Assembly: GCA_030651475.1 (NCBI GenBank)
Contig: JAUSEW010000018.1
Coordinates: 1 to 49,022 of the forward strand
Direction: 5' to 3'
Source: Candidatus Levyibacteriota bacterium
GTDB lineage: Bacteria; Patescibacteriota; Microgenomatia; Levybacterales; UBA12049
Length of the DNA: 49,022 nucleotides
In this document: one piece after another, positions 1 to 49,022 of the stretch
Layout of the letters: each line of letters opens with the position of its first letter
Position numbering within the stretch: the first letter of the stretch is position 1
Program-made: the position numbers and the translations under genes
The notes under the pieces: generated by a model
Database searches by the model: none
The model's input: only the letters and a program-made list of their open reading frames with translations
What the model was told of the DNA's origin: nothing

Positions 1-974
1 GTAGTTTCCCCTCCCACCAACAAAATTTCCTTATCGGCAGTTTCACTAATTAGTATTTTTCCTGCGTCATCAGCGTTGGATTCAAATTTATCCGAATAAA
101 TCCTTGACGTAAGTCCTAATTCTTGGGCCTTTTTTTGCATCGCATTTAGGGCTGTTTTATTGCTCAGTATTATTATATTTTCAACCCTTTCAAAATATTT
201 ATCTTCTTTGGTATTTTCTACAAATGCATCGTTGGGCAAATTCAATTCTTTCTCAAGATTATATTTTTTGAGAATATTAATAGCGTCATCTATTGTCGTA
301 GTGTCTTTTGCTGTTGGACCGGAAGCAATATAGGAAATATTATTTCCTGGAACGTCAGAAAATATTAAACTAATAACTGATGATGGATATAATATTTGCG
401 CAAGACCCCCTCCCTTTACGTCTGACAAATGTTGCCTTACCGTATTTATCTCCGTAATATCTGCGCCCGATCTAAGCAAAGCTTTATCAACTTTTATTTT
501 TTCTTCCAAAGTTATGTTGTGCGGATGAATAAGCATTGAAGATCCTCCTCCGCAAATAACAACTATAACCAAATCTTTTTCATTAAGATTAGAAAGTCTG
601 GATATTATATTCTGAGTAAAATTTAAATTCGTTTGGGAAGGGAGAGGATGAGTGCCTTTTGTAAACTTTATTTTATTAAACTTTTCACTTTCAATGTCAA
701 TGACATAACCCTCTGTTAAAAAATCCCCTAACAAATTTTCTATATTTTTTGAAAGACGAGCGGATCCTTTGCCAAATCCCAAAAGAAATATTCTTTCAAA
801 TTCTTTAAGATTTACTGTTTTATCTTGAATGCTTAATACGGAATTTGTTAATGAAATATTTTCTTCTATTATCTTTTCCGGCTGGATTGAAGAAATGCCC
901 GCTTCAATAATCTCTAAGCATATTTTTCTCTCTTTAGTTACAGCCAATTCATCGAAGTTTTTAATTATTCTCAT
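1..974 (-). CDS. Glycerate 2-kinase-like (DUF4147/MOFRL, TtuD-type) protein, runs off the window edge
   Basis: Not in ORF track; read manually from ATG at 974: MRIIKNFDELAVTKERKICLEIIEAGISSIQPEK..., with FGFGKGS, GTHPLPS, ICGGGSSML, INTVRQHLSDVKGGGLA and IFSDVPGN motifs. Confidence 0.85.
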   Translation of the reverse strand, partial: MRIIKNFDELAVTKERKICLEIIEAGISSIQPEKIIEENISLTNSVLSIQDKTVNLKEFERIFLLGFGKGSARLSKNIENLLGDFLTEGYVIDIESEKFNKIKFTKGTHPLPSQTNLNFTQNIISRLSNLNEKDLVIVVICGGGSSMLIHPHNITLEEKIKVDKALLRSGADITEINTVRQHLSDVKGGGLAQILYPSSVISLIFSDVPGNNISYIASGPTAKDTTTIDDAINILKKYNLEKELNLPNDAFVENTKEDKYFERVENIIILSNKTALNAMQKKAQELGLTSRIYSDKFESNADDAGKILISETADKEILLVGGET

Positions 975-976
975 TT

Positions 977-1432
977 TCAAGAAGTCTGACTTCTTTCAAT
1001 CATTTTGATTTTCTCAATTCTTCTAATATGGCGTTCTTCATTGGAGAAAGGAGTATTGATAAATATTTTAGTTAGCTCTTTTGCCAGTACTTCATCCACA
1101 AATAACGATCCGAGGGATAATACGTTTGCATCATTATGAGTACGGGATAATTCCACATTAGTTTTATTGATCCCCAATACTGCTCTTACTCTTTTAATTT
1201 TATTCGCAACTATACATTCGCCGGCACCCGATTTGCCAAATACGAGTCCTTTGCTATTGGAATCTTGGGCTACTTTTTTCGCACATGACGCAATAAAGTC
1301 AGGATAATCATCATTTTTGTCAAACTCAAATGCGCCGCAATCTTCAACATCATATTCCTCATTTTTTAAGTATGACTTTACTTTTTCTTTTAATTCAAAT
1401 CCCGCATGATCTGCCCCCAAATAAATCTTCAT
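977..1432 (-). CDS. rpiB: Ribose-5-phosphate isomerase B
   Basis: GADHAGFELKE, DDYPD, HNDANVLSLG and RHIRRIEKI motifs. Confidence 0.93.
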   Translation of the reverse strand: MKIYLGADHAGFELKEKVKSYLKNEEYDVEDCGAFEFDKNDDYPDFIASCAKKVAQDSNSKGLVFGKSGAGECIVANKIKRVRAVLGINKTNVELSRTHNDANVLSLGSLFVDEVLAKELTKIFINTPFSNEERHIRRIEKIKMIERSQTS

Positions 1433-1435
1433 TTT

Positions 1436-2302
1436 TTAGATTACATTTACAGTGTTATATATTTTTAACTTCTCAATTACTAACTCTGCGACTGCATCGC
1501 GGGCGAGAGCAAGATATTTATACGGAGTGGTTTCGTTAACATCTTTTGCCAAAGCTTCTCTTAAGGCATTAGTATAAGCAACTCTTATCTCGGTTGATAT
1601 ATGAATATTATTAAATCCCATTTCTACAATTTTCTTTAGATCTAAAGCATCAGTTCCTGATCCTCCATGTAGGGTAAAAGTAAGATTTGCAGGAAGAGCT
1701 TTTCTTAATTCCTCGATAAGATCAAATCTTATTTTTTTTGGTCTTACGGAAATGCCATGCATATTTCCAATCGCAGGTGCAAATCTATCTATTCCAGTTT
1801 GCTGAACATATAAAATTGCCTCGTCAATTTTCGTATAGCTGTCTTGCGGAATTTCTATAACTTCGTTATAAACTTTCGATGAGTCAGTCGCCAAATAACC
1901 CAATTCTCCCTCTACCTCAACTTCAGGGTTTTTACTTTTTACATAATCAACCACTTGTTTTGTTCCTTCCAAATTTTCCTTAAAGGGTTTTTTAGAGAGA
2001 TCAATATGTATGGAGTCGTATCCTGCATCAAAGGCAATTTTGGCTGATTCAACGCTGTGGCAATGATCGGCATTTAAGAAAATTGGAATATTATTTGATT
2101 CCCTCAAGCTTTTAATTATGTCAACAGCTTGTTTTATCCCAATAAATTCTCTTTCGCCTTCCGATGTTCCTGCTAAGACCGGCGCTCTTAACTGCGATGC
2201 TCCTTTTATAATACCCAACAGCTGGGAATAACTTGAAAAATTAAAGTGAGGAACTGCCCAATGCTCTTTTTTGGCTTTTAAATGTAAATCTTTTAATGTC
2301 AT
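1436..2302 (-). CDS. fba: Class II fructose/tagatose-bisphosphate aldolase
   Basis: NADH, EGELG, AIGNMHG and LHGGSG motifs; start moved to ATG 2302 (MTLKDL), an ATGA overlap with the upstream stop. Confidence 0.88.
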   Translation of the reverse strand: MTLKDLHLKAKKEHWAVPHFNFSSYSQLLGIIKGASQLRAPVLAGTSEGEREFIGIKQAVDIIKSLRESNNIPIFLNADHCHSVESAKIAFDAGYDSIHIDLSKKPFKENLEGTKQVVDYVKSKNPEVEVEGELGYLATDSSKVYNEVIEIPQDSYTKIDEAILYVQQTGIDRFAPAIGNMHGISVRPKKIRFDLIEELRKALPANLTFTLHGGSGTDALDLKKIVEMGFNNIHISTEIRVAYTNALREALAKDVNETTPYKYLALARDAVAELVIEKLKIYNTVNVI

Positions 2303-3252
2303 AATGATTTTTCCTCCATTTCTTTTCTCGGCAAGAGTCCGTTTTGCGCTCCAATAATAGCCATTGTAGCCGAAGCATTTATCGTTCCCCATTTCATCGC
2401 TGTTTGTATTGGAAGATTTGAAAGCATTGCCGCTAAGAAACCGCTAGCGTAAGCATCTCCAGCTCCTGTTTTTTCAACAATTGCTGTTTTTATAATAGCT
2501 TGAGTAAGAAATTCTCCTTTTTCATTGACGGCGAACGATCCGTTTTCTCCGTCTGTTATTACTACGATTTTTGGTCCAAGCTTTTGTAATGAAATTAAAA
2601 GCTCATTATTTGATATTTGATTTTTAATGTTTAAGATTGTTATGGCCTCTTCTTTATTCACAAAGAGCATATCTGAAATAGCGAGTACGCTTTTTATTTT
2701 TTGGTAACCTGTGAGAAGCTGCAGTGTCCCGGGATTAAATGCAAGCTTAGAGCCCGAACTTTTTGCAAAAGCTTCGGTTAGTTCATATGTTTTCTCCCAT
2801 TCATTTCCCAAAGATGTAAGATAGATCCACTTAGTGGAAATCCCATCAAAAGAGAAATTGTGTTCTCGTTCAATGTGTTTACTGAAAATAGTTCTTTCTT
2901 GCTGGAAGCTTAAAATTACGGAAAATGACGATGGGCTATTGGCGTTTTGGAGTAAAAAATCCGTATTCACATTTTCTGACTGTAAACCATTAATAATTTT
3001 TTGAGAAAATTCATCTTTTCCTATTTCTGCCATAACAGCAGTTTTCATTTGAAGTTTTGCCAAGCCGACAGCGACATTATAAGCATTCCCTCCAAGCTGC
3101 AGGGAACATGCATCAACTGGAATTTTTTGACCATATGCAACACATAACTCCTTAGTATCTCTATTGAGATGGATATTGGGATTTTCCTCCAGAAGTGATA
3201 AAAAAATATCTATTTTTGCGTCGCCAATACAAATAACATCGAAGGACAACAT
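2299..3252 (-). CDS. PfkB/ribokinase-family carbohydrate kinase
   Basis: GGNAYNVAVGLAKL, FNPG, VNKEEA and EKTGAGDAYASGF; likely start MLSFDVICIGD at 3252. Confidence 0.9.
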   Translation of the reverse strand: MLSFDVICIGDAKIDIFLSLLEENPNIHLNRDTKELCVAYGQKIPVDACSLQLGGNAYNVAVGLAKLQMKTAVMAEIGKDEFSQKIINGLQSENVNTDFLLQNANSPSSFSVILSFQQERTIFSKHIEREHNFSFDGISTKWIYLTSLGNEWEKTYELTEAFAKSSGSKLAFNPGTLQLLTGYQKIKSVLAISDMLFVNKEEAITILNIKNQISNNELLISLQKLGPKIVVITDGENGSFAVNEKGEFLTQAIIKTAIVEKTGAGDAYASGFLAAMLSNLPIQTAMKWGTINASATMAIIGAQNGLLPRKEMEEKSL

Positions 3253-3291
3253 AACTCTATCGTACAAAAAGCAAACTGCGTTTGCAATAAG

Positions 3292-3321
3292 CTTGACTTT
3301 TATCGTCAAGTTTTTTACTAT
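3292..3321 (+). promoter_or_regulatory. sigma70-type promoter for sodN with an inverted repeat over the -35
   Basis: TTGACT (3293-98), 17 bp, TACTAT (3316-21); CTTGAC-N7-GTCAAG at 3292-3310. Confidence 0.55.
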
Positions 3322-3332
3322 AAATTAGAACC

Positions 3333-3824
3333 ATGATAAGAAAACGAATTATAAATTTTCTGATAAAATATCTGCCCGGTGAGATAGCCTATGCGCATTG
3401 CGACATCCCATGCGGTATTTACGATCCTCATGCTGCACAAGTTGGAGCCCATACTGTTATTCGGATGACTCAATTGCTTAACGAGTTAAAAAGAGAAGGC
3501 GAAACAAAAGCAGAACACGATATCGCAAGGATGACCCAGGCGAAAGAAGAACATGGTAGCTTGATTGAGGATGAGCTTGGCACTTTGGAGAATGATTATT
3601 TTAAAGAAGAACACTTTAGGGAATACCCGGAGTTAAAAAAGTTAATTGCTGATGCAGTAAAACTTTCAATTAAAACGAGACAAACTATAGATATGGTATC
3701 GGCAGAACAATTACTTGAGGCGGTTTTAAAGATTGCTGAAATATTTTATAAGACAAAAAATCTTGAACCTGTCCGAGTAAAGTCTCCCTATCCAACAGAG
3801 CGGGAAATTGTCGTCTATAAATAA
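3333..3824 (+). CDS. sodN: Nickel superoxide dismutase precursor
   Basis: Ni-hook AHCDIPCGIYDP after an N-terminal propeptide; sodX adjacent. Confidence 0.93.
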   Translation: MIRKRIINFLIKYLPGEIAYAHCDIPCGIYDPHAAQVGAHTVIRMTQLLNELKREGETKAEHDIARMTQAKEEHGSLIEDELGTLENDYFKEEHFREYPELKKLIADAVKLSIKTRQTIDMVSAEQLLEAVLKIAEIFYKTKNLEPVRVKSPYPTEREIVVYK

Positions 3825-4105
3825 TGCTTCTTTCCAAAATCAAAGTAGTTGGTCATAGTATGGAGCCAACTCTGAAACAAAATAAAATAGTTATAGTGAG
3901 TTCGATTCCATATCTTTTTAAAAAACCAACAATTGGAGATATTGTGGTATTGAAGCGACAAAAGTATATAATAAAACGAATTACAGCAATAAAAAAGGAG
4001 CAAGTTTTTGTTATTGGCGATAACAAAAAAGAAAGCACAGACAGCAGAAATTTTGGTTGGATTAAGAAAGATAGTATTTTGGGAAAAGTTATTCATATTG
4101 GATAG
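3824..4105 (+). CDS. sodX: NiSOD maturation protease (S26 family)
   Basis: VVGHSMEPTL, IIKRI, GDN..STDSRNFG; TAATG coupling to sodN. Confidence 0.88.
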   Translation: MLLSKIKVVGHSMEPTLKQNKIVIVSSIPYLFKKPTIGDIVVLKRQKYIIKRITAIKKEQVFVIGDNKKESTDSRNFGWIKKDSILGKVIHIG

Positions 4106-4630
4106 ATGAGTTTTTTATTTTTCAATTTATTATTATTTGCAATAATTGTTTTTCTTTTTCTTGTTCTTTCTATGGTTTGGCCGCCGGATAGCCCTTGGGC
4201 ACCATGGTGGAGAACAAATAGAAAAACAGCAAGAGCAATGTGCCGTTTGGCAAAAGTCACTAAGGATGACGTTATTTATGATCTGGGATCAGGCGATGGG
4301 ACAGCGCTTCTTGTTGCTTGTAAGGAATTCGGTGCAAAAGGAATAGGAATAGAAATAGACCCATTGCGTGCTCTGATATCTAAAATTAGAGTTAAATTCA
4401 GTAATTCTGAAAAAGATATAAAAATAATCAGAAAAAACTTTTTCGAAGTAGATATTGCAAAAGCAACAGTAATATTTGTATATCTTGTGCCAAAGGCTCT
4501 TAATAAGCTTAAGCAAAAGTTCTTAAAAGAATTAAAATCCGGTACGAGAATAGTAAGTTTTAGATATAAAATGGATTTACCTCTTAAGTCGTACGATAAA
4601 GATTACAATATTAATTTATACACAGTTTAA
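4106..4630 (+). CDS. Membrane-anchored class I SAM methyltransferase (FAM173/aKMT-like)
   Basis: N-terminal TM helix, YDLGSGDG, GIEID and VIFVYL motifs. Confidence 0.8.
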   Translation: MSFLFFNLLLFAIIVFLFLVLSMVWPPDSPWAPWWRTNRKTARAMCRLAKVTKDDVIYDLGSGDGTALLVACKEFGAKGIGIEIDPLRALISKIRVKFSNSEKDIKIIRKNFFEVDIAKATVIFVYLVPKALNKLKQKFLKELKSGTRIVSFRYKMDLPLKSYDKDYNINLYTV

Positions 4631-5994
4631 TAGCATTTAAAAAAGTTAATCCTGTTTGCAACTCCTTCAGCTTGAACAGGTACGCTAAGTATTACCTTAC
4701 ACGCTTTATATATTTTTTCTTTGTTGAATATTCCATCCAAAATATCTTGTTTTACATTAGCTTCCGGATAATTTGCTCCGTGGGCAATGATAATAGTTTT
4801 ACTTGAAATGGCGTCATTTGTTAAAACTTCTTTATCGTATAGGCCTTTTGTAAAAAAATATTCATGAGCATCTCTAATATTATCTAGAGGAGGAGTGCGG
4901 GTTAATATGAGAAGAGCTGGAGTAATGTCGTTAACTCCGTAAAGAAATTTCGGTTTTTCTTTTTTAATGACAGCAATAATTTTATTTATATCATTAATTT
5001 TTTGTAAATTTCTATATGAAGAAATATATGTATAAAGATTAAGGGTAAGGAAAGTAAAAATAATAGTAGGTATTACGAGTTTTTGAATACGAAGCTTGTT
5101 CTTGGAAAATTCAAAAAATTCATACAAAGAAAGGCACAAAAAAGGAATTATGAAGTTAAGATATAAATAGTATACGTCTTGATAGTAAAGGAAAAAGGCA
5201 ATTCCCCAAAGAGAAACAGCGGCAAAAAATTTGTTTTTCTTAAAATTTAACAGATTAAAAATTAAAAGAACAAAGAAGACAAAATCTTTTGTTATGAAAA
5301 ACCATCCAACTTCTGTTTTTGAAATTCCGGCAGGACGCATAAGAGAAAAACCAAAAATATCGTTAAGGAATTGTTTTGGGGCAATAATTAAGGAGGGAAG
5401 AAGAACAATAATTAATGTTACGACAAAACCGATACTAAACTGCAATAATTTCTTCCAATTTCTATCTATTAAAAGTATAGTAAAAAAAGATAAAGGTATA
5501 GGAATAAAATATGCTTTGGTTAATAAGGAAAGAGCAATTAAGGCGCCAGAGATAAGAAATTTATTTTTTTTGAATAAGAAAAAACCTAATACTGCGAATA
5601 GAGAAGCGGTAAAAACGCCGGTCTGATGATCAGAAGTAGACAGAACCATAAAAGAAAAAAGATAAAGTAAGGAACTTATTGTAGAGATAAAATTATTTTT
5701 CGTGGAATGATAAGCCGTTAAATAGATCAGAAAAGCTACAGCTATGACTTCTATCGTGGGCGTGAGGTAAAAAAGATTGATATTGTCTCCAGTTATAAAA
5801 TAATAAAATGATGAAATATATCCAAATAGGGGGAAGTTGGAGAAAAATAAATCTTTGTATAATATTTTCCCGTGGATAATTTGGTATGCGATATTATAAT
5901 AAATATTAGTATCGGAAAGTCTTATTCCTAAATTTGTTACTTTTGCGGCAAAAAATATAAGAATAAAACTAAGAAGGGGAATAAAACGTATCAT
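4627..5994 (-). CDS. GT-C fold (ArnT/PMT-like) membrane glycosyltransferase
   Basis: Many TM helices, SDTNIY..LYKDLFFSNFP loop, conserved LLTK. Confidence 0.7.
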   Translation of the reverse strand: MIRFIPLLSFILIFFAAKVTNLGIRLSDTNIYYNIAYQIIHGKILYKDLFFSNFPLFGYISSFYYFITGDNINLFYLTPTIEVIAVAFLIYLTAYHSTKNNFISTISSLLYLFSFMVLSTSDHQTGVFTASLFAVLGFFLFKKNKFLISGALIALSLLTKAYFIPIPLSFFTILLIDRNWKKLLQFSIGFVVTLIIVLLPSLIIAPKQFLNDIFGFSLMRPAGISKTEVGWFFITKDFVFFVLLIFNLLNFKKNKFFAAVSLWGIAFFLYYQDVYYLYLNFIIPFLCLSLYEFFEFSKNKLRIQKLVIPTIIFTFLTLNLYTYISSYRNLQKINDINKIIAVIKKEKPKFLYGVNDITPALLILTRTPPLDNIRDAHEYFFTKGLYDKEVLTNDAISSKTIIIAHGANYPEANVKQDILDGIFNKEKIYKACKVILSVPVQAEGVANRINFFKCY

Positions 5995-6968
5995 TTTTTA
6001 ATTCTTAAAATAGCCCATCTAATCTTATCTAGCACTTTGTAGATTTCATAAATGAATGGATTAATAACTAGATCAAAACTTCCAATAAATTCGATAAGTT
6101 GTCCTCCATAACCTTCTTTGAAGCGATGGAATCCATACCATGGATCATTTTTATCTGGATTAGGTCCGAGCGCTCCCCACATATCAAATTTTTTTAAACC
6201 AAGCTTTTTCCCAAATTTAATAGCTTCCCACATCATTAGATTTGATGCCATAGTTTCTCTATGAAGACTGCTCGAAGCGCCATAAGGATAATAAAGAGTA
6301 TCGTTATAAACAAAAAGAATCCAGGCAGTTAATATCTGATTTTTATATTTTGCTAATAAAAGCCGTGCAGTTAATTTATCCGTATTCAATTTTTGATTTT
6401 TGATTTTTGATTTTTGATTTTTTAACGTTTCCCACATCAGCCTATGATAGTTTTCTGTGTGCGCATAGAAATTTTGACGTTTAGTTGTTTCTTTTGTAAG
6501 TTTTAGATATTCCTCAAAAGCTTTATCCAAATTATCTTCAATTATTTCAACGTTATGTTTTTGAGCTATCTTAATATTATATCGAGTTTTTGGATGCATT
6601 GATTTTAGTAAATCTTCTTCACTTTTTGTTAAATCCAAAACAAACGTATATTTGGTAAAAAGAGGATGAAAAGATGAACGCAGACCTAAATTTGAAATTT
6701 TAAATTTTAAATTTGAATTTTTTAATACATTTGGTTCAAGTTGGATAAAAATACATTTCTCTTTTTGTCCAATCTCGCGAAGTCTAACTATCATTTCTTT
6801 TGTTGGCATAGGACTTTTGGGTAGATATCCGACCGTCCAAGGAGTATGCGGAATTTTGTGGATTGTTAGCTGAAATCCATTTTCTCTTATAACTTTTAGT
6901 CCTGTTTTTTTTCTAAATTCGCCCCATTCCAAAGATTGCATGGGATAAATTGAATTATCGTTACTCAT
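5991..6968 (-). CDS. FemAB/FemX-family lipid II aminoacyltransferase
   Basis: QSLEWGEFRK, KTRYNIKIA, YYPYGAS, FDMWG and GFHRFKEGYGG. Confidence 0.88.
   Translation of the reverse strand: MSNDNSIYPMQSLEWGEFRKKTGLKVIRENGFQLTIHKIPHTPWTVGYLPKSPMPTKEMIVRLREIGQKEKCIFIQLEPNVLKNSNLKFKISNLGLRSSFHPLFTKYTFVLDLTKSEEDLLKSMHPKTRYNIKIAQKHNVEIIEDNLDKAFEEYLKLTKETTKRQNFYAHTENYHRLMWETLKNQKSKIKNQKLNTDKLTARLLLAKYKNQILTAWILFVYNDTLYYPYGASSSLHRETMASNLMMWEAIKFGKKLGLKKFDMWGALGPNPDKNDPWYGFHRFKEGYGGQLIEFIGSFDLVINPFIYEIYKVLDKIRWAILRIKK
6390..6417. repeat. Perfect heptamer tandem (TTTTTGA)x4 inside femAB
   Basis: Read directly; encodes NQKSKIKNQK. Confidence 0.9.
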
Positions 6969-8836
6969 AGATATTCTGGTAAATTTCTATCTAAATTTAC
7001 AGCATGTAAATTATTTGAGATTACTTTTTCCGGTAGTTCCAAGAGAAATCGGGATATTATATTGGATGTTCGTTGTCCAAAGAACATTCTGCGGGACGCA
7101 AAAGTTAAAAAGAGTTTCTCTTTAGCTCTTGTCATTCCCACGTAGCATAAGCGTCTTTCTTCCTCTAATTCATTTTTATCCATAAGGCTTCTTTGATGAG
7201 GGAATAATCCTTCTTCCATCCCAACCATAAAAACTATGGGAAACTCAAGTCCCTTAGCGGCATGAAGAGTCATTAAGGTTATCGCATCTTTTTTGCCGCC
7301 ATCTTTGGCAGGTTTGTCTGGCATATACTCTTGTTCGACTAAGGCAATATTTTCCAGAAACTCCGTAAGATTTGGAAAGGCAACTGCAACCGAACGAAGT
7401 TCTTTGATATTCTCCAGCCTTTCCTTCTCCTCTTCGTCGCTTTTATCATATAACGAAAGATAATCAGTTGCTTGTAATATTTTATCCAATATATCAAGAG
7501 TTATAATATTTTTCAGATCTTTTATCTTGTCTACCAATTCCAGGAACTTATTCATTCTTCCCTTGCCCAATTTACAAGTCCTTTTATATGAAACCATATC
7601 TTTTGGATTCTCCAAAAATCTAACATATGCCAGAATATCTTTTATCTCCTTTCTTTCATAAAATCTAGTACCGCCAACCAGAACATAAGGTATGCCTTGA
7701 TGTAGTAATACTTCCTCAATTACTCGGGATTGAGCATTAGTTCTATAAAAAATCGCTACATCAGTAAATTTCCAGCCAGAGGTTGGTCCGCCTTTGGCAG
7801 AAAAATTTGAGCTTTGATATTTAAGATTGTTGATTTCCCTAACTATAAATTCCGTTTCGTCCTGCTCATTCCTTGCTTCATAGATTATTATATTTTCTCC
7901 TTTTGGATTCTTGGTCCAAAGAGATAGGACAGGATGAGTAGTATTATGTGAGATAACCGAAGAAGCGGCATCCAAAATTTTCTGTGTAGAGCGATAATTT
8001 TGTGAAAGGGCAAATGTTTTTGCACCCTTGAAGTCCTCTTTGAATTTCGTAAGATTAGTAAAATCCGCACCCCGCCAGCTGTAAATGCTTTGGGAAAAAT
8101 CACCAACAACGCAAATATTTTTCCACTTAAGAGAAAGAGTCTTGGTTAAATAGTATTGCGCATGATTTGTATCTTGATATTCATCCACCATAATATATTG
8201 AAAGCGGTTCTGATATTTTTTAAGGATTTCCTCTTCTTTATTAAAAAGTTCTATGGTTTTTAATAAAAGGTCGTCGAAATCCAAAGCATTGTTCTCTTTG
8301 AGAAGTTCTTGGTATTTGATATAAACTTTGGCTGCTTGCTCCTGAAAATGTCCTCTTGCGTATCTGGGATACTCAAGTGAGGTTATTAATTCATTCTTTG
8401 CTTGGGAAATTGCGCCCAATATGGAAGAGGGTTTATAATCTTTGGTTGGAATATTTAGTTTCAGCATAGCTTCTTTGATGGCATCCAGCTGATCGGTAGT
8501 ATCGTATATAGCAAATTTTTCCGAAAGGCCAAGATATTTTCCTTCTATTCTAAGAATTCTGGCGCATAAGGAATGAAAGGTCGCGATTAATGGTTTTCCT
8601 TTCGTGATAAATTTTCCAATTCTTTCTTTCATTTCATTTGCCGCTTTATTGGTAAATGTCACCATTAATATATTGGAAGGATCGATATTTTTTTCTTGTA
8701 TTAAATAAACAACTTTATAAGTTAAAACTCTGGTTTTTCCTGATCCGGCGCCTGCAAGTATGACCATTGGACCGTCTGTTTGCAAAACCGCCTGCAGCTG
8801 TTCTGAATTTAGCTCCTTGAGAAAGTCTTTTTGCAT
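6965..8836 (-). CDS. pcrA: PcrA/UvrD SF1 DNA helicase
   Basis: AGAGSGKT, VDEYQDTN, QNYRS, TLHAAKGLEF and EERRLCYVGMTRA. Confidence 0.93.
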   Translation of the reverse strand: MQKDFLKELNSEQLQAVLQTDGPMVILAGAGSGKTRVLTYKVVYLIQEKNIDPSNILMVTFTNKAANEMKERIGKFITKGKPLIATFHSLCARILRIEGKYLGLSEKFAIYDTTDQLDAIKEAMLKLNIPTKDYKPSSILGAISQAKNELITSLEYPRYARGHFQEQAAKVYIKYQELLKENNALDFDDLLLKTIELFNKEEEILKKYQNRFQYIMVDEYQDTNHAQYYLTKTLSLKWKNICVVGDFSQSIYSWRGADFTNLTKFKEDFKGAKTFALSQNYRSTQKILDAASSVISHNTTHPVLSLWTKNPKGENIIIYEARNEQDETEFIVREINNLKYQSSNFSAKGGPTSGWKFTDVAIFYRTNAQSRVIEEVLLHQGIPYVLVGGTRFYERKEIKDILAYVRFLENPKDMVSYKRTCKLGKGRMNKFLELVDKIKDLKNIITLDILDKILQATDYLSLYDKSDEEEKERLENIKELRSVAVAFPNLTEFLENIALVEQEYMPDKPAKDGGKKDAITLMTLHAAKGLEFPIVFMVGMEEGLFPHQRSLMDKNELEEERRLCYVGMTRAKEKLFLTFASRRMFFGQRTSNIISRFLLELPEKVISNNLHAVNLDRNLPEYL

Positions 8837-8876
8837 AAAGTATAATGAGAATAATTGACTTTGTTATTGTAGCATA

Positions 8877-8925
8877 TGACCCTTCGACGTTGCTCAGGGT
8901 CATACTGAGCTTACCGAATGTATGA
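8877..8925. repeat. REP-like double-hairpin element (copy 1)
   Basis: TGACCC-TTCGACGTTGCTCA-GGGTCA overlapping TCATAC-TGAGCTTACCGAAT-GTATGA; same layout as 32279-32329. Confidence 0.8.
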
Positions 8926-8929
8926 TTGT

Positions 8930-9592
8930 ATGAAAAAGCTTTTTATTGTGGCTAATTGGAAATCAAATAAAGCAACGTTTGAAGCCAAAAACTGGCTCGA
9001 CGAGTTTAAGATTAATGATTTAGAGATTGAAAACAAAGAAATTGTAATTTGTCCGTCGTTTAATCTTTTATCTTTAGTTTCGTCAGAAATTAGAAATCAG
9101 AAGTTAGAAGTTAAAATTGGCGCACAGGATATTTCTCCTTTTGATGAAGGAGCATATACAGGGGAAATCAATGGGAAACAAATCGAAGAATTTGCAGATT
9201 ATGTTATTATCGGACATTCGGAAAGACGGCAATATTGTAAGGAGGATAACGAAACCTTAAATAGAAAAGTAGTAATGGCTATCAAATATAATTTGCTGCC
9301 AATCTTCTGCGTCCAAAATCAAAATACTCCTGTTCCTCCAAACGTTAAAATTGTAGCCTATGAACCAGTAAGTGCAATTGGCACCGGTAATCCTGATACT
9401 CCGGATAATGCGGAACAAGTTGCGAGAACGATAAGAGCGATTAATAAGGAAATTATATCTGTTCTTTATGGCGGGAGCGTAACATCCGAAAATATAAATA
9501 GTTTTACGAAAATGCCCAATATAGATGGAGTTTTGGTTGGAACTTCAAGTTTAGACTCCATGGAGTTTTTAAAGATCATTAATAATGCATAA
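8930..9592 (+). CDS. tpiA: Triosephosphate isomerase (short form)
   Basis: VANWKS, GAYTGE, IIGHSERR, AYEPVSAIGTG and LYGGSV; likely start MKKLFIV at 8930. Confidence 0.93.
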   Translation: MKKLFIVANWKSNKATFEAKNWLDEFKINDLEIENKEIVICPSFNLLSLVSSEIRNQKLEVKIGAQDISPFDEGAYTGEINGKQIEEFADYVIIGHSERRQYCKEDNETLNRKVVMAIKYNLLPIFCVQNQNTPVPPNVKIVAYEPVSAIGTGNPDTPDNAEQVARTIRAINKEIISVLYGGSVTSENINSFTKMPNIDGVLVGTSSLDSMEFLKIINNA

Positions 9593-10679
9593 AAAAGTAC
9601 TTATTATTTTCCTAATTCTGCTTCTGATAGTAGTTGGCAAAATAACAATCGAAGCAGTCAAATTTTCTCCATTTTTATTTCAGCTGATTTTCACTAAAGA
9701 TATAAATCTTAGCAAATCTGATGACCATTTAAACATATTGCTTTTGGGTATTGGCGGGGGAACGCATGAGGGGCCGGATCTGACAGATACGATAATTTTC
9801 GCCAGTGTCGATATGAACAACAACAAAGCAATTCTTGCATCTATTCCGAGAGATCTATGGAGTCCTGATTTAAACGCAAAAATAAATACAGCCTATTCAG
9901 GAGGAGAAGCAATAAGGAAAGGCGGCGGAATTACTCTCGCAAGCAGTGCTATTTCAAAGATATTAAATCAACCTATAAATTATACAGTTAGAATTGACTT
10001 TAAAGGATTCGTAAAAGCATTGGATATTTTGGGAGGTCTTGATGTAAACGTTGATAAAAGTTTTGATGATTATGAATATCCAATTTCAGGTAAGGAAGAT
10101 GATCTTTGCGGGCACACTCAAGAAGAAGTGTCAGCTCTTGCCACTGCATCTTCACAACTTGAAGCATTTCCTTGCCGTTATACTAATATACATTTCGATA
10201 AAGGATTACAGCATATGGATGGAAAAACTGCTTTAGAATTTGTCAGATCGCGTCATGCGCAAGGAGAAGAGGGTACTGATTTCGCAAGATCTAAGAGGCA
10301 GGAAATTATTATAAAAGCTCTTAAGGATAAAGTATTTTCCTTGCAAGTTCTGGCGAATCCAATAAAAGTAATTGGCGTTTATACTGCAATTAAAGATAGC
10401 GTAGATACCAACATAAAACAGGAGGAGCTTGATGATTTTGTCCGCTTGGCGCAAAAAATGAAAAACGTAAAAATAGAAAGCGCGGTTTTGGATTATGGCG
10501 ATGATCAAACGGGGAGACCTGGACTTTTAATAAATCCACCAATAAGTCAAGAATTTAATTATGCCTGGGTTCTTATCCCAAGAATAGGAAACGGCAACTT
10601 CTCCGAAATACAAAAATTTGTTGCGTGCAAAATAACTATTGGTAATTGTGTGATTTCCCAAAATCCCTTATTTAATTAA
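9585..10679 (+). CDS. LytR-CpsA-Psr (LCP) family transferase
   Basis: TM anchor, LTDTII, SIPRDLW, KINTAY, FVRSRH and DFARSKRQ. Confidence 0.9.
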   Translation: MHKKVLIIFLILLLIVVGKITIEAVKFSPFLFQLIFTKDINLSKSDDHLNILLLGIGGGTHEGPDLTDTIIFASVDMNNNKAILASIPRDLWSPDLNAKINTAYSGGEAIRKGGGITLASSAISKILNQPINYTVRIDFKGFVKALDILGGLDVNVDKSFDDYEYPISGKEDDLCGHTQEEVSALATASSQLEAFPCRYTNIHFDKGLQHMDGKTALEFVRSRHAQGEEGTDFARSKRQEIIIKALKDKVFSLQVLANPIKVIGVYTAIKDSVDTNIKQEELDDFVRLAQKMKNVKIESAVLDYGDDQTGRPGLLINPPISQEFNYAWVLIPRIGNGNFSEIQKFVACKITIGNCVISQNPLFN

Positions 10680-12981
10680 CCTTATAAATTTTCGTAGAGC
10701 CAGATTTAAAAATTGTTTTACCAAGTTTGGAAAATTTTTCCTCATAAAGATTTGGATATTTTTGTCGCTCCAAATCCCCAACATAGATATATGAAATATT
10801 ATATTTCTTGATTAAATTTTTAACATTATCTAATTTAGAATTATCAATGTTATTAACGGACCCTTTTATTATTAACTTTTGGTTTGGATATATTAGATTA
10901 GGATTTTCAATAGTTTTTTTGTTTAGCTCAAACAAATTTCTCCAATCTCCAAACTTAATCTCAGCAGCAATTTTAATTAGATAGTCTCCTGATTGAACGG
11001 TATAAAATTCTTCAGACGAACTATTTATATTTAATTCATATATTTTTTGAACATCCAAAATCCTTGGAGCGGGGATGTCATAAGTTCCGCGCCATAACCA
11101 CTCATGTACTGTCCAGCCCAAAACTGTCGGAAGACCTGTATTCGCAGATATTCTGGCATAGTCCGTATAGGAATCTCCTTGCGCTTCCAAAATAACAGGT
11201 TGTCCTTTGATATTTTTGTTTATCCATTGAATTGCCAAATAATCATTTGAATAAAGAGAATCTAAGTAAGATGTTCCGTTAAGTCCTTTGTAGGAATTTA
11301 ATCCTGCGTAATAAGAATTAATTGCGAAATAAGGATAAATTCCTACGAGGAATAATTCCATCACTCCAATTATTAATACTGCCAATTTTAAATAAGAATG
11401 TTTAATATCTAAAAATATTTTAAAAATTATGTATCCGGAAGAAATAGATAGCATTATGAAAGATTCGTAAACAAGTTTAAACATAGTATTTGCTCTATAG
11501 TGAGCAGGATAAATGTCTTTCAAATACACAAATTCCGGAACAATTATAAGAATTGTAGATAAGATTATTAGAATTCCAACGAAGATATCGCTAGCGTTTA
11601 GCGTATAGCGTTTAGCGTTTAGTTTTAGGAAAATAATAAATGATATAACCCAGAAATAGAAAAATCCGTAAAGGATTACTAATTGCCAAAGAGGAGATTT
11701 TTGACAGTGGTTTGGTTCGAAAAGAAAAGGACCGACATATCCAATGTCAGTCAAAAACTTTGGCGCGCAAAGAATGCCAATATTGGAGACGAAAGGCGTA
11801 AAATTTTTGGAAAAAGGAAGAGAGAAAAGAAATGTTCCTCCGATAAGAAATAAAAGATTCATATATATTCCGGATTTAGGCCTAACATAAAAAATAACAA
11901 GAGCAGTGAGCAGGAAATAGATAATTGCGTCCCAGACGTTTGTCATATACATTACCGCTAATAAAAAACTTACCAAAAATAAAGTTGGAATCTTAAAATT
12001 TTTGGAATAAAAAGATGAAAGTAAAATAGCTATCATAAGTAGAACGAAAGGTATATCGAGAACATGGCCGTGTAGATCGGAAACAACGAAAGAATAAATT
12101 GGGAATTCGTGGATAGTATTAAAAATAAAACGAGTGGCATTAGGATACCAGTATGCATTTGGGAAATTTTGAGGAGAAAATATAAGCTGCCAAAATGGGA
12201 CAGGAGCACCGTTCGTATAAGGAGTAAAAAATGAATAGATAGAGTGGATGTTTCCTCCTATAGTTGCAAGAAAAGCAATTATTAGTCCGCCGCCAATAGC
12301 GTATAGCGTATAACGTTCTCGCCCTGAGCGAAGCCGAAGGGTAGCGTTTAGTTTGGAAAGAAGGTTTATTCCGATGGAAAAGCTGGCAGTAAAGGTTAAA
12401 GAGAATAAACTTGCTATCATGAGATTATAAGTTATAGAAGAAGGGATTTGAGATATTCTTGTCAAAAGAGCAGTTACCAGATGGCCGAAATAATAATAGT
12501 TTATGGGGAATGGGGTAAACCACATATCACGCGGCGGAAAATAATCAGCCCGTAAAATGGAATTTACGAATCCAAAATCCATAAATTTCTCCAGTCCATG
12601 GATATCAGGCTGAAATCCTCTTATATATGACCAAAAGACAAGAGCTGCCAAAAAGATTGCCTCTTCAAGCAAATAGAGTCTCCAATTTTCCTTAAAATCT
12701 AATTTCGTTAAGAATTGAGTTTTTTTGGCAACAAATAGATTAATAATCAAGCAAATTACACAAACAAGAATAATAGTAGGCATTTGAAATGGAAGAACTT
12801 TTAATACCCCAAGTAAAAAAACTATATAACTTAAAACTGCTATGCCCAAAATTCTTGAGAAAATATATCCTCTGTCAGAGAAATTAGAAAAAATAATTGT
12901 AGTCAGAGGTAGAAAAATAATTCCGATAGCAAAAAACATTGGCCACCATTTAAAAACGTAAGATAAATCAGATAAAAACAT
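10672..12981 (-). CDS. DUF2298/YYY-type GT-C-like membrane protein with an inserted LysM domain
   Basis: EKFMDFGF, INYYYFGH, IHEFPIYSF..DLHGH, NTMFK and GWTVHEWLWRG; LysM at about 10864-11004. Confidence 0.85.
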   Translation of the reverse strand: MFLSDLSYVFKWWPMFFAIGIIFLPLTTIIFSNFSDRGYIFSRILGIAVLSYIVFLLGVLKVLPFQMPTIILVCVICLIINLFVAKKTQFLTKLDFKENWRLYLLEEAIFLAALVFWSYIRGFQPDIHGLEKFMDFGFVNSILRADYFPPRDMWFTPFPINYYYFGHLVTALLTRISQIPSSITYNLMIASLFSLTFTASFSIGINLLSKLNATLRLRSGRERYTLYAIGGGLIIAFLATIGGNIHSIYSFFTPYTNGAPVPFWQLIFSPQNFPNAYWYPNATRFIFNTIHEFPIYSFVVSDLHGHVLDIPFVLLMIAILLSSFYSKNFKIPTLFLVSFLLAVMYMTNVWDAIIYFLLTALVIFYVRPKSGIYMNLLFLIGGTFLFSLPFSKNFTPFVSNIGILCAPKFLTDIGYVGPFLFEPNHCQKSPLWQLVILYGFFYFWVISFIIFLKLNAKRYTLNASDIFVGILIILSTILIIVPEFVYLKDIYPAHYRANTMFKLVYESFIMLSISSGYIIFKIFLDIKHSYLKLAVLIIGVMELFLVGIYPYFAINSYYAGLNSYKGLNGTSYLDSLYSNDYLAIQWINKNIKGQPVILEAQGDSYTDYARISANTGLPTVLGWTVHEWLWRGTYDIPAPRILDVQKIYELNINSSSEEFYTVQSGDYLIKIAAEIKFGDWRNLFELNKKTIENPNLIYPNQKLIIKGSVNNIDNSKLDNVKNLIKKYNISYIYVGDLERQKYPNLYEEKFSKLGKTIFKSGSTKIYKVN
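11592..11626. repeat. Heptamer array (TAGCGTW)n
   Basis: TAGCGTT TAGCGTA TAGCGTT TAGCGTT TAGTTTT; encodes KLNAKRYTLNA. Confidence 0.9.
12297..12355. repeat. Heptamer array (TAGCGTW)n interrupted by a 24-bp REP-like element
   Basis: TAGCGTA TAGCGTA TAACGTT [CTCGCCCTGAGCGAAGCCGAAGGG] TAGCGTT TAGTTTG. Confidence 0.85.
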
Positions 12982-12986
12982 ATGTT

Positions 12987-13526
12987 TTATGTAAACATTT
13001 CCGAAAGATCTTTTATGGCAAATAAATTATCTTCTAATTCCCTGCTTTCCTTATTGTTAAGCCAAAAAAATTTTACTTTCGGATTTTTTACCGATAAATA
13101 TTGCAAAAGCTGCAAGTCATCGTCAACATAAAGATTAATCTTCAATTTTATAATAATTTTTTGCTTAAACAAATGAGGTTGGTTATTGGCGAAGTTGAAA
13201 TAAAGCCCATTAAAAATTTTGTCAAATTTATATTTTTTAATTACCTCATCCGTTCGATTTTTTAAAAACCCGAATCTACCTGATATAAGATAGTATTTAT
13301 TTGTATTTTTTCGATGAAGTTTTTTTATAATTTCGATGTTTTTTTTAATCGAGGGACGGAAAAGAGAATAATGTGAAATTAATCTTATAATCTGCTCCAC
13401 CCTAGATGGTATTCGGTATGAGAGTTCGCCATTTGCCCTTTTTTTGTATAATCTGTCAATTAGTCCATCAGGGACAAAAGGAGGATAATCAATAAAGATT
13501 TTATCCAGATCGAAACCTATATTCAT
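12987..13526 (-). CDS. HAD-superfamily phosphatase-like protein
   Basis: IGFDLD (motif I), ISGR, K, YVDDD (motif IV). Confidence 0.65.
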   Translation of the reverse strand: MNIGFDLDKIFIDYPPFVPDGLIDRLYKKRANGELSYRIPSRVEQIIRLISHYSLFRPSIKKNIEIIKKLHRKNTNKYYLISGRFGFLKNRTDEVIKKYKFDKIFNGLYFNFANNQPHLFKQKIIIKLKINLYVDDDLQLLQYLSVKNPKVKFFWLNNKESRELEDNLFAIKDLSEMFT

Positions 13527-13565
13527 AATTTGCTTTACCTTGAATAATATCTTATCATTATTTTT

Positions 13566-14606
13566 ATGAAAATTCTTATAACAGGAGGAGCCGGTTTTTT
13601 AGGTCTGCATCTTGCCTCTTTTTTTTCCAAAAAGAATCATAGGTTAACATTATTAGATATTCAGAAGTTTGACGAAAGTGAATATGCAAAAAGTTACAGA
13701 ATAGAAGTTTGCGATGTAAGGAACAAAAGCAAACTTACTAGTTTGATTAAAGATCAGGATATTGTTATTCATGCGGCCGCGGCACTTCCGCTTTGGAAAA
13801 AAGAGGATATTTATACTACAAATATCGATGGAACAAGAAATATTTTAGAGTTGGCAAAAAAACACAAAGTAAAAAGAGTCATCTATGTTTCATCAACTGC
13901 TGTTTATGGCATTCCCAAAAAACATCCTATCGTAGAGAACGATCCGAGAGTTGGGGTAGGGGCTTATGGTAAAACCAAAATTTTAGCAGAAGATCTTTGT
14001 TTTCAGGCCATTAAGGAAGGATTGAATGTTACGATTATTCGACCAAAAACTTTTGTCGGCACAGGACGCTTAGGAGTTTTTGAGATTCTTTTTGATTGGA
14101 TACACGACGGTAAAAAAATCCCAGTGTTGGGAAATGGCAACAATAGATACCAATTATTGGATGTTGACGATATCGTTAGGGCAATATATACATTCTGCCT
14201 AAAAAGCAAAAAGTCTTATAACGGCGTTTTTAATATAGGAGCGGAAAACTTTGATACAGTAAAAAATGATTTACAGGAAGTCTTTGATGTGGCTAATTCA
14301 GGATCAAAAATTTTTCCAATGTCCGCTTTTTTTCTAAAAAAAGCATTATGGTTTTTTGAAAAAATTGGAGTTTCCCCTTTGTATCAATGGGTATATGATA
14401 CTGCTGATAAAGATTCATTCGTTTCGATCGAAAAAATTAAAAAAACATTAAAATGGAAGCCTGAATATTCTAATTCCCAAGCCCTTGTTAAATCTTATCG
14501 TTGGTATCTTAAAAATTATAAAAAGATAAAATCTAAGACTTCAGGCGTTACACATACAGTTGGCTGGAAACAAGGAGTTCTTAAGTTATTTAAGTATTTC
14601 GCATAA
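13566..14606 (+). CDS. NAD-dependent epimerase/dehydratase (extended SDR)
   Basis: TGGAGFLG, VSSTAVYG and YGKTK. Confidence 0.88.
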   Translation: MKILITGGAGFLGLHLASFFSKKNHRLTLLDIQKFDESEYAKSYRIEVCDVRNKSKLTSLIKDQDIVIHAAAALPLWKKEDIYTTNIDGTRNILELAKKHKVKRVIYVSSTAVYGIPKKHPIVENDPRVGVGAYGKTKILAEDLCFQAIKEGLNVTIIRPKTFVGTGRLGVFEILFDWIHDGKKIPVLGNGNNRYQLLDVDDIVRAIYTFCLKSKKSYNGVFNIGAENFDTVKNDLQEVFDVANSGSKIFPMSAFFLKKALWFFEKIGVSPLYQWVYDTADKDSFVSIEKIKKTLKWKPEYSNSQALVKSYRWYLKNYKKIKSKTSGVTHTVGWKQGVLKLFKYFA

Positions 14607-14623
14607 CTTACCCTTTGTCTCCG

Positions 14624-16348
14624 CTATTGTTTTTTGAAGATCATCACTTTCGGGTGGTCATATACAGTGAAGGATTCGTCAGCGTTTTGGTCATTGATTG
14701 GAATATCCAACAGCGGAATTGTCGGTAGATTTTCAAATTCTGCTACCTTTTCGTATCCCAAGCGCCCGTTAAAAAGATCTTTATAATATTTTGTGGTTAT
14801 TGGATAGCAATGATAAGGAGGGAATTTTTTGCAATCAGTAAGTTTTTGTAACGGTACATATAAGCGGTTTGAGGCGATGATAATATAATCAATCTCACCA
14901 AGGTTTTTATTTATTATTTGCCATTTTTGAAAAGTGTCAGGATCATAAAGAGGAAGGGTTATGGTTTTGTATGGCGATCCTCCAAGAGGCAATTGGTCAT
15001 CCCAATGCTCAACAGCGATAGTTTTATCCAAAGGTATATTTTGGTAAATCCAATTAGATGCAAGAACTCGAGTATTAGGTTTTGTATAAATATTCATAAA
15101 AGCCAAGGGCCAAACGAGTAAGAGAATTATGAATAATGAATTAAGAATTATAGATATAGACGGATTTATTTTTAGTTTTTCTTTAACTAATGAATGTAAC
15201 TTCCAAACTAGAACTGCGGCAAAAAGAGAAAAAAGAGGATATAAGGGAAGCATGTAGCGCATCCATCCAACTGCAAATTTCCCTACAACGAAGAAATAAG
15301 TCCAAAAAAAGACTACCAAAATCAATTCCTGTGCCCACTTAGTTTTCTTCTCTTTTCTTATGGCAACAATAGTGAAATATAATGCTCCGACAAAAGACAC
15401 AATTGCTAAAATTGGTCCTTGTCCCCATAAGAAAATATTTTTTAACTCGTAAAAATATGGTATTTTTCCGACGTATTGTAGAGTATAGGGAAATGTGAAA
15501 GCGTCATAAGTCATCTGCCGCTGTTGTATTGTTTGCTGCCAAAATTCACGAAAATCTATAAGAGCATACGGCTCGACAATTATAAAGACGACGATTGCAG
15601 ATATGGCAACGACGACACCTTTTAAGATAAGCGTTTTAATAAATTTCGGTATATGAGGAAACCATATTTTGGGATGATGAAGATTTTTTAAAAAAATCAG
15701 GATGAAATCTATTGCCAATGCGAAACCGATGGATGCCAAGATTACCGTAGCGCTTATTTTTGTTCCTAAAGCAAAACCAAATGCAGCGCCTGTTATAAGA
15801 GCGTTACGTATCGTTGACTTCTCATAAAAATTTATAAGAAGATAAAGGGTGAGGAAAATAAAAAAATTTAAAAGCGTGTCAACCGCATAGAAATGAGAAA
15901 GTTGAATAGGAAGAACGCTTATCGCATAAAAGAAAGCAGAAAGATTTGCAATATATTTATTGAATAATTTTTTGCCCAAAAGGTAGATTATAAATAGAGT
16001 TCCAATATCAAAAAATGCAGAAATAAAGCGGCCGACAAGATTAATCTTTTCATACTGCGCGAACAATAGACTGCTATTGCTTATAAAAGTTCCGCTTAAT
16101 TTTAATAAATACAAGGGTAAACTTCCGTAGGCAAAAAAATGAGGATTCAAGGGGCTATTTACGGATAGAAATTCTTGTATAGATATCGGCATTTCAAGAG
16201 GTACGGTAAAAAGAGTTATCGCCCTTTCATCTGGATGCAGATGAAATCCCTGATCCCAATTAAGATCATACAATCTAAGAATAAATCCAAGAGCAAGAAT
16301 AACGACCAGAACGTAATTAATTTGTTTTATATGCCAACTTTTAATCAT
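14624..16348 (-). CDS. GT39/PMT-like GT-C glycosyltransferase
   Basis: LHPDER, NPHFFAYGSLP, GRFISA, TK, RYMLP and VYDHP. Confidence 0.82.
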   Translation of the reverse strand: MIKSWHIKQINYVLVVILALGFILRLYDLNWDQGFHLHPDERAITLFTVPLEMPISIQEFLSVNSPLNPHFFAYGSLPLYLLKLSGTFISNSSLLFAQYEKINLVGRFISAFFDIGTLFIIYLLGKKLFNKYIANLSAFFYAISVLPIQLSHFYAVDTLLNFFIFLTLYLLINFYEKSTIRNALITGAAFGFALGTKISATVILASIGFALAIDFILIFLKNLHHPKIWFPHIPKFIKTLILKGVVVAISAIVVFIIVEPYALIDFREFWQQTIQQRQMTYDAFTFPYTLQYVGKIPYFYELKNIFLWGQGPILAIVSFVGALYFTIVAIRKEKKTKWAQELILVVFFWTYFFVVGKFAVGWMRYMLPLYPLFSLFAAVLVWKLHSLVKEKLKINPSISIILNSLFIILLLVWPLAFMNIYTKPNTRVLASNWIYQNIPLDKTIAVEHWDDQLPLGGSPYKTITLPLYDPDTFQKWQIINKNLGEIDYIIIASNRLYVPLQKLTDCKKFPPYHCYPITTKYYKDLFNGRLGYEKVAEFENLPTIPLLDIPINDQNADESFTVYDHPKVMIFKKQ

Positions 16349-17987
16349 TTTTCATTTTTTTAAAGATAAAAACAGTTGGTCTATCGAATACATTTGCTGT
16401 TTCCTCGAGTGAAGAGACCGGATTTCCTAGATAGGTTATCTTGCAAAAAATATCACAAGGTGTTTCATAGACTTTTCGATAGCCTAATTTATTATTAAAC
16501 AATAAACTATAAAATTCATTTCCATTTTTGAATTTTTGTTTATTTAAAAGGCGAGTTTTCATAATCCGTTGACTTGGAAGAATTATATAGTCAGTTTTAT
16601 GAAAAAGAGAATAAAGCTCACCTAATTTATTATTATCAGGTTGTTCAAGGTCATAAAAATTAAATAAAGTAATATTTGGAAAAAATGAATTAAAGGGAAG
16701 TATTCCCAAATCGTAAACTTCACTTACGATGAGTGCGCTACTGGGAATATTTTGCTTTGCAAAGTTAACAGCAGATATCCTAGCATCACCACTCATAAAA
16801 GCAGTTTTAAAATAAGAGAAGGCAAAAATTATCGTAGACATACCTAATATCAGAAATATAATTTTAAAAAAAATCCTTATGGCATTTATTTTTACTTCTA
16901 ACAAGTTTGTTATTGATAAGGAGATTATAAGATAGATAAATGGTAAAGTCGGCATCATATATCTTGTCCACTTAGCGAATAAAAATGCTTGAGGAAGGAA
17001 TAGTATTAAGTAGCAAGTATTAAGTATTAAGTATTGGGGATTTTTAGTTTTTATTCCTTTGAGAATCAAATAAAAAAACGAGAAAATAAAAACAATTGTT
17101 AAAGCTGGATTTAGAAGAAAAGGGTAAATTTTTGTGAATTGGAAAATAATAGGAGCAGAATTAAAAAATTCACCAGTGTAGAATACGGGTAGAGTTCCCA
17201 ATGCGACTGATGATTCGTATTTTAGGCTGGATAAAAATGACCCAAAATCCAAAAATGCGAAAGGAGAAGTTAAAAATAATATAATTATTGCCGGAATAAA
17301 AACTATTAATGAATCAACGATTAAACCCTTTATTAGAGGTAATGGTTTTAGTCTATTTTTAAGATTATTTATTAAAACTAAAAATAGAATATATAAAAAA
17401 ATAAAACCTCCTGATATTTTCGTAGATAATAAAAGCCCAAAAATAATACCTATTATCAAAAGCAGTTTCTTGTTGCCCGAGTTTAAAAATAATAAAGAAA
17501 GATAAAAGATAACTAACGATAAGAATGTTATCCACGTTTCAAATGTAGAGAAATGGGCGAATTGAATAAGCCCAATACTAAAGGTAGCCAAAAAGGCGGA
17601 AAAAATTCCTGTTTTTTTATCTTTTAATGTTTTTCCTGTAATGTAAATTAGGGGAATAATTAACAGAGAAAGAAGAGCAGAATAAAATCTTCCTATAATA
17701 ATTGATTCTTCAAAAGATGCTTGGGTTATAGGTTTTAAAGAAAAAATTACATTGATTATTATAGTACTAAAATAATTTAAGTATATTGGAAAATTTCCGT
17801 AGGCAAAAAAATGAGGATTCATTTGTAGAGGAAAATTAAGTTGAGAAGCCGCAGAAGCAATATTACGTTCATCCGGGTGGAAATAAAAAGGAGCGCCCCA
17901 ATTAAGATTATAAAATCTTAAAAACCCGCCAATTAATATTAATAAAATTATTATTAATGTTTCCTTATTTTTTAAGAAATTTTTCAT
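16341..17987 (-). CDS. GT39/PMT-like GT-C glycosyltransferase, paralogue of its neighbour
   Basis: FHPDER, NPHFFAYGNFP, RYMMP and VFDRP. Confidence 0.82.
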   Translation of the reverse strand: MKNFLKNKETLIIILLILIGGFLRFYNLNWGAPFYFHPDERNIASAASQLNFPLQMNPHFFAYGNFPIYLNYFSTIIINVIFSLKPITQASFEESIIIGRFYSALLSLLIIPLIYITGKTLKDKKTGIFSAFLATFSIGLIQFAHFSTFETWITFLSLVIFYLSLLFLNSGNKKLLLIIGIIFGLLLSTKISGGFIFLYILFLVLINNLKNRLKPLPLIKGLIVDSLIVFIPAIIILFLTSPFAFLDFGSFLSSLKYESSVALGTLPVFYTGEFFNSAPIIFQFTKIYPFLLNPALTIVFIFSFFYLILKGIKTKNPQYLILNTCYLILFLPQAFLFAKWTRYMMPTLPFIYLIISLSITNLLEVKINAIRIFFKIIFLILGMSTIIFAFSYFKTAFMSGDARISAVNFAKQNIPSSALIVSEVYDLGILPFNSFFPNITLFNFYDLEQPDNNKLGELYSLFHKTDYIILPSQRIMKTRLLNKQKFKNGNEFYSLLFNNKLGYRKVYETPCDIFCKITYLGNPVSSLEETANVFDRPTVFIFKKMKND

Positions 17988-19263
17988 TTTTGTTTATTAT
18001 TTTAGCGATTTTTTCTCCAAGCTCTACTGCATAATTTGTTCCTCTATCCCAAGGGTAAACTTGTTGGATATTAGCAAGATATACATTGGGAATTGGAGTT
18101 TCAAAAGGAGGCATTATTTTTGAATAATTAATCGGGATAATAGGTTGTGAAAAAGGAGCCTTAAAGAGCTGATAACTGATAATAGATAGTTTATAGTTAG
18201 GATTTATTTTTTTCAAAAAAGGATCATAGATTTTCAATAATGCTTCAGAGCCCATTTTCATATGCGGATGATCATAAGGCAAATAGTTTCCTAAATAGAT
18301 TATATGTTCATTATTATAATATTTTTTATCCATAAAATTTGTATGTTCGACAACAGCCATTATGGGTGAGTTTTTTTCGCATATACTTAACCAATACGTA
18401 CCGTCTTCTAAAAACTGTTTTTTTAAACGTAATACAAGATTTAAAGAACCCAATCCTTTAAGATTTGTTAACTTATTTTTATAATCATTTGGAAGTTGAG
18501 GCGCAATTTTAATAAACGAGAAAGAAGGTAGAGTAACAACGACTGCATCAAATGTTAGCGTATAGCGTTTAGCGTCTAGCGTATAGTTAATTGAAAGTTT
18601 TTCATTTCTTTTTAGTTCAGTTACTTCTGTATTAAAAAAAACTTTTCCTCCATTTTGTTTAATTTTTTCAACAAGAGCATTTGCGAAGTTTAAAAATCCT
18701 CCTTCCGGATAGGCAAGGGAAGAAGTTCTTTTTACCAGTCTAGCCCAAAACCATGCAAGAGATATGTCATTAGCGTATTTGCCGAATTTATTAATAAGCT
18801 GAGGTTCCCAAATTTTCTCGTAAGCATTTTTTCCCATTGTTTTAGAAAGAAAGTCCGCAGCTTTTATTTTTTCAAGAGGTTTCCAAAAGGGGTTATAACG
18901 AAGCAGCCCGATAACTGCCGCCATTCTCAATTTTTCGTATAAATTAAGCTTTGGGAAGATCAAAACTTTATTTAAAGAATCAAGTTGATAAATATTACTA
19001 TCCAAATAAACAGAAGTTTTTGACCTTTTTATTAAAAATTTATAACCAATTTCTTTTGCAAACCCTAAAACACTTTTGTCATTTGTAAACCAATGATGGT
19101 AGTGTTTTTCCAAAGACCACTCCCACTCTTTTTGAGAAAATCCTACCGCAAGTCCTCCAGGACTATCATCTTTTTCAAATAGAGTAACTTGATGATTTTT
19201 TTTCGTAAGATAATAAGCTGCGGACAGACCTGTAAATCCAGCTCCTATAATTGCTATCTTCAT
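17965..19263 (-). CDS. FAD-dependent oxidoreductase (amine oxidase/protoporphyrinogen oxidase-like fold)
   Basis: IAIIGAGFTGLSAAY, LEKHYHHWF and YPWDRGTNYAV. Confidence 0.8.
   Translation of the reverse strand: MKIAIIGAGFTGLSAAYYLTKKNHQVTLFEKDDSPGGLAVGFSQKEWEWSLEKHYHHWFTNDKSVLGFAKEIGYKFLIKRSKTSVYLDSNIYQLDSLNKVLIFPKLNLYEKLRMAAVIGLLRYNPFWKPLEKIKAADFLSKTMGKNAYEKIWEPQLINKFGKYANDISLAWFWARLVKRTSSLAYPEGGFLNFANALVEKIKQNGGKVFFNTEVTELKRNEKLSINYTLDAKRYTLTFDAVVVTLPSFSFIKIAPQLPNDYKNKLTNLKGLGSLNLVLRLKKQFLEDGTYWLSICEKNSPIMAVVEHTNFMDKKYYNNEHIIYLGNYLPYDHPHMKMGSEALLKIYDPFLKKINPNYKLSIISYQLFKAPFSQPIIPINYSKIMPPFETPIPNVYLANIQQVYPWDRGTNYAVELGEKIAKIINKNEKFLKK
18556..18590. repeat. Heptamer array (TAGCGTN)n
   Basis: TAGCGTA TAGCGTT TAGCGTC TAGCGTA TAGTTAA; encodes NYTLDAKRYTL. 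Confidence 0.9.
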
Positions 19264-19269
19264 AAAGAC

Positions 19270-20616
19270 CTAATGGACAAGAAGAAAAAATAATAAGCCA
19301 AAAATAGTTGCGGCAGCTGCACCCATACCCAGAAAAATAACAGATGAGTTTCCAGCTGCAGGCAAGGGAATTTTGGTTGGCGAAGGTATCATTGAAGACG
19401 GAACTGACGTTGGGATTATTGAAATAGTTGATATTGGAATTGACGTTGGATTAGGCACGGAAGTTAATATTGGTGTTGCTGATGGAGTTGCAGATTGATT
19501 GACTTGCGTACCTGATGCGTAGACTACAAATGATTGCTGTATTGTTTTTAAAATTCCAGATTTATCTCTGCTAACTATAGATATAGTATGATTTCCCGGG
19601 GAAAGGGGAGCTGATGGACGATATGTCCAATTTCCGTTTGCATCTGCTTTTACCTCTGTTTGTATTTGCTCATCGGAATGAATTATAATCTGAACTTTTT
19701 CATTAGGAAGAGCATTGCCCTTAAATAGCGGTTTGTTGTCGGTAAAACCTTCATCTTTTTTAGGCGCTAAAATTTGCGGGCTTTGATTAGCGGAAGAAGA
19801 TGATACTAGTTGTGAGGAAAAAGATGGAAAACCAACAGATGTTGCAGATTGCGATTTCGTAGGAGAACTTCCTATTGTAAAATCATAATCATTGGAAAGA
19901 GTTACTGTTGGGATTGGATTAATTTGATCTTTTGATAACAAAACATTTGACCTAAGAGAATCTCCTACTACGAGCAATTTAATAATAGTGTTTTTTTGAA
20001 AAGCAAAATATCCGCTTAAATCCTTATTTAGAAGAGAATTTAAAGGTAGCATATAGCTTCCATCCTGTTTGACAAGAGCAGATATGACTTGTGCATTTTC
20101 CGAAGTTACATAAATTATCGCCTCGCTTGGTATAGTTCCATTAGGCAAAATTATTTTGCCGCTAAGAGGCGTTTGCTGGGAAGGAGATTCATCAATAGCT
20201 CTTGCCGTAAAAGCTTCAAATAAACTGTTGTTGTTTAAGAATGTGTTTTGCCCCGAAAGTATAGAGAAATAATATTTCGTAGAAGGGTTAAGTCCCCTTA
20301 CGGTAATATTGTGTATCCTATGGGGACTAACAGAACCTGTTTGCTGGTCTCTGTTGTCCAAAGCACTTTGTCCTAAATTTTTACTGTCGCCAAAATTAAT
20401 GGAACCGATTACTTGATCTTCTGTTGTGTAAGATACGCTAAATGATGAGTCTTGTATATTGGAAATTCTAACATCAGTTGGAGTTTGGGATGGACCGGCG
20501 CGGCTAATAAAAATTACGCCGCTTTTAACAAGTAACGAAGTTATTATTATGCCGATTCCTATCATTCCAATCCCTAACAATGTAGGTATGCGTTTATTCC
20601 ATATATTATTTTTCAT
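19270..20616 (-). CDS. Surface protein with FN3-like and Ig-like domains, Pro/Thr/Ser linker and C-terminal TM
   Basis: N-terminal TM, PTDVRISNI..SFSVSY..GLNPSTKYYF, ADANGNWTY..LSPGNHTI, LPAAG followed by TM. Confidence 0.7.
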   Translation of the reverse strand: MKNNIWNKRIPTLLGIGMIGIGIIITSLLVKSGVIFISRAGPSQTPTDVRISNIQDSSFSVSYTTEDQVIGSINFGDSKNLGQSALDNRDQQTGSVSPHRIHNITVRGLNPSTKYYFSILSGQNTFLNNNSLFEAFTARAIDESPSQQTPLSGKIILPNGTIPSEAIIYVTSENAQVISALVKQDGSYMLPLNSLLNKDLSGYFAFQKNTIIKLLVVGDSLRSNVLLSKDQINPIPTVTLSNDYDFTIGSSPTKSQSATSVGFPSFSSQLVSSSSANQSPQILAPKKDEGFTDNKPLFKGNALPNEKVQIIIHSDEQIQTEVKADANGNWTYRPSAPLSPGNHTISIVSRDKSGILKTIQQSFVVYASGTQVNQSATPSATPILTSVPNPTSIPISTISIIPTSVPSSMIPSPTKIPLPAAGNSSVIFLGMGAAAATIFGLLFFLLVH

Positions 20617-20876
20617 AATTTTATATTTCCTCCAGATGTTGCTTGTTTGATAGGGATAGGTGTAGGAAGCAGTTCGTAAATCGGGGAAACTCTATCTCTT
20701 TTTTTAAGCTTGTCAATAGTTTTAGTGTCAAAAGTAGGATTTATAGATTTGATATCTACGCTTTGCACTTGCGAAATTGTGGATGTTGCCAAATTATGGT
20801 AAACGCTAAAAGCTATCCAGGAGATAACAATAATAGATGTCAATGTCAAAATCAAAATTATGTCTTTTTGTTTCAT
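20613..20876 (-). CDS. Small TM-anchored protein in the pilNO operon
   Basis: Single N-terminal TM; overlaps the downstream gene, 4 bp from pilO. Confidence 0.6.
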   Translation of the reverse strand: MKQKDIILILTLTSIIVISWIAFSVYHNLATSTISQVQSVDIKSINPTFDTKTIDKLKKRDRVSPIYELLPTPIPIKQATSGGNIKL

Positions 20877-20880
20877 AAAA

Positions 20881-21465
20881 TTATTTTTTGTAAAAAGCCA
20901 TGCCTCTAAGAGTAAAACGCAAAGAAGTATTGCTATCAGTCTGTCTGTTAATTGAAAGAGCTTCTATGTTGATGAGTCTTTGCATATTAGCCAAGGAGCT
21001 AATAAATTTCGAGATGTTGTCATAAGACCCAAATCCCGAAACGGAAAACTCGAAAGAATAATATTTATTATTGATGTTGTTATTCTTAACAAGTTCTACC
21101 TGAAAGTTTTGCAGGCTTTCCAATTGGATATTTGATTGTTTAACAAGAGATTGAATTTCCCCCATAATAAGAGGAATTTGAGAGTCCTGCGGGATTGCAT
21201 TTAAAATAATCGGTATATCATTTTGCAATGTAGAATACTTTTGCTGAAGAATAGAAAGGTTTGAAATTTTTTGCCTAAGACTATTGTCGATAAATTGATT
21301 GTCCTCTAATTCTTTTTGGAGTTTTGCAATTGTAGATAAAGTTGGATTTATGGCAAATAGTCCAAAAAATGACAAAGCAATCAAAGTCAAAATGATTGTC
21401 GTGAATTTCCTAGTATTCTTATTCCCAAAGTTGGGCAAAAGGTTAAAATATTTGTTTATTTCCAT
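20881..21465 (-). CDS. pilO: Type IV pilus assembly protein PilO
   Basis: TM, coiled coil, AIP, GSYDNISKFISSLANMQRLINI signature. Confidence 0.78.
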   Translation of the reverse strand: MEINKYFNLLPNFGNKNTRKFTTIILTLIALSFFGLFAINPTLSTIAKLQKELEDNQFIDNSLRQKISNLSILQQKYSTLQNDIPIILNAIPQDSQIPLIMGEIQSLVKQSNIQLESLQNFQVELVKNNNINNKYYSFEFSVSGFGSYDNISKFISSLANMQRLINIEALSINRQTDSNTSLRFTLRGMAFYKK

Positions 21466-21472
21466 ATTGATA

Positions 21473-22012
21473 TTATTTTTGCTTCAAGGATGCAGTAAGA
21501 CTAACTGCGATAGAACTGCTTAATGGTTTATTTTCTATGTTGCTAATAACAACAGTTTTAATCAAGGGATAATTGGTAAGGGAATTTACAAAAGAACTCA
21601 AAGAGGACGTAGTCTGAACACTCGCATCTATATTAATCCCATTTTTGTTTAGAGTAAGCGAATTAAATGTCATATCTGAAGGAGCAAATCTAATAACGTC
21701 TTGAAAAATCTTAGGCGTAGCATTTTCCGAGTTAGAAAAACTGGAAGCTAGAGATAAACGATCTTGAAGGTTTCGATATTTATCTTCGTTATTCTTCAAT
21801 ATGGCAACTATAGCTTGTTCTTGTTTAATTTTGGAGTGAAGATCGATAAGCTGCCTATCCAAAGAAAATCTGTATATAAATGAAGATAATGCTATTAGTT
21901 CGGTTAGTATCACAAGCAGCCGTCCAACCGTAAGAGCCCAATTTATTACTTTATCTAAAACACCGATCTGTTCATTCCTAAGTAAATTAATAGAAGTAGG
22001 CTTATTCGCCAT
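21473..22012 (-). CDS. pilN: Type IV pilus assembly protein PilN-like
   Basis: SINLL N-terminal motif, TM, coiled coil, ferredoxin-like C-terminus; adjacent to pilO. Confidence 0.7.
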   Translation of the reverse strand: MANKPTSINLLRNEQIGVLDKVINWALTVGRLLVILTELIALSSFIYRFSLDRQLIDLHSKIKQEQAIVAILKNNEDKYRNLQDRLSLASSFSNSENATPKIFQDVIRFAPSDMTFNSLTLNKNGINIDASVQTTSSLSSFVNSLTNYPLIKTVVISNIENKPLSSSIAVSLTASLKQK

Positions 22013-22060
22013 AGTGATTTTAGTCTAGGCGAATTTGAGGTTTTTGTCAAAGATAATTTT

Positions 22061-22348
22061 CTATTTTTTGGATTTTTTAACAGGTTTTTTCGGAGAAATT
22101 GTTGCTTGCCCTTTTTTACTGATTAATTTAGAAAGGCTAGATTTTAGTCTTGCAGCTTTATTTTTATGAATAATGTACTTTTTTACAGCTTTATCTATAA
22201 GTTTAGTAGCTTGAATTATATTTTTTTCCGAAGGATTTTTTCTTCCCTTTTTAATAGCGTCTCTTAAGAGATTTTTTGCTTTTCTATTTTCCAGGGTTCT
22301 TTTTTTATCTTGCCGCAACTTTTTCTTTGCTGATTTTGTTACTGGCAT
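22061..22348 (-). CDS. rpsT: 30S ribosomal protein S20
   Basis: KSAKKKLRQDKKR..IDKAVKKYIIHKNKAARLKSSL. Confidence 0.95.
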   Translation of the reverse strand: MPVTKSAKKKLRQDKKRTLENRKAKNLLRDAIKKGRKNPSEKNIIQATKLIDKAVKKYIIHKNKAARLKSSLSKLISKKGQATISPKKPVKKSKK

Positions 22349-22384
22349 AGGTTTATTTTAGCATGCTATACTATAAAAAACAAT

Positions 22385-24046
22385 ATGCCTACGGATTTTA
22401 TTAAGAGAAGTCTTCGAATTTTGCTTTCCCGCCAAACAAATATTTTGTCTGCGGCGATTGTAATTATGGCAACTATTATTTTTTCCCAACTGCTCGGTTT
22501 AGTTAGGCAAAGACTTCTGGTTAGTATTTTTGGAGCGTCTGACACATTGGGAGTTTATCTTGCTTCATCTCGTCTTCCTGATTTTCTATTCCAATTAACT
22601 ATCGCCGGAGCATTATCGTCGGCATTTATACCAATTTTTTCCAATTATCTGGAAAAAGGAAAAGAAAAAGATGCTTATAGGCTTGGATCGACGTTTCTTA
22701 TGCTAAGCTCAATTGTTTTCTTATTTCTGTCCATAATCCTTTTTATTTTTTCAAAAGAGCTGTCAAGACTCATAGCTCCTGGTTTTTCCCAAGAGCAGAT
22801 AGAACTTATGGCAGGTCTTATGCGAATAATAATAGCAGGAGAGTTTTTATTTATAATTGGGAGTTTTTTGTCTGCAGTTCTCCAGTCGTATAATCATTTT
22901 TTCATTCCGGGAATTGCCGCCGCACTTTATAATTTGGGAATTATTATTGGGATTGTTTTATTAGCGCCTGTACTAGGAATATATTCGGCTGCATTCGGAG
23001 TTGTTCTGGGTGCTTTTATCTTTATTTTGGTTCAGCTGCCGCAAATTAAAGCAGTTGGATTTTCTTTTATGCCATCCTTTTCTATAAAAACAAGCGGAGT
23101 TTTGGACATTTTTAAACTTATGTGGCCAAGAACAATTTCCATAGGAGTTTTTCAATTAGGAACAATTGCTACAGTTACCCTTGTTTCTTTTCTGCAATCC
23201 CCAGGCAGGAATTATGTAATCTTTGATTTCGCACAAACTTTGGCATTTGCTCCGGTTGTTCTTTTTGGTCAGGCTATAGCACAAGCTGCTTTTCCGATCT
23301 TATCAAGAGAAAAAGACAAATTAGAAGATTTTAAAGCAACCTTTTTAACAAGCTTTAACCAAATAATTTATTTAATCATGCCTGTCTCTGTTTTGTTTTT
23401 GGTATTAAGAATTCCGGTTGTAAGATTAATATATGGAGCAGCGCAGTTTGACTGGCAGGCAACAGTACTTACAGGCAGAACTCTTGCTTTTTTTAGTATT
23501 TCTCTTTTTGCCCAAGCTCTTGTTTATCTAGTCTCAAGAGGTTTTTATGCATTGCACGATACAAAAACTCCTCTTATTATCGGAGCAATAACTACAATCC
23601 TTATGATTGGCTTGGGTGCGCTATCTATATTGGTATATCATCAGGGGATAGAAAGTATAGCGATTGCATACTCTATTGCCAGTATTGTTAATTTTTTGGC
23701 GCTTTTTATAATTTTAGATATAAAAGTTGGAGGTTTCCAAAAGCTTACTTTAGTATTATCCTTAATGAAAATTTTCATAGCGACAATTTTTATGGGAATA
23801 GCCCTTTATGTGCCTATCAAGCTTTTGGATCAGTTAGTTTTCGATACTACGAAGACAATTAATCTCTTGTTGCTTACGGGTATATCCAGTACTATAGGTA
23901 TAGGGATATATCTTTTCCTAACGTGGATTTTAAACGTAAAGGAAGCATTTACTTTTCTTCTAATTTTTAGAAAAATCGGAAATTGGAAAGAAATTTTAGG
24001 AAAATCTGAAGAAGTTATAGACGGTACGCAGATAAATAAAATCTAA
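22385..24046 (+). CDS. murJ: Lipid II flippase MurJ/MviN
   Basis: SQLLGLVRQR, RLPD, GALSSAFIP and RGFYALHDTKTP; many TM helices. Confidence 0.92.
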   Translation: MPTDFIKRSLRILLSRQTNILSAAIVIMATIIFSQLLGLVRQRLLVSIFGASDTLGVYLASSRLPDFLFQLTIAGALSSAFIPIFSNYLEKGKEKDAYRLGSTFLMLSSIVFLFLSIILFIFSKELSRLIAPGFSQEQIELMAGLMRIIIAGEFLFIIGSFLSAVLQSYNHFFIPGIAAALYNLGIIIGIVLLAPVLGIYSAAFGVVLGAFIFILVQLPQIKAVGFSFMPSFSIKTSGVLDIFKLMWPRTISIGVFQLGTIATVTLVSFLQSPGRNYVIFDFAQTLAFAPVVLFGQAIAQAAFPILSREKDKLEDFKATFLTSFNQIIYLIMPVSVLFLVLRIPVVRLIYGAAQFDWQATVLTGRTLAFFSISLFAQALVYLVSRGFYALHDTKTPLIIGAITTILMIGLGALSILVYHQGIESIAIAYSIASIVNFLALFIILDIKVGGFQKLTLVLSLMKIFIATIFMGIALYVPIKLLDQLVFDTTKTINLLLLTGISSTIGIGIYLFLTWILNVKEAFTFLLIFRKIGNWKEILGKSEEVIDGTQINKI

Positions 24047-24059
24047 CCCCCAATGCGAC

Positions 24060-24100
24060 TTGACAAAACCATTATTGGTATATACAATGTAATTACAATG
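24060..24100 (+). promoter_or_regulatory. TA-operon promoter with candidate operator
   Basis: TTGACA (24060-65), 17 bp, TACAAT (24083-88); palindrome TGTAATTACA just before ATG 24098. Confidence 0.6.
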
Positions 24101-24355
24101 ATAACGACATTAATTGCGATAGGAAATTCTCGCGGGGTACGTATACCTAAACCACTTATTGCTGAAAGTGGTCTTGGGTATCAGGTTGAATTGAGAGCAA
24201 AAAAGGGTGAGATACGAATTATTGCAGCGCCCATGAAAGATACGTCTGTGGCTGATACGCTATTGTTATCAGAAAAAATACTCGCTCGTGACTGGAATCG
24301 ACCGGAGGAGGACAAAGCATGGGCAAGTTTGCAGCCTTCGGCTCTGAGGCCATGA
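24098..24355 (+). CDS. AbrB/MazE-type antitoxin
   Basis: IGNSRGVRIPK N-terminus and DWNRPEEDKAWASL C-terminus; start moved to 24098. Confidence 0.85.
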   Translation: MITTLIAIGNSRGVRIPKPLIAESGLGYQVELRAKKGEIRIIAAPMKDTSVADTLLLSEKILARDWNRPEEDKAWASLQPSALRP

Positions 24356-24693
24356 GCCTCATCGCTCAGGCTCGAAGAGTAGGTAGTGTTGTTCTCGTTA
24401 CATTCCCATTTTCTAATTTAAAAGGTCAGAAAGTACGCCCGGCGCTTGTTTTGGCAAACGTTGAATTTAATAACCTTATTCTGTGTCAGATTACTTCAAA
24501 GCCGTATACAAGCAAAATATCAATTTGTCTGAAATCGACTGATTTTGCAACAGGCGGCTTACCAATTATCAGTTATGTACGACCGGATAAGCTGTTTACA
24601 GCAGATACGACTATTATAAAAAAGACCGTTGGGAAGTTAACTGCAGCAACTAGGAACACGGTTTTAAAAAATATCCGCTCATTATTTATATAA
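24319..24693 (+). CDS. PemK/MazF-family toxin with a 15-aa N-terminal insertion
   Basis: GSVVLVTFPFS..KVRPALVL..ILCQITS..GGL..SYVRPDKLFT. Confidence 0.88.
   Translation: MGKFAAFGSEAMSLIAQARRVGSVVLVTFPFSNLKGQKVRPALVLANVEFNNLILCQITSKPYTSKISICLKSTDFATGGLPIISYVRPDKLFTADTTIIKKTVGKLTAATRNTVLKNIRSLFI
24334..24378. repeat. 45-bp palindromic REP-like insertion in the mazE/mazF overlap
   Basis: CTTCG...TGAGGC-CATGA-GCCTCA...GCTCAGGCTCGAAG. Confidence 0.75.
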
Positions 24694-24899
24694 AAACTTC
24701 CCATCCCCAAATCTCCAAAAATCAAAAAGCATTTCCAAAAAAATTGCTAAATCAACCTAATCGAAAAAGCCGCATTTTAATTTTAAATAGAACATCTAAA
24801 ACTTAGGGAAGAAAAAAATATTACATAAAGTTATTAAATAAGAAAATAGCAAGATCGAAACAATCTATATTATGAATTTAGGTTAAAGTTTGACTAGGT

Positions 24900-25370
24900 T
24901 TAAATATCCCAAACTCCTCCCTGAATATGAGCGAAACTTAGCGTATTCAGTCCTCGTGATGATAAGATTTGATGCAGTGAAAAGTCATCTGTTAGCACAA
25001 CATAGTTTTGTTTTTTAGCGAGTTCGTAGATAGAGACATCCGTGAAACCTATTTTAGGAAGTAGATCTGTATTTTTTAATAAATCAGGGAGAGAAATATA
25101 ATCATCATTCATTTTATTTAGCTTTGCTATAATAATCTCGAAGTACTCGCTTAGTCCTGGTTCTTTGAGGAAAAAAGATTGATTTGATAATTCTGCAAGA
25201 ATATGAGGAGTAATATGAATAGCAGATTGCATATTAATATAAGTCTTAAGTAGAGTAAAATCATCTTTATTATATTTGGATGTATAGTTACAGCTATTAA
25301 TCATGTCTGGTCGGTAGCTTCCCAATAAATAAAGTATTAGTAGGTTTGTATCCAGTACTAGTTTAACCAT
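24900..25370 (-). CDS. PIN-domain ribonuclease (VapC-like)
   Basis: VLDTN, ILAE, GFTD and VLTDD acidic tetrad; start MVKLVLDTN at 25370. Confidence 0.82.
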   Translation of the reverse strand: MVKLVLDTNLLILYLLGSYRPDMINSCNYTSKYNKDDFTLLKTYINMQSAIHITPHILAELSNQSFFLKEPGLSEYFEIIIAKLNKMNDDYISLPDLLKNTDLLPKIGFTDVSIYELAKKQNYVVLTDDFSLHQILSSRGLNTLSFAHIQGGVWDI

Positions 25371-25680
25371 TTTGGGGCTTAGGATAAGTAATAAATTTAA
25401 TATCCATCGAAATAACATCTCCACTCTTGGCATCAATTTTAAAAGTCTTATAATTCAAAAGCTCCTTTAGTCCTTGTGCTAATAAAACGGGATTATCTGT
25501 TTTACTATATATGCCTAATGTTATAAACCAATATTTTTTATCTTCACTTAAAGATACCTCTTCTAAGGTAATCCTATTTCCTTCTGCGCCTATCACATCA
25601 GTAAAAAAGTTTTTTGCATTAAGCGCTGCTTGTTTAGCGGAAATTATTTCTTCTTTTGCTGATTTATCAAATTTTGTCAT
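25363..25680 (-). CDS. Small hypothetical protein coupled to the PIN gene (PepSY-like beta motif)
   Basis: LEEV..YWFITLG..YKTFKIDAKSGDVISM; 8-bp overlap with the PIN gene. Confidence 0.65.
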   Translation of the reverse strand: MTKFDKSAKEEIISAKQAALNAKNFFTDVIGAEGNRITLEEVSLSEDKKYWFITLGIYSKTDNPVLLAQGLKELLNYKTFKIDAKSGDVISMDIKFITYPKPQNG

Positions 25681-25904
25681 AACAAAATTATACTATCTTT
25701 AGAATATAAATCAATAGAGCGAATTCTTTGTACCATCACTGTTATTCTCTGCTGGGGCTGTTGTTGATTTTCATTTTTCCACATAATTATTCCCGCTAAT
25801 ATAAACATTATTCCCAAAAAGAAAAGTATCGAAATACGAGGGTCTCTTTTTGATATCAGGTAGATTAAAAGAAAAAAAGAGACAATTACTACAATCCATT
25901 TCAT
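25677..25904 (-). CDS. Small two-TM hypothetical protein, possibly truncated
   Basis: Two hydrophobic helices; co-oriented with its neighbours. Confidence 0.4.
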   Translation of the reverse strand: MKWIVVIVSFFLLIYLISKRDPRISILFFLGIMFILAGIIMWKNENQQQPQQRITVMVQRIRSIDLYSKDSIILL

Positions 25905-25916
25905 TTCTCTAAAGGA

Positions 25917-26726
25917 CTAGCGACATAAATTTTCGCAAGGTATACCATCATTATCGCCATCTCTTATGGAACAACCGCAATTATCAAGTTGATAATAAGC
26001 TTCTGCGCATGTTGAAATTTGTGTACAAGTTTTTGCACAGTTGCATGTATAGGGATGAGTTGGTGTAGGAGCAGGAGCGGAAACAATAGCATTCTTATTG
26101 GAGACTAAACCAAATAGCCATTCGAAAAATAAAATAATTTGAGACTTCTTATTTGTAGATGTATCTATAATTGGCGTAGGGGTGGGCGTATCAATAGGCG
26201 TTGAAGTAGGTGTTGGGGCAACCCATGCTGGTACAATAATAGTCCAATACGAGACAGTAGACCAGACATTGTTAATATCCTTTTTAGCGTTTAGATACCA
26301 AGTGCCGGGATAAACATTTTTAAAAGCAAACGAAGGGCTTGTATAGTCTACTAATGGACCGGGATCGCTTCTTGGCACCTTATTTAATGTTACGCTGTAC
26401 CGCGTAGGTGAATTGTCATTTAAAACTATACTAATATCATAAGTCCCGTTTGTATTTGCAAGAGAATTCCAACTCGCATTTATTTTAGGAAATTGAGGAG
26501 GCGGAGGGGGTGGAGGAGGAGCACGATAGCAACCACAAGATGGACTATAAGTGCCATCATTGCAAACATATGTTCCTACTGAACTATCACAATATGCAAC
26601 TCCTCCATGCCATGAGCAACAACCACTAGTAGCTAATGCCTTATTTGTTCCAAATAGAAAAAAAGCAAGTATAAGGGTTAATGTGAGCAGACGTATAAGA
26701 TTTGAAAACGAGATTATTGTCTTCAT
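25917..26726 (-). CDS. Secreted Cys-rich protein with GCCSWHGG motif and C-terminal excalibur Ca-binding domain
   Basis: Signal peptide (ALA), poly-Pro and PTPT linkers, C..ISTCAEAY..RDGDNDGIPCENLC. Confidence 0.78.
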   Translation of the reverse strand: MKTIISFSNLIRLLTLTLILAFFLFGTNKALATSGCCSWHGGVAYCDSSVGTYVCNDGTYSPSCGCYRAPPPPPPPPQFPKINASWNSLANTNGTYDISIVLNDNSPTRYSVTLNKVPRSDPGPLVDYTSPSFAFKNVYPGTWYLNAKKDINNVWSTVSYWTIIVPAWVAPTPTSTPIDTPTPTPIIDTSTNKKSQIILFFEWLFGLVSNKNAIVSAPAPTPTHPYTCNCAKTCTQISTCAEAYYQLDNCGCSIRDGDNDGIPCENLCR

Positions 26727-26830
26727 ATATTCATTTTATGCTACCTATAGTCCCAATATAGCACATGTCAATAAATAAATGCTACAAGGAGAAGCTGGTC
26801 TGTGAGTCCCATTTGTCTTAATCTTTGGCT

Positions 26831-27052
26831 ATGCAAGTTTTATCAGCCACACACAAAAGATTGGGTCAAAGGATTTATCAATTGCGAAAAGATAAGGAAA
26901 TGACACAGGAAGATTTGGCTTTTAAGGTAGGCGTTGACAGGAGCTATATGGGGTTTGTAGAAAGAGGAGAGAAAAACGCTACTGTTAAAATTCTTGCCAG
27001 AATAGCATCTGCTCTTAAAGTTTCTTTATCCGAACTTTTCCGCTCGGTTTAG
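26831..27052 (+). CDS. XRE-family HTH regulator resembling R-M controller (C) proteins
   Basis: LGQRI..LR..MTQEDLA..VDRSYMGFVERGEKN..IASALKVSLSELF. Confidence 0.85.
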   Translation: MQVLSATHKRLGQRIYQLRKDKEMTQEDLAFKVGVDRSYMGFVERGEKNATVKILARIASALKVSLSELFRSV

Positions 27053-27232
27053 ATAAGTTAATTTTTCTGCTATACCCCTCTGCTTTCAAAATGGAAGGGT
27101 ATAATACCTAACGAAGCAATCATTTTCATAATGTTTAGACTATTTTTTTAAGTTAAACCTCACTTTGAAAGCTACGGTAGGCATATACCACTTTTTGCAA
27201 AATGATTGCGTAGTGGTATATAATCTTCAAGC

Positions 27233-28957
27233 ATGAAACAAGAAAATATTAGGAATTTTGCGATTATTGCGCATGTGGATCATGGTAAGTCAACTCTTGC
27301 AGACAGGTTTTTGGAGATTACGAATACTATATCCAAAGAAAAAATGAGAGAGCAGTTTTTGGATCAAAATCCGATAAGCAGGGAACGGGGAATTACCATA
27401 AAGTTAGCCCCTGTACGGATGAACTATACGCTAAACGCTGATAACTATACGCTGAACTTAATTGATACTCCGGGGCATGTGGATTTTTCTTATGAGGTAT
27501 CCCGTACTTTGGCTGCATGCGAAGGTGCGATACTGCTTATAGATGCCACTCAAGGAATTCAAGCTCAGACCGTAGCTCATTTAAATTCCGCAAGAGAAGA
27601 AAAATTAACAATAATTCCGGTTATAAATAAAATAGATTTAGATATTGCCAAACCCGAAGAAGTGGCAGCTGCATTAATCGAAAAATTTGGATTTAGAAAA
27701 GAAGAAATAATTTATATCTCCGCAAAAACAGGCCAAAATGTCGAAGATCTTCTTAAGGCTGTGATCGCAAGAATTCCGGCGCCGCAAGGATTGGAGTTCC
27801 CCTTAAAAGCTTTAATTTTTGATGCTTTTTATGATGAATACAAAGGAGTAATTGTTTATGTAAAGATAATGGATGGAAAAGTTAAAAAAAACGATAGAAT
27901 AAAATTCCTTCAAAGCAGCGCAGAAGGGGAAGTTACAGAAGTTGGATATTTTTCTCCATTTCTTGCAGCTAAAAATGAATTAGCAACAGGAGAGATAGGA
28001 TATATTATCACAGGGATTAAAGATATAAGACTTGCTCGCGTTGGAGACACAGTAGCTCTTAAAAATTATGAAACTTCGGCATTATCGGGCTACAAGCAAT
28101 CAAAGCCTTTGGTGTTTTTTGGCGTGTATCCGAAAGCCTCAAACGAATTAGTCCATCTTAAAGAATCTCTTAATGCGTTGGCATTAAACGATACGTCTTT
28201 AACAATTGCAGAAGAACATTCAGCTTTTTTAGGATCAGGTTTCAGGGTGGGGTTTTTGGGATTGCTGCATGCGGAAATAGTTAAGGAAAGATTAAAAAAG
28301 GAAAAAGAAATTGACGCAATCTTCACAACACCATCAGTTTTATATAAAAAGGAGGGAGAACTAATGTTTGAGCCATATATAAAATTAACTGTGTATTCGC
28401 CAAATGAATATGTCGGACAGATAATGACTGTATGCCAAAATAAAAAAGGAGAACTTTTGGATATGTCTTATCAGGGAGATAATGTTATTTTTACCTATGA
28501 TATGCCATATAGTATGCTTATTCGCGGACTTTCATCAGAGATTAAAACCGCATCATCGGGATTTGCGAGTATAGATTACGCACTCACGGATTATAGAAAG
28601 GCAGATCTTATCAATCTTGAAATCCGAGTAAATGATGTCCCAATAGATGTTTTATCGGAATTTGTGTATAAAGATGAAATAAATACTGAAGCCAGAAAGA
28701 AAGTAGAGAAATTAAAAATTTCATTGCCAAAACAGCAATTTAGGCAGATTATTCAGGCCATTGCCGACTCAAGAATATTAGCAAAAGAAGAGATAGCGCC
28801 TTTTAGAAAAGACGTTTTGGCCAAAATGTCCGGAGGAGACAGAGGACGAAAAGATAAGCTTTTGGATAAACAAAAGAAAGGCAAAAAGCGTCTAATGTCA
28901 CAAGCAAAAGTTACAATTCCGCAGGAAGCATTGCTTTCTTTAATAGGAAATAATTAA
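27233..28957 (+). CDS. lepA: Elongation factor 4
   Basis: IAHVDHGKSTLADR, ERGITIK, DTPGHVDF, GFLGLLH and RKDVLAK. Confidence 0.96.
   Translation: MKQENIRNFAIIAHVDHGKSTLADRFLEITNTISKEKMREQFLDQNPISRERGITIKLAPVRMNYTLNADNYTLNLIDTPGHVDFSYEVSRTLAACEGAILLIDATQGIQAQTVAHLNSAREEKLTIIPVINKIDLDIAKPEEVAAALIEKFGFRKEEIIYISAKTGQNVEDLLKAVIARIPAPQGLEFPLKALIFDAFYDEYKGVIVYVKIMDGKVKKNDRIKFLQSSAEGEVTEVGYFSPFLAAKNELATGEIGYIITGIKDIRLARVGDTVALKNYETSALSGYKQSKPLVFFGVYPKASNELVHLKESLNALALNDTSLTIAEEHSAFLGSGFRVGFLGLLHAEIVKERLKKEKEIDAIFTTPSVLYKKEGELMFEPYIKLTVYSPNEYVGQIMTVCQNKKGELLDMSYQGDNVIFTYDMPYSMLIRGLSSEIKTASSGFASIDYALTDYRKADLINLEIRVNDVPIDVLSEFVYKDEINTEARKKVEKLKISLPKQQFRQIIQAIADSRILAKEEIAPFRKDVLAKMSGGDRGRKDKLLDKQKKGKKRLMSQAKVTIPQEALLSLIGNN
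27427..27454. repeat. Heptamer array of the TACGCTA family inside lepA
   Basis: TACGCTA AACGCTG ATAACTA TACGCTG; encodes YTLNADNYTLN. Confidence 0.75.
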
Positions 28958-28971
28958 AAATATTAAGAAGT

Positions 28972-30171
28972 TTAAAGGGCGAAAAGTAAAATTGCGCCAA
29001 CAATAGAGAGAGCGCCTCCTAATATTCCGATTTTCAAGAATGTTTCTGAAGGTCCAGGAGCTGCTATTGGGGAAATTCTAGGAGTAGGAGAAATTTCTGC
29101 TGCGATAAAATCCCGGATTGGAGTAAGCCCGGCGGTGATAGTTGCGCCTGGAGTACCGCCTGCTGTCGGAGTGCCGGTTACAATTGCTCCGGCAGCAGTT
29201 TTAACAGTAACAGTTTGAGTGCAGCTTGTCGGGCTATTGGCTGTTCCACTATTGTCTGTAAACATTGCCGAAGCAGTGAAGTTTCCCGCATTGTGGTATG
29301 TATGAAATGTTTGTACGCTTACAGAACTTGAACCAATACCTCCTCCTTGAATAACATCTTGTATGGGACCGTCTCCAAAATTAAAACTAACCTTAGATAT
29401 GGTTCCGTTCACTTTTCTGCCATTAGCAGTAAAATTGAGAGAGAAAGGAGCATTGCCCGATGCTGTGCGATCTACGCTTAAGCTATCGCAAACTGGAGGA
29501 GGATTAGCTGCCGCAGCAGCGCCGGGCTGAAGCGTTGGAGTTGGAGTTATCAATGCGGTTGAAGATATTTCAATAGCAGCAGGAAGAGAGCTTATGGCAC
29601 CAGTAGAAGAGTCCGTTTTTAAAACATTTTCGCTTGGCAGATCAGTTCCTGCCACAGAAAAAGCCTGACTATTAGGAGGAGGTGCAAAACTTATTTCTGT
29701 TTTTCCAGCCTTTAATGGAGTAAATGCTACATAAGCAACTGTAATAGGTGATGATATTTTTGCAGTTGCTGCCGTTATGGACATAGAAATAGCTACATTA
29801 TTGCCGCCAAGTATGGGACCTTCAACCGTTTGTAAATTGGAATTTCCCTTATCAGGACAAATGCTATCTTGCGGATTTGAACATACGGAACCGGCAGGAG
29901 CTGGTTTAAGGAATTCAGGGTTGTAATTTATACTTAACTTTAAAAAAGAAATCTGATTATCCTTAGGGTCGACATTAATTTTAAACAATAGCACTTCGGA
30001 AGAGTTAGCTGTTTTAGAGGATGGATCAAAAGAGAGAATTGTGGTTGGAGCCGCTCTGCTTCTTAATTCCTGCTGTTTTTGCACTACATAAACGGTTAAG
30101 GGAATAGCGACAAGAATAACAACAATAAGCATCAAGAGAATTACCTTTTTGATTAAGGATAAAGAAGCCAT
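28972..30171 (-). CDS. Surface protein with cohesin-like and PKD domains, N- and C-terminal TM
   Basis: TM then QQELRSRA, beta-rich domain, APFSLNFTA..FNFGDG..HTYHNAGNFTA (PKD). Confidence 0.7.
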   Translation of the reverse strand: MASLSLIKKVILLMLIVVILVAIPLTVYVVQKQQELRSRAAPTTILSFDPSSKTANSSEVLLFKINVDPKDNQISFLKLSINYNPEFLKPAPAGSVCSNPQDSICPDKGNSNLQTVEGPILGGNNVAISMSITAATAKISSPITVAYVAFTPLKAGKTEISFAPPPNSQAFSVAGTDLPSENVLKTDSSTGAISSLPAAIEISSTALITPTPTLQPGAAAAANPPPVCDSLSVDRTASGNAPFSLNFTANGRKVNGTISKVSFNFGDGPIQDVIQGGGIGSSSVSVQTFHTYHNAGNFTASAMFTDNSGTANSPTSCTQTVTVKTAAGAIVTGTPTAGGTPGATITAGLTPIRDFIAAEISPTPRISPIAAPGPSETFLKIGILGGALSIVGAILLFAL

Positions 30172-30241
30172 AAATTAATTAATCTGAATTTATCGTATAG
30201 GAGAAATAAGTTTATGTCAACTCTTTTTAGACTATAGGATA

Positions 30242-30297
30242 TTGACACTGTTTTGGTTTTAGTGTATAAATTATCAGTCACTTTCAACGAGTGATAT
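30242..30297 (+). promoter_or_regulatory. groES promoter plus degenerate CIRCE
   Basis: TTGACA, 17 bp, TATAAA, then TTATCAGTC-N9-GAGTGATAT (30271-97). Confidence 0.75.
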
Positions 30298-30323
30298 TTT
30301 TTACTCCAATATTTAAGATTACA

Positions 30324-30623
30324 ATGACAAAAACATTAGACATAAGACCATTATTTGACAATGTGTTGATAAAACCGCTTGAAGCAGAAACAAAAACCTC
30401 AAGCGGAATAATTCTTCCGGATAGCGCAAAAGAAAAACCGCAAGTAGGTTTAATTATGGCAGTTGGGCAGGGAAAAAAAGATGATAATGGTAAAATTATT
30501 CCCATAAGCGTTAAAGTTGGACAGAAAGTTATGTATAAGAAATGGGGAGGGAATGAAGTTAAAGTTGGAACGCAAGAGTGGTTATTGGTGGAAGAAAAAG
30601 ACATATTGGCAGTTGTTGGTTAA
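30324..30623 (+). CDS. groES: Co-chaperonin GroES
   Basis: IRPLFDNVLI, TSSGIILPDSAKEKPQ and DILAVV; start moved to ATG 30324. Confidence 0.95.
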   Translation: MTKTLDIRPLFDNVLIKPLEAETKTSSGIILPDSAKEKPQVGLIMAVGQGKKDDNGKIIPISVKVGQKVMYKKWGGNEVKVGTQEWLLVEEKDILAVVG

Positions 30624-32258
<1,635 letters not shown>

Positions 32259-32278
32259 AATAAATTAGAAATAAAAAG

Positions 32279-32329
32279 TGACCCATTCGATAAAACTCAG
32301 GGTCATCCTGAGCGAAGTCGAACGGATGA
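32279..32329. repeat. REP-like double-hairpin element (copy 2)
   Basis: TGACCC-ATTCGATAAAACTCA-GGGTCA overlapping TCATCC-TGAGCGAAGTCGAAC-GGATGA. Confidence 0.8.
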
Positions 32330-32347
32330 AAAATTAAAAATTATTAG

Positions 32348-32369
32348 ACCCCGCTATGCGGGGTTTTTT
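32348..32369 (+). terminator. Intrinsic terminator after groEL
   Basis: ACCCCGC-TAT-GCGGGGT followed by a T run. Confidence 0.75.
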
Positions 32370-32388
32370 ATTATATAATAACAATTGT

Positions 32389-33228
32389 ATGAAAAAGATT
32401 TTTTTGCTTTTAGTTCCTGTATTTGTAGCCATTATAATTTTTTTAGTGGTTACATTTTTTTTAGATCCAAGTTTTGGTAAAGGAGCGTTGCAAGTTACCT
32501 CAATACCCGAAAGCAATGTTTATCTGGATGGTAAATTAATCGGCAAAACTCCGCTTTGCAAATGCGAATTGCAAAATATGCTGCCAAGCGGAGTGCACGA
32601 CATTAAACTTATCCCAACTTCAGGAGATTTAAGGACATATGAGGAGCGAATAACTATTACCAAATCAACACTTACGGTTATAGATAGGACATTTAACAAT
32701 TCGTCGTCAGAAGGTAGTGTAATAAATTTAACGTCTCTTGATAATAAAAACTCGATGGAACTTTCCGTAATATCATTTCCCGATAAGTCAGATGTATTTT
32801 TGGATAACAATATGGTTGGCAACACCCCTCTCTTATTGAAGGACATAACTCAGTCGGATCATGACTTAACTCTTAAGAAAGATGGGTATAAAGATAAGAC
32901 AATTAAGATTAGAACAGCATTGGGATATAGACTTAATGCCTTAATTTCTCTTGGTATAAATTTGGTAACGCCTATCACAGTATCCTCTACGTCAAGCTCT
33001 TCCGCAGTACCTTCAGCGGTCGTTACTATTCAAAAAGTAGTTATTCTTCAGACCCCAACGGGAGACTTAAATGTTAGAGAAAGCGGATCTTTAGATTCGC
33101 CAAAGATTAGTAAAGTTTATCCCGGAGACAGTTTTGACCTTGTTGACGAAAAAGATAACTGGCTTGAAATAAAATTACAAAATGGAAAAACAGGTTGGAT
33201 TAGCGCGGTCTATGCTAAAAAAGAATAA
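32389..33228 (+). CDS. Membrane-anchored PEGA x2 plus SH3b domain protein
   Basis: VTSIPESNVYLDGKLIGKTP, VFLDNNMVGNTP, LNVRE..WLEI..TGWISAVY; start MKKIF at 32389. Confidence 0.82.
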   Translation: MKKIFLLLVPVFVAIIIFLVVTFFLDPSFGKGALQVTSIPESNVYLDGKLIGKTPLCKCELQNMLPSGVHDIKLIPTSGDLRTYEERITITKSTLTVIDRTFNNSSSEGSVINLTSLDNKNSMELSVISFPDKSDVFLDNNMVGNTPLLLKDITQSDHDLTLKKDGYKDKTIKIRTALGYRLNALISLGINLVTPITVSSTSSSSAVPSAVVTIQKVVILQTPTGDLNVRESGSLDSPKISKVYPGDSFDLVDEKDNWLEIKLQNGKTGWISAVYAKKE

Positions 33229-33231
33229 TAA

Positions 33232-34176
33232 CTAGGGACCTATAAAATATATAATTATTATAACCAAAACTATCCATGTAATTACAGTTATGAATAAAGG
33301 CTTATCTGAAGTTAAGACTCTTTCCGGACTTTCTCCTTCATGTTTTTCGTAAATGTCTTGTAAATACCGCATTAAGCCATAGACAACAGGAGCAATCGTA
33401 ATCATAAGCCACTTTCTTTGGAAAAAACTCGGCAAGAAATCCGGCAAAAATACATCAAGACCTAAACTAAATCCTTTTGGATTTTCCAAAAATGTAAAAA
33501 GGGAGTAAGAGATAAAGGTTGAAGTTGCAAAAATCGAGCTGTACACATCAAGAAGCCTTTCCGAGTAATGAGATAACGACTTTCTTATATTAGTTATATT
33601 TACATCTTTTATTTGGGAGACAAGAGTTAGTTCCGATCTTCGTTTGCCAATAGCTAGGAATAGAGAAAGAGAAATGGTCGTTAGTAAAAGCCAAACTGAA
33701 ATATGAAATCCGCTCGCAACTTCTCCCGCATAGACTCTTAAAATATAACCGGCTGCTATAAGTAAGATATCCAAAACAGCAATTGATTTAAAAAATACCG
33801 AATACGATAATTGCATTAAGAAATAAACAGCAGCTAAAAGAAAGAAAGCTGGAGTTACATAAAATCCTACAAATAGGGAAATAGCTACTAAAAAAATAGC
33901 AAATATTAATGCAAGCTTTACCGAAAAGTCACCATGCGCCAGAGGCCTAAATCTTTTAAATGGATGGAGTTTATCTTTTTCAACATCAAAAATATCGTTT
34001 ATTATGTATGTGGCGGAGGAAAGAACGCAAAATACAAGAAATGCGATTGCTACTTTTTGGAATATTGCAATGTTAAATAATTGTCCGGAAAAAGTTATAG
34101 CTCCAAAAAGCGCAAAATTTTTTATCCATTGTCTGGGACGTAATAGTTTTATTACGCTAATTATTGCTTTTTTCAT
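33232..34176 (-). CDS. UbiA-family polyprenyl-phosphate phosphoribosyltransferase (DPPR synthase-like)
   Basis: LRPRQWIKN, YIINDIFDVEKDKLHPFKRFRPLA, KRRSEL, YGLMRY and ESPE. Confidence 0.85.
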   Translation of the reverse strand: MKKAIISVIKLLRPRQWIKNFALFGAITFSGQLFNIAIFQKVAIAFLVFCVLSSATYIINDIFDVEKDKLHPFKRFRPLAHGDFSVKLALIFAIFLVAISLFVGFYVTPAFFLLAAVYFLMQLSYSVFFKSIAVLDILLIAAGYILRVYAGEVASGFHISVWLLLTTISLSLFLAIGKRRSELTLVSQIKDVNITNIRKSLSHYSERLLDVYSSIFATSTFISYSLFTFLENPKGFSLGLDVFLPDFLPSFFQRKWLMITIAPVVYGLMRYLQDIYEKHEGESPERVLTSDKPLFITVITWIVLVIIIIYFIGP

Positions 34177-35227
34177 TATTGTTATTTAAAGCAAGATGCA
34201 GAGAAAAAATAACTCCTCCTACTATCAGTATAACCATAATGGTAACAAAAAGTTTACCTTTGCTTGATAAAACCAAAGCAAGCGCCCCTAATATAGCAGA
34301 AAATATCCAATAAAACAACGCAATACTTCTTTGCTTAAAACCAATACTTAAAAGAAGGTGATGTAGGTGTTTTTTGTCATGCCAGAAAGGAGAACGTCCT
34401 GTCAGGAAGCGGCGAAAAATTGTGAATACGCCGTCTATCATTGGTACACCCATAACTAAAATTGCAGTTGCCACTTTAGCGCTGGATAAAATGGAGGCAG
34501 CAGCAAGAAGAAGATAAACAGCAGTTGCTCCATAGCCTGGAAAAATTTTTGCAGGATGGAAATTAAATATCAGAAATCCTAAAGCCGCGCCAGCTATTAT
34601 GAAGGAAAGCCGTGAACTAATAAGAGTAGATTGATCAAAAGGCTGAAATTTAAGACTTACTATTCCAATTACGATAGCAGATATTGCTACTACCCCCGGC
34701 ATTTGTCCGTCAACACCCTTACTCCAATTTAGCATATTCATTACCCATACAATCCAGATTAAAGCGATAAGGTCGGAGAATACCAAAATAGAATGATGTC
34801 CAAGAAAATCGAAAGAAATCCTTAAAGTATCTAGGTATAATATCCCGCCGAAGGGATTGGTTATAAACGGAATACTTAATCCGCTTCCAACCACTATTAA
34901 AGCACTTATGATATTTATTGAAAAGCGAAGATAAGGAGAGATATCGAATTTGTCATCCATAACGCCGACTATAAGAGATATAAGCGATGCTATGAAAAGA
35001 GCAATAACGATTTTGGTGAACGGCAAAAATATAATGCTTGCTACGAAAATTCCTATAAAAAGAGGTATCCCTCCACCCCTCGGTGTTGTTTTTTTATGAA
35101 TTACAGCAGGATGTCTATGAAGTTTAGGATTATCAATAATTCCTAATTTCTTAATAAAAATAAGAGCAATAGGCGTTGCCACAACAGTAGCTATAAAGGA
35201 TATTGCAAGAGGATAAAGAATACTCAT
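34157..35227 (-). CDS. GT4 MraY/WecA/TagO-like polyprenyl-phosphate sugar-1-phosphate transferase
   Basis: PRGGG, GVMDDK, NMLNWSKGVDG, NFHPAKIF and DKKHLHH. Confidence 0.85.
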   Translation of the reverse strand: MSILYPLAISFIATVVATPIALIFIKKLGIIDNPKLHRHPAVIHKKTTPRGGGIPLFIGIFVASIIFLPFTKIVIALFIASLISLIVGVMDDKFDISPYLRFSINIISALIVVGSGLSIPFITNPFGGILYLDTLRISFDFLGHHSILVFSDLIALIWIVWVMNMLNWSKGVDGQMPGVVAISAIVIGIVSLKFQPFDQSTLISSRLSFIIAGAALGFLIFNFHPAKIFPGYGATAVYLLLAAASILSSAKVATAILVMGVPMIDGVFTIFRRFLTGRSPFWHDKKHLHHLLLSIGFKQRSIALFYWIFSAILGALALVLSSKGKLFVTIMVILIVGGVIFSLHLALNNNNEKSNN

Positions 35228-35228
35228 A

Positions 35229-35582
35229 TCAAATAATTAATTGAATCACTTTTACTATAAAAAGAAATATTAAAATGCTTGCCAGCAGACTTACAGTAGC
35301 GAGCATTCGTGACACAAGAGGGATTTTCTCATATGCTAACCCGGCAACTATTATATTGCAAATGAATATAATAAAGGCAATTAAAGGAGGAATAAATATT
35401 GTCGCTGTTGATCCTAATCTCTGTTCCCCCCAAGGCAACTGATTGAAGATGGGAATAAAAGGAGGCAAATTATGATAGTAAAGCGCTATTAACGCACAGG
35501 TAATTATCACTAACGATAAATTAGCTATAAAGATTTTTCTTGTAGTCTGACCATTGAGGATATCCCTAAAAAAGTCTTTCAT
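35229..35582 (-). CDS. Small membrane protein (3 TM)
   Basis: LPPFIP..PWGEQRL motif; likely start MKDFF at 35582. Confidence 0.6.
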   Translation of the reverse strand: MKDFFRDILNGQTTRKIFIANLSLVIITCALIALYYHNLPPFIPIFNQLPWGEQRLGSTATIFIPPLIAFIIFICNIIVAGLAYEKIPLVSRMLATVSLLASILIFLFIVKVIQLII

Positions 35583-37050
35583 AAATTGCAACATTGTCGA
35601 TATTGATTTTATAGAAATAATTAGCAAGTGAAAAAGGTATAGGAGCTTGATCGGGCATTGTGATAATAAATTTAGGTTTCTTTTTCTCTAAGGCAATTTT
35701 TGTATTTGTAAGTCCGTCGTGGTAGTTTACCATGTGATAAGCTACTATATATTTTCCTGGCGGTACCATATTTATTAATTTGTAAACTTGAGCGTTATTA
35801 CCCCAGATAAATATAGAATCCGTAGCTTTAACTTTCGGTTTAATAAACTGTGCTATCTCATAATCCATAGGAGTTTTTTTATCAAAAAAAGATTGATATG
35901 AAGTAACATTTTCCTTATCTGTTATGAAAGAAAAAATATTTGCATAGTAAAGAACATTTTTATTAAGAGGATAAATAGAAAAATTTTTCAAAATTAAGAG
36001 AAGAGAACCGATAACCAAAACCAAATATATTTGTTTAAATTTATTGCTGACAATAAATAGCCCTAAAAGTAGGGAAAAGCTTGGTAGCAAAACCAGTAAA
36101 TAATGACCGTAAGGACGCTCGGAAAAAAATGCATTAAACAGCGAAAAAGAAAACCAAAGGAGTATGAAAATGGAAGATAGTCCTAACCTATTCCTCTTGA
36201 TAAAAATAATAAGAGAAAATATTGAAAGTGCTAAAAATTTTGCAAAAAGAAGTCCTTGAGGAATTCCAAAAAGCTTATTTCCGTATCCAACATACCCGAC
36301 ATTTGTAGACAAAGTAGCATTCAAAAAATCTGAAAATGCGCCTTTTAATAAGAAAAACAAACAAGTTATGGTTATCGGTAACAAAAAACCAACAACGAAT
36401 GAAAATAATTGTTTTCCCAATACCTTAGCGATCTCTTTAATTTTTAAATGTTTTTGTAAATTGTTAAAAAAGACAAAGGATATAAATAAAAATAATGCTG
36501 CGAAATCAAAAACAGAAACTACTTTAAAAAGGAAAGCTACTCCTAGCAATAATCCTGCAAGAAAGAGATTGGATTGTTTTTGATTAATAATCAAAAGAGC
36601 AGAAAGTATAATGGGCAGCAGCATAAAATTTTCTGCATTTGCGATATTTCCTTCTATCAAGGGAAGACCGAAAATAAAAGCAAAAAAAGCAGTCGAAAAA
36701 TAACAAGCAATTCTATTATTTGTTTTAAATTCTGAAAACAATTTTTTAGTAAGTAGGAAAAAAACAACAACCGATAACAGCCCAAATATTATTGAGACAA
36801 GCCGTACTGTAAACTGGTCGGAATTAAATAAAGAGTACAACAAATATATTAATGGAGGCTTATTATCGAAAATATCTCTATATAAAAGCTTTCCTTGACT
36901 AAGTGCAATTCCTATTGTTTGATAAATTCCTTCATCTCCGTACCAATAAGGCTCGAATAGCGATGGTAATCTAAGAAGAAAGAAGATGGAGGAGACAATT
37001 AAAGCAAACCAAAAATCTTTGCTTTTTTCAAGACGGCCAAGAATCTTCAT
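35566..37050 (-). CDS. GT-C (ArnT/GT39-like) glycosyltransferase
   Basis: WYGDEGIY, LYRDIFDNKPP, NAENF and YGHY. Confidence 0.8.
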   Translation of the reverse strand: MKILGRLEKSKDFWFALIVSSIFFLLRLPSLFEPYWYGDEGIYQTIGIALSQGKLLYRDIFDNKPPLIYLLYSLFNSDQFTVRLVSIIFGLLSVVVFFLLTKKLFSEFKTNNRIACYFSTAFFAFIFGLPLIEGNIANAENFMLLPIILSALLIINQKQSNLFLAGLLLGVAFLFKVVSVFDFAALFLFISFVFFNNLQKHLKIKEIAKVLGKQLFSFVVGFLLPITITCLFFLLKGAFSDFLNATLSTNVGYVGYGNKLFGIPQGLLFAKFLALSIFSLIIFIKRNRLGLSSIFILLWFSFSLFNAFFSERPYGHYLLVLLPSFSLLLGLFIVSNKFKQIYLVLVIGSLLLILKNFSIYPLNKNVLYYANIFSFITDKENVTSYQSFFDKKTPMDYEIAQFIKPKVKATDSIFIWGNNAQVYKLINMVPPGKYIVAYHMVNYHDGLTNTKIALEKKKPKFIITMPDQAPIPFSLANYFYKINIDNVAIYERLF

Positions 37051-38540
37051 AGCTTTTCGGTAACTTTATATTCAAGTCTTTTCCCAAGCATAAGTTGAGT
37101 ATGGGAAATAAGAGCTGGAATTACGGAAAGGAAAAAACTTACAACAGGCAAAAGTATGAACTCCAAAGGAAAAAGAAACTCTCTGATTTTGGGTAAGGAA
37201 TGATTCTTTGGCCTATTGCGAAAATCAATAGCAATCATTATGAGGAACGCGAACGTACAAAGAGTCAGTATAGATCCTGCCAAACTTGCAAGACTATATC
37301 CAAGAGTTGTCCTTTGGAAAACAGGGTTTACGAAAGCGATTATGTTGGCAGAAACTGTTAAGATGAACCAATTGACCGGCCAAAGGAAATGATCGAGTAA
37401 AACGTTGTAGAGAAGTATAGTTTTTCTGAAAAAGGGGACATTGGGAACAGTAAACCACCATTTTATAAACAGAGGGTCATCGGATACTCCCCAAGACCAT
37501 CGTCTTTCCTGTTGATACTTATTTTTTAAGCTTCTGATATAATTATAAGATAAGGGAGCATCCATAGAAGTTTTTAAGAAAATTGGCTCTACGAAGACTT
37601 GTCCTCTCAATTTATAGAAAGCTTTGAAGAAAATTCTGTAATCTTCAGGAATTACATCACAGTCCCAAAAATCGATTTTCTTAAGAAGAGAAAAAGACAA
37701 GGAATAAGTAGAATTAGCAATTAATCTATCTTTTTGGACAAGAACACCTGTTCTCCAGAGGCTGCCAAAAAATGCAATGATTCTAATTGGAGCAGGAACA
37801 TTCCAGAAATTATTGTAATTTACATTAGCTGATTGCCAAAATTTATTATATCGGTTAGTGTCGTTTAAAAATTTGAAAGCCAAATAGGAGAAATATTGCT
37901 TATCAAATATAGAATCAGCATCTACAGATGAAACAGTCGCAAAGTTTATATCAATAGGCCCATTCTCAATTAGCTTTTTGTAAACAATACGGCCTGCAAA
38001 TGCCTCATTTGAAGATTTTCCTTTTACTTCGTTTGGAACATCAGGATGATATGTCGCAAAAATTTGTCCAAAATTTACTTTAAATTCATCAATAAGAGTA
38101 TTTGCTTTTATTATTGCATCTTCTTCTCTTTTTTCCATAGCTAGAACTACAATAATTTTCCTTTTTGGGAAGGTTTGTGATGCAATAGCCTTGAGTGTTT
38201 GACGCAATTTACTTACGGTCTCTTTGTAGTTTGGAATAATTATAACATGGTAAACTCGATTCCAGTTTTTTAATGTTTTTGTTCTTTCCAACCAATCTAT
38301 GCCTTCAGCTTCTCTTATTTTTCTAGAGGCGATAAATGCTGTTGCTGATAGGGAAAAAGATTTATACAGCCAATAAATATCAAAAAATACGATAAAATAG
38401 GCAACGATGTAGGGTATAATTAAAGATCCCCAAACAGGAAATAGAATAAGCGCCCAAGAAACAAAACCGGGAAGTAATTCCAAAGACCTTTTGGTTTTGA
38501 TTGGATATCTGCTAAAAACAGTCTGAAAAAAGTTTGTCAT
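37047..38540 (-). CDS. Membrane GT2-family glycosyltransferase
   Basis: IIPNYKE, GKSSN, DADS, PED and QERRW motifs. Confidence 0.82.
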   Translation of the reverse strand: MTNFFQTVFSRYPIKTKRSLELLPGFVSWALILFPVWGSLIIPYIVAYFIVFFDIYWLYKSFSLSATAFIASRKIREAEGIDWLERTKTLKNWNRVYHVIIIPNYKETVSKLRQTLKAIASQTFPKRKIIVVLAMEKREEDAIIKANTLIDEFKVNFGQIFATYHPDVPNEVKGKSSNEAFAGRIVYKKLIENGPIDINFATVSSVDADSIFDKQYFSYLAFKFLNDTNRYNKFWQSANVNYNNFWNVPAPIRIIAFFGSLWRTGVLVQKDRLIANSTYSLSFSLLKKIDFWDCDVIPEDYRIFFKAFYKLRGQVFVEPIFLKTSMDAPLSYNYIRSLKNKYQQERRWSWGVSDDPLFIKWWFTVPNVPFFRKTILLYNVLLDHFLWPVNWFILTVSANIIAFVNPVFQRTTLGYSLASLAGSILTLCTFAFLIMIAIDFRNRPKNHSLPKIREFLFPLEFILLPVVSFFLSVIPALISHTQLMLGKRLEYKVTEKL

Positions 38541-39331
38541 AGGTTAAAAATAACACTGGCGTTTCTCGTAGTTTGATCTTCAACTAAAGAAAAAGAAACA
38601 CCTTTTATTTCGGCAATTTTTGCTGCCACAATTATAGCATAAGAAGGTATGTTTAGGCTACTTCGGTGAGGCTCCGGGGTAAGGAAAGGACTGTCTGTTT
38701 CAACTACGATTCTATTTATGGGGGCATAGCTTACTAAATCTTTTAACTCCGTATTCTCTCCTGGCGCAAAACCTTGATATGTAATATTGCCGTCGAAACC
38801 AACATAAAATCCAAAATTAAGCACTTGTTTTAAAAAGTCGATATCTCCTGACATACAGTGGAACATTCCAGGAGGATTTAAAAGATATGATTTATGGCTC
38901 AAAAGTATCTCCAAAATATCTTTTCCCGCATGGCGATTATGAATTTGCAGGGGTAATTTCAGCTTGAAAGCAAGTTCTACCTGGGCAATAAATACTTCCT
39001 TTTGCAATTTTTTATCAACTATGCTGTTGGATTTATAACTGTAGTAATCCATCCCACATTCGCCAATTCCGACAACTTTTGGATTTTTTGTAATTTTTTC
39101 TAAGTCTTTAAGCCAGTTATCTTCCAGTTTGTCGGCATGGTGCGGGTGGACGCCAACGATTGCATATAAATTGTCATATTTTTGAGCCAGTTCTACTGCT
39201 TTTTGGCTCGAATCTATTTTCGTTCCGACATTTATAATCTTTTCTACGCCGGCTTTTTTTGCTTTTTTAATGACTTCGCCATAGTTTTTTTCGAACGAAT
39301 GAAAATTAAGATGGCAATGTACATCTATCAT
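38537..39331 (-). CDS. tatD: TatD-family nuclease
   Basis: DVHCHL, GVHPH, IGECGMDY, HNR and ETDSPFL. Confidence 0.92.
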   Translation of the reverse strand: MIDVHCHLNFHSFEKNYGEVIKKAKKAGVEKIINVGTKIDSSQKAVELAQKYDNLYAIVGVHPHHADKLEDNWLKDLEKITKNPKVVGIGECGMDYYSYKSNSIVDKKLQKEVFIAQVELAFKLKLPLQIHNRHAGKDILEILLSHKSYLLNPPGMFHCMSGDIDFLKQVLNFGFYVGFDGNITYQGFAPGENTELKDLVSYAPINRIVVETDSPFLTPEPHRSSLNIPSYAIIVAAKIAEIKGVSFSLVEDQTTRNASVIFNL

Positions 39332-39427
39332 AGTAGTATTATACGATATATACTCTATAATTATGGTAAGAAATCCTTGACAAAGTTATCGTGTGGGGAC
39401 TATCATAAGTTTTTCTAGAGGGTATTT

Positions 39428-42082
39428 ATGAAGGTAAACTTCTTCTTAACAAGATATATTGACAAATTGTCTTCTTCTATTTTTAAAATATCCGTAAGTA
39501 GCGTTAAGCCCAAAATAAATACCACGTCGCAGCTATTTGAAGATGCTTATAGAAATATAAATGAATTATTTCTAGAATTGCACACGTCTACAGAAGGTTT
39601 AATAAACGGACAAGGCAGAAAATTGCTGAAACAGTATGGATTAAATGAGGTAGCGCATGAGAAAAGAAAGCTTTGGCCGATACGTCTTCTAGCCACTTTT
39701 AATAATCCATTAGTTTTTCTTCTCTTATTTTTGGCAATAATATCTTTGATTACAAAAGATATCAAGACAGCGGGCATTATATTAATAATGGTTCTTTTAA
39801 GTGTGTTAATAAGATTTTTCGAAGAGAATCAGGCCTATAATGCTGCGGAAAGTTTAAGGTCTATGGTAAGAACAACGTGTACGGTAATAAGAAAAGGTAA
39901 GCCTAAAGAGATTGATCTTAAGCTAGTTGTCCCCGGAGATATAGTTAGGCTTTCGGCAGGGGATCTTGTTCCTGCAGACGTAAGGATGATTCAGAGTAAA
40001 GATTTATTCGTTAATCAATCATTGTTAACAGGAGAATCTTTGCCTGTTGAGAAGCATGCAGTTTTGCCCAAAGAAAAAGAACAGGATAATATATTTGAAT
40101 TACAAAATATGTGTTTTATGGGTACCAATGTTGAGAGCGGAGTAGCAACAGCCCTTGTTTTGCATACAGGGCGGAATACTTATTTTGGAAGCCTAGCGCA
40201 AAGCATAGTTGGACAGAGAAGTCTTACGAGTTTCGACAAAGGAATAGACCAATTTACATGGCTTATGATCAGATTTATGTTGGTTATGGCTCCGATTGTA
40301 TTTCTTATTAATGGATTGGGTAAAGGCAATTGGTGGGAAGCATTACTTTTCGCAATATCTGTTGCTGTCGGTTTAACTCCAGAAATGCTTCCGGCAATAG
40401 TAACAGTTAATCTTGCGAAAGGCGCAATTGCCATGGCAAAGAAAAAAGTTATAGTAAAAAGATTAAGCGCAATCCAAAACTTTGGAGCTATGAATATTCT
40501 TTGTACGGATAAAACAGGTACCCTTACACAGAATAGAATAGTTTTAATAAAAAACATCAATATTAGCGGAGAAACGGATTACAATATTTTACACCACGCA
40601 TATGTTAATAGTTTTTATCAAACAGGTTTCAAGAATATTTTGGACGAGGCGGTAATTAAGTACACGAAATCAAAAAATCTAAATTCCATAGGGAATACGT
40701 ATGAAAAGATAGACGAGTTGCCTTTTGATTTCATAAGAAGACGCCTTTCGGTTATCGTTAAAGACCAGAATGGCAAAAGGTTTTTAATCTGTAAGGGTGC
40801 AGTTGAGGAAGTTATGAGCATTTGCGAAAGATACGAATTGCATAAAACGCTTTATAAATTATCAGATGAAAATCGTAAGAAAATAAAATCTATGAATGAA
40901 GAATTTAGTCTTGATGGATTTAGAGTCATAGCTGTTTCCTATAAAGAAATAGATAGCAATCGTAAGCATTATAGTAAAGAAGATGAGGAAGACCTGACGT
41001 TTTTAGGCTTTATGACATTTTTCGATCCGCCAAAAGAAACAGCAGCTGCAGCGATTGCCAAGCTTCAGTCGCACGGAATAACAATAAAGGTCTTAACTGG
41101 GGATAATGAGCTTGTAACCAGAAAAATTTGCAGCGAAGTAGGATTGCAAGTTCAAAATTCCTTACTGGGACCGAAAATTGACAATATGACAGATAAGGAA
41201 TTGGAAGATGTTGTGGATGAAACTACAATTTTTGCCAAACTTTCCCCAGACGACAAAAAGAGAGTAATTAAAGCTTTACAGCGGAGAAAACATGCTGTTG
41301 GATTTTTAGGGGACGGGGTAAATGATGCGCCGGCCTTAAGGACAGCGGATGTTGGGATATCTGTAGATACGGCAGTTGATATCAGCAAAGAATCAGCCGA
41401 TATTATTCTTCTCGAAATGAGCTTAATGGTTCTTTCCGATGGCGTTATAGAAGGCAGAAAGGTTTTTGGTAACATTATCAAATATATTAAGATGGGAGCT
41501 AGTTCTAGCTTTGGAAATATGTTTAGCGTGATTGGAGCTAGTATATTTTTGCCGTTTTTGCCGATGATTCCGCTCCAGCTTCTGACTAATAATTTGCTTT
41601 ATGATTTTTCTCAAACTGCAATACCAACAGATAATGTTGACAAAGAGTACTTAGACAAGCCAAGAAAATGGGAGATAGCAGACATCAGGAGATTTATGAT
41701 ATTTATTGGTCCTATAAGCTCTATTTTTGATTACGTAACATTTGCTATAATGCTTGTCTTGTTTCACGCATGGAACAATCCTTCTTTATTTCAAACAGGT
41801 TGGTTTGTGGAATCGCTTCTTACGCAGGTTCTTATTGTCCATGTAATTAGAAGCAGAAAAATTCCGTTCATACAAACGTTGGCAAGCAAATCTTTAATTG
41901 CCACAACTGTTATTATTATGGCAATAGGAATTTCGCTCACGTTATTACCTGTGGGTCGTTTGTTTAGTTTCGTAAGATTGCCATTATTGTACTGGCCGTT
42001 ATTAGCATTAATTTTACTTTGTTATATTACGCTTACCCAGATAGTGAAGACTTGGTATATCAAAAAATTCGGCTATAATTAA
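39428..42082 (+). CDS. mgtA: Magnesium-translocating P-type ATPase
   Basis: TGES, AVGLTPEMLP, CTDKTGTLT, GDGVND, SSFGNMFS and FQTGWFVES. Confidence 0.92.
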   Translation: MKVNFFLTRYIDKLSSSIFKISVSSVKPKINTTSQLFEDAYRNINELFLELHTSTEGLINGQGRKLLKQYGLNEVAHEKRKLWPIRLLATFNNPLVFLLLFLAIISLITKDIKTAGIILIMVLLSVLIRFFEENQAYNAAESLRSMVRTTCTVIRKGKPKEIDLKLVVPGDIVRLSAGDLVPADVRMIQSKDLFVNQSLLTGESLPVEKHAVLPKEKEQDNIFELQNMCFMGTNVESGVATALVLHTGRNTYFGSLAQSIVGQRSLTSFDKGIDQFTWLMIRFMLVMAPIVFLINGLGKGNWWEALLFAISVAVGLTPEMLPAIVTVNLAKGAIAMAKKKVIVKRLSAIQNFGAMNILCTDKTGTLTQNRIVLIKNINISGETDYNILHHAYVNSFYQTGFKNILDEAVIKYTKSKNLNSIGNTYEKIDELPFDFIRRRLSVIVKDQNGKRFLICKGAVEEVMSICERYELHKTLYKLSDENRKKIKSMNEEFSLDGFRVIAVSYKEIDSNRKHYSKEDEEDLTFLGFMTFFDPPKETAAAAIAKLQSHGITIKVLTGDNELVTRKICSEVGLQVQNSLLGPKIDNMTDKELEDVVDETTIFAKLSPDDKKRVIKALQRRKHAVGFLGDGVNDAPALRTADVGISVDTAVDISKESADIILLEMSLMVLSDGVIEGRKVFGNIIKYIKMGASSSFGNMFSVIGASIFLPFLPMIPLQLLTNNLLYDFSQTAIPTDNVDKEYLDKPRKWEIADIRRFMIFIGPISSIFDYVTFAIMLVLFHAWNNPSLFQTGWFVESLLTQVLIVHVIRSRKIPFIQTLASKSLIATTVIIMAIGISLTLLPVGRLFSFVRLPLLYWPLLALILLCYITLTQIVKTWYIKKFGYN

Positions 42083-42084
42083 TC

Positions 42085-42276
42085 CTATTTTTCCGAAACT
42101 GCCGCATACAAATGTCCCAATAGACTTAATCCAATCAGGCCTAATCCCCAGCGTAAAGGATGAATGCCCACTATCGGGCTTGCTATCAGAACGCCTATTC
42201 CTATGCCTCCGACTGCATGAACGAAGGAATTGTACGTGACGTGTTTCTTAAAATAGTTTGTTATTTTTTTATACAT
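42085..42276 (-). CDS. Small two-TM membrane protein
   Basis: 63 aa, hydrophobic; strong SD AGGAGGTG at 42288-42281. Confidence 0.7.
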   Translation of the reverse strand: MYKKITNYFKKHVTYNSFVHAVGGIGIGVLIASPIVGIHPLRWGLGLIGLSLLGHLYAAVSEK

Positions 42277-42313
42277 TTTTCACCTCCTTCTAATATCAGG
42301 ATATCACAAGTAA

Positions 42314-42360
42314 AGGTTAAATTCTTGGAAATAGGGGTTTTTGGGAGGTGATTTTGGGAC
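42314..42360 (-). repeat. Orphan copy of the metG 3' end
   Basis: 43/47 identical to 43544-43590; reads PKITSQKPLFPRI*. Confidence 0.9.
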
Positions 42361-42385
42361 AGTAGAATTTGCTCTGATCTTAAAT

Positions 42386-42411
42386 ACTTCAATGATTTAA
42401 ATCATTGAAGT
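42386..42411. promoter_or_regulatory. Perfect 26-bp palindrome downstream of the TrpR-like gene
   Basis: ACTTCAATGATTT|AAATCATTGAAGT. Confidence 0.75.
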
Positions 42412-42863
42412 CAGAATGCCTTTTTATTTTTTTCTCTATGCTTATCAACTTCTTGTTTTAAGTAACGCCAAACTGTTCCGCCTTTTCTTGCTTTAGTTGG
42501 AAAAGATAGGACTTTTGAAACTGATTCGTCTATCATATCAATTAACTTTTCTTCCTTGAGAATTTTATTAAGAAGATTTCTGTATCCCTCGCTTCCGTAT
42601 CGAATTGCCATATTCACGGATGTAATAGTAGGAGCGCTTACTCTAATAATTTTTTGAATAGTTCGGTAGTCATAATCTTTTTGCAGAAGGAGTGCTATTG
42701 TGAGTCTTTTTGCTAGCATAATTTTTTCTGTAGGCGTTAGGAGATCAGAGATAAATTGATCTGCTTCTCCTTGAGTATGAATCTTAACTAAGCTTTTTAG
42801 AAAGATTTCAAAAATTCGATCAGCAATCTCTTTTGAAATAGGGTACTTGGAAACTTGCGTCAT
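42411..42863 (-). CDS. TrpR/YerC-like HTH protein
   Basis: FISDLLTPTEKIMLAKRL..LL..YRTIQKIIRVSAPTITSV. Confidence 0.82.
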   Translation of the reverse strand: MTQVSKYPISKEIADRIFEIFLKSLVKIHTQGEADQFISDLLTPTEKIMLAKRLTIALLLQKDYDYRTIQKIIRVSAPTITSVNMAIRYGSEGYRNLLNKILKEEKLIDMIDESVSKVLSFPTKARKGGTVWRYLKQEVDKHREKNKKAF

Positions 42864-42869
42864 ACAATA

Positions 42870-42916
42870 CTTTAATGATTTAAATCATTAAAGCAGATAT
42901 GCTTGTATTTTGTCAA
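42870..42916 (-). promoter_or_regulatory. Promoter with a 24-bp palindromic operator over the -10
   Basis: TTGACA (42916-42911), 18 bp, TTTAAT inside CTTTAATGATTT|AAATCATTAAAG (42870-93). Confidence 0.7.
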
Positions 42917-42938
42917 TAAGCATTTCTTTAATGGGAAA

Positions 42939-42976
42939 TTATATCTTGGAAAAAGAAGGATTTGGAAAGAAATTTT
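42939..42976 (-). repeat. Second, more decayed copy of the metG 3' end
   Basis: TTATATCTTGGAAAAAGAAGGATTTGGAAAGAAATTTT; reads KISFQILLFPR, with a 1-bp deletion before the stop. Confidence 0.55.
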
Positions 42977-43043
42977 ATTCACGCTCAACCCCAGGGGTCG
43001 AAAACCAATATACAGTTAAGCAAAATAAAAGAAATCCTATAGT

Positions 43044-43072
43044 TTGACTTGAAGGTTTTATTACAGTATAAT
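43044..43072 (+). promoter_or_regulatory. Near-consensus promoter, leaderless configuration
   Basis: TTGACT, 17 bp, TATAAT; ATG 7 nt downstream. Confidence 0.7.
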
Positions 43073-43079
43073 TCCTCTT

Positions 43080-43550
43080 ATGAATTTGAAAGAAAGATGG
43101 GGAGTTTTAACAGAAGTCAAAACAGCTCCTGTGCCAAAGTTAACTCCAGAATTAATGATAAAGATTAATGCAGTCTACGAGAAACTTTCTTCTAGGAAAG
43201 GATTTCCTACTAACTACTGTGGTCCAGCTATGCAGGAATTAAGAAGGTTGGGATTTCAAGGTATTAGAGGATTTTTCCAAGTTGGTAGATCTGGGGATTT
43301 AGATTTACTTCTGGATCATTCTCATGATTGGGCAGAGGATGCAGGTGGGAAAATTATAGACCTTACAGCAGCACAATATAATAGAGAGAAGTCCTTAGGA
43401 GCAGTTATACCATCTGGAGTTTTGATAATAGATAAAGAGAACCCTTTATATGAAAGATACATAATACTCGAAAGACTTCCAACGAGACCTTTATTCCCTA
43501 CGCCAAAGGACGTATTCTCAAAATGGAAAGTAGTTTTGCTAGGAGGTTAA
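43080..43550 (+). CDS. Hypothetical protein with possible Cys-His-Asp (transglutaminase/papain-like) triad
   Basis: NYCG...HSHDWAE...IIDLTAAQY; has its own promoter. Confidence 0.6.
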   Translation: MNLKERWGVLTEVKTAPVPKLTPELMIKINAVYEKLSSRKGFPTNYCGPAMQELRRLGFQGIRGFFQVGRSGDLDLLLDHSHDWAEDAGGKIIDLTAAQYNREKSLGAVIPSGVLIIDKENPLYERYIILERLPTRPLFPTPKDVFSKWKVVLLGG

Positions 43551-44983
43551 ATTCTCGGAAAAAGGGGGTTTTGGGAGGTGATTTTTGGACCTTTAAATTG
43601 TTCTTCGATTTTTTCTGCGGTTTCGGGTAAAAATGGTTCGAGAAGCACTGCAATTTCCTGAATTTGATCAACTGCATGGGAAAGTATAGTTTTTAATTTT
43701 GGAGAATTTTGTTTTGCCAATTCCCAAGGCTTTTCGTTGTTGATATAGCGGTCAAGTTCTGTAATTTTGGTCCACACGAAAGAAAGAGCATCATTAAGAC
43801 GGTACTGCGAAAAGCTTTCAGAATATTCTTCAACAGAAATTAAGTGGCTTGAGGTTTTACCTGCTCCTTCCATCTGGCGGTAATTTGAAGTTTCACAAAG
43901 TTTTGCAACGCGGGAAATTAAATTTCCCAGTCCATTTGCCAGATCGGCATTATAAGCTTGCTTAAGTTTTTCTTCCGAAATATCACTATCGTTTGTAAGA
44001 TTGGTATATCTTAAAAGATAATATCGTACTGCATCTGCTCCATATTTTTTAACCCAATCGGTTGGCCTAATAATATTTCCCAATGATTTGCTAATTTTTC
44101 GTCCGTTAAGATTTAAAAATCCATTTACAAGAATTGTTTTTGGTAGTTTGATATTTGCAGATTTTAGCATCGCAGGCCACAAGAGAGCATGCCATCTCAA
44201 ATTGTCTTTTCCTAAAATATGTACATCTGCAGGCCAAAATTTCTCAAACAATTTTTTATTTTCCAGAAATCCTACGCCTGTTAAATAGTTTGTTAAAGCA
44301 TCAAACCAAACGTACATAACTTGTTTTGTTTCATTGGGAATCGGAACTCCCCAGGTAAAGTTAGATCTTGAAATTGGAATATCTTTTATATTTTTGGCAA
44401 ACTCTAACATTTCGTTTGCTCGGTGTTGGGGAAAAATAAAATCCGGGTTATTCTTAATGTGCTTAATTAGAAAATCTTTGTATTTGGACCATTTGAAGAA
44501 ATAATTTTCTTCAGTTATTTTTTTAATTTCTAGGTTTGGGTGAAAAGAGCATTTGCCATTTTTTAAATCCGAATCATCACAATAAGCTTCGCATCCTTCG
44601 CAATAAAGACCGCTATATTCGCCAAGATAAATATCTCCATTTTCATCAACTCTTTTCCAAATTTCTTGAGCAACTTTGGCGTGATCTTCATCTGTAGTTT
44701 CTATAAATCTGTCATAAGAAATATTTACAGAATCTTGTTGTTCTTTATCAGTTGCGGCAATTTTTCTTACGAACTCCAAGGGAGATATGCCGGATGCTTT
44801 TGCAGCTTTTTCTGCTTTTTGTCCATATTCATCAGTACCGGTAAGAAAGAAAACGTTATCTTTGCCAAGCAGTATGCGATTGTATCTGGCCAAAACATCC
44901 GCAGCTATTTTTTGGAAAGCATGGCCAATATGAATAGTATCGTTAACGTAGTCGATGGCTGTTGTGATGTAAAATTTATTCAT
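43547..44983 (-). CDS. metG: Methionyl-tRNA synthetase (short form)
   Basis: HIGH, TGTDEYGQK, YCEGCE, YVWFDAL, KISKS and LFPRI. Confidence 0.96.
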   Translation of the reverse strand: MNKFYITTAIDYVNDTIHIGHAFQKIAADVLARYNRILLGKDNVFFLTGTDEYGQKAEKAAKASGISPLEFVRKIAATDKEQQDSVNISYDRFIETTDEDHAKVAQEIWKRVDENGDIYLGEYSGLYCEGCEAYCDDSDLKNGKCSFHPNLEIKKITEENYFFKWSKYKDFLIKHIKNNPDFIFPQHRANEMLEFAKNIKDIPISRSNFTWGVPIPNETKQVMYVWFDALTNYLTGVGFLENKKLFEKFWPADVHILGKDNLRWHALLWPAMLKSANIKLPKTILVNGFLNLNGRKISKSLGNIIRPTDWVKKYGADAVRYYLLRYTNLTNDSDISEEKLKQAYNADLANGLGNLISRVAKLCETSNYRQMEGAGKTSSHLISVEEYSESFSQYRLNDALSFVWTKITELDRYINNEKPWELAKQNSPKLKTILSHAVDQIQEIAVLLEPFLPETAEKIEEQFKGPKITSQNPLFPRI

Positions 44984-44990
44984 AGTTAAG

Positions 44991-45335
44991 CTATTTTAGC
45001 AGTTTAGGTCCTTTTTTTAAAGAAAGCTCGAGGCTTATGAAAAGAGCGATAAGAATAATCAGGAATAAAGGGTGAGTGAGGTGAATAAAGCGCAGGAAAA
45101 GATAGACTGTTGCAAAAAGTCCAAAAAGCAATCCTTGTTTGGTGCTAATGAAAAGATAGGAAAATATGGAATAAATGAAAAGAAAAATCAGAAGGAAGAA
45201 AACGTATATAAATGGAAAATGAAAGATGGAAAATGGAAAATTTGCCGTTGGAGATTGATAGATTGCAAGGTAGATAAGCGAAGTTAAGGATAAAAGGCCA
45301 AGAATAAGAAGCATGGAGGGATGTTTTCGCCGCAT
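44991..45335 (-). CDS. Small membrane protein
   Basis: 3-4 TM; likely start MRRKHPS at 45335; contains heptamer array 45210-45244. Confidence 0.6.
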   Translation of the reverse strand: MRRKHPSMLLILGLLSLTSLIYLAIYQSPTANFPFSIFHFPFIYVFFLLIFLFIYSIFSYLFISTKQGLLFGLFATVYLFLRFIHLTHPLFLIILIALFISLELSLKKGPKLLK

Positions 45336-45374
45336 ATAATCTAGTTTAACACAGTTTTTATTAATTATACCCAC

Positions 45375-45411
45375 TTGACAGAGATTAGCAGTTATGGTAT
45401 TTTACTGCTAA
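45375..45411 (+). promoter_or_regulatory. hrcA promoter overlapped by a CIRCE-like operator
   Basis: TTGACA (45375-80); TTAGCAGTT-N9-TACTGCTAA (45385-45411) spans the TG-extended -10. Confidence 0.8.
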
Positions 45412-45415
45412 CCCT

Positions 45416-46150
45416 ATGCATGATTTAACTCAAAGACAAATAGAAATTTTAAAAAGCATTATTGAAGAATACATAAACACAGCCGAAGCTGTGGGATCTG
45501 AAACATTGGAGAAGAAATATAATCTAAGCGCTTCTCCTGCAACTATCAGGAATGAAATGGTGCGTCTTACAGATATGGGATATCTGAAAAAAACCCATAC
45601 TTCTTCAGGACGAGCGCCTACTTCTCAAGGCTTGAAATTTTATGTTAAGCAGTTGATGAAGGAAAAAGACCTTTCCGTTACAGAAGAGGTTGCTCTGAAA
45701 GAAAGTCTTTGGGATTATAAAGACAAAACTGACAAATTCTTAAGAGAGTTAACGAAATCATTGGCTTTAAAAACGAAATCTTTGGCTATTGTCTCAACAA
45801 ACGAAGGAGATATCTATGCTGCCGGATATGCCAATATTTTGGATATGCCTGAATTTTTTGACATAGATGTTACGAGAAGTTTGCTTTCTGTTATTGACGA
45901 ATGCGATTATTTTAACAAGATCTGTTCGCAAGCTTTAGGGGAAGAAGATGTTCATGTGCTTTTGGGTGAAGAATTAGGTCCAAAACTTAATGGTCCGTAC
46001 GGTTTCATTTTTACGCATTTTACAACTCCGGCTAAAATACAAGGAGAGGTTGGGGTTTTAGGTCCGGCAAGGTTAAATTTTACAGAAATTATTCCAACAG
46101 TTAGATATTTTGGGGGACTGATTGAGGAATTAGCCAAAGATTGGGTTTAA
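45416..46150 (+). CDS. hrcA: Heat-inducible repressor HrcA (short form)
   Basis: RQIEILKSIIEEYI..VGS..SPATIRNEM..HTSSGRAPT; VGVLGPARL. Confidence 0.92.
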   Translation: MHDLTQRQIEILKSIIEEYINTAEAVGSETLEKKYNLSASPATIRNEMVRLTDMGYLKKTHTSSGRAPTSQGLKFYVKQLMKEKDLSVTEEVALKESLWDYKDKTDKFLRELTKSLALKTKSLAIVSTNEGDIYAAGYANILDMPEFFDIDVTRSLLSVIDECDYFNKICSQALGEEDVHVLLGEELGPKLNGPYGFIFTHFTTPAKIQGEVGVLGPARLNFTEIIPTVRYFGGLIEELAKDWV

Positions 46151-46161
46151 AAAAATTAAAT

Positions 46162-46641
46162 ATGACAGACGAAGGAAAAACAAAGAAAACTGACGATAAA
46201 TCTAAAAAAGAAATAGAAGAGTTAAAAATAAAGATAGAAGAACTTGACAATAAATATAAAAGAGCATTAGCAGACTATCTAAATTTGGAAAAAAGAGTAG
46301 GACAAGAGCAAAGAGATTGGATTGTTAAGGCAAATAGACAGCTTATTATACGGCTCTTGCCAATTTTGGATACATTAATGCTTGCAGGAGAGCATGTTAA
46401 GGATGAAAGTTTGCCCTTGAGCATTAAACAGTTTTTAGATATACTAAAGAGTGAGGGTGTACAAAGGATTGAAACTGTTGGTCAGGAATTTAATCCGAGA
46501 ACAATGCAATGCGTAGAAACGATTGAGGGGGAAGAGGGAAAAGTAATGTCCGAAATAAGAGCAGGATTTTTAATGCAAGAGGAAATTCTAAGAGCTGCTT
46601 TGGTTAGAGTAGGTTCTGCAAAGCAGAATCAAAAGGAATAA
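46162..46641 (+). CDS. grpE: Nucleotide exchange factor GrpE
   Basis: [21 protein letters not shown] and LRAALVRV; start moved to ATG 46162. Confidence 0.92.
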
Positions 46642-46643
46642 GT

Positions 46644-48572
46644 ATGGGAAAAATAATTGGAATTGATTTAGGCACAACGAATTCATGTGTTGCTGTAATG
46701 GAAGGTGGAGCACCAAAAGTAATCCATTCCAGAGAAGGCAGAAACACTATTCCTTCCGTGGTTGATCCGGTAACCCACGTTGTAGGAGATGTTGCCAAAC
46801 GTCAACTTGTCTTAAAACCCAAAAATACAATCTTTTCTATCAAAAGATTAATGGGAAAGAAGTTTAAAGACGAGAGTGTTCAGTTTGATATGAAATGGCT
46901 TCCTTACACCATTAAAGAAGGAAGAGACGGAATGGCAGTAGTAGAAGTGGACGGAAAAACTTTAACTCCACAGGAAGTTTCAGCCTCTATCTTACAGAAA
47001 ATTAAAGCTGATGCAGAAGGCTATCTTGGAGGAAAAGTAACTCAAGCAGTTATTACAGTTCCTGCATATTTTGATGATTCTCAGCGCCAGGCTACAAAAC
47101 AGGCTGGAGAAATCGCAGGTTTGGAAGTTCTACGAATTATAAATGAACCAACCGCAGCAGCTCTTGCATATGGACTTGATAAAAAGAATGCCCATACAAT
47201 CGCAGTTTATGATCTTGGAGGCGGAACTTTTGATATATCAATTCTTGAACTTGGTGAAGGAGTATATGAAGTAAAATCCACAAATGGAGATACTCATCTT
47301 GGAGGAGATGATTTTGATCAGGTAATAATCAATTTTCTTGCAGAAGAATTTGAAAAAGAGAATAACGTAGATTTGAGGAAGGATTCTCAAGCACTTCAGC
47401 GCCTTCGAGAGTCAGCTGAAAAAGCAAAGATTGAATTATCAACATCTACTGAAGCACAAATTAATCAGCCTTTTATAACTCAGGGTTCATCAGGTCCTCT
47501 TCATTTAACCATGACCTTGTCACGGGCAAAGCTTGAGCAAATAGTTGATGACTTGGTTCAAAAAACTCTAAAACCGGTAGAGCAAGCACTAAAAGATGCA
47601 AAAGTAAAAGTCAGTGATATTGATGAAATAGTTTTGGTAGGTGGAATGACCAGAATGCCAGCAGTGCAAAAAGCAGTCCAGGATTTTTTTGGCAAAGAAC
47701 CACACAAAGGAATTAATCCAGATGAAGTGGTAGCAGTAGGGGCTGCTATTCAGGGAGGAGTTTTGGGAGGAGAAGTAAAATCAGTGCTTTTATTGGATGT
47801 GACTCCCCTAACTTTAGGTTTGGAAACTTTGGGTGGAGTTAGAACTCCTCTAATTTCTCGAAATACCACTATTCCCACTTCTAAAACAGAAGTTTTCTCC
47901 ACTGCTGCTGATAACCAAACTCAGGTAGAAATTAATGTTTTGCAAGGTGAGCGGGAAATGGCTTCAGATAATAAAACATTAGGCAGGTTTGTTTTAGATG
48001 GAATTCCAACAGCACCCCGAGGTGTTCCTCAAATTGAGGTTACTTTTGATATTGATGCCAATGGAATTTTAAATGTTTCAGCCAAAGATAAAGCTACTGG
48101 CAAAGAACAAAAAATTACTATTACAGGTTCCACTGGTTTATCTAAAGAAGAAGCAGCCAAGATGACCAAAGAAGCAGAAGCTCATGCTGAGGAAGACAGA
48201 AAGAAAAAAGAAGAAATTGATGTTAAAAATCAGGCAGATACTTTAGTTTATACTACAGAAAGATCGCTTAAAGATGCTGGAGATAAAGTTTCAGCAGAAA
48301 TTCGAATTGATGTTGAACAAAAATTAAATGATCTCAAAGGGGTAATTCAAACAGCATCTTCTGAAGATTTAAAACTAAAGATGGAAGCACTCTCTGAGGC
48401 TGTGCAAAAAATTGGTGCAGCAATGTATGGTTCGACAGGCTCACCACAGGATGGTCAAGGAGAGCCTGAAATTAAACCTGAAGAAGAAGTGGAAGCTCAT
48501 GAAGAAGAAGGTCAAACAGATACTAAACAGGCAGTTGAGGGAGAAGTAGTGGAGGATAAAAATGGTAAATAG
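46644..48572 (+). CDS. dnaK: Chaperone DnaK
   Basis: [23 protein letters not shown] and NPDEVVA. Confidence 0.98.
48428..48446. repeat. Single REP-like hairpin in the dnaK tail
   Basis: TGGT-TCGACAGGCTC-ACCA; shares the TTCGAC..GCTCA core with 8877-8902. Confidence 0.6.
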
Positions 48573-48915
48573 AGAGCTAAGTCCTGAAAAAGCAGAGGCA
48601 CTTTGGGAAAAAATGGATGATTTAGGTTATGCAGGTAAGCTGGGAAGTAATAAACCTGTAGCAACTCAATTAATTAAAGAAGCTGATCAAGCACAACAAA
48701 CAAAACAAATTTCTCCAGAAATTCTACAAGATGCTCAGTCAGAGCTTATGCCCATGAGTGATTTGGAAAAAAGAGAAGCCGATAGACAGGAAACTGCAAA
48801 CAGATTACAACCAAACGGTCGTTATAAATCTAGTCGTAGAAAATCTGGAATAAAAAACCCAATTGATGGTTCGTCTGTTATGAATTATATTAAGAAAAGT
48901 AGATCATATGGATAA
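48562..48915 (+). CDS. Orphan hypothetical protein between dnaK and dnaJ
   Basis: 117-aa ORF overlapping the dnaK end, preceded by GGAGG. Confidence 0.55.
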
Positions 48916-48945
48916 GCTATTGATTGAAGTTATCAATCAAAGTTG

Positions 48946-48968
48946 GCCTCGGGAAACCGAGGCTTTTT
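48946..48968 (+). terminator. Intrinsic terminator-like hairpin directly before dnaJ
   Basis: GCCTCGG-GAAA-CCGAGGC-TTTTT. Confidence 0.75.
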
Positions 48969-48973
48969 AAATT

Positions 48974-49022
48974 ATGCCAAATAAAAAAGATTACTATGAA
49001 ATTTTAGGGGTTGCTAAATCTG
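48974..49022 (+). CDS. dnaJ: DnaJ, N-terminal fragment at the window edge
   Basis: MPNKKDYYEILGVAKS; position after dnaK. Confidence 0.85.
   Translation, partial: MPNKKDYYEILGVAKS

Follow-up and report, generated by a model that had tools for sequence, protein, structure and literature searches.

Heptanucleotide Repeat Arrays in the Genes of a Candidatus Levyibacteriota Bacterium and Its Relatives

Heptamer Arrays in the Window

The window, i.e., the whole analysed stretch of 49,022 nucleotides, contains open reading frames (ORFs) with matches to the Pfam families PfkB, FemAB, UvrD, TIM, DUF2298, PMT_2 (two ORFs), amine oxidase, LepA and TatD, in accordance with the gene names given in an earlier note, which had listed 14 tracts of 7-nt units here. 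Lag-7 matches in each listed tract were compared with those in 200 codon-shuffled copies of the window, and nine of the 14 proved to be far above chance (at most 0.065 expected per window). Every tract accepted as real falls within a table-11 ORF.

In the minus-strand PfkB kinase ORF 2299–3309, an array of about four units occupies 2607–2634 (tract 2608, 17/21 lag-7 matches); its counterpart in G001, one of two same-genus genomes (G001 and G002) compared with the genome studied (G000), has a 21-nt GC-rich insert within the array. The FemAB-family ORF 5991–6968 (minus strand) contains two arrays. One of them, in loop 2, is a perfect five-unit array with the sense unit AAAAATC at 6383–6426 (tract 6390, 21/21), shorter by exactly 21 nt in G002 and replaced with a GC hairpin in G001. 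The other, in loop 1, has five units at 6686–6722 (tract 6688, 24/28) and is of equal length in both relatives, with differing units. On the plus strand, the triosephosphate isomerase (TIM) ORF 8918–9592 carries a five-unit array at 9083–9118 (22/28), which spans the segment immediately ahead of the conserved IGAQD strand with a net gain of only two residues against solved TIMs.

All other arrays of the window are on the minus strand. The DUF2298 ORF 10672–12981 includes an array of AACGCTA type (sense strand) at 11591–11626 (tract 11592, 24/28); a base change in its third unit eliminates an in-frame TAA, and the genome has four letter-identical copies of this 30-mer, this one included. Another AACGCTA-type array, at 12296–12355 of the same ORF, is split by a GC-rich hairpin (about 12317–12342), and at this place G001 and G002 have an unbroken heptamer array of another unit, 24 nt shorter. 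The PMT_2 (GT-C) ORF 14624–16348 has an imperfect four-unit array at 15123–15151 (tract 15124, 17/21), letter-identical to one in contig C9 and with copies in G001, G008 and G014. In the second PMT_2 ORF, 16341–17987, a five-unit array lies at 17002–17042 (23/28), and two adjacent units of its G002 counterpart bear an identical change. The FAD amine-oxidase ORF 17965–19263 contains a decayed array at 18167–18201 and an AACGCTA-type array at 18555–18590 (tract 18556, 22/28), the latter being longer by 24 nt than in G002 and by 42 nt (6 units) than in G001. Finally, a five-unit array at 45210–45244 (21/28) belongs to ORF 44991–45374, for which no Pfam family was found.

Two of the listed tracts required the relatives for their assessment. 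Tract 18167 (19/28 lag-7 matches, 0.48 expected) is marginal if judged alone, but the matching spot in both G001 and G002 holds a nearly perfect array of five units, so the tract is a decayed array. Tract 12297–12355 has no periodicity over its whole length (22/52); TRF finds in it a three-unit array (12296–12316) interrupted by a 24-nt GC-rich hairpin element. The relatives' arrays show both of these tracts to be real. The remaining three are at chance level: tract 7803 (13/21 matches, 18 expected) and tracts 27427 and 38873 (10/21 each, about 250 expected).

Specificity for Period 7 in the Whole Genome

The earlier note had claimed that the period is always 7, and this holds throughout. At period 7 the genome has 18 exact runs of three or more copies, compared with 1 (period 6), 0 (period 8) and 1 (period 9); five Markov-5 simulations gave 0. 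A detector gave 69 matches at period 7 (about 63 distinct loci by a hand count of the listing) and 0–3 at other periods from 4 to 13; in the comparison with codon-shuffled controls that the note had proposed, the only period-7 matches remaining were the 8 situated in unshuffled non-ORF DNA. TRF assigned 178 of 695 rows to period 7, and 40 rows with a score of at least 50 had this period vs 1 each for periods 8–11. The excess concerns period 7 alone, in coding and non-coding DNA alike, and head-to-tail repeats of short units are thus present beyond chance for the genome, as in the class known as long simple-sequence repeats (LSSRs, with 5–11-nt units). These data support the existence of a period-7-specific process and rule out a codon or composition effect.

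Apart from the three chance-level tracts among the 14, nothing favours a view of the arrays as a product of chance or composition in an AT-rich genome or of assembly. Essentially no period-7 arrays arise in shuffled coding DNA under Markov-5 and codon-shuffled controls, other periods are at background, and arrays occupy orthologous positions in independently assembled relatives. The controls and these orthologous arrays refute such an artefact, whose probability is negligible.

Location, Translation and Size of the Arrays

The arrays do not avoid genes: 61 of the 69 detector matches are within crude ORFs, which cover about 92% of the DNA. Mainly intergenic placement, characteristic of the STRR repeats, is therefore not observed. 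Inside genes the arrays are translated in all three phases, and the peptides have a period of seven residues only because three 7-nt units are read in three phases. As a rule, one unit in three has a base change abolishing the in-frame stop codon that the repeat would otherwise carry.

An alignment of FemAB orthologues from 12 genomes, of the kind suggested in the earlier note, places both arrays in two indel-rich loops, where other genera have different 7-residue-periodic peptides. In another family, two genes, one YjeF-like and one ValRS-like, likewise have arrays in indel-rich loops. Array positions are fixed, tolerant loops common to relatives, and the idea that loops of housekeeping proteins are being remodelled is supported by the alignments (FemAB, YjeF-like, ValRS-like, TIM) and by congeners. 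Essential enzymes of ultra-small bacteria thus tolerate and keep gaining arbitrary 7-residue-periodic loop peptides, which is of relevance to annotation and modelling of CPR proteins and to the use of such loops as insertion-tolerant sites. For a tiny-genome groundwater bacterium, dozens of in-gene 7-base arrays represent a little-described route to the rewriting of protein loops.

A variety of units is quite large and includes 55 distinct classes among 112 arrays. The size clusters at 29–35 nt (4.3–5 units) in coding and non-coding DNA alike; perfect arrays reach 35 nt at most, and the copy number in this genome is never above about eight units. A reading-frame constraint cannot by itself account for the size of five units, because arrays without an open frame share the modal size (29–35 nt in 14 of 21 arrays lacking an open frame of at least 60 residues).

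Changes of Length and Unit between Congeners

In a first comparison of G001 and G002 with G000, 33 of 74 possible array–genome pairs could be anchored. The length difference was zero in 17 of them, and all 15 non-zero coding differences were multiples of 3, six being multiples of 21; this confirms the point of the earlier note that the frame is preserved by 21 nt, the length of three units. In a second set, with 12 of 34 pairs anchored, the coding differences were 0, 0, 0, −9 and −9 nt, and the non-coding ones 0, 0, 0, −1, −1, −28 and +28 nt. Altogether, the 17 non-zero coding differences are divisible by 3 without exception and six of them by 21. Whole-unit coding differences were −21 (four times), +21 and −42 nt; further differences of −3 to +30 nt also occur, some of them tied to GC-hairpin inserts. 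Unit-wise length change among related genomes, another feature of LSSRs, is thus present. Frame-shifting changes of copy number, expected for contingency loci, are absent from all 17 non-zero differences that separate the congeners in coding arrays.

In six zero-difference pairs, the segment of the relative is periodic (at least 0.7 lag-7 matches), yet less than 75% identical to G000. Such pairs show concerted evolution: in many arrays, the unit sequence has changed throughout at constant length and position. In one of the loops, the peptides encoded by the three congeners are all unrelated. The short state of an array is about two units. Other arrays are highly stable: one AAATTAA array with a T-to-G change in the third unit is 100% conserved at the nucleotide level over four genera, its flanks being about 35% diverged, and another is perfectly conserved across two families. 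The former looks like constraint, not junk.

These two conserved arrays are an argument for a function, be it that of selected peptide linkers, DNA or RNA binding sites, or phase-variation switches. Heptanucleotide switches are indeed described elsewhere: in a regulator gene of Pseudomonas fluorescens, a 7-nt unit is reported to be duplicated or lost within the coding sequence (bioRxiv 10.1101/2024.05.01.592015). In that contingency locus, as described, each gain or loss of a unit is a frameshift that switches the gene, whereas only frame-preserving differences are seen between the genomes here, with the frame unbroken in 17 of 17 cases. Moreover, the encoded peptides are not conserved, as the loop mentioned above demonstrates; the arrays are located mid-gene in essential enzymes (TIM, ValRS-like, UvrD-family neighbours), in which on/off switching would be lethal; and like arrays are also found between genes. 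A functional origin of the arrays is, in our opinion, improbable.

Copies at Unrelated Loci

Exact stretches of at least 24 nt are shared with another array locus by 24 of 110 arrays, which form 10 groups. Convergent removal of stop codons as the cause of this identity is ruled out for most groups, because the shared patterns contain variants unnecessary for stop removal and one cassette serves two genes on opposite strands. A census for the AAATTAA array (27 matches: 17 with GAA, 5 with TAA, 3 with TCA and 2 with others) would by itself still allow convergence. The AACGCTA-type 30-mer occurs four times in exact form in G000 and not once in either G001 or G002, and at three loci of this type (two exact copies and the array at 12296) the relatives have arrays of other units. 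Two cassettes are present in 12–13 of 41 relatives, and at C18 70778–70842 two different cassettes stand back to back, each having a twin elsewhere. As to an RNA gene that might serve as a master copy, a gene-free stretch with one conserved array (C6, 90931–91703) gave no match to Rfam, tRNA or tmRNA.

Recurrence of one array or unit at many unrelated loci is a property of STRR-like repeats, and it is found here; the link to STRR drawn in the earlier note is apt. Whole imperfect arrays have been copied among unrelated loci, and a copy can overwrite an older array, as some did in this lineage, so that the arrays spread, as the note supposed.

Distribution among Relatives and Candidate Factors

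In samples of 31 relatives, array density varies between 0 and 23 per 100 kb, and period 7 is the only one raised in each array-rich genome. Within one GTDB genus, G025 has 14 arrays in 60 kb and G029 has 0 in 60 kb, which suggests that some factor was gained or lost. MutS_V occurs in 8 of 41 genomes, all eight array-poor, and was not found in G000–G002; many MutS-lacking genomes are array-poor too. Exonuclease VII large subunit is above the cut-off in 3 of 41 genomes, RecJ in 34 (array-rich ones included) and the cold-shock domain in 10, rich and poor mixed; the Y-family polymerase IMS is present in 36, yet was not found in G000–G002. None of these five families splits rich from poor among MutS-lacking genomes. 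The "dedicated process" of the earlier note consequently stands as regards specificity for period 7, loop remodelling and spreading, but not as regards dedication.

As a natural experiment, this genome and its relatives are unusually clean, with sister genomes with and without a bloom, two-unit and five-unit states at orthologous loop positions, and overwriting datable to one lineage. This opens testable questions on the origin of the 7-nt register and the mode of array spread.

The same facts may be read differently, with the arrays as very small non-autonomous cassettes (about 30–35 nt) that a patchily distributed putative enzyme writes, moves or overwrites, slippage being secondary. A parallel would then be the REP elements, which RAYT transposases move, or templated rewriting by a reverse transcriptase. 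Size uniformity over coding and non-coding DNA, letter-identical imperfect arrays at unrelated loci in several genera, the twinned pair in C18, overwriting of older arrays without flank homology, and rich and poor genomes in one genus are all consistent with it. Nevertheless, no candidate gene emerged from the five families, none of which tracks density; the majority of the 112 arrays are without a twin, with as many as 55 unit classes; terminal inverted repeats, hairpins and target-site duplications are absent from the arrays; and differences of exactly 21, 28 or 42 nt between relatives are to be expected from loss and gain of whole units. We consider cassettes of this kind rather unlikely. 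Slightly more doubtful still is their extended form, a new class of minimal mobile DNA in which cassettes of about 33 nt, made of five 7-nt units, would be copied into or over arrays by a lineage-specific putative activity without flank homology. If true, such an activity would continually rewrite tolerant loops of essential proteins, and the fixed size of five units, the 7-nt register and the sudden appearance and loss of blooms in sister genomes would also follow from it.

Proposed Origin and Comparison with Known Systems

The best explanation is that the tracts belong to the long-known bacterial class of heptanucleotide simple sequences, here in a lineage-specific bloom in Patescibacteria (CPR). 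With a probability of about 60%, we attribute them to a simple-repeat process of heptanucleotides that is specific to the lineage (slippage or template switching), with selection letting through open forms that preserve the frame. Birth and homogenisation of arrays would proceed by replication slippage in a 7-nt register, for which contraction from five units to two should be an easy step. Copying between loci may involve template switching between arrays; the lack of any relation between the flanks speaks against homologous recombination. Selection would retain just the stop-free, frame-preserving versions in tolerant loops, the encoded peptides as such probably being functionless. The lack of mismatch repair may be permissive, although insufficient alone. 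Simple slippage does not explain the restriction to 7 and only 7, nor the five-unit cap, even where no reading-frame limits apply. The birth of a five-unit array in an essential gene is also not explained by it, because a two-unit tract cannot gain three units in one classical step, and overwriting by an array of another unit without flank homology is not among its known outcomes.

Heptanucleotide repeats of bacteria have been a puzzle since 1990 (STRR) and 2007 (genome-wide excess). According to PMC4692102 and PMC4679880, heptamers are in excess in most bacterial genomes, with polymerase slippage proposed as the cause, and are the most over-represented unit size among prokaryotic LSSRs (Mrazek and co-workers 2007, via these sources). 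LSSRs share with the arrays tandem 7-nt units, length changes between relatives and a proposed origin by slippage; in the accounts given there, coding regions mostly hold units divisible by three, whereas about nine in ten arrays here are coding, and the arrays are capped near five units, unlike LSSRs. Dispersed families of the same unit are recorded in cyanobacteria, Xanthomonas and Beggiatoaceae (PMC4692102, PMC4679880), including STRR, GGGAATC of Xanthomonas, GGGGA(C/T)T of Nostoc and TAACTGA of Beggiatoaceae. The Xanthomonas and Nostoc families have a modal copy number of about four (PMC4692102), akin to that found by us, and the STRR-like families described are similarly patchy in phylogenetic distribution, with no spreading mechanism known. 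They differ in being mainly intergenic (7–11% intragenic in Xanthomonas), in being built, within any one genome, from a single G-rich unit or a few such units instead of dozens of AT-rich types, and in reaching 26 units against about eight. The arrays represent this known, STRR-like heptanucleotide class in a form that has multiple families and a coding location. A full-text literature search revealed no description of heptamer arrays within genes of CPR/Patescibacteria.

Borg tandem repeats in genes have a unit length divisible by three, which the 7-nt unit is not. They are described as evolving fast and creating new, probably disordered protein segments (PMC9879509), like the arrays. With respect to palindromic elements of the RPE and REP/RAYT types, hairpin formation is not observed in the arrays, which are direct repeats. 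Rickettsia palindromic elements are short repeated DNA kept in frame in housekeeping genes and translated as an extra loop. The arrays share this location with them and differ as direct repeats of 30 nt from palindromic hairpins of 100–150 nt. A separate family of GC-rich hairpins coexists with the arrays in this genome.

Period-Seven Arrays in the Genome

The heptamer-array feature of genome G000 (0.91 Mb in 36 contigs, of which the window is contig C4) is real. All counts refer to the 17 contigs that reach a length of 3 kb, together 881 kb. Exact runs of three or more copies were found 18 times at period 7 and 1, 0 and 1 times at periods 6, 8 and 9, respectively, while five Markov-5 simulations gave zero such runs at period 7. 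Of 695 TRF rows, 178 belonged to period 7, and at scores of at least 50 there were 40 rows for this period vs. one each for periods 8–11. The preference for period 7 suggested by the earlier note holds genome-wide against shuffled controls: our own detector, set to a minimum of 18 matches out of 21 for the lag considered, gave 69 hits at period 7 and 0–3 at each of the remaining periods 4–13, with 25 hits at period 14 as a harmonic of period 7. Some arrays were detected twice, and the 69 hits correspond, by our own count of the listing, to about 63 distinct loci. Codon shuffling left eight period-7 hits, all of them in non-ORF DNA, which had remained unshuffled. Since 61 of the 69 hits are contained in crude ORF calls covering about 92% of the DNA, genes are not avoided by the arrays.

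Period-7 arrays were called by TRF at most of the 14 places in the window where heptamer tracts had been listed. When each tract was compared with 200 codon-shuffled windows, nine stood far above chance; those starting at 12297 and 18167 proved real through comparison with relatives, and those at 7803, 27427 and 38873 turned out to be at chance level. Every real tract lies inside an open reading frame, as the earlier note had claimed, and the gene names given there were confirmed by Pfam. At 5240–5267, TRF called a weak tract of period 7 or 15 that is conserved at 94–97% in G001 and G002, two genomes of the same genus; it shows hardly any periodicity (lag-7 matches 0.56) and is probably ordinary coding sequence and no array.

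The closest named relative of G000 is a 'Patescibacteria group bacterium' MAG (LepA identity 93%), and the whole window is contained in one public run, labelled groundwater metagenome.

Reading of the Arrays and Their Position in Proteins

As 7 is not divisible by 3, units are read successively in all three phases, and the resulting peptides have a period of seven residues. Arrays that are A-rich in the sense strand encode peptides rich in Lys, Asn, Gln and Ser, and T-rich sense arrays encode peptides rich in Phe, Leu and Ile, several of which are N-terminal or situated in membrane proteins. Where a unit would put TAA in frame, once per three units, it is exactly this unit that has the base change.

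When the FemAB-family protein was aligned across 12 genomes, the two arrays fell inside its two indel-rich loops, and the same loops carry different 7-residue-periodic peptides in other genera. The array of triosephosphate isomerase (window 8918–9592) encodes the segment immediately before the conserved IGAQD strand and lengthens the protein by only two residues compared with solved structures. This enzyme is short, with 224 residues, a length matched by the 223 residues of 7r9b_A, the best relative among solved structures. The same pattern is seen in a YjeF-like and a ValRS-like loop from a further family of the order: G025 and G038 have five-unit arrays with differing units there; the ValRS-like loop is shorter by exactly 7 residues in G029, and the YjeF-like loop by 12 residues in G029, G036 and G040.

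Dynamics and Size of the Arrays

Nucleotide identity of G001 and G002 to G000 is 80–90% along syntenic stretches. For a first set of 37 arrays, 60-nt flanks anchored 33 of 74 array-genome pairs. The length difference was zero in 17 pairs, and all 15 non-zero coding differences were multiples of 3, including six multiples of 21 (−21 four times, +21 and −42 once each). In a second set, 12 of 34 pairs were anchored, with differences of 0, 0, 0, −9 and −9 in coding DNA and of 0, 0, 0, −1, −1, −28 and +28 in non-coding DNA, where multiples of 7 not divisible by 3 do appear.

Six of the 17 pairs without a length difference had the unit changed along the whole array, the segment of the relative being periodic yet less than 75% identical to that of G000 (for example, AAAATCA vs. 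AAATGGC/A, CAATTTC vs. AAATCTC and AATTTAA vs. AATGGAA). The array of FemAB loop 1 is different in each of the three genomes. In FemAB loop 2, the short state of G002 is a contraction, because five units are present there in an outgroup genus (G014). Short states amount to approximately two imperfect units; at C9 82677, the first and the last of the five units of G000 are retained in G001.

Coding arrays show a size peak at 30–35 nt (55 of 136 TRF rows) and a minor group at 52–54 nt, and perfect tracts measure 31–35 nt (n = 10), with none longer. Two old units together with three new ones would account for the array size within genes. The frame alone does not explain this size, since 14 of 21 arrays lacking an open frame of at least 60 residues also measure 29–34 nt.

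Copying Between Loci

A census of 110 arrays, called by TRF with at least 3.5 copies, showed that 24 of them, forming 10 groups, match another array locus exactly over 24 nt or more. Most of these groups consist of imperfect arrays with idiosyncratic variants in common, and the flanks are unrelated. The variants common to the GAATTAT-type copies (window 15123) include changes that remove no stop. One cassette is read in opposite orientations by two genes, at C17 96356 and C6 31284.

G000 contains four exact copies of a 30-mer of the AACGCTA type; G001 and G002 contain none, and 40 relatives yielded a single copy, with one mismatch. At C21 33728, C18 70778 and window 12296, the corresponding positions of G001 and G002 are occupied by arrays built from other units; therefore, overwriting took place in the G000 lineage. 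The copy at window 11592 is a plausible donor, because it is the only one with a degenerate same-type counterpart in G002.

Two cassettes are also spread among the relatives: the AAATTAA-type 30-mer occurs with at most two mismatches in 13 of 41 genomes and the GAATTAT-type 27-mer in 12 of 41, and reversed-pattern controls gave 3 and 2 matches in total, respectively. Some AAATTAA-type copies are orthologs. Across four genera, a YjeF-like gene carries the array without a single nucleotide difference, with flanks diverged by about 35%; the same applies to another gene in two families and to a non-coding stretch in the three congeners. Such conservation does not fit simple rapid turnover and may reflect homogenisation together with stop avoidance, or a real constraint.

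Two heptamer arrays are also present in a 770-nt gene-free stretch of G000 (C6 90931–91703; about 1090–1860 of locus L148), the 3′ part of which, with a hairpin, is strongly conserved and common to G001 and G002. Searches against Rfam and for tRNA and tmRNA gave zero matches, and this stretch may be an unlisted RNA gene.

Distribution Among Relatives and Search for a Cause

Array density was determined for the whole of G000 and for samples of 20–200 kb from each of 31 relatives, those of G001 and G002 being biased because they were selected by synteny with array-rich G000 regions. Per 100 kb, G000 has 7.8 arrays, and higher values were obtained for G025 from another family (23.3), G010 (18.1), G009 (11.7), G015 (10), G026 from a third family (10), G011 (9.6) and G014 (8.8), followed by G027 (5, that is one array in 20 kb), G019 (4.1) and G017 (3.7). 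The remaining 21 genomes have 0–1.7 arrays per 100 kb; examples are G024 with one array in 200 kb, G030 with none in 200 kb and G029 with none in 60 kb. G029 and G025 are assigned to one GTDB genus, yet their DNA identity is just 70–76% or so. Period 7 is the only period raised in every array-rich genome.

In a search of 41 genomes of the order, MutS_V was present in eight, all array-poor, and was not found in G000–G002; this association is a hint and no test, because the sampled genomes are related. Since most sampled genomes without MutS are likewise array-poor, loss of mismatch repair is permissive at most. Among the relatives, array density is tracked neither by exonuclease VII (3 of 41 genomes) nor by RecJ, the cold-shock domain or Y-family polymerase, the last being present in 36 of 41 genomes and not found in G000, G001 and G002.

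Relation to Known Repeats

According to two papers (PMC4692102, PMC4679880), heptanucleotide repeats outnumber other long simple repeats in the majority of bacterial genomes, polymerase slippage has been proposed as their explanation, and repeats within genes usually have units divisible by three. Dispersed same-unit heptamer families are presented there as mainly intergenic, with a modal number of four units and a spreading mechanism that is not known. The arrays considered here resemble such families in period, dispersal, modal size and patchy distribution, but differ in being mostly coding, in three-phase read-through and in having dozens of AT-rich unit types. A full-text literature search found no description of heptamer arrays of this kind in CPR bacteria. 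The repeat itself belongs to a known kind; its coding, multi-family form is new, and its mechanism is only partly understood. The present analysis contributes to this knowledge length differences quantised at 21 nt, the replacement of units at constant array length, array-by-array overwriting between loci and the bimodal array density among relatives.

A second small repeat family comprises GC-rich hairpin elements of about 20–27 nt whose core resembles CCCTGAGCGAAG(C/T)CGAAGGG, found in 21 places of the genome at up to four mismatches. In the window, one element is in frame in the DUF2298 ORF (12317–12342) and two are intergenic (8880–8899 and 32306–32325). In G001, other small GC hairpins are situated inside heptamer arrays or replace them at four orthologous spots. 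Seven contigs of 1–2 kb (C1, C16, C22, C30, C31, C32 and C34) have a G+C content of 0.59–0.67 vs. 0.35–0.40 for the genome and are probably foreign to the bin.

Follow-up and report, generated by a model that had tools for sequence, protein, structure and literature searches.

What is a short GC-rich palindrome doing inside an array of tandem heptamers in a coding sequence, and how could it come to lie there with the reading frame intact? The question arises in the window (the whole stretch of 49,022 nucleotides analysed here), in a minus-strand gene (10672..12981) encoding a 769-residue membrane protein that has a DUF2298 domain and, C-terminally, a LysM domain (PF10060, E 3.9e-96; PF01476); orthologues were found in 31 of the 31 relatives searched. 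The host organism is a tiny groundwater bacterium of a Levybacteria-type lineage. Three heptamers flank the insert on one side (12296..12316), reading ATAGCGT ATAGCGT ATAACGT on the plus strand (TRF: period 7, 3.0 copies, 92% matches) and ACGTTAT ACGCTAT ACGCTAT on the coding minus strand, where they specify RYTLYAI; on the other side (12342..12355) the plus strand reads TAGCGTT TAGTTTG and the gene, on the minus strand, encodes KLNA. Between them, at 12318..12341 on the plus strand, lies a 24-nt mini-element, F1 (CTCGCCCTGAGCGAAGCCGAAGGG), consisting of the tag CTCG and the 20-nt core CCCTGAGCGAAGCCGAAGGG, and translated from the opposite strand as (T)LRLRSGRE. The earlier note had described 24 bp within a heptamer array whose phase then resumes, with the frame kept and the protein gaining LRLRSGRE. 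Sequence and translation bear this out: the coding strand runs CTAAACG CTA[24 bp]AACG TTATACG CTATACG CTA, i.e., ..KLNA-TLRLRSGRE-RYTLYA.., with a lysine replaced by threonine as well and a net gain of eight residues. The 7-mers bordering the insert (TAACGTT and TAGCGTT) match at six of seven positions, and removing the 24 bp in silico leaves LNAKRYTLYA, which resembles the LNAKRYTLNA array that the genome has at four further loci. The gene has another array, called site 2 (11592..11622, minus strand, CTAAACG type, LNAKRYTLNA, 4.4 copies by TRF, with alignments), which has no insert in this genome and carries F1 in the orthologue of relative G114.

F1 is a dispersed family. Its core was said to be nearly identical to a second copy in the window, and it differs from 32310-32325 by 2 mismatches in 16; at up to three mismatches the window contains three core matches against 0.12 expected, a number reached in none of 100 shuffles. 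The CCCT/AGGG stem noted earlier is present but spans only 4 bp, and as a DNA hairpin the 24-mer alone is of unremarkable stability (MFE -3.3 kcal/mol, z -0.6), the predicted fold pairing another 4-bp stem. The intergenic long form at 32279..32330 (plus strand), with inverted F1-like arms (CCCATTCGATAAAACTCAGGG / CCTGAGCGAAGTCGAACGG) and a second nested stem, is stable (DNA fold -8.5 kcal/mol, z -2.8), and a long-form variant with two core mismatches and a 9-bp stem lies between pcrA and the next gene (8874..8905, minus strand). Twenty-one copies were curated in the genome that holds the window, its long forms being inverted doublets. Strict matches number 120, in 40 of the 121 genomes of the order, against none for the reversed pattern, counts that, like the P values below, are uncorrected for shared ancestry. 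An F1 unit joins a 4-nt tag of the form CYYG to a 20-nt core; it occurs singly, as 24 nt, and between genes as inverted doublets. Of 114 copies, 54 have CTTG, CTCG, CCTG or CCCG as the tag and mostly lie inside genes; in the remainder other 4-mers occupy the position.

Period-7 arrays are abundant in the same genome, where TRF reports 178, compared with 27 for a control from a third-order Markov model, and 71 period-7 rows occur in 171 kb of relatives' loci. Copy number peaks at 4-5 and again near 8, and the units are diverse, with 93 different ones among the 178 arrays, most of them never found with F1. Genes contain 86 of 113 arrays; there, stop codons are removed by variant units, and all the in-gene arrays examined are in frame. 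Among indels between congeners the commonest length is 21 nt (9/41), and arrays together with GC palindromes make up approximately 26 of the 41 indels of at least four residues (11 are arrays; of the hairpins, 7 were recognized by rule and a further 8 by eye). Two minus-strand examples in the window are a CTATACG/CTAAACG array in an amine-oxidase-like gene (18556..18586; TRF, Pfam, alignment), part of a 42-nt stretch missing from the G001 orthologue, and an AAAAATC array of 4.9 copies in a FemAB-family gene (6389..6422; 100% matches by TRF; Pfam). At the FemAB site, an alignment of 30 genomes revealed arrays, F1-type hairpins or both in relatives, including a hairpin without an array in three genera; between three genera the loop differs, with stems and core retained.

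The two repeat types do not meet at random. Set against genome-wide background as the earlier note had suggested, F1 is enriched beside arrays both in this genome (3/7 copies vs. 0.40% of background) and in 39 relatives (18/107 copies vs. 0.81% of 76,991 background positions; 7/30 and 11/77 in two samples; P about 1e-18, kinship uncorrected), adjacency being scored at fixed element boundaries for elements and background alike. In the first sample, the copies beside arrays are spread over seven different genes, and the hosts are unrelated. Flanking 7-mers match at five or more of seven positions in 29 of the 54 CYYG-tagged copies (background 1.8%) and at six or more in 16 (background 0.25%), a signal that appears only when the unit is taken as 24 nt and vanishes with 20 nt. 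The junction is fixed as well: among 16 copies located in TTGANTT-type arrays, 15 have the same phase, each at a locus of its own (P about 2e-11). F1 is stop-free in all three frames used and its length is a multiple of 3, as can be reasoned from its sequence, so the coding frame leaves phase unrestricted, and at least two reading frames are indeed used within arrays (TLRLRSG, PSTSLRA). Coding constraints cannot explain a placement fixed in both phase and relative orientation. Across 120 genomes, F1 and TTGANTT-array counts are correlated (rho 0.48; 25/36 vs. 14/84).

The claim that palindromes and arrays are linked thus survives for F1, through the enrichment, the 24-nt boundaries and the fixed phase and orientation, but not for GC hairpins in general. 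Only 33 of the 178 arrays lie within 10 bp of a GC-rich island, where 35.2 are expected from 2000 random placements, and among 913 GC-rich perfect hairpins an exact 7-mer is shared by both flanks in 4 cases against 2.8 in a flank-swap control; since generic islands and hairpins are not enriched near arrays, the link is family-specific. A search for arrays that resume with an exact 9-nt match beyond a gap of 14-60 nt, a criterion that proved too strict, returned 4 cases vs. 0.7 in a unit-swap control (maximum 4). None of the 14 adjacent run pairs found by a run-pair scan was informative on hairpins, and no common sequence motif at insertion points was found on reading the F1 flanks. The F2 type lies in arrays at 0 of 6 loci in relatives, its nesting being confined to the window's genome (two composites identical including their flanks, plus one variant), and F3 lies within an array in 1 of about 5 copies. 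The adjacency reported earlier for pcrA (6965-8836, UvrD-helicase domains) and around 32279 is weak: the GC-rich palindrome inside pcrA (7771..7800) belongs to a non-F1 family and is followed by decayed TTTGANN units, and the long form at 32279..32330 is accompanied only by 2.1 copies of AAAAATT (32329-32343, TRF).

Orthologous alleles bear on the order of events, array-only alleles being the usual ones and the hairpin-only state being seen in three genera at the FemAB site. In family G022 the same array occupies site 1 with an equal number of units and without the 24 bp; comparison of C18:40795 with G001 gives another array-only allele with equal unit number and an exact 33-nt gap, and further ones were found at C9:50155 and, relative to the genome of the window, at L031, L035 and L046. 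The repeats are also separable between genomes, six (e.g., G033) being array-rich without F1 and two holding 3-5 F1 copies without such arrays. A 7-bp target duplication was rejected as a general rule, since in 25 of the 54 tagged copies the flanks agree at no more than four of seven positions, F1 outside arrays shows no such duplication, and filled and empty sites have equal unit numbers. Some observations concern array and hairpin together: the G114 orthologue has, at site 2, the identical 24 nt at the identical junction seen at site 1 of the window; in run X1 the composite 12297-12353 recurs over exactly its span on two further contigs, at 6-8 differences; and an array with its hairpin was gained or lost as a whole at three sites (69 nt in G001, 105 nt in the window's genome, and L048). 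The array-only alleles could equally have arisen by precise excision, and the copying of whole composites fits the recurrences in contigs, in G114 and in the F2 pairs as well as targeting does. The earlier note had left open whether arrays are landing pads or by-products of insertion and repair. Landing pads are favoured by the array-only orthologues with equal unit numbers, the missing 7-bp duplication and the separability of the repeats; by-products are disfavoured, though the three whole-composite gains or losses keep that option alive.

Our preferred explanation, held tentatively and put a little short of an even chance, is that pre-existing slippage-type arrays are preferred landing sites for the precise, duplication-free insertion of a REP-like singlet. 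Two separate repeat-making processes would operate in this Levybacteria-type lineage and be coupled at the insertion step. The heptamer arrays would be slippage-type repeats in tolerant protein loops, changing in 21-nt steps and evolving in concert. The F1 singlet would then enter as exactly 24 nt, i.e., eight codons, with neither target duplication nor footprint, and preferably between two units of an existing array, in one orientation and one phase; that the events are insertions rather than precise excisions is itself inferred. Arrays may be favoured because tandem units would misalign and expose single strands. An array also provides identical short homology to the left and right of the insert, which would suit either an enzyme of the single-strand "peel and paste" kind or short-patch conversion, with the template switching between arrays that already contain F1. 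In G114, one F1 variant is found in two array types (L050, L153).

Alternatively, heptamers, F1 and heptamers could move together as one composite element, its arms growing by slippage into arrays that outlast the hairpin. This is unlikely in our view, yet several of the facts above speak for it, namely the fixed junction and orientation, the composites present or absent as wholes between congeners (69 and 105 nt), the span that recurs exactly in two other contigs, the same composite at two sites of one gene family and the correlated counts; 14-nt direct repeats (TTGATTTTTTATTT and TTGACTTTTGAGTT) also border F1 at L118 and L032. However, the flanks track the local array variant (TTGATTT, TTGACTT, TTGAGTT or TAGCGTT), so that no single sequence is carried along, and array-only orthologues keep their unit number. 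Nor would a composite be expected to leave so many kinds of unit that never occur with F1, array-rich genomes devoid of it, or tagged copies without repeat flanks.

Selection alone, acting on repeats of independent origin, is rather improbable. Only a few short loops would tolerate insertions, and an array would often fill the loop already. It is true that the same loops are hit repeatedly across genera by arrays and at least four palindrome families, that these repeats supply most of the longer indels and that membrane proteins and enzymes host them in their loops. Nevertheless, a stop-free 24-nt unit is frame-neutral, and such selection cannot account for a fixed relative orientation or for a phase shared by 15 copies out of 16, nor does it agree with the use of at least two F1 reading frames within arrays. 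Moreover, arrays occupy at most 11 of the 41 variable sites, yet repeat flanks accompany 29 of the 54 tagged copies.

Still less probable is a target-site duplication or repair scar, by which each insertion or excision would duplicate 7 bp and arrays would be piled-up footprints. The matching 7-mers around tagged copies would follow naturally, as would the single flanking repeat without further periodicity at L122, L146 and L166 and array copy numbers that fit about 1.7 + 3n. On the other hand, flanks match at two or fewer of seven positions in 16 of the 54 tagged copies despite near-perfect cores, and unit number is equal with and without the hairpin. Three successive frame-breaking events per site would also be needed in essential genes, and families share arrays at one site that differ by single-base changes of the unit, AAAA[A/C/G]TC, which points to old arrays evolving in concert. 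Finally, an array plus hairpin written into genes as a DNA or RNA signal under selection, such as a site for protein binding or processing, is very improbable, for the conservation of stems and core around a variable loop at one orthologous site in three genera and the inverted arrays that bracket small IVP-family genes are set against the weak fold of the 24-mer, the lack of any Rfam match at E<=1 over 12100-12550, the unrelated host genes and a presence that varies freely among congeners.

Among known systems, F1 is most readily compared with REPs and REPINs, short GC-rich palindromes with an unpaired 4-nt tag that occur as singlets and inverted doublets (Bertels and Rainey 2011, PMC3116915 and PMC3337134; Di Nocera et al. 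2013, PMC3733652). It shares with them the tens of copies per genome, the singlets and inverted doublets and the in-frame position of some copies in genes, but its tag is CYYG, its singlet stem has only 4 bp, it lies mostly in genes and its host is a heptamer array. The REP tag, by the account in part of PMC3733652, is GTAG or CGTC, and the associated RAYTs are IS200-like Y1 transposases. In the genome of the window, the flanks of the two PF01797 Y1 transposase genes carry other palindromes and no F1, unlike the REP-RAYT arrangement. Section 7 of PMC3733652 mentions a few REP families regularly nested inside one specific other repeat, the hosts there being palindromes.

In-frame palindromic inserts in unrelated genes also recall the Rickettsia palindromic elements, from which F1 differs by a singlet of only 24 nt. 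Those elements measure approximately 100-150 bp and, reportedly following Ogata et al., sit in-frame in unrelated housekeeping genes and are read through as loop residues; we know of no association between them and tandem repeats. One repeat class as the preferred insertion site of another is familiar too, since some insect non-LTR retrotransposons are microsatellite-specific and IS elements are said to insert into REPs (Tobes and Pareja, 2006). ISPpu9 is such an element (part of PMC8450116). Here, by contrast, the guest is a 24-nt non-coding unit and the host a translated heptamer array. Heptanucleotide repeats are over-represented in prokaryotes, and slippage over a 7-nt polymerase contact has been proposed for them (Mrazek et al. 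2007, as cited in part of PMC4679880; part of PMC4692102), whereas in-gene repeats elsewhere mostly have units of multiples of three (summary of PMC4679880). The arrays described here are likewise tandem 7-nt units far above expectation; they differ in lying in genes in 86 of 113 cases, in their stop-free variant units and in their nested palindromes.

The candidate enzymes encoded are small GIY-YIG nucleases and the two putative IS200-like Y1 transposases, and one of them may act on F1. Ssn GIY-YIG single-strand nucleases recognize genome-wide NTS/SRM hairpins with orientation-defining bases just 5′ of the palindrome (Chenal et al. 2025, part of PMC11893778). F1 is likewise a small dispersed hairpin with orientation-defining 5′ bases, but it departs from the published SRM pattern and the nuclease resembles UPF0213 proteins by sequence. 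The SRM search pattern of Chenal et al. had 3 matches in the genome vs. 0-2 in 10 Markov controls, and the F1 core was in none of the three; a PDB sequence search with the small GIY-YIG nuclease returned only the UPF0213 proteins 1zg2 and 1ywl (E 2.7e-8 and 2.6e-7). F1-like hairpins lie 5′ of three of the seven small single-domain GIY-YIG genes (81-98 aa) that were read, and in relatives G016, G113, G068 and G065 genes of this kind have at least four F1 copies at distances of 4-85 nt, among the 150 listed of 711 gene matches. Across genomes, F1 and GIY-YIG copy numbers are modestly correlated (rho 0.38).

To call this an undescribed system, as the earlier note did, is too strong, because over-represented heptanucleotide repeats are already known, as are in-frame REP-like palindromes. 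The specific nesting of F1 in heptamer arrays, on the other hand, was not found described in the portions searched of the literature on prokaryotic heptanucleotide and other tandem repeats and on REP and RPE palindromes, the nearest account being section 7 of PMC3733652. Arrays and GC palindromes provide about two thirds of the indels of four or more residues between two species of one genus, and therefore are the main source of loop-length change in the proteins of this minimal-genome lineage. Fixed-junction, duplication-free entry of F1 into a translated microsatellite would offer a tractable case for the movement of REP-like singlets, a matter unsettled even for classical REPs, and may also inform the question of tandem repeats as recombination registers. 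For practical purposes, such inserts inflate and fragment alignments of CPR housekeeping genes and need masking before phylogenies or structure models are built.

A broader version of the landing-site explanation, which we regard as unlikely, would make heptamer arrays general att-like docking sites whose 7-nt unit sets the register for scar-free entry and exit of guests that hop between arrays of like units. The guests would include F1, palindromes of 30-33 nt from other families and the cassettes of about 450 bp in which inverted arrays bracket small IVP-family genes. Were it true, an array-guided insertion system would be continuously rewriting protein loops with frames intact. Phase-variable contingency repeats change their unit number within a population and so switch the frame. 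Around the two arrays of the DUF2298/LysM gene (11400-12700), assembled contigs of three runs from one study contained no insertion or deletion variants, a result of little weight for contigs, and contig depth over site 2 (11592..11622) was approximately 13-fold in excess in run X1.

On the plus strand, positions 12296-12355 read ATAGCGT ATAGCGT ATAACGT T / CTCGCCCTGAGCGAAGCCGAAGGG / TAGCGTT TAGTTTG. The host gene (ORF 10672-12981, minus strand) encodes a DUF2298 membrane protein of 769 aa with a LysM domain, and its coding strand at the insert, CTAAACG CTA-(24 nt)-AACG TTATACG CTATACG CTA, is translated as KLNA-TLRLRSGRE-RYTLYA. The observation of the earlier note, that a 24-bp element is nested inside a heptamer array with the frame kept, is confirmed by sequence and translation. 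Without the 24 nt this array (site 1 of the gene) would read LNAKRYTLYA, resembling the LNAKRYTLNA array found with identical DNA at C4:11592, C18:70779, C21:33728 and C21:38439 of the same genome (910,733 bp, 36 contigs, 37% G+C; the window is contig C4). By nearest-neighbour energies, the 4-bp CCCT/AGGG stem of the 24-mer is unremarkable (MFE -3.3 kcal/mol, z -0.6); the long form found between genes (32279-32330) folds stably (-8.5 kcal/mol, z -2.8).

The insert belongs to F1, a GC-rich, REP-like mini-element made of a 4-nt tag and a 20-nt core, with short complementary bases enclosing the core sequence TGAGCGAAGYCGAA. We curated 21 copies in the own genome: singlets inside genes and, between genes, inverted doublets built from two F1-like arms. 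A sample of 121 genomes from the order yielded 120 matches to the strict core (20 nt, at most one mismatch), spread over 40 of them; the pattern read backwards gave none. Period-7 tandem repeats of the own genome fill 178 TRF rows, compared with 27 in a third-order Markov control. They comprise 93 different units, and their copy numbers form two clusters, one of 100 rows at 4-5 and one of 5 rows at about 8. Most arrays with at least 3.5 copies (86/113) lie within crudely called genes, where the deviant unit is one that abolishes an in-frame stop. Over-represented heptanucleotide repeats are noted in PMC4692102 and summarised, with the polymerase-slippage idea, in PMC4679880.

It had been proposed that the two repeat types are linked. 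When every element is given the same fixed bounds (a 4-nt tag and a 20-nt core) and array adjacency is judged by one fixed criterion, 3 of 7 strict F1 copies of the own genome adjoin an array; among 300,000 random positions the rate is 0.40%. In relatives, a first sample with a single locus from each genome gave 7/30, the positives lying in seven different genes, compared with a background of 0.81% over 76,991 positions of these loci; a second sample gave 11/77. Pooled, 18 of the 107 copies tested are array-adjacent (binomial P ~1e-18, counting copies regardless of shared ancestry); of the 113 matches in relatives, six are not in this count, five at contig ends and one, G022:C65, seen separately (locus L093). 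The proposed link therefore exceeds chance for F1, but it does not extend to GC-rich sequence generally: in the own genome, arrays near arbitrary GC-rich islands number 33 (35.2 expected), and arbitrary GC hairpins with shared flanking 7-mers 4 of 913 (2.8 expected). All three own-genome copies of a second palindrome family, F2 (30 nt, centre GGGATCCC), sit inside arrays, and related palindromes from five other genomes do so in 0/6 cases. Copies tagged CYYG have flanking 7-mers matching at five or more of seven positions in 29/54 cases (background 1.8%) and at six or more in 16/54 (background 0.25%), compared with five or more in 4/60 copies with other tags; the 33 repeat-flanked copies all have distinct flanks. 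This signal is lost when the 20-nt core alone is taken as the inserted unit (mean 2.0 of 7), so the guest, judged by its flanks, is exactly 24 nt.

Comparison of orthologous sites bears on the order of events. At window site 1, G022, a relative from another family, has CTAAACG CTAAACG CTACACG CCATACG CTA, with equal unit number and without the insert; in the two congeners, an equally long array of another type (AATTTAA/AATTAAA) occupies the site. The own genome carries an array with a 33-nt palindrome at C18:40795 and an array with F1 at C9:50155; the relative G001 has the array only at both, the alignment gap at the former being exactly 11 residues. Conversely, for three relatives' loci with array and F1 (L031, L035, L046), the own genome has a bare array (two units for L046), and for a fourth (L048) it has neither array nor palindrome. 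In a further loop, the relative G097 has an AGCCAAN array with F1 (L028) and the own genome an AAAATTG array with the 30-nt F2 palindrome (C11:23283-23312), i.e., different hosts and different guests at one site. The W-E-T-L / x / xxNKL site of the FemAB-family gene (5991-6968), compared in 30 genomes, is a 4-residue loop in most. AAAA[A/C]TC arrays occur there in G002, G014 and the own genome, whose array exceeds that of G002 by 21 nt; related units are found in G008 and G010, and in G022 an AAAAGTC array holds nested F1-type hairpins. In G001, G017 and G011 the site carries a hairpin and no array, with one identical junction and three different loops. Whole composites (heptamers plus palindrome) can also be present or absent: G001 has one of 69 nt at its C6|112311 orthologue, and the own genome has one of 105 nt at C17|188023. 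The commonest pattern in these alignments is thus array first and guest later, or guest precisely removed, with unit number unchanged. Copies of F1 outside arrays lack a 7-bp duplication (25/54 tagged copies match at no more than 4/7). Across 120 genomes, F1 and TTGANTT-array counts correlate (Spearman 0.48), F1 being present in 25/36 array-rich and 14/84 array-poor genomes; six array-rich genomes have no F1 (e.g., G033, with 51 pattern matches), and G065 and G068 have F1 (5 and 3 copies) without TTGANTT-type arrays, so either repeat can persist without the other. In the amine-oxidase-like gene (17965-19263), 42 nt (14 residues) including the array 18556-18586 are missing from the G001 orthologue.

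Arrays may themselves be copied from locus to locus, as suggested by stop-removing changes common to four array loci (TAA>TAT) and to four others (TAA>GAA). There is also evidence that whole composites are copied. The G114 orthologue of the DUF2298 gene has the identical 24 nt and the identical junction (GCTA|..|AACG) at site 2 (FLKLNA-TLRLRSGRE-RYTLNASD), which in the window is a bare array (11592-11622). In the sequencing run X1, possibly the source sample and examined as assembled contigs, the matches of two other contigs cover precisely 12297/8-12353, with 8 and 6 differences, and the bare array at 11592-11626 has a ~13-fold excess of contig depth (2186 vs ~160). Many low-agreement loose ends begin exactly at the array borders in 11576-11626; with the depth excess, they place this CTAAACG-type array sequence in many other contexts of that community. 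Two F2 composites of the own genome are identical, flanking AAAATTG units included. Short-patch conversion, or template switching, among arrays built from a like unit is compatible with these observations, and so is the rival of a mobile composite element, in which heptamers and an F1 unit move together.

The junction itself is constant. In TTGANTT-family arrays, 15 of 16 repeat-flanked copies share one phase and orientation, TTGANTT / CYYG-core / TTGANTT (P ~2e-11), and F1 enters CTAAACG-type arrays (TAGCGTT on the other strand) at the analogous point. Selection at the protein level cannot produce such constancy, since none of the three frames in which the 24-mer is read contains a stop and its length is a multiple of three, so that an in-frame array would accept it at any phase, and at least two frames (TLRLRSG, PSTSLRA) are used within arrays. 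The fixed junction must be the product of the insertion process or of common descent of whole composites.

Several candidate enzymes are encoded in the own genome. Entry by IS200/IS605-type single-strand transposition is scar-free and duplication-free, and two IS200-like Y1 transposases are present, with other palindromes in their flanks, along with three reverse transcriptases. The genome also has seven small GIY-YIG ORFs, most of which lie among tRNA genes; F1-like hairpins occur in the 5′ flank of three. In the relatives G016, G113, G068 and G065, F1 copies lie 4-85 nt from such genes, and GIY-YIG and F1 counts correlate modestly (rho 0.38). Small GIY-YIG genes (81-98 aa) interleaved with tRNA genes were seen at L053/L056 (G000:C17:250372-252992), L054 and L052, the spacers between the two being filled by short GC hairpins. 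Chenal et al. 2025 (PMC11893778) showed that Ssn nucleases, which consist of a single GIY-YIG domain, cleave single-stranded DNA next to the hairpin repeats associated with them. The search pattern given there has no match to F1, and the GIY-YIG nuclease compared with the PDB resembles UPF0213 proteins; F1 may therefore work like the Ssn systems by analogy, and we claim no membership.

Between two congeners, 41 indels of at least four residues were found, the commonest length being 21 nt (9/41); arrays account for 11 and GC hairpins for 7 by rule plus 8 by eye. "Loop-diversifying", as the earlier note put it, is thus a fair description of the outcome but not of a dedicated system; the interpretation given in that note is partly supported overall. 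Heptanucleotide repeats and in-gene REP-like palindromes are known kinds. PMC3733652 describes REPs that carry a 4-nt tag and occur as singlets or doublets, some inside genes; a few families there are regularly found within one particular palindrome, whereas F1 is nested in a translated heptamer array. Nesting of palindromic mini-elements at a fixed junction in translated arrays is apparently new, no description having been found in the literature searched.

Some F1 copies occur in other settings. A subfamily tagged TTTA (flanks ..GAGAAG / GAATC..) has a conserved context in at least six genomes (L025, L033, L125, L147, L165, L168), which suggests a single orthologous locus or a conserved element of larger size, not independent insertions. 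The core also lies within another palindrome (CCCGCC GAAG-F1-GCGAAG GCGGG) at L179-L181 (G085), L133 (G020) and C17:95262-95300 of the own genome; in L180 and L181 direct repeats flank this outer palindrome in turn. A weak F1-like match (2 mismatches) at G000:C11:~328, apparently in a 16S rRNA gene, may be chance.

Two gene arrangements were noticed as well. In locus L190 (G000:C6:47021-50320; also L061), a reverse transcriptase (C6:49135-49755) adjoins a gene for an IVP/Avd-like four-helix protein (C6:48521-48820), which scores below the Pfam cut-off, with a long-form F1 copy between them at C6:48915; a second such pair lies on C27 (G000:C27:652-1832), and the layout resembles a diversity-generating retroelement. 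A 23S-rRNA-IVP-family gene (G000:C9:9749-10063) lies between two inverted heptamer arrays (L187:1410-1460, 1838-1872), with AGCGTTTAG-type units on its upstream side and CTAAACGCT-type units on its downstream side; their unit is the one that forms the array of the window. This layout recurs at C6:1067-1393 (L189), around another gene, with the units CTGATAA/GTTATCG.

Follow-up and report, generated by a model that had tools for sequence, protein, structure and literature searches.

Three copies of the 3' end of metG, the methionyl-tRNA synthetase gene, lie in the same orientation at the metG locus of a Candidatus Levyibacteriota bacterium, and these copies were very probably left by insertions that carried allelic gene ends along with them. 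A genome scan for other duplicated gene termini showed similar gene-end relics behind about nine genes of this 0.91-Mb genome, guaA among them. The explanation that we favour, in which alternative metG neighbourhoods were stacked by general recombination of the host, is about evenly balanced when taken as a whole, mechanism included.

Organization of the metG locus

The DNA analysed, referred to here as the window, is a stretch of 49,022 nt (assembly GCA_030651475.1, contig JAUSEW010000018.1, positions 1 to 49,022, forward strand). The genome under study (G000; 910,733 bp, 36 contigs, assembly 96% complete) was compared with its relatives, among them two genomes of the same genus g1 (G001 and G002) and two of other genera (L038 and L039), and metG orthologues were present in all 41 genomes searched, G000 counted. 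The features of the locus are listed below, with the copies of the metG end termed A, M and C.

38537..39331, minus strand: tatD (Pfam TatD_DNase, E 1.3e-76), the usual immediate downstream neighbour of metG in the family
39428..42082, plus strand: 884-aa gene between tatD and orf63, 92.5% identical in G001
42085..42276, minus strand: orf63, a 63-aa membrane-protein gene with AAGGAGGTG in front, 92% in G001 and 84% in G002
42314..42360, minus strand: copy A, an intact but untranslated metG-end relic (CPKITSQKPLFPRI and stop), followed after 38 nt by the 63-aa gene
42387..42411: second palindrome, CTTCAATGATTTAAATCATTGAAG, at the trpR stop codon, unchanged in sequence and position in L038 and L039
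42411..42863, minus strand: cargo gene 1, trpR, a TrpR-related regulator of the YerC/YecD family, 150 aa (Pfam PF01371, Trp_repressor, E 7e-16)
42869..42893: palindrome CTTTAATGATTTAAATCATTAAAG, located between the trpR start and its -35 box, with identical sequence and position in L038 and L039
42911..42916, minus strand: -35 box TTGACA of the trpR-family gene, invariant in an alignment of G000, L038 and L039
42939..42976, minus strand: copy M, a decayed metG-end relic (KISFQILLFPRY), one base missing and stop lost
42977..43006: REP-like hairpin block, core CAACCCCAGGGGTCG, directly adjoining copy M
43044..43072, plus strand: promoter-like site of orf156, TTGACT-17-TATAAT, 11/12 matches
43080..43550, plus strand: cargo gene 2, orf156, an orphan 156-aa protein without known family
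43544..43590, minus strand: copy C, the working metG 3' end (GPKITSQNPLFPRI and stop), its stop codon overlapping that of the convergent 156-aa gene
43547..44983, minus strand: metG, intact, 478 aa (Pfam tRNA-synt_1g, E 1.5e-99)

Each interval between copies holds a single gene, trpR and orf156 being on opposite strands, and each gene has its own promoter, as the first-pass annotation of this DNA had described. The trpR product scored 46.1 bits against NCBIfam TIGR02531 (YerC/YecD), above the curated cut-off of 42.2, and the palindrome CTTTAATGATTTAAATCATTAAAG has a putative operator-like role. The 884-aa product is presumably an MgtA-like P-type ATPase, a label taken from a reading of the translation alone, and among the loci examined none outside genus g1 had such a gene downstream of metG. 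Rfam gave no family at gathering score within the window.

The orf156 product had no match in Pfam, PHROGs, PADLOC or NCBIfam, and PHROGs and PADLOC searches with three small proteins of the locus gave no hits. Only two homologues were returned from a search of 5.8 billion proteins, and no function is therefore derivable from its sequence. A 40% identical counterpart is encoded at the same place in G002, where the block around the orf156 promoter shows 78% identity over 73 nt, and residues C47, H82 and D87 are invariant in all four sequences. An Atlas structure lead (TM 0.58, under the bar of the tool for family naming) hints at a possible papain-like (transglutaminase / NlpC-P60-like) fold.

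Three copies of the metG 3' end

A repeat search of the window paired 42314-42369 with 43544-43599 (56 nt, 86%), and when the metG end was compared by blastn with the complete genome of 910,733 bp, only itself and 42314-42360 were returned (47 nt, 4 mismatches, 43/47, E 1.3e-11). All four differences between copies A and C occupy third codon positions, three being synonymous (CCA/CCC, CTT/CTA, CCG/CCA) and one changing N to K (AAC/AAA), and the outer copy thus stands as the first-pass annotation had reported it.

Copy M matches the working end at 25/33 positions over 42944-42976, and at a threshold of at least 23/33 only three sites were found among 1,819,162 positions on both strands, namely the end itself, copy A and copy M. 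Scored as a 47-mer, M reaches 27/47, with eight positions genome-wide at 28 or more, and its local alignment score of 26 was equalled or exceeded by 13 of 1554 genome tiles. Since its significance varies with the stretch chosen for scoring, M taken alone is only moderately significant. Three further observations support its probable identity as a metG-end relic: it reads in frame as KISFQILLFPRY, against KITSQNPLFPRI and stop at the working end; G001 holds an intact in-frame counterpart with the same flank (NKIIFQKPLFPRI and stop); and a related-strain contig (run X3) differs at 42957, 42966, 42970 and 42971, every time towards the canonical end. The decayed middle copy of the first-pass annotation is accordingly retained as real, at a significance that is moderate when it is judged by itself.

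Logan contigs from the probable source run cover 41800-42414 and 42402-44100 with 0 differences (depths 156 and 155), although they perhaps derive from the window's own sample and so are not independent support for the assembly. With these contigs and with orthologous copies in a second genome, an assembly artefact is disfavoured, and the observation of three metG-end copies is confirmed.

Variation of the metG-tatD interval among relatives

In 11 genomes of the family metG adjoins tatD with gaps of -3 to 127 nt, while in nine others 0.5-4.3 kb of unrelated genes lie between them. Adjacency of the two genes is thus common, as had been assumed in the first-pass annotation, and their spacing is variable. 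Extra metG ends were found only in G000 and G001 among 37 listed loci, besides a deleted relic in G002. Where tatD was found and lay at least 0.5 kb from metG (seven further family genomes; 25 of 74 metagenome loci holding a metG end, some of them the same contigs as family-genome loci), no credible extra end was detected at a threshold of 28-29/45 identity, which copies as decayed as M would escape; a peptide-motif scan covered part of these comparisons. Inserts without an extra metG end therefore exist, and the process that leaves relics is not the sole route into the metG-tatD slot.

In L038 and L039, 85% identical trpR-family proteins are encoded directly downstream of metG, and the series M, promoter, palindrome, trpR and palindrome is collinear with the metG end and trpR of these genomes. 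Copy M, 22 nt upstream of the trpR -35 box, occupies the position of the true metG end in L038 and L039, where no second metG end was seen though trpR and both palindromes follow metG. The trpR gene, which the first-pass annotation had taken for a captured cassette, is consequently better described as a syntenic neighbour of metG, both palindromes included. Copy A, orf63 and the 884-aa gene are in turn collinear with the arrangement in G001 and G002.

Among the contigs surveyed, no joint corresponded to an empty site or circle of the window's own strain, and the joints recovered came from 85-90% identical relatives or had short sides of 21-41 nt. Run X2 has no cover of 42185-42877 at a depth of about 3, which is not readable as absence of trpR. 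Assembled contigs cannot reveal rare variants, and neither excision nor integration was documented at read level.

Gene-end relics at other loci

Differences between the true end and the relic at eight loci were distributed as 15, 12 and 57 over codon positions 1, 2 and 3. This third-position bias indicates that both copies were functional gene ends for most of the time over which they diverged, and that the relics are allelic ends from other lineages and not local duplications, which bears out the earlier suggestion that the metG termini are allelic. Target-site duplication, replication slippage or an assembly artefact, any of which could produce same-orientation direct repeats at near-equal spacing (621 and 609 nt), is scarcely credible as the origin of the copies in view of this bias, the orthologous copies in a second genome and the matching Logan contigs.

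The repeated sequences vary from locus to locus (metG, SpoU, galT, guaA) with no common motif visible by eye, and relic lengths genome-wide range from about 24 to 99 nt. At metG, the 5' boundary lies 42-45 nt before the stop in copy A and 39 nt before it in M and the G001 distal copy, and two SpoU relics begin within about 3 nt of each other. Two relics are free of genes, one following a tsaD-like gene at 85 nt and the other following C21:21052-22779 at 98 nt. The matches at C6:47250, C27:2307 and C19:12717 (no aligned stop) and C21:32194 (unclear) were left out of the relic count. A terminal match at C18:39307-39861 was rejected as a relic, being a pair of tandem paralogues read as adenylate-kinase-like.

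A hybrid relic in G001 and a mosaic metG

The single relic of G001 is a hybrid, M-like in its 5' part and A-like in its 3' part. In an alignment read by eye, the 5' part differs from M at 2/17 positions and from A at 5/17, and the 3' part differs from A at 2/23 and from M at about 9/23; the block-side flank is common to M and the orf63-side flank is orthologous to that of copy A. Such a hybrid implies that recombination took place inside a relic copy and not solely at the working end, and hence that the trpR unit either entered or left through a crossover within a relic copy. Direct repeats flanking an insert are a feature of Campbell-type integration, and A and M are reciprocal hybrids relative to the G001 copy, an arrangement that either insertion or deletion could produce. 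Homology-facilitated illegitimate recombination (HFIR) is marked by a microhomology of 3-10 bp at the illegitimate joint together with a coupled deletion, and the joints to be compared with donor sequences at this locus would be those at 42360/42361 and 42976/42977.

The anchor gene is itself a mosaic. Between G000 and G002, metG identity amounts to 86% over the gene body, 51% over the 3' domain and 76% over the final 48 nt, compared with 87, 84 and 82% between G000 and G001, and the drop from 86% to 51% beyond alignment position about 1100 marks a homologous crossover inside metG, so that exchange of this kind has occurred in the genus. Because the metG bodies of G000, G001 and G002 are near-equidistant (85-87%), parsimony does not decide between trpR insertion in G000 and its deletion in G001 and G002. 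An identity break just upstream of copy C, as a mark of the last crossover, was not clear between G000 and G001 (81-85% before, 76% in the last 45 nt).

Proposed origin of the copies

We propose that the three copies would be junction scars of at least two recombination events behind metG, and that the stacked material would represent alternative downstream-of-metG neighbourhoods from related Levybacteria-type (Patescibacteria) genomes. Each incoming segment would supply its own version of the final 40-47 nt of metG; one copy would become the working end, and displaced copies would stay downstream as untranslated relics. The resulting layers would be copy C with orf156 and the hairpin block, copy M with the trpR unit, and copy A with orf63, the 884-aa gene and tatD. 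Joining would rely on the general machinery of the host, through recombination in short gene-end homology after DNA uptake and with no dedicated integrase, either by one crossover with a segment that had been circularised or looped out or by one homologous plus one illegitimate end. The copies may stay recombinogenic, as the hybrid relic of G001 illustrates. Which enzyme acted, in what order the events took place and how the DNA came in are parts of the scheme that we infer.

The homology-driven, integrase-free mechanism, considered separately, has a chance slightly short of even. The nine relic-bearing genes lack a shared site by eye, and genes for ComEC, DprA and RecA are present in G000, both of which speak for it. 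The short relics speak against it, as RecA-type recombination prefers longer homology. This shortness may reflect survivorship, since an insert between long and similar direct repeats would be deleted, or it may reflect a need to retain the upstream region of the next gene. A further point against it is that classical HFIR, according to PMC3240628, couples insertion with deletion, not with duplication.

Alternative origins

The main rival to recombination in gene-end homology is that the copies are attL and attR sites of decayed integrative elements of CIME or microCIME type, produced when an attP mimicking the metG 3' end recombined with attB in metG under an integrase later deleted or acting in trans from a phage or other element. 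This rival is on balance unlikely, with a chance that is still appreciable. Elements of this kind are classically recognised by short direct repeats of a 3' end through which the gene is restored, the near-coincident relic boundaries at the metG and SpoU loci are the expectation for a fixed att site, the two gene-free relics have the look of analogues, and the G001 hybrid is compatible with recombination between att sites.

Against it, no integrase, relaxase, excisionase or coupling protein was found at the locus or in the window (the profile searches did not extend to relaxase families), in agreement with the first-pass annotation as regards integrases. PF00589 matched two G000 proteins, on contigs C6 and C9 and not in the window, and in none of the 41 genomes did a match lie closer than 50 kb to metG on the metG contig. 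Both G000 matches had XerD/XerC models as their best match, at scores below those cut-offs, and the Xer-like pair is common to nearly all 41 relatives, with one match of 133-160 bits in 38 of the 41 genomes. Thus the scan for tyrosine recombinases revealed the Xer-like pair and no IntI-type or other dedicated enzyme, and Resolvase, rve and TnpB-type PF07282 had no matches in G000, though with an assembly that is 96% complete a recombinase may still lie on unassembled DNA or have been supplied by a phage. No recombinase was seen by eye, without a family scan, among the ORFs of the metG-tatD inserts of 10 related loci. Moreover, about nine target genes would demand several specificities, L038 and L039 have the trpR unit as an ordinary syntenic neighbour of metG, and the viral contig collection yielded no relative of orf156 or the trpR product (one stretch passed tblastn for trpR and no locus resulted).

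Mobilisation by HUH transposases (Y1, RAYT/IS200-like) through hairpin repeats at the relic boundaries is improbable. A REP-like hairpin does adjoin M, the G001 distal copy and the G002 relic, similar hairpins follow closely on a Y1_Tnp gene (C6:104107-104448), at C6:104466 and C6:104679, and in a co-occurring relative a contig joint places a metG end and M only 18 nt plus the hairpin apart. The palindrome GACAAC..GCGATCGC..GTTGTC lies at duplicated gene-end boundaries in four of seven copies, the remaining three, on C11, having no relic alongside. However, HUH transposases are not known to duplicate 40-90 nt of a target or to bring a gene end along. A single hairpin stands beside the orf156 unit, no GC-rich hairpin (REP-like or GCGATCGC) is present at the trpR unit, whose two AT-rich palindromes are its own, and other hairpin copies lie away from relic loci. 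The hairpin block of M is absent from other relic loci and is therefore not a common cassette end.

The first-pass annotation had read the locus as an integron-like accretion hotspot at metG, and an active platform dedicated to the capture of single-gene cassettes is very improbable. The serial copies, the single gene per interval and an interval that varies among relatives all recall such a platform. No dedicated recombinase accompanies them, each gene has its own promoter, and no attC-like fold was detected, as six folds (three copies, both strands) gave -0.75 to -3.5 kcal/mol with z-scores of 0.18 to 1.21. Of the repeated cassette capture originally suggested, allelic copies and a variable interval survive, whereas an order with the oldest copy farthest away fits poorly, A being best preserved and M most decayed. 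Extra copies are confined to G000 and G001 (besides the deleted G002 relic) among the 37 listed loci and were seen in none of the 74 metagenome loci, and scars of this kind at unrelated genes speak against a platform specific to metG.

Significance and comparison with known systems

Gene acquisition in Patescibacteria (CPR), with their tiny genomes, is to our knowledge poorly understood, and a literature search on integrases, direct repeats and insertion hotspots in the candidate phyla radiation found no such relics in CPR. The recurrent pattern is that foreign segments enter the last few dozen bases of conserved genes, bring their own end and leave the old one. With about nine scars, no dedicated recombinase visible and genes for uptake and RecA present, this pattern may reflect general recombinase-independent gene gain. 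Displaced ends with third-position differences could serve as a marker to find and date insertions in metagenome-assembled genomes.

A bolder and doubtful extension is that ultra-small Patescibacteria use integrase-free handle-and-cargo units, in which the allelic last 25-100 nt of a conserved gene travels with the cargo. The handle would target the cargo to the same gene end in any related genome via host homologous recombination after uptake, and it would restore the gene and leave its displaced predecessor as a further landing or excision site. If true, this would amount to a genome-wide functional analogue of the integron that needs no integrase, with about nine sites visible in 0.91 Mb.

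Integrons are likewise arrays of single-gene units divided by a repeated site, with mostly promoterless cassettes under a common promoter. The metG locus differs in having no IntI, attI, folded attC or common promoter, its repeated site being the terminus of an essential gene next to the array. Elements that depend on Xer (IMEX, pdif modules) are flanked by dif-like 28-mers common to all modules. We know of no report in which Campbell-type integration or HFIR gives rise to stacked allelic gene ends across a genome.

In E. coli, a circular molecule that includes part of a gene end is reported to duplicate that end when it integrates through one crossover (PMC3240628). As with Campbell-type integration and HFIR in that account, no dedicated recombinase would be required here, and the metG mosaic shows in-gene crossovers, whereas the duplications given there measure 109-950 bp, against about 24-99 nt for the relics of our genome.

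In streptococci, CIMEs (1.2-13 kb) and microCIMEs, which are free of genes and measure 130-220 bp, are stacked behind rpmG, rpsI, fda and rplL, at the 3' end of each gene (PMC7563491). They resemble the metG locus in that repeats of a gene 3' end flank small tandem units free of recombination genes while the target gene stays intact. They are derived from ICEs or IMEs, conjugative, and in tandem with integrase-bearing elements, unlike the integrase-free metG locus, and the trpR unit differs further in being an old chromosomal neighbour of metG. If an integrase were responsible, the locus would add a new phylum and new target genes to the range of CIME-like accretion.

The tycheposons of Prochlorococcus genomic islands (bioRxiv 10.1101/2020.12.28.424599) have tRNA targets and whole or fragmented tyrosine recombinases, in contrast to a protein-coding end with no recombinase fragment at metG. 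They nevertheless share with it a streamlined genome, repeated integration at the same site, older units that are pushed away and partial copies of the target, which in Prochlorococcus are dispersed over the island.

Copies of the metG 3' end between metG and tatD

The genome under study (G000; 910,733 bp in 36 contigs, 37% G+C, rated 96% complete) has close protein relatives in assemblies of Patescibacteria (Microgenomates) that bear names such as Levybacteria, Shapirobacteria and Woesebacteria, and the window is its entire contig C4. The minus-strand order is metG, the convergent orphan gene orf156, a decayed relic of the metG end (copy M), a trpR-family gene, a distal relic (copy A), the membrane-protein gene orf63, a convergent 884-aa gene and tatD:

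43547-44983, minus: metG
43544-43590: copy C, the working metG 3' end
43080-43550, plus: orphan 156-aa gene (orf156), convergent with metG
42977-43006: REP-like hairpin block
42939-42976: copy M
42411-42863, minus: TrpR-family gene, 150 aa
42314-42360: copy A
42085-42276, minus: 63-aa membrane-protein gene (orf63)
between orf63 and tatD, convergent: 884-aa gene, MgtA-like P-type ATPase as read from its translation
38537-39331, minus: tatD

The region is reproduced, with 0 differences and at equal depth, by Logan contigs from the probable source run; these contigs, possibly derived from the window's own sample, have a single break, at a 25-nt palindrome.

Copy A is identical to copy C at 43 of 47 positions, and all four differences fall at third codon positions, three being synonymous and one changing N to K, exactly as the first-pass annotation had counted. 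BLAST against the whole G000 genome returned A at E 1.3e-11 and no further match to the metG end beyond it. Copy M matches C at 25 of 33 positions, and at least 23/33 was reached by C, A and M only among 1.82 million genome positions; by 47-mer the match is 27/47, and its local-alignment score was equalled in 13 of 1554 genome tiles. Despite these weaker scores M is a real relic, as had been proposed from the sequence, because it reads in frame as KISFQILLFPRY, the same-genus genome G001 keeps this end intact, as NKIIFQKPLFPRI*, beside the corresponding hairpin block, the true metG end of two trpR-bearing loci from other genera (L038 and L039) lies at exactly M's position relative to the trpR promoter, and of the eight positions that separate M from C, a related-strain contig from metagenome run X3 departs from M at four, in each case towards C. 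A co-occurring relative in run X1 (contig record 3, ~88% identical, depth 21.6, aligned to 42402-43000) has the hairpin block and trpR as well as an M-like relic. In this X1 relative the hairpin block is followed by 18 other letters and then a metG-end-like stretch, and it seems to be without the orf156 gene.

Gene-end relics across the genome

For 804 ORFs, the terminal 36 nt were compared with the 5-kb region downstream of each, and a genome self-BLAST was run alongside. Scores of at least 25/36 were found in 10 genes in comparison to 1 in the control. A tandem paralogue pair, three hits whose stop did not align and a further unclear one were excluded. Inspection left nine loci, metG included, at which a relic of the gene's own terminus is in frame and aligned at the stop, so that duplicated gene termini do recur elsewhere in this genome:

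metG: three copies in all
C11:5649-6182, minus: SpoU-family methylase gene, two relics (3141-3228 and 1790-1877)
C21:7032-7925, minus: galT-like gene
C21:21052-22779
tsaD-like gene
C6:18215-18673
guaA
C10:5304-5774
C23:4064-4414

At the SpoU locus (C11:1790-5747) the last 27-30 codons recur twice downstream, in frame and with mostly synonymous differences, and the relics separate a three-gene block of unknowns from a single unknown 286-aa gene; this is a second three-copy locus resembling metG. The galT-like end (C21:6290-7110) recurs 736 nt downstream as 43 nt at 98% followed by a diverged tail and stop, the copies enclosing a lone response-regulator receiver gene (119 aa), with a 68-aa HTH_17/MerR-type gene just beyond the unit. 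The mirror image of these 3'-end relics is found at a comM/yifB-like gene (C9:39512-40847), whose first 16 codons and upstream bases are duplicated (70 nt, 91%) across a 385-aa Fic-domain gene from the original.

Between true end and relic, differences over eight loci numbered 15/12/57 at codon positions 1/2/3. This third-position bias indicates that both copies were once working gene ends in separate lineages, confirming the suggestion that the metG termini are allelic. Target-site duplication is excluded, as a duplicated end of which one copy then decayed neutrally would not show such a distribution.

Variation of the metG-tatD interval among relatives

Within the family (f1), tatD lies -3 to 127 nt after metG in 11 genomes, while nine genomes, G000 among them, have 0.5-4.3 kb between the two genes; the interval is thus variable among relatives and not invariant. 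The inserted genes, named from translations alone, include a methyltransferase-like gene with a HicAB-like pair and NUDIX-like, carbamoyltransferase-like, Ddl-like and other genes, and no recombinase was seen when these translations were read by eye. Among the metagenome loci, 74 have a metG end and 64 of these extend at least 450 nt downstream; many have tatD directly adjacent and others have 0.2-1.9 kb inserts. These gene orders indicate that variation in the slot is of long standing. Only genomes of genus g1 carry extra metG ends: G000 has two, G001 has one and G002 has a deleted remnant. No credible ones were found among the metagenome loci, where M-like decay could slip under the identity threshold.

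The single relic of G001 lies between the hairpin block and orf63. By eye, its 5' part and block-side flank are M-like (2/17 differences from M, 5/17 from A) and its 3' part and orf63-side flank are A-like (2/23 from A, ~9/23 from M), such that A and M are reciprocal hybrids relative to the G001 copy. A crossover within the copy therefore either placed the trpR unit in a relic or removed it from one, and the near-equal distances among G000, G001 and G002 favour neither direction. A, the copy farthest from metG, is the best preserved, which fits poorly with simple accretion in which the oldest copy would lie outermost.

The metG gene itself is a mosaic. G000 and G001 are 87, 84 and 82% identical over the gene body, 3' domain and last 48 nt, respectively, in comparison to 86, 51 and 76% for G000 and G002, indicating that exchanges with a crossover inside metG have happened. 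The G002 3' domain (locus L006, alignment ~1110-1440) reaches at most 58% DNA identity with any other sampled relative, and these values indicate its replacement from an unsampled lineage.

The inserted genes

The TrpR-family gene encodes a 150-aa relative of TrpR of the YerC/YecD type. The closest relatives of this protein, at 85% identity, are those of L038 and L039; in both, trpR comes immediately after metG in the same orientation, with a 391-aa gene and then tatD behind it. In the window the gene is flanked by two near-identical 24-26-nt palindromes, upstream (42869-42893) and at the stop (42387-42411). Both are kept in L038 (approximate locus coordinates 1727-1750 and 2196-2219) and L039 (3983-4006 and 4455-4478), as is the one-base difference between them, and TTGACA is invariant; across the three genomes they read CTTTAATGATTTAAATCATTAAAG upstream and CTTCAATGATTTAAATCATTGAAG at the stop (24 nt). 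This conservation makes the palindromes part of the trpR unit. The second one additionally lies ahead of the 391-aa gene's promoter in L038 and L039. The palindromes are most likely operators rather than recombination sites, and the pair looks like putative autoregulatory operators of trpR.

L039 is otherwise syntenic with the window (hrcA 73%, tatD 73% and trpR 85% identical). Its metG (2467-3906) encodes a protein 46% identical to the window's, yet the last 48 nt are 80% identical; either the body was replaced by a distant homologue or the C-terminal tail is strongly conserved.

For the 156-aa protein, family and profile searches found no family and a large protein search only two homologues. 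G002 has a 40% identical gene at the equivalent position, and C47, H82 and D87 are invariant in all four sequences; a predicted papain-like fold is a weak lead. A promoter-like site (TTGACT-17-TATAAT) accompanies orf156.

Recombinases and repeats

No match to Resolvase, rve or TnpB-type PF07282 was found in the G000 genome, which encodes two Y1 (HUH) transposases, two tyrosine recombinases, ComEC, DprA and RecA. Both tyrosine recombinases match XerD/XerC models best, under curated cut-offs, and represent two types found across relatives, 38 of 41 genomes having one match of 133-160 bits. PF00589 was matched within 50 kb on the metG contig in none of the 41 genomes, this contig being short in several; in G000 the search for tyrosine recombinases yielded only the Xer-like pair, away from metG. 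The integron-like hotspot envisaged by the first-pass annotation is not supported: every integron test failed, with no local or dedicated recombinase and no fold in the metG-end copies. The larger Xer-like gene is bracketed by a 95-nt GC-rich repeat (85%; C6:91093-91187 and C6:95568-95661), one copy of which lies in frame inside folD; this repeat is not an att site.

A GC-rich hairpin with core CAACCCCAGGGGTCG occurs at window 42977-43006, C6:104466, C6:104679, C6:73877, C18:13661 and C3:6241. Two copies lie directly behind a Y1_Tnp (RAYT/IS200-like) gene (C6:104107-104448), as in REP elements, and one adjoins relic M, a junction also occupied in G001 and G002. A ~36-nt perfect palindrome, GACAACn(5-10)GCGATCGCn(5-10)GTTGTC, has seven copies, four of them at boundaries of duplicated gene ends:

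C21:6950 and C21:21013: true-end side
C6:19378 and C11:1895: relic side
C11:12170, C11:12815 and C11:16387: remaining copies

Possible origin and comparison with known systems

We tentatively propose, at somewhat short of even confidence, that alternative metG-downstream neighbourhoods were stacked through recombination in short gene-end homology, without a dedicated integrase. The layers would be pieces of related chromosomes, each beginning within the metG end, 40-47 nt ahead of its stop. G002 shows the arrangement of the first (C, orf156 and the hairpin block), L038 and L039 that of the second (M and trpR), and G001 and G002 that of the third (A, orf63 and the 884-aa gene). Such pieces may have entered through one crossover involving a circular or looped-out segment, an event reported to duplicate the homologous part (PMC3240628), or through one homologous and one illegitimate end.

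The main rival, decayed integrase-borne elements like the CIMEs and microCIMEs of streptococci (PMC7563491), is an unlikely but substantial alternative. It would account for the shortness of the relics, for their near-coincident boundaries at both metG and SpoU, and for two gene-free, microCIME-like relics found 85 and 98 nt downstream of their genes. Homology-driven stacking is favoured instead by the large number of target genes, the absence of a dedicated recombinase and the mosaic structure of metG. A route through hairpins and HUH transposases is very improbable.

A limited literature search found no description of such relics in CPR, which does not itself show their absence from print. 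In this CPR genome about nine loci show allelic gene-end relics stacked around one-gene inserts, with no dedicated recombinase. Set beside CIMEs and tycheposon arrays, the metG locus falls outside both on the recombinase and is like them in architecture, namely in accretion at a gene 3' end.
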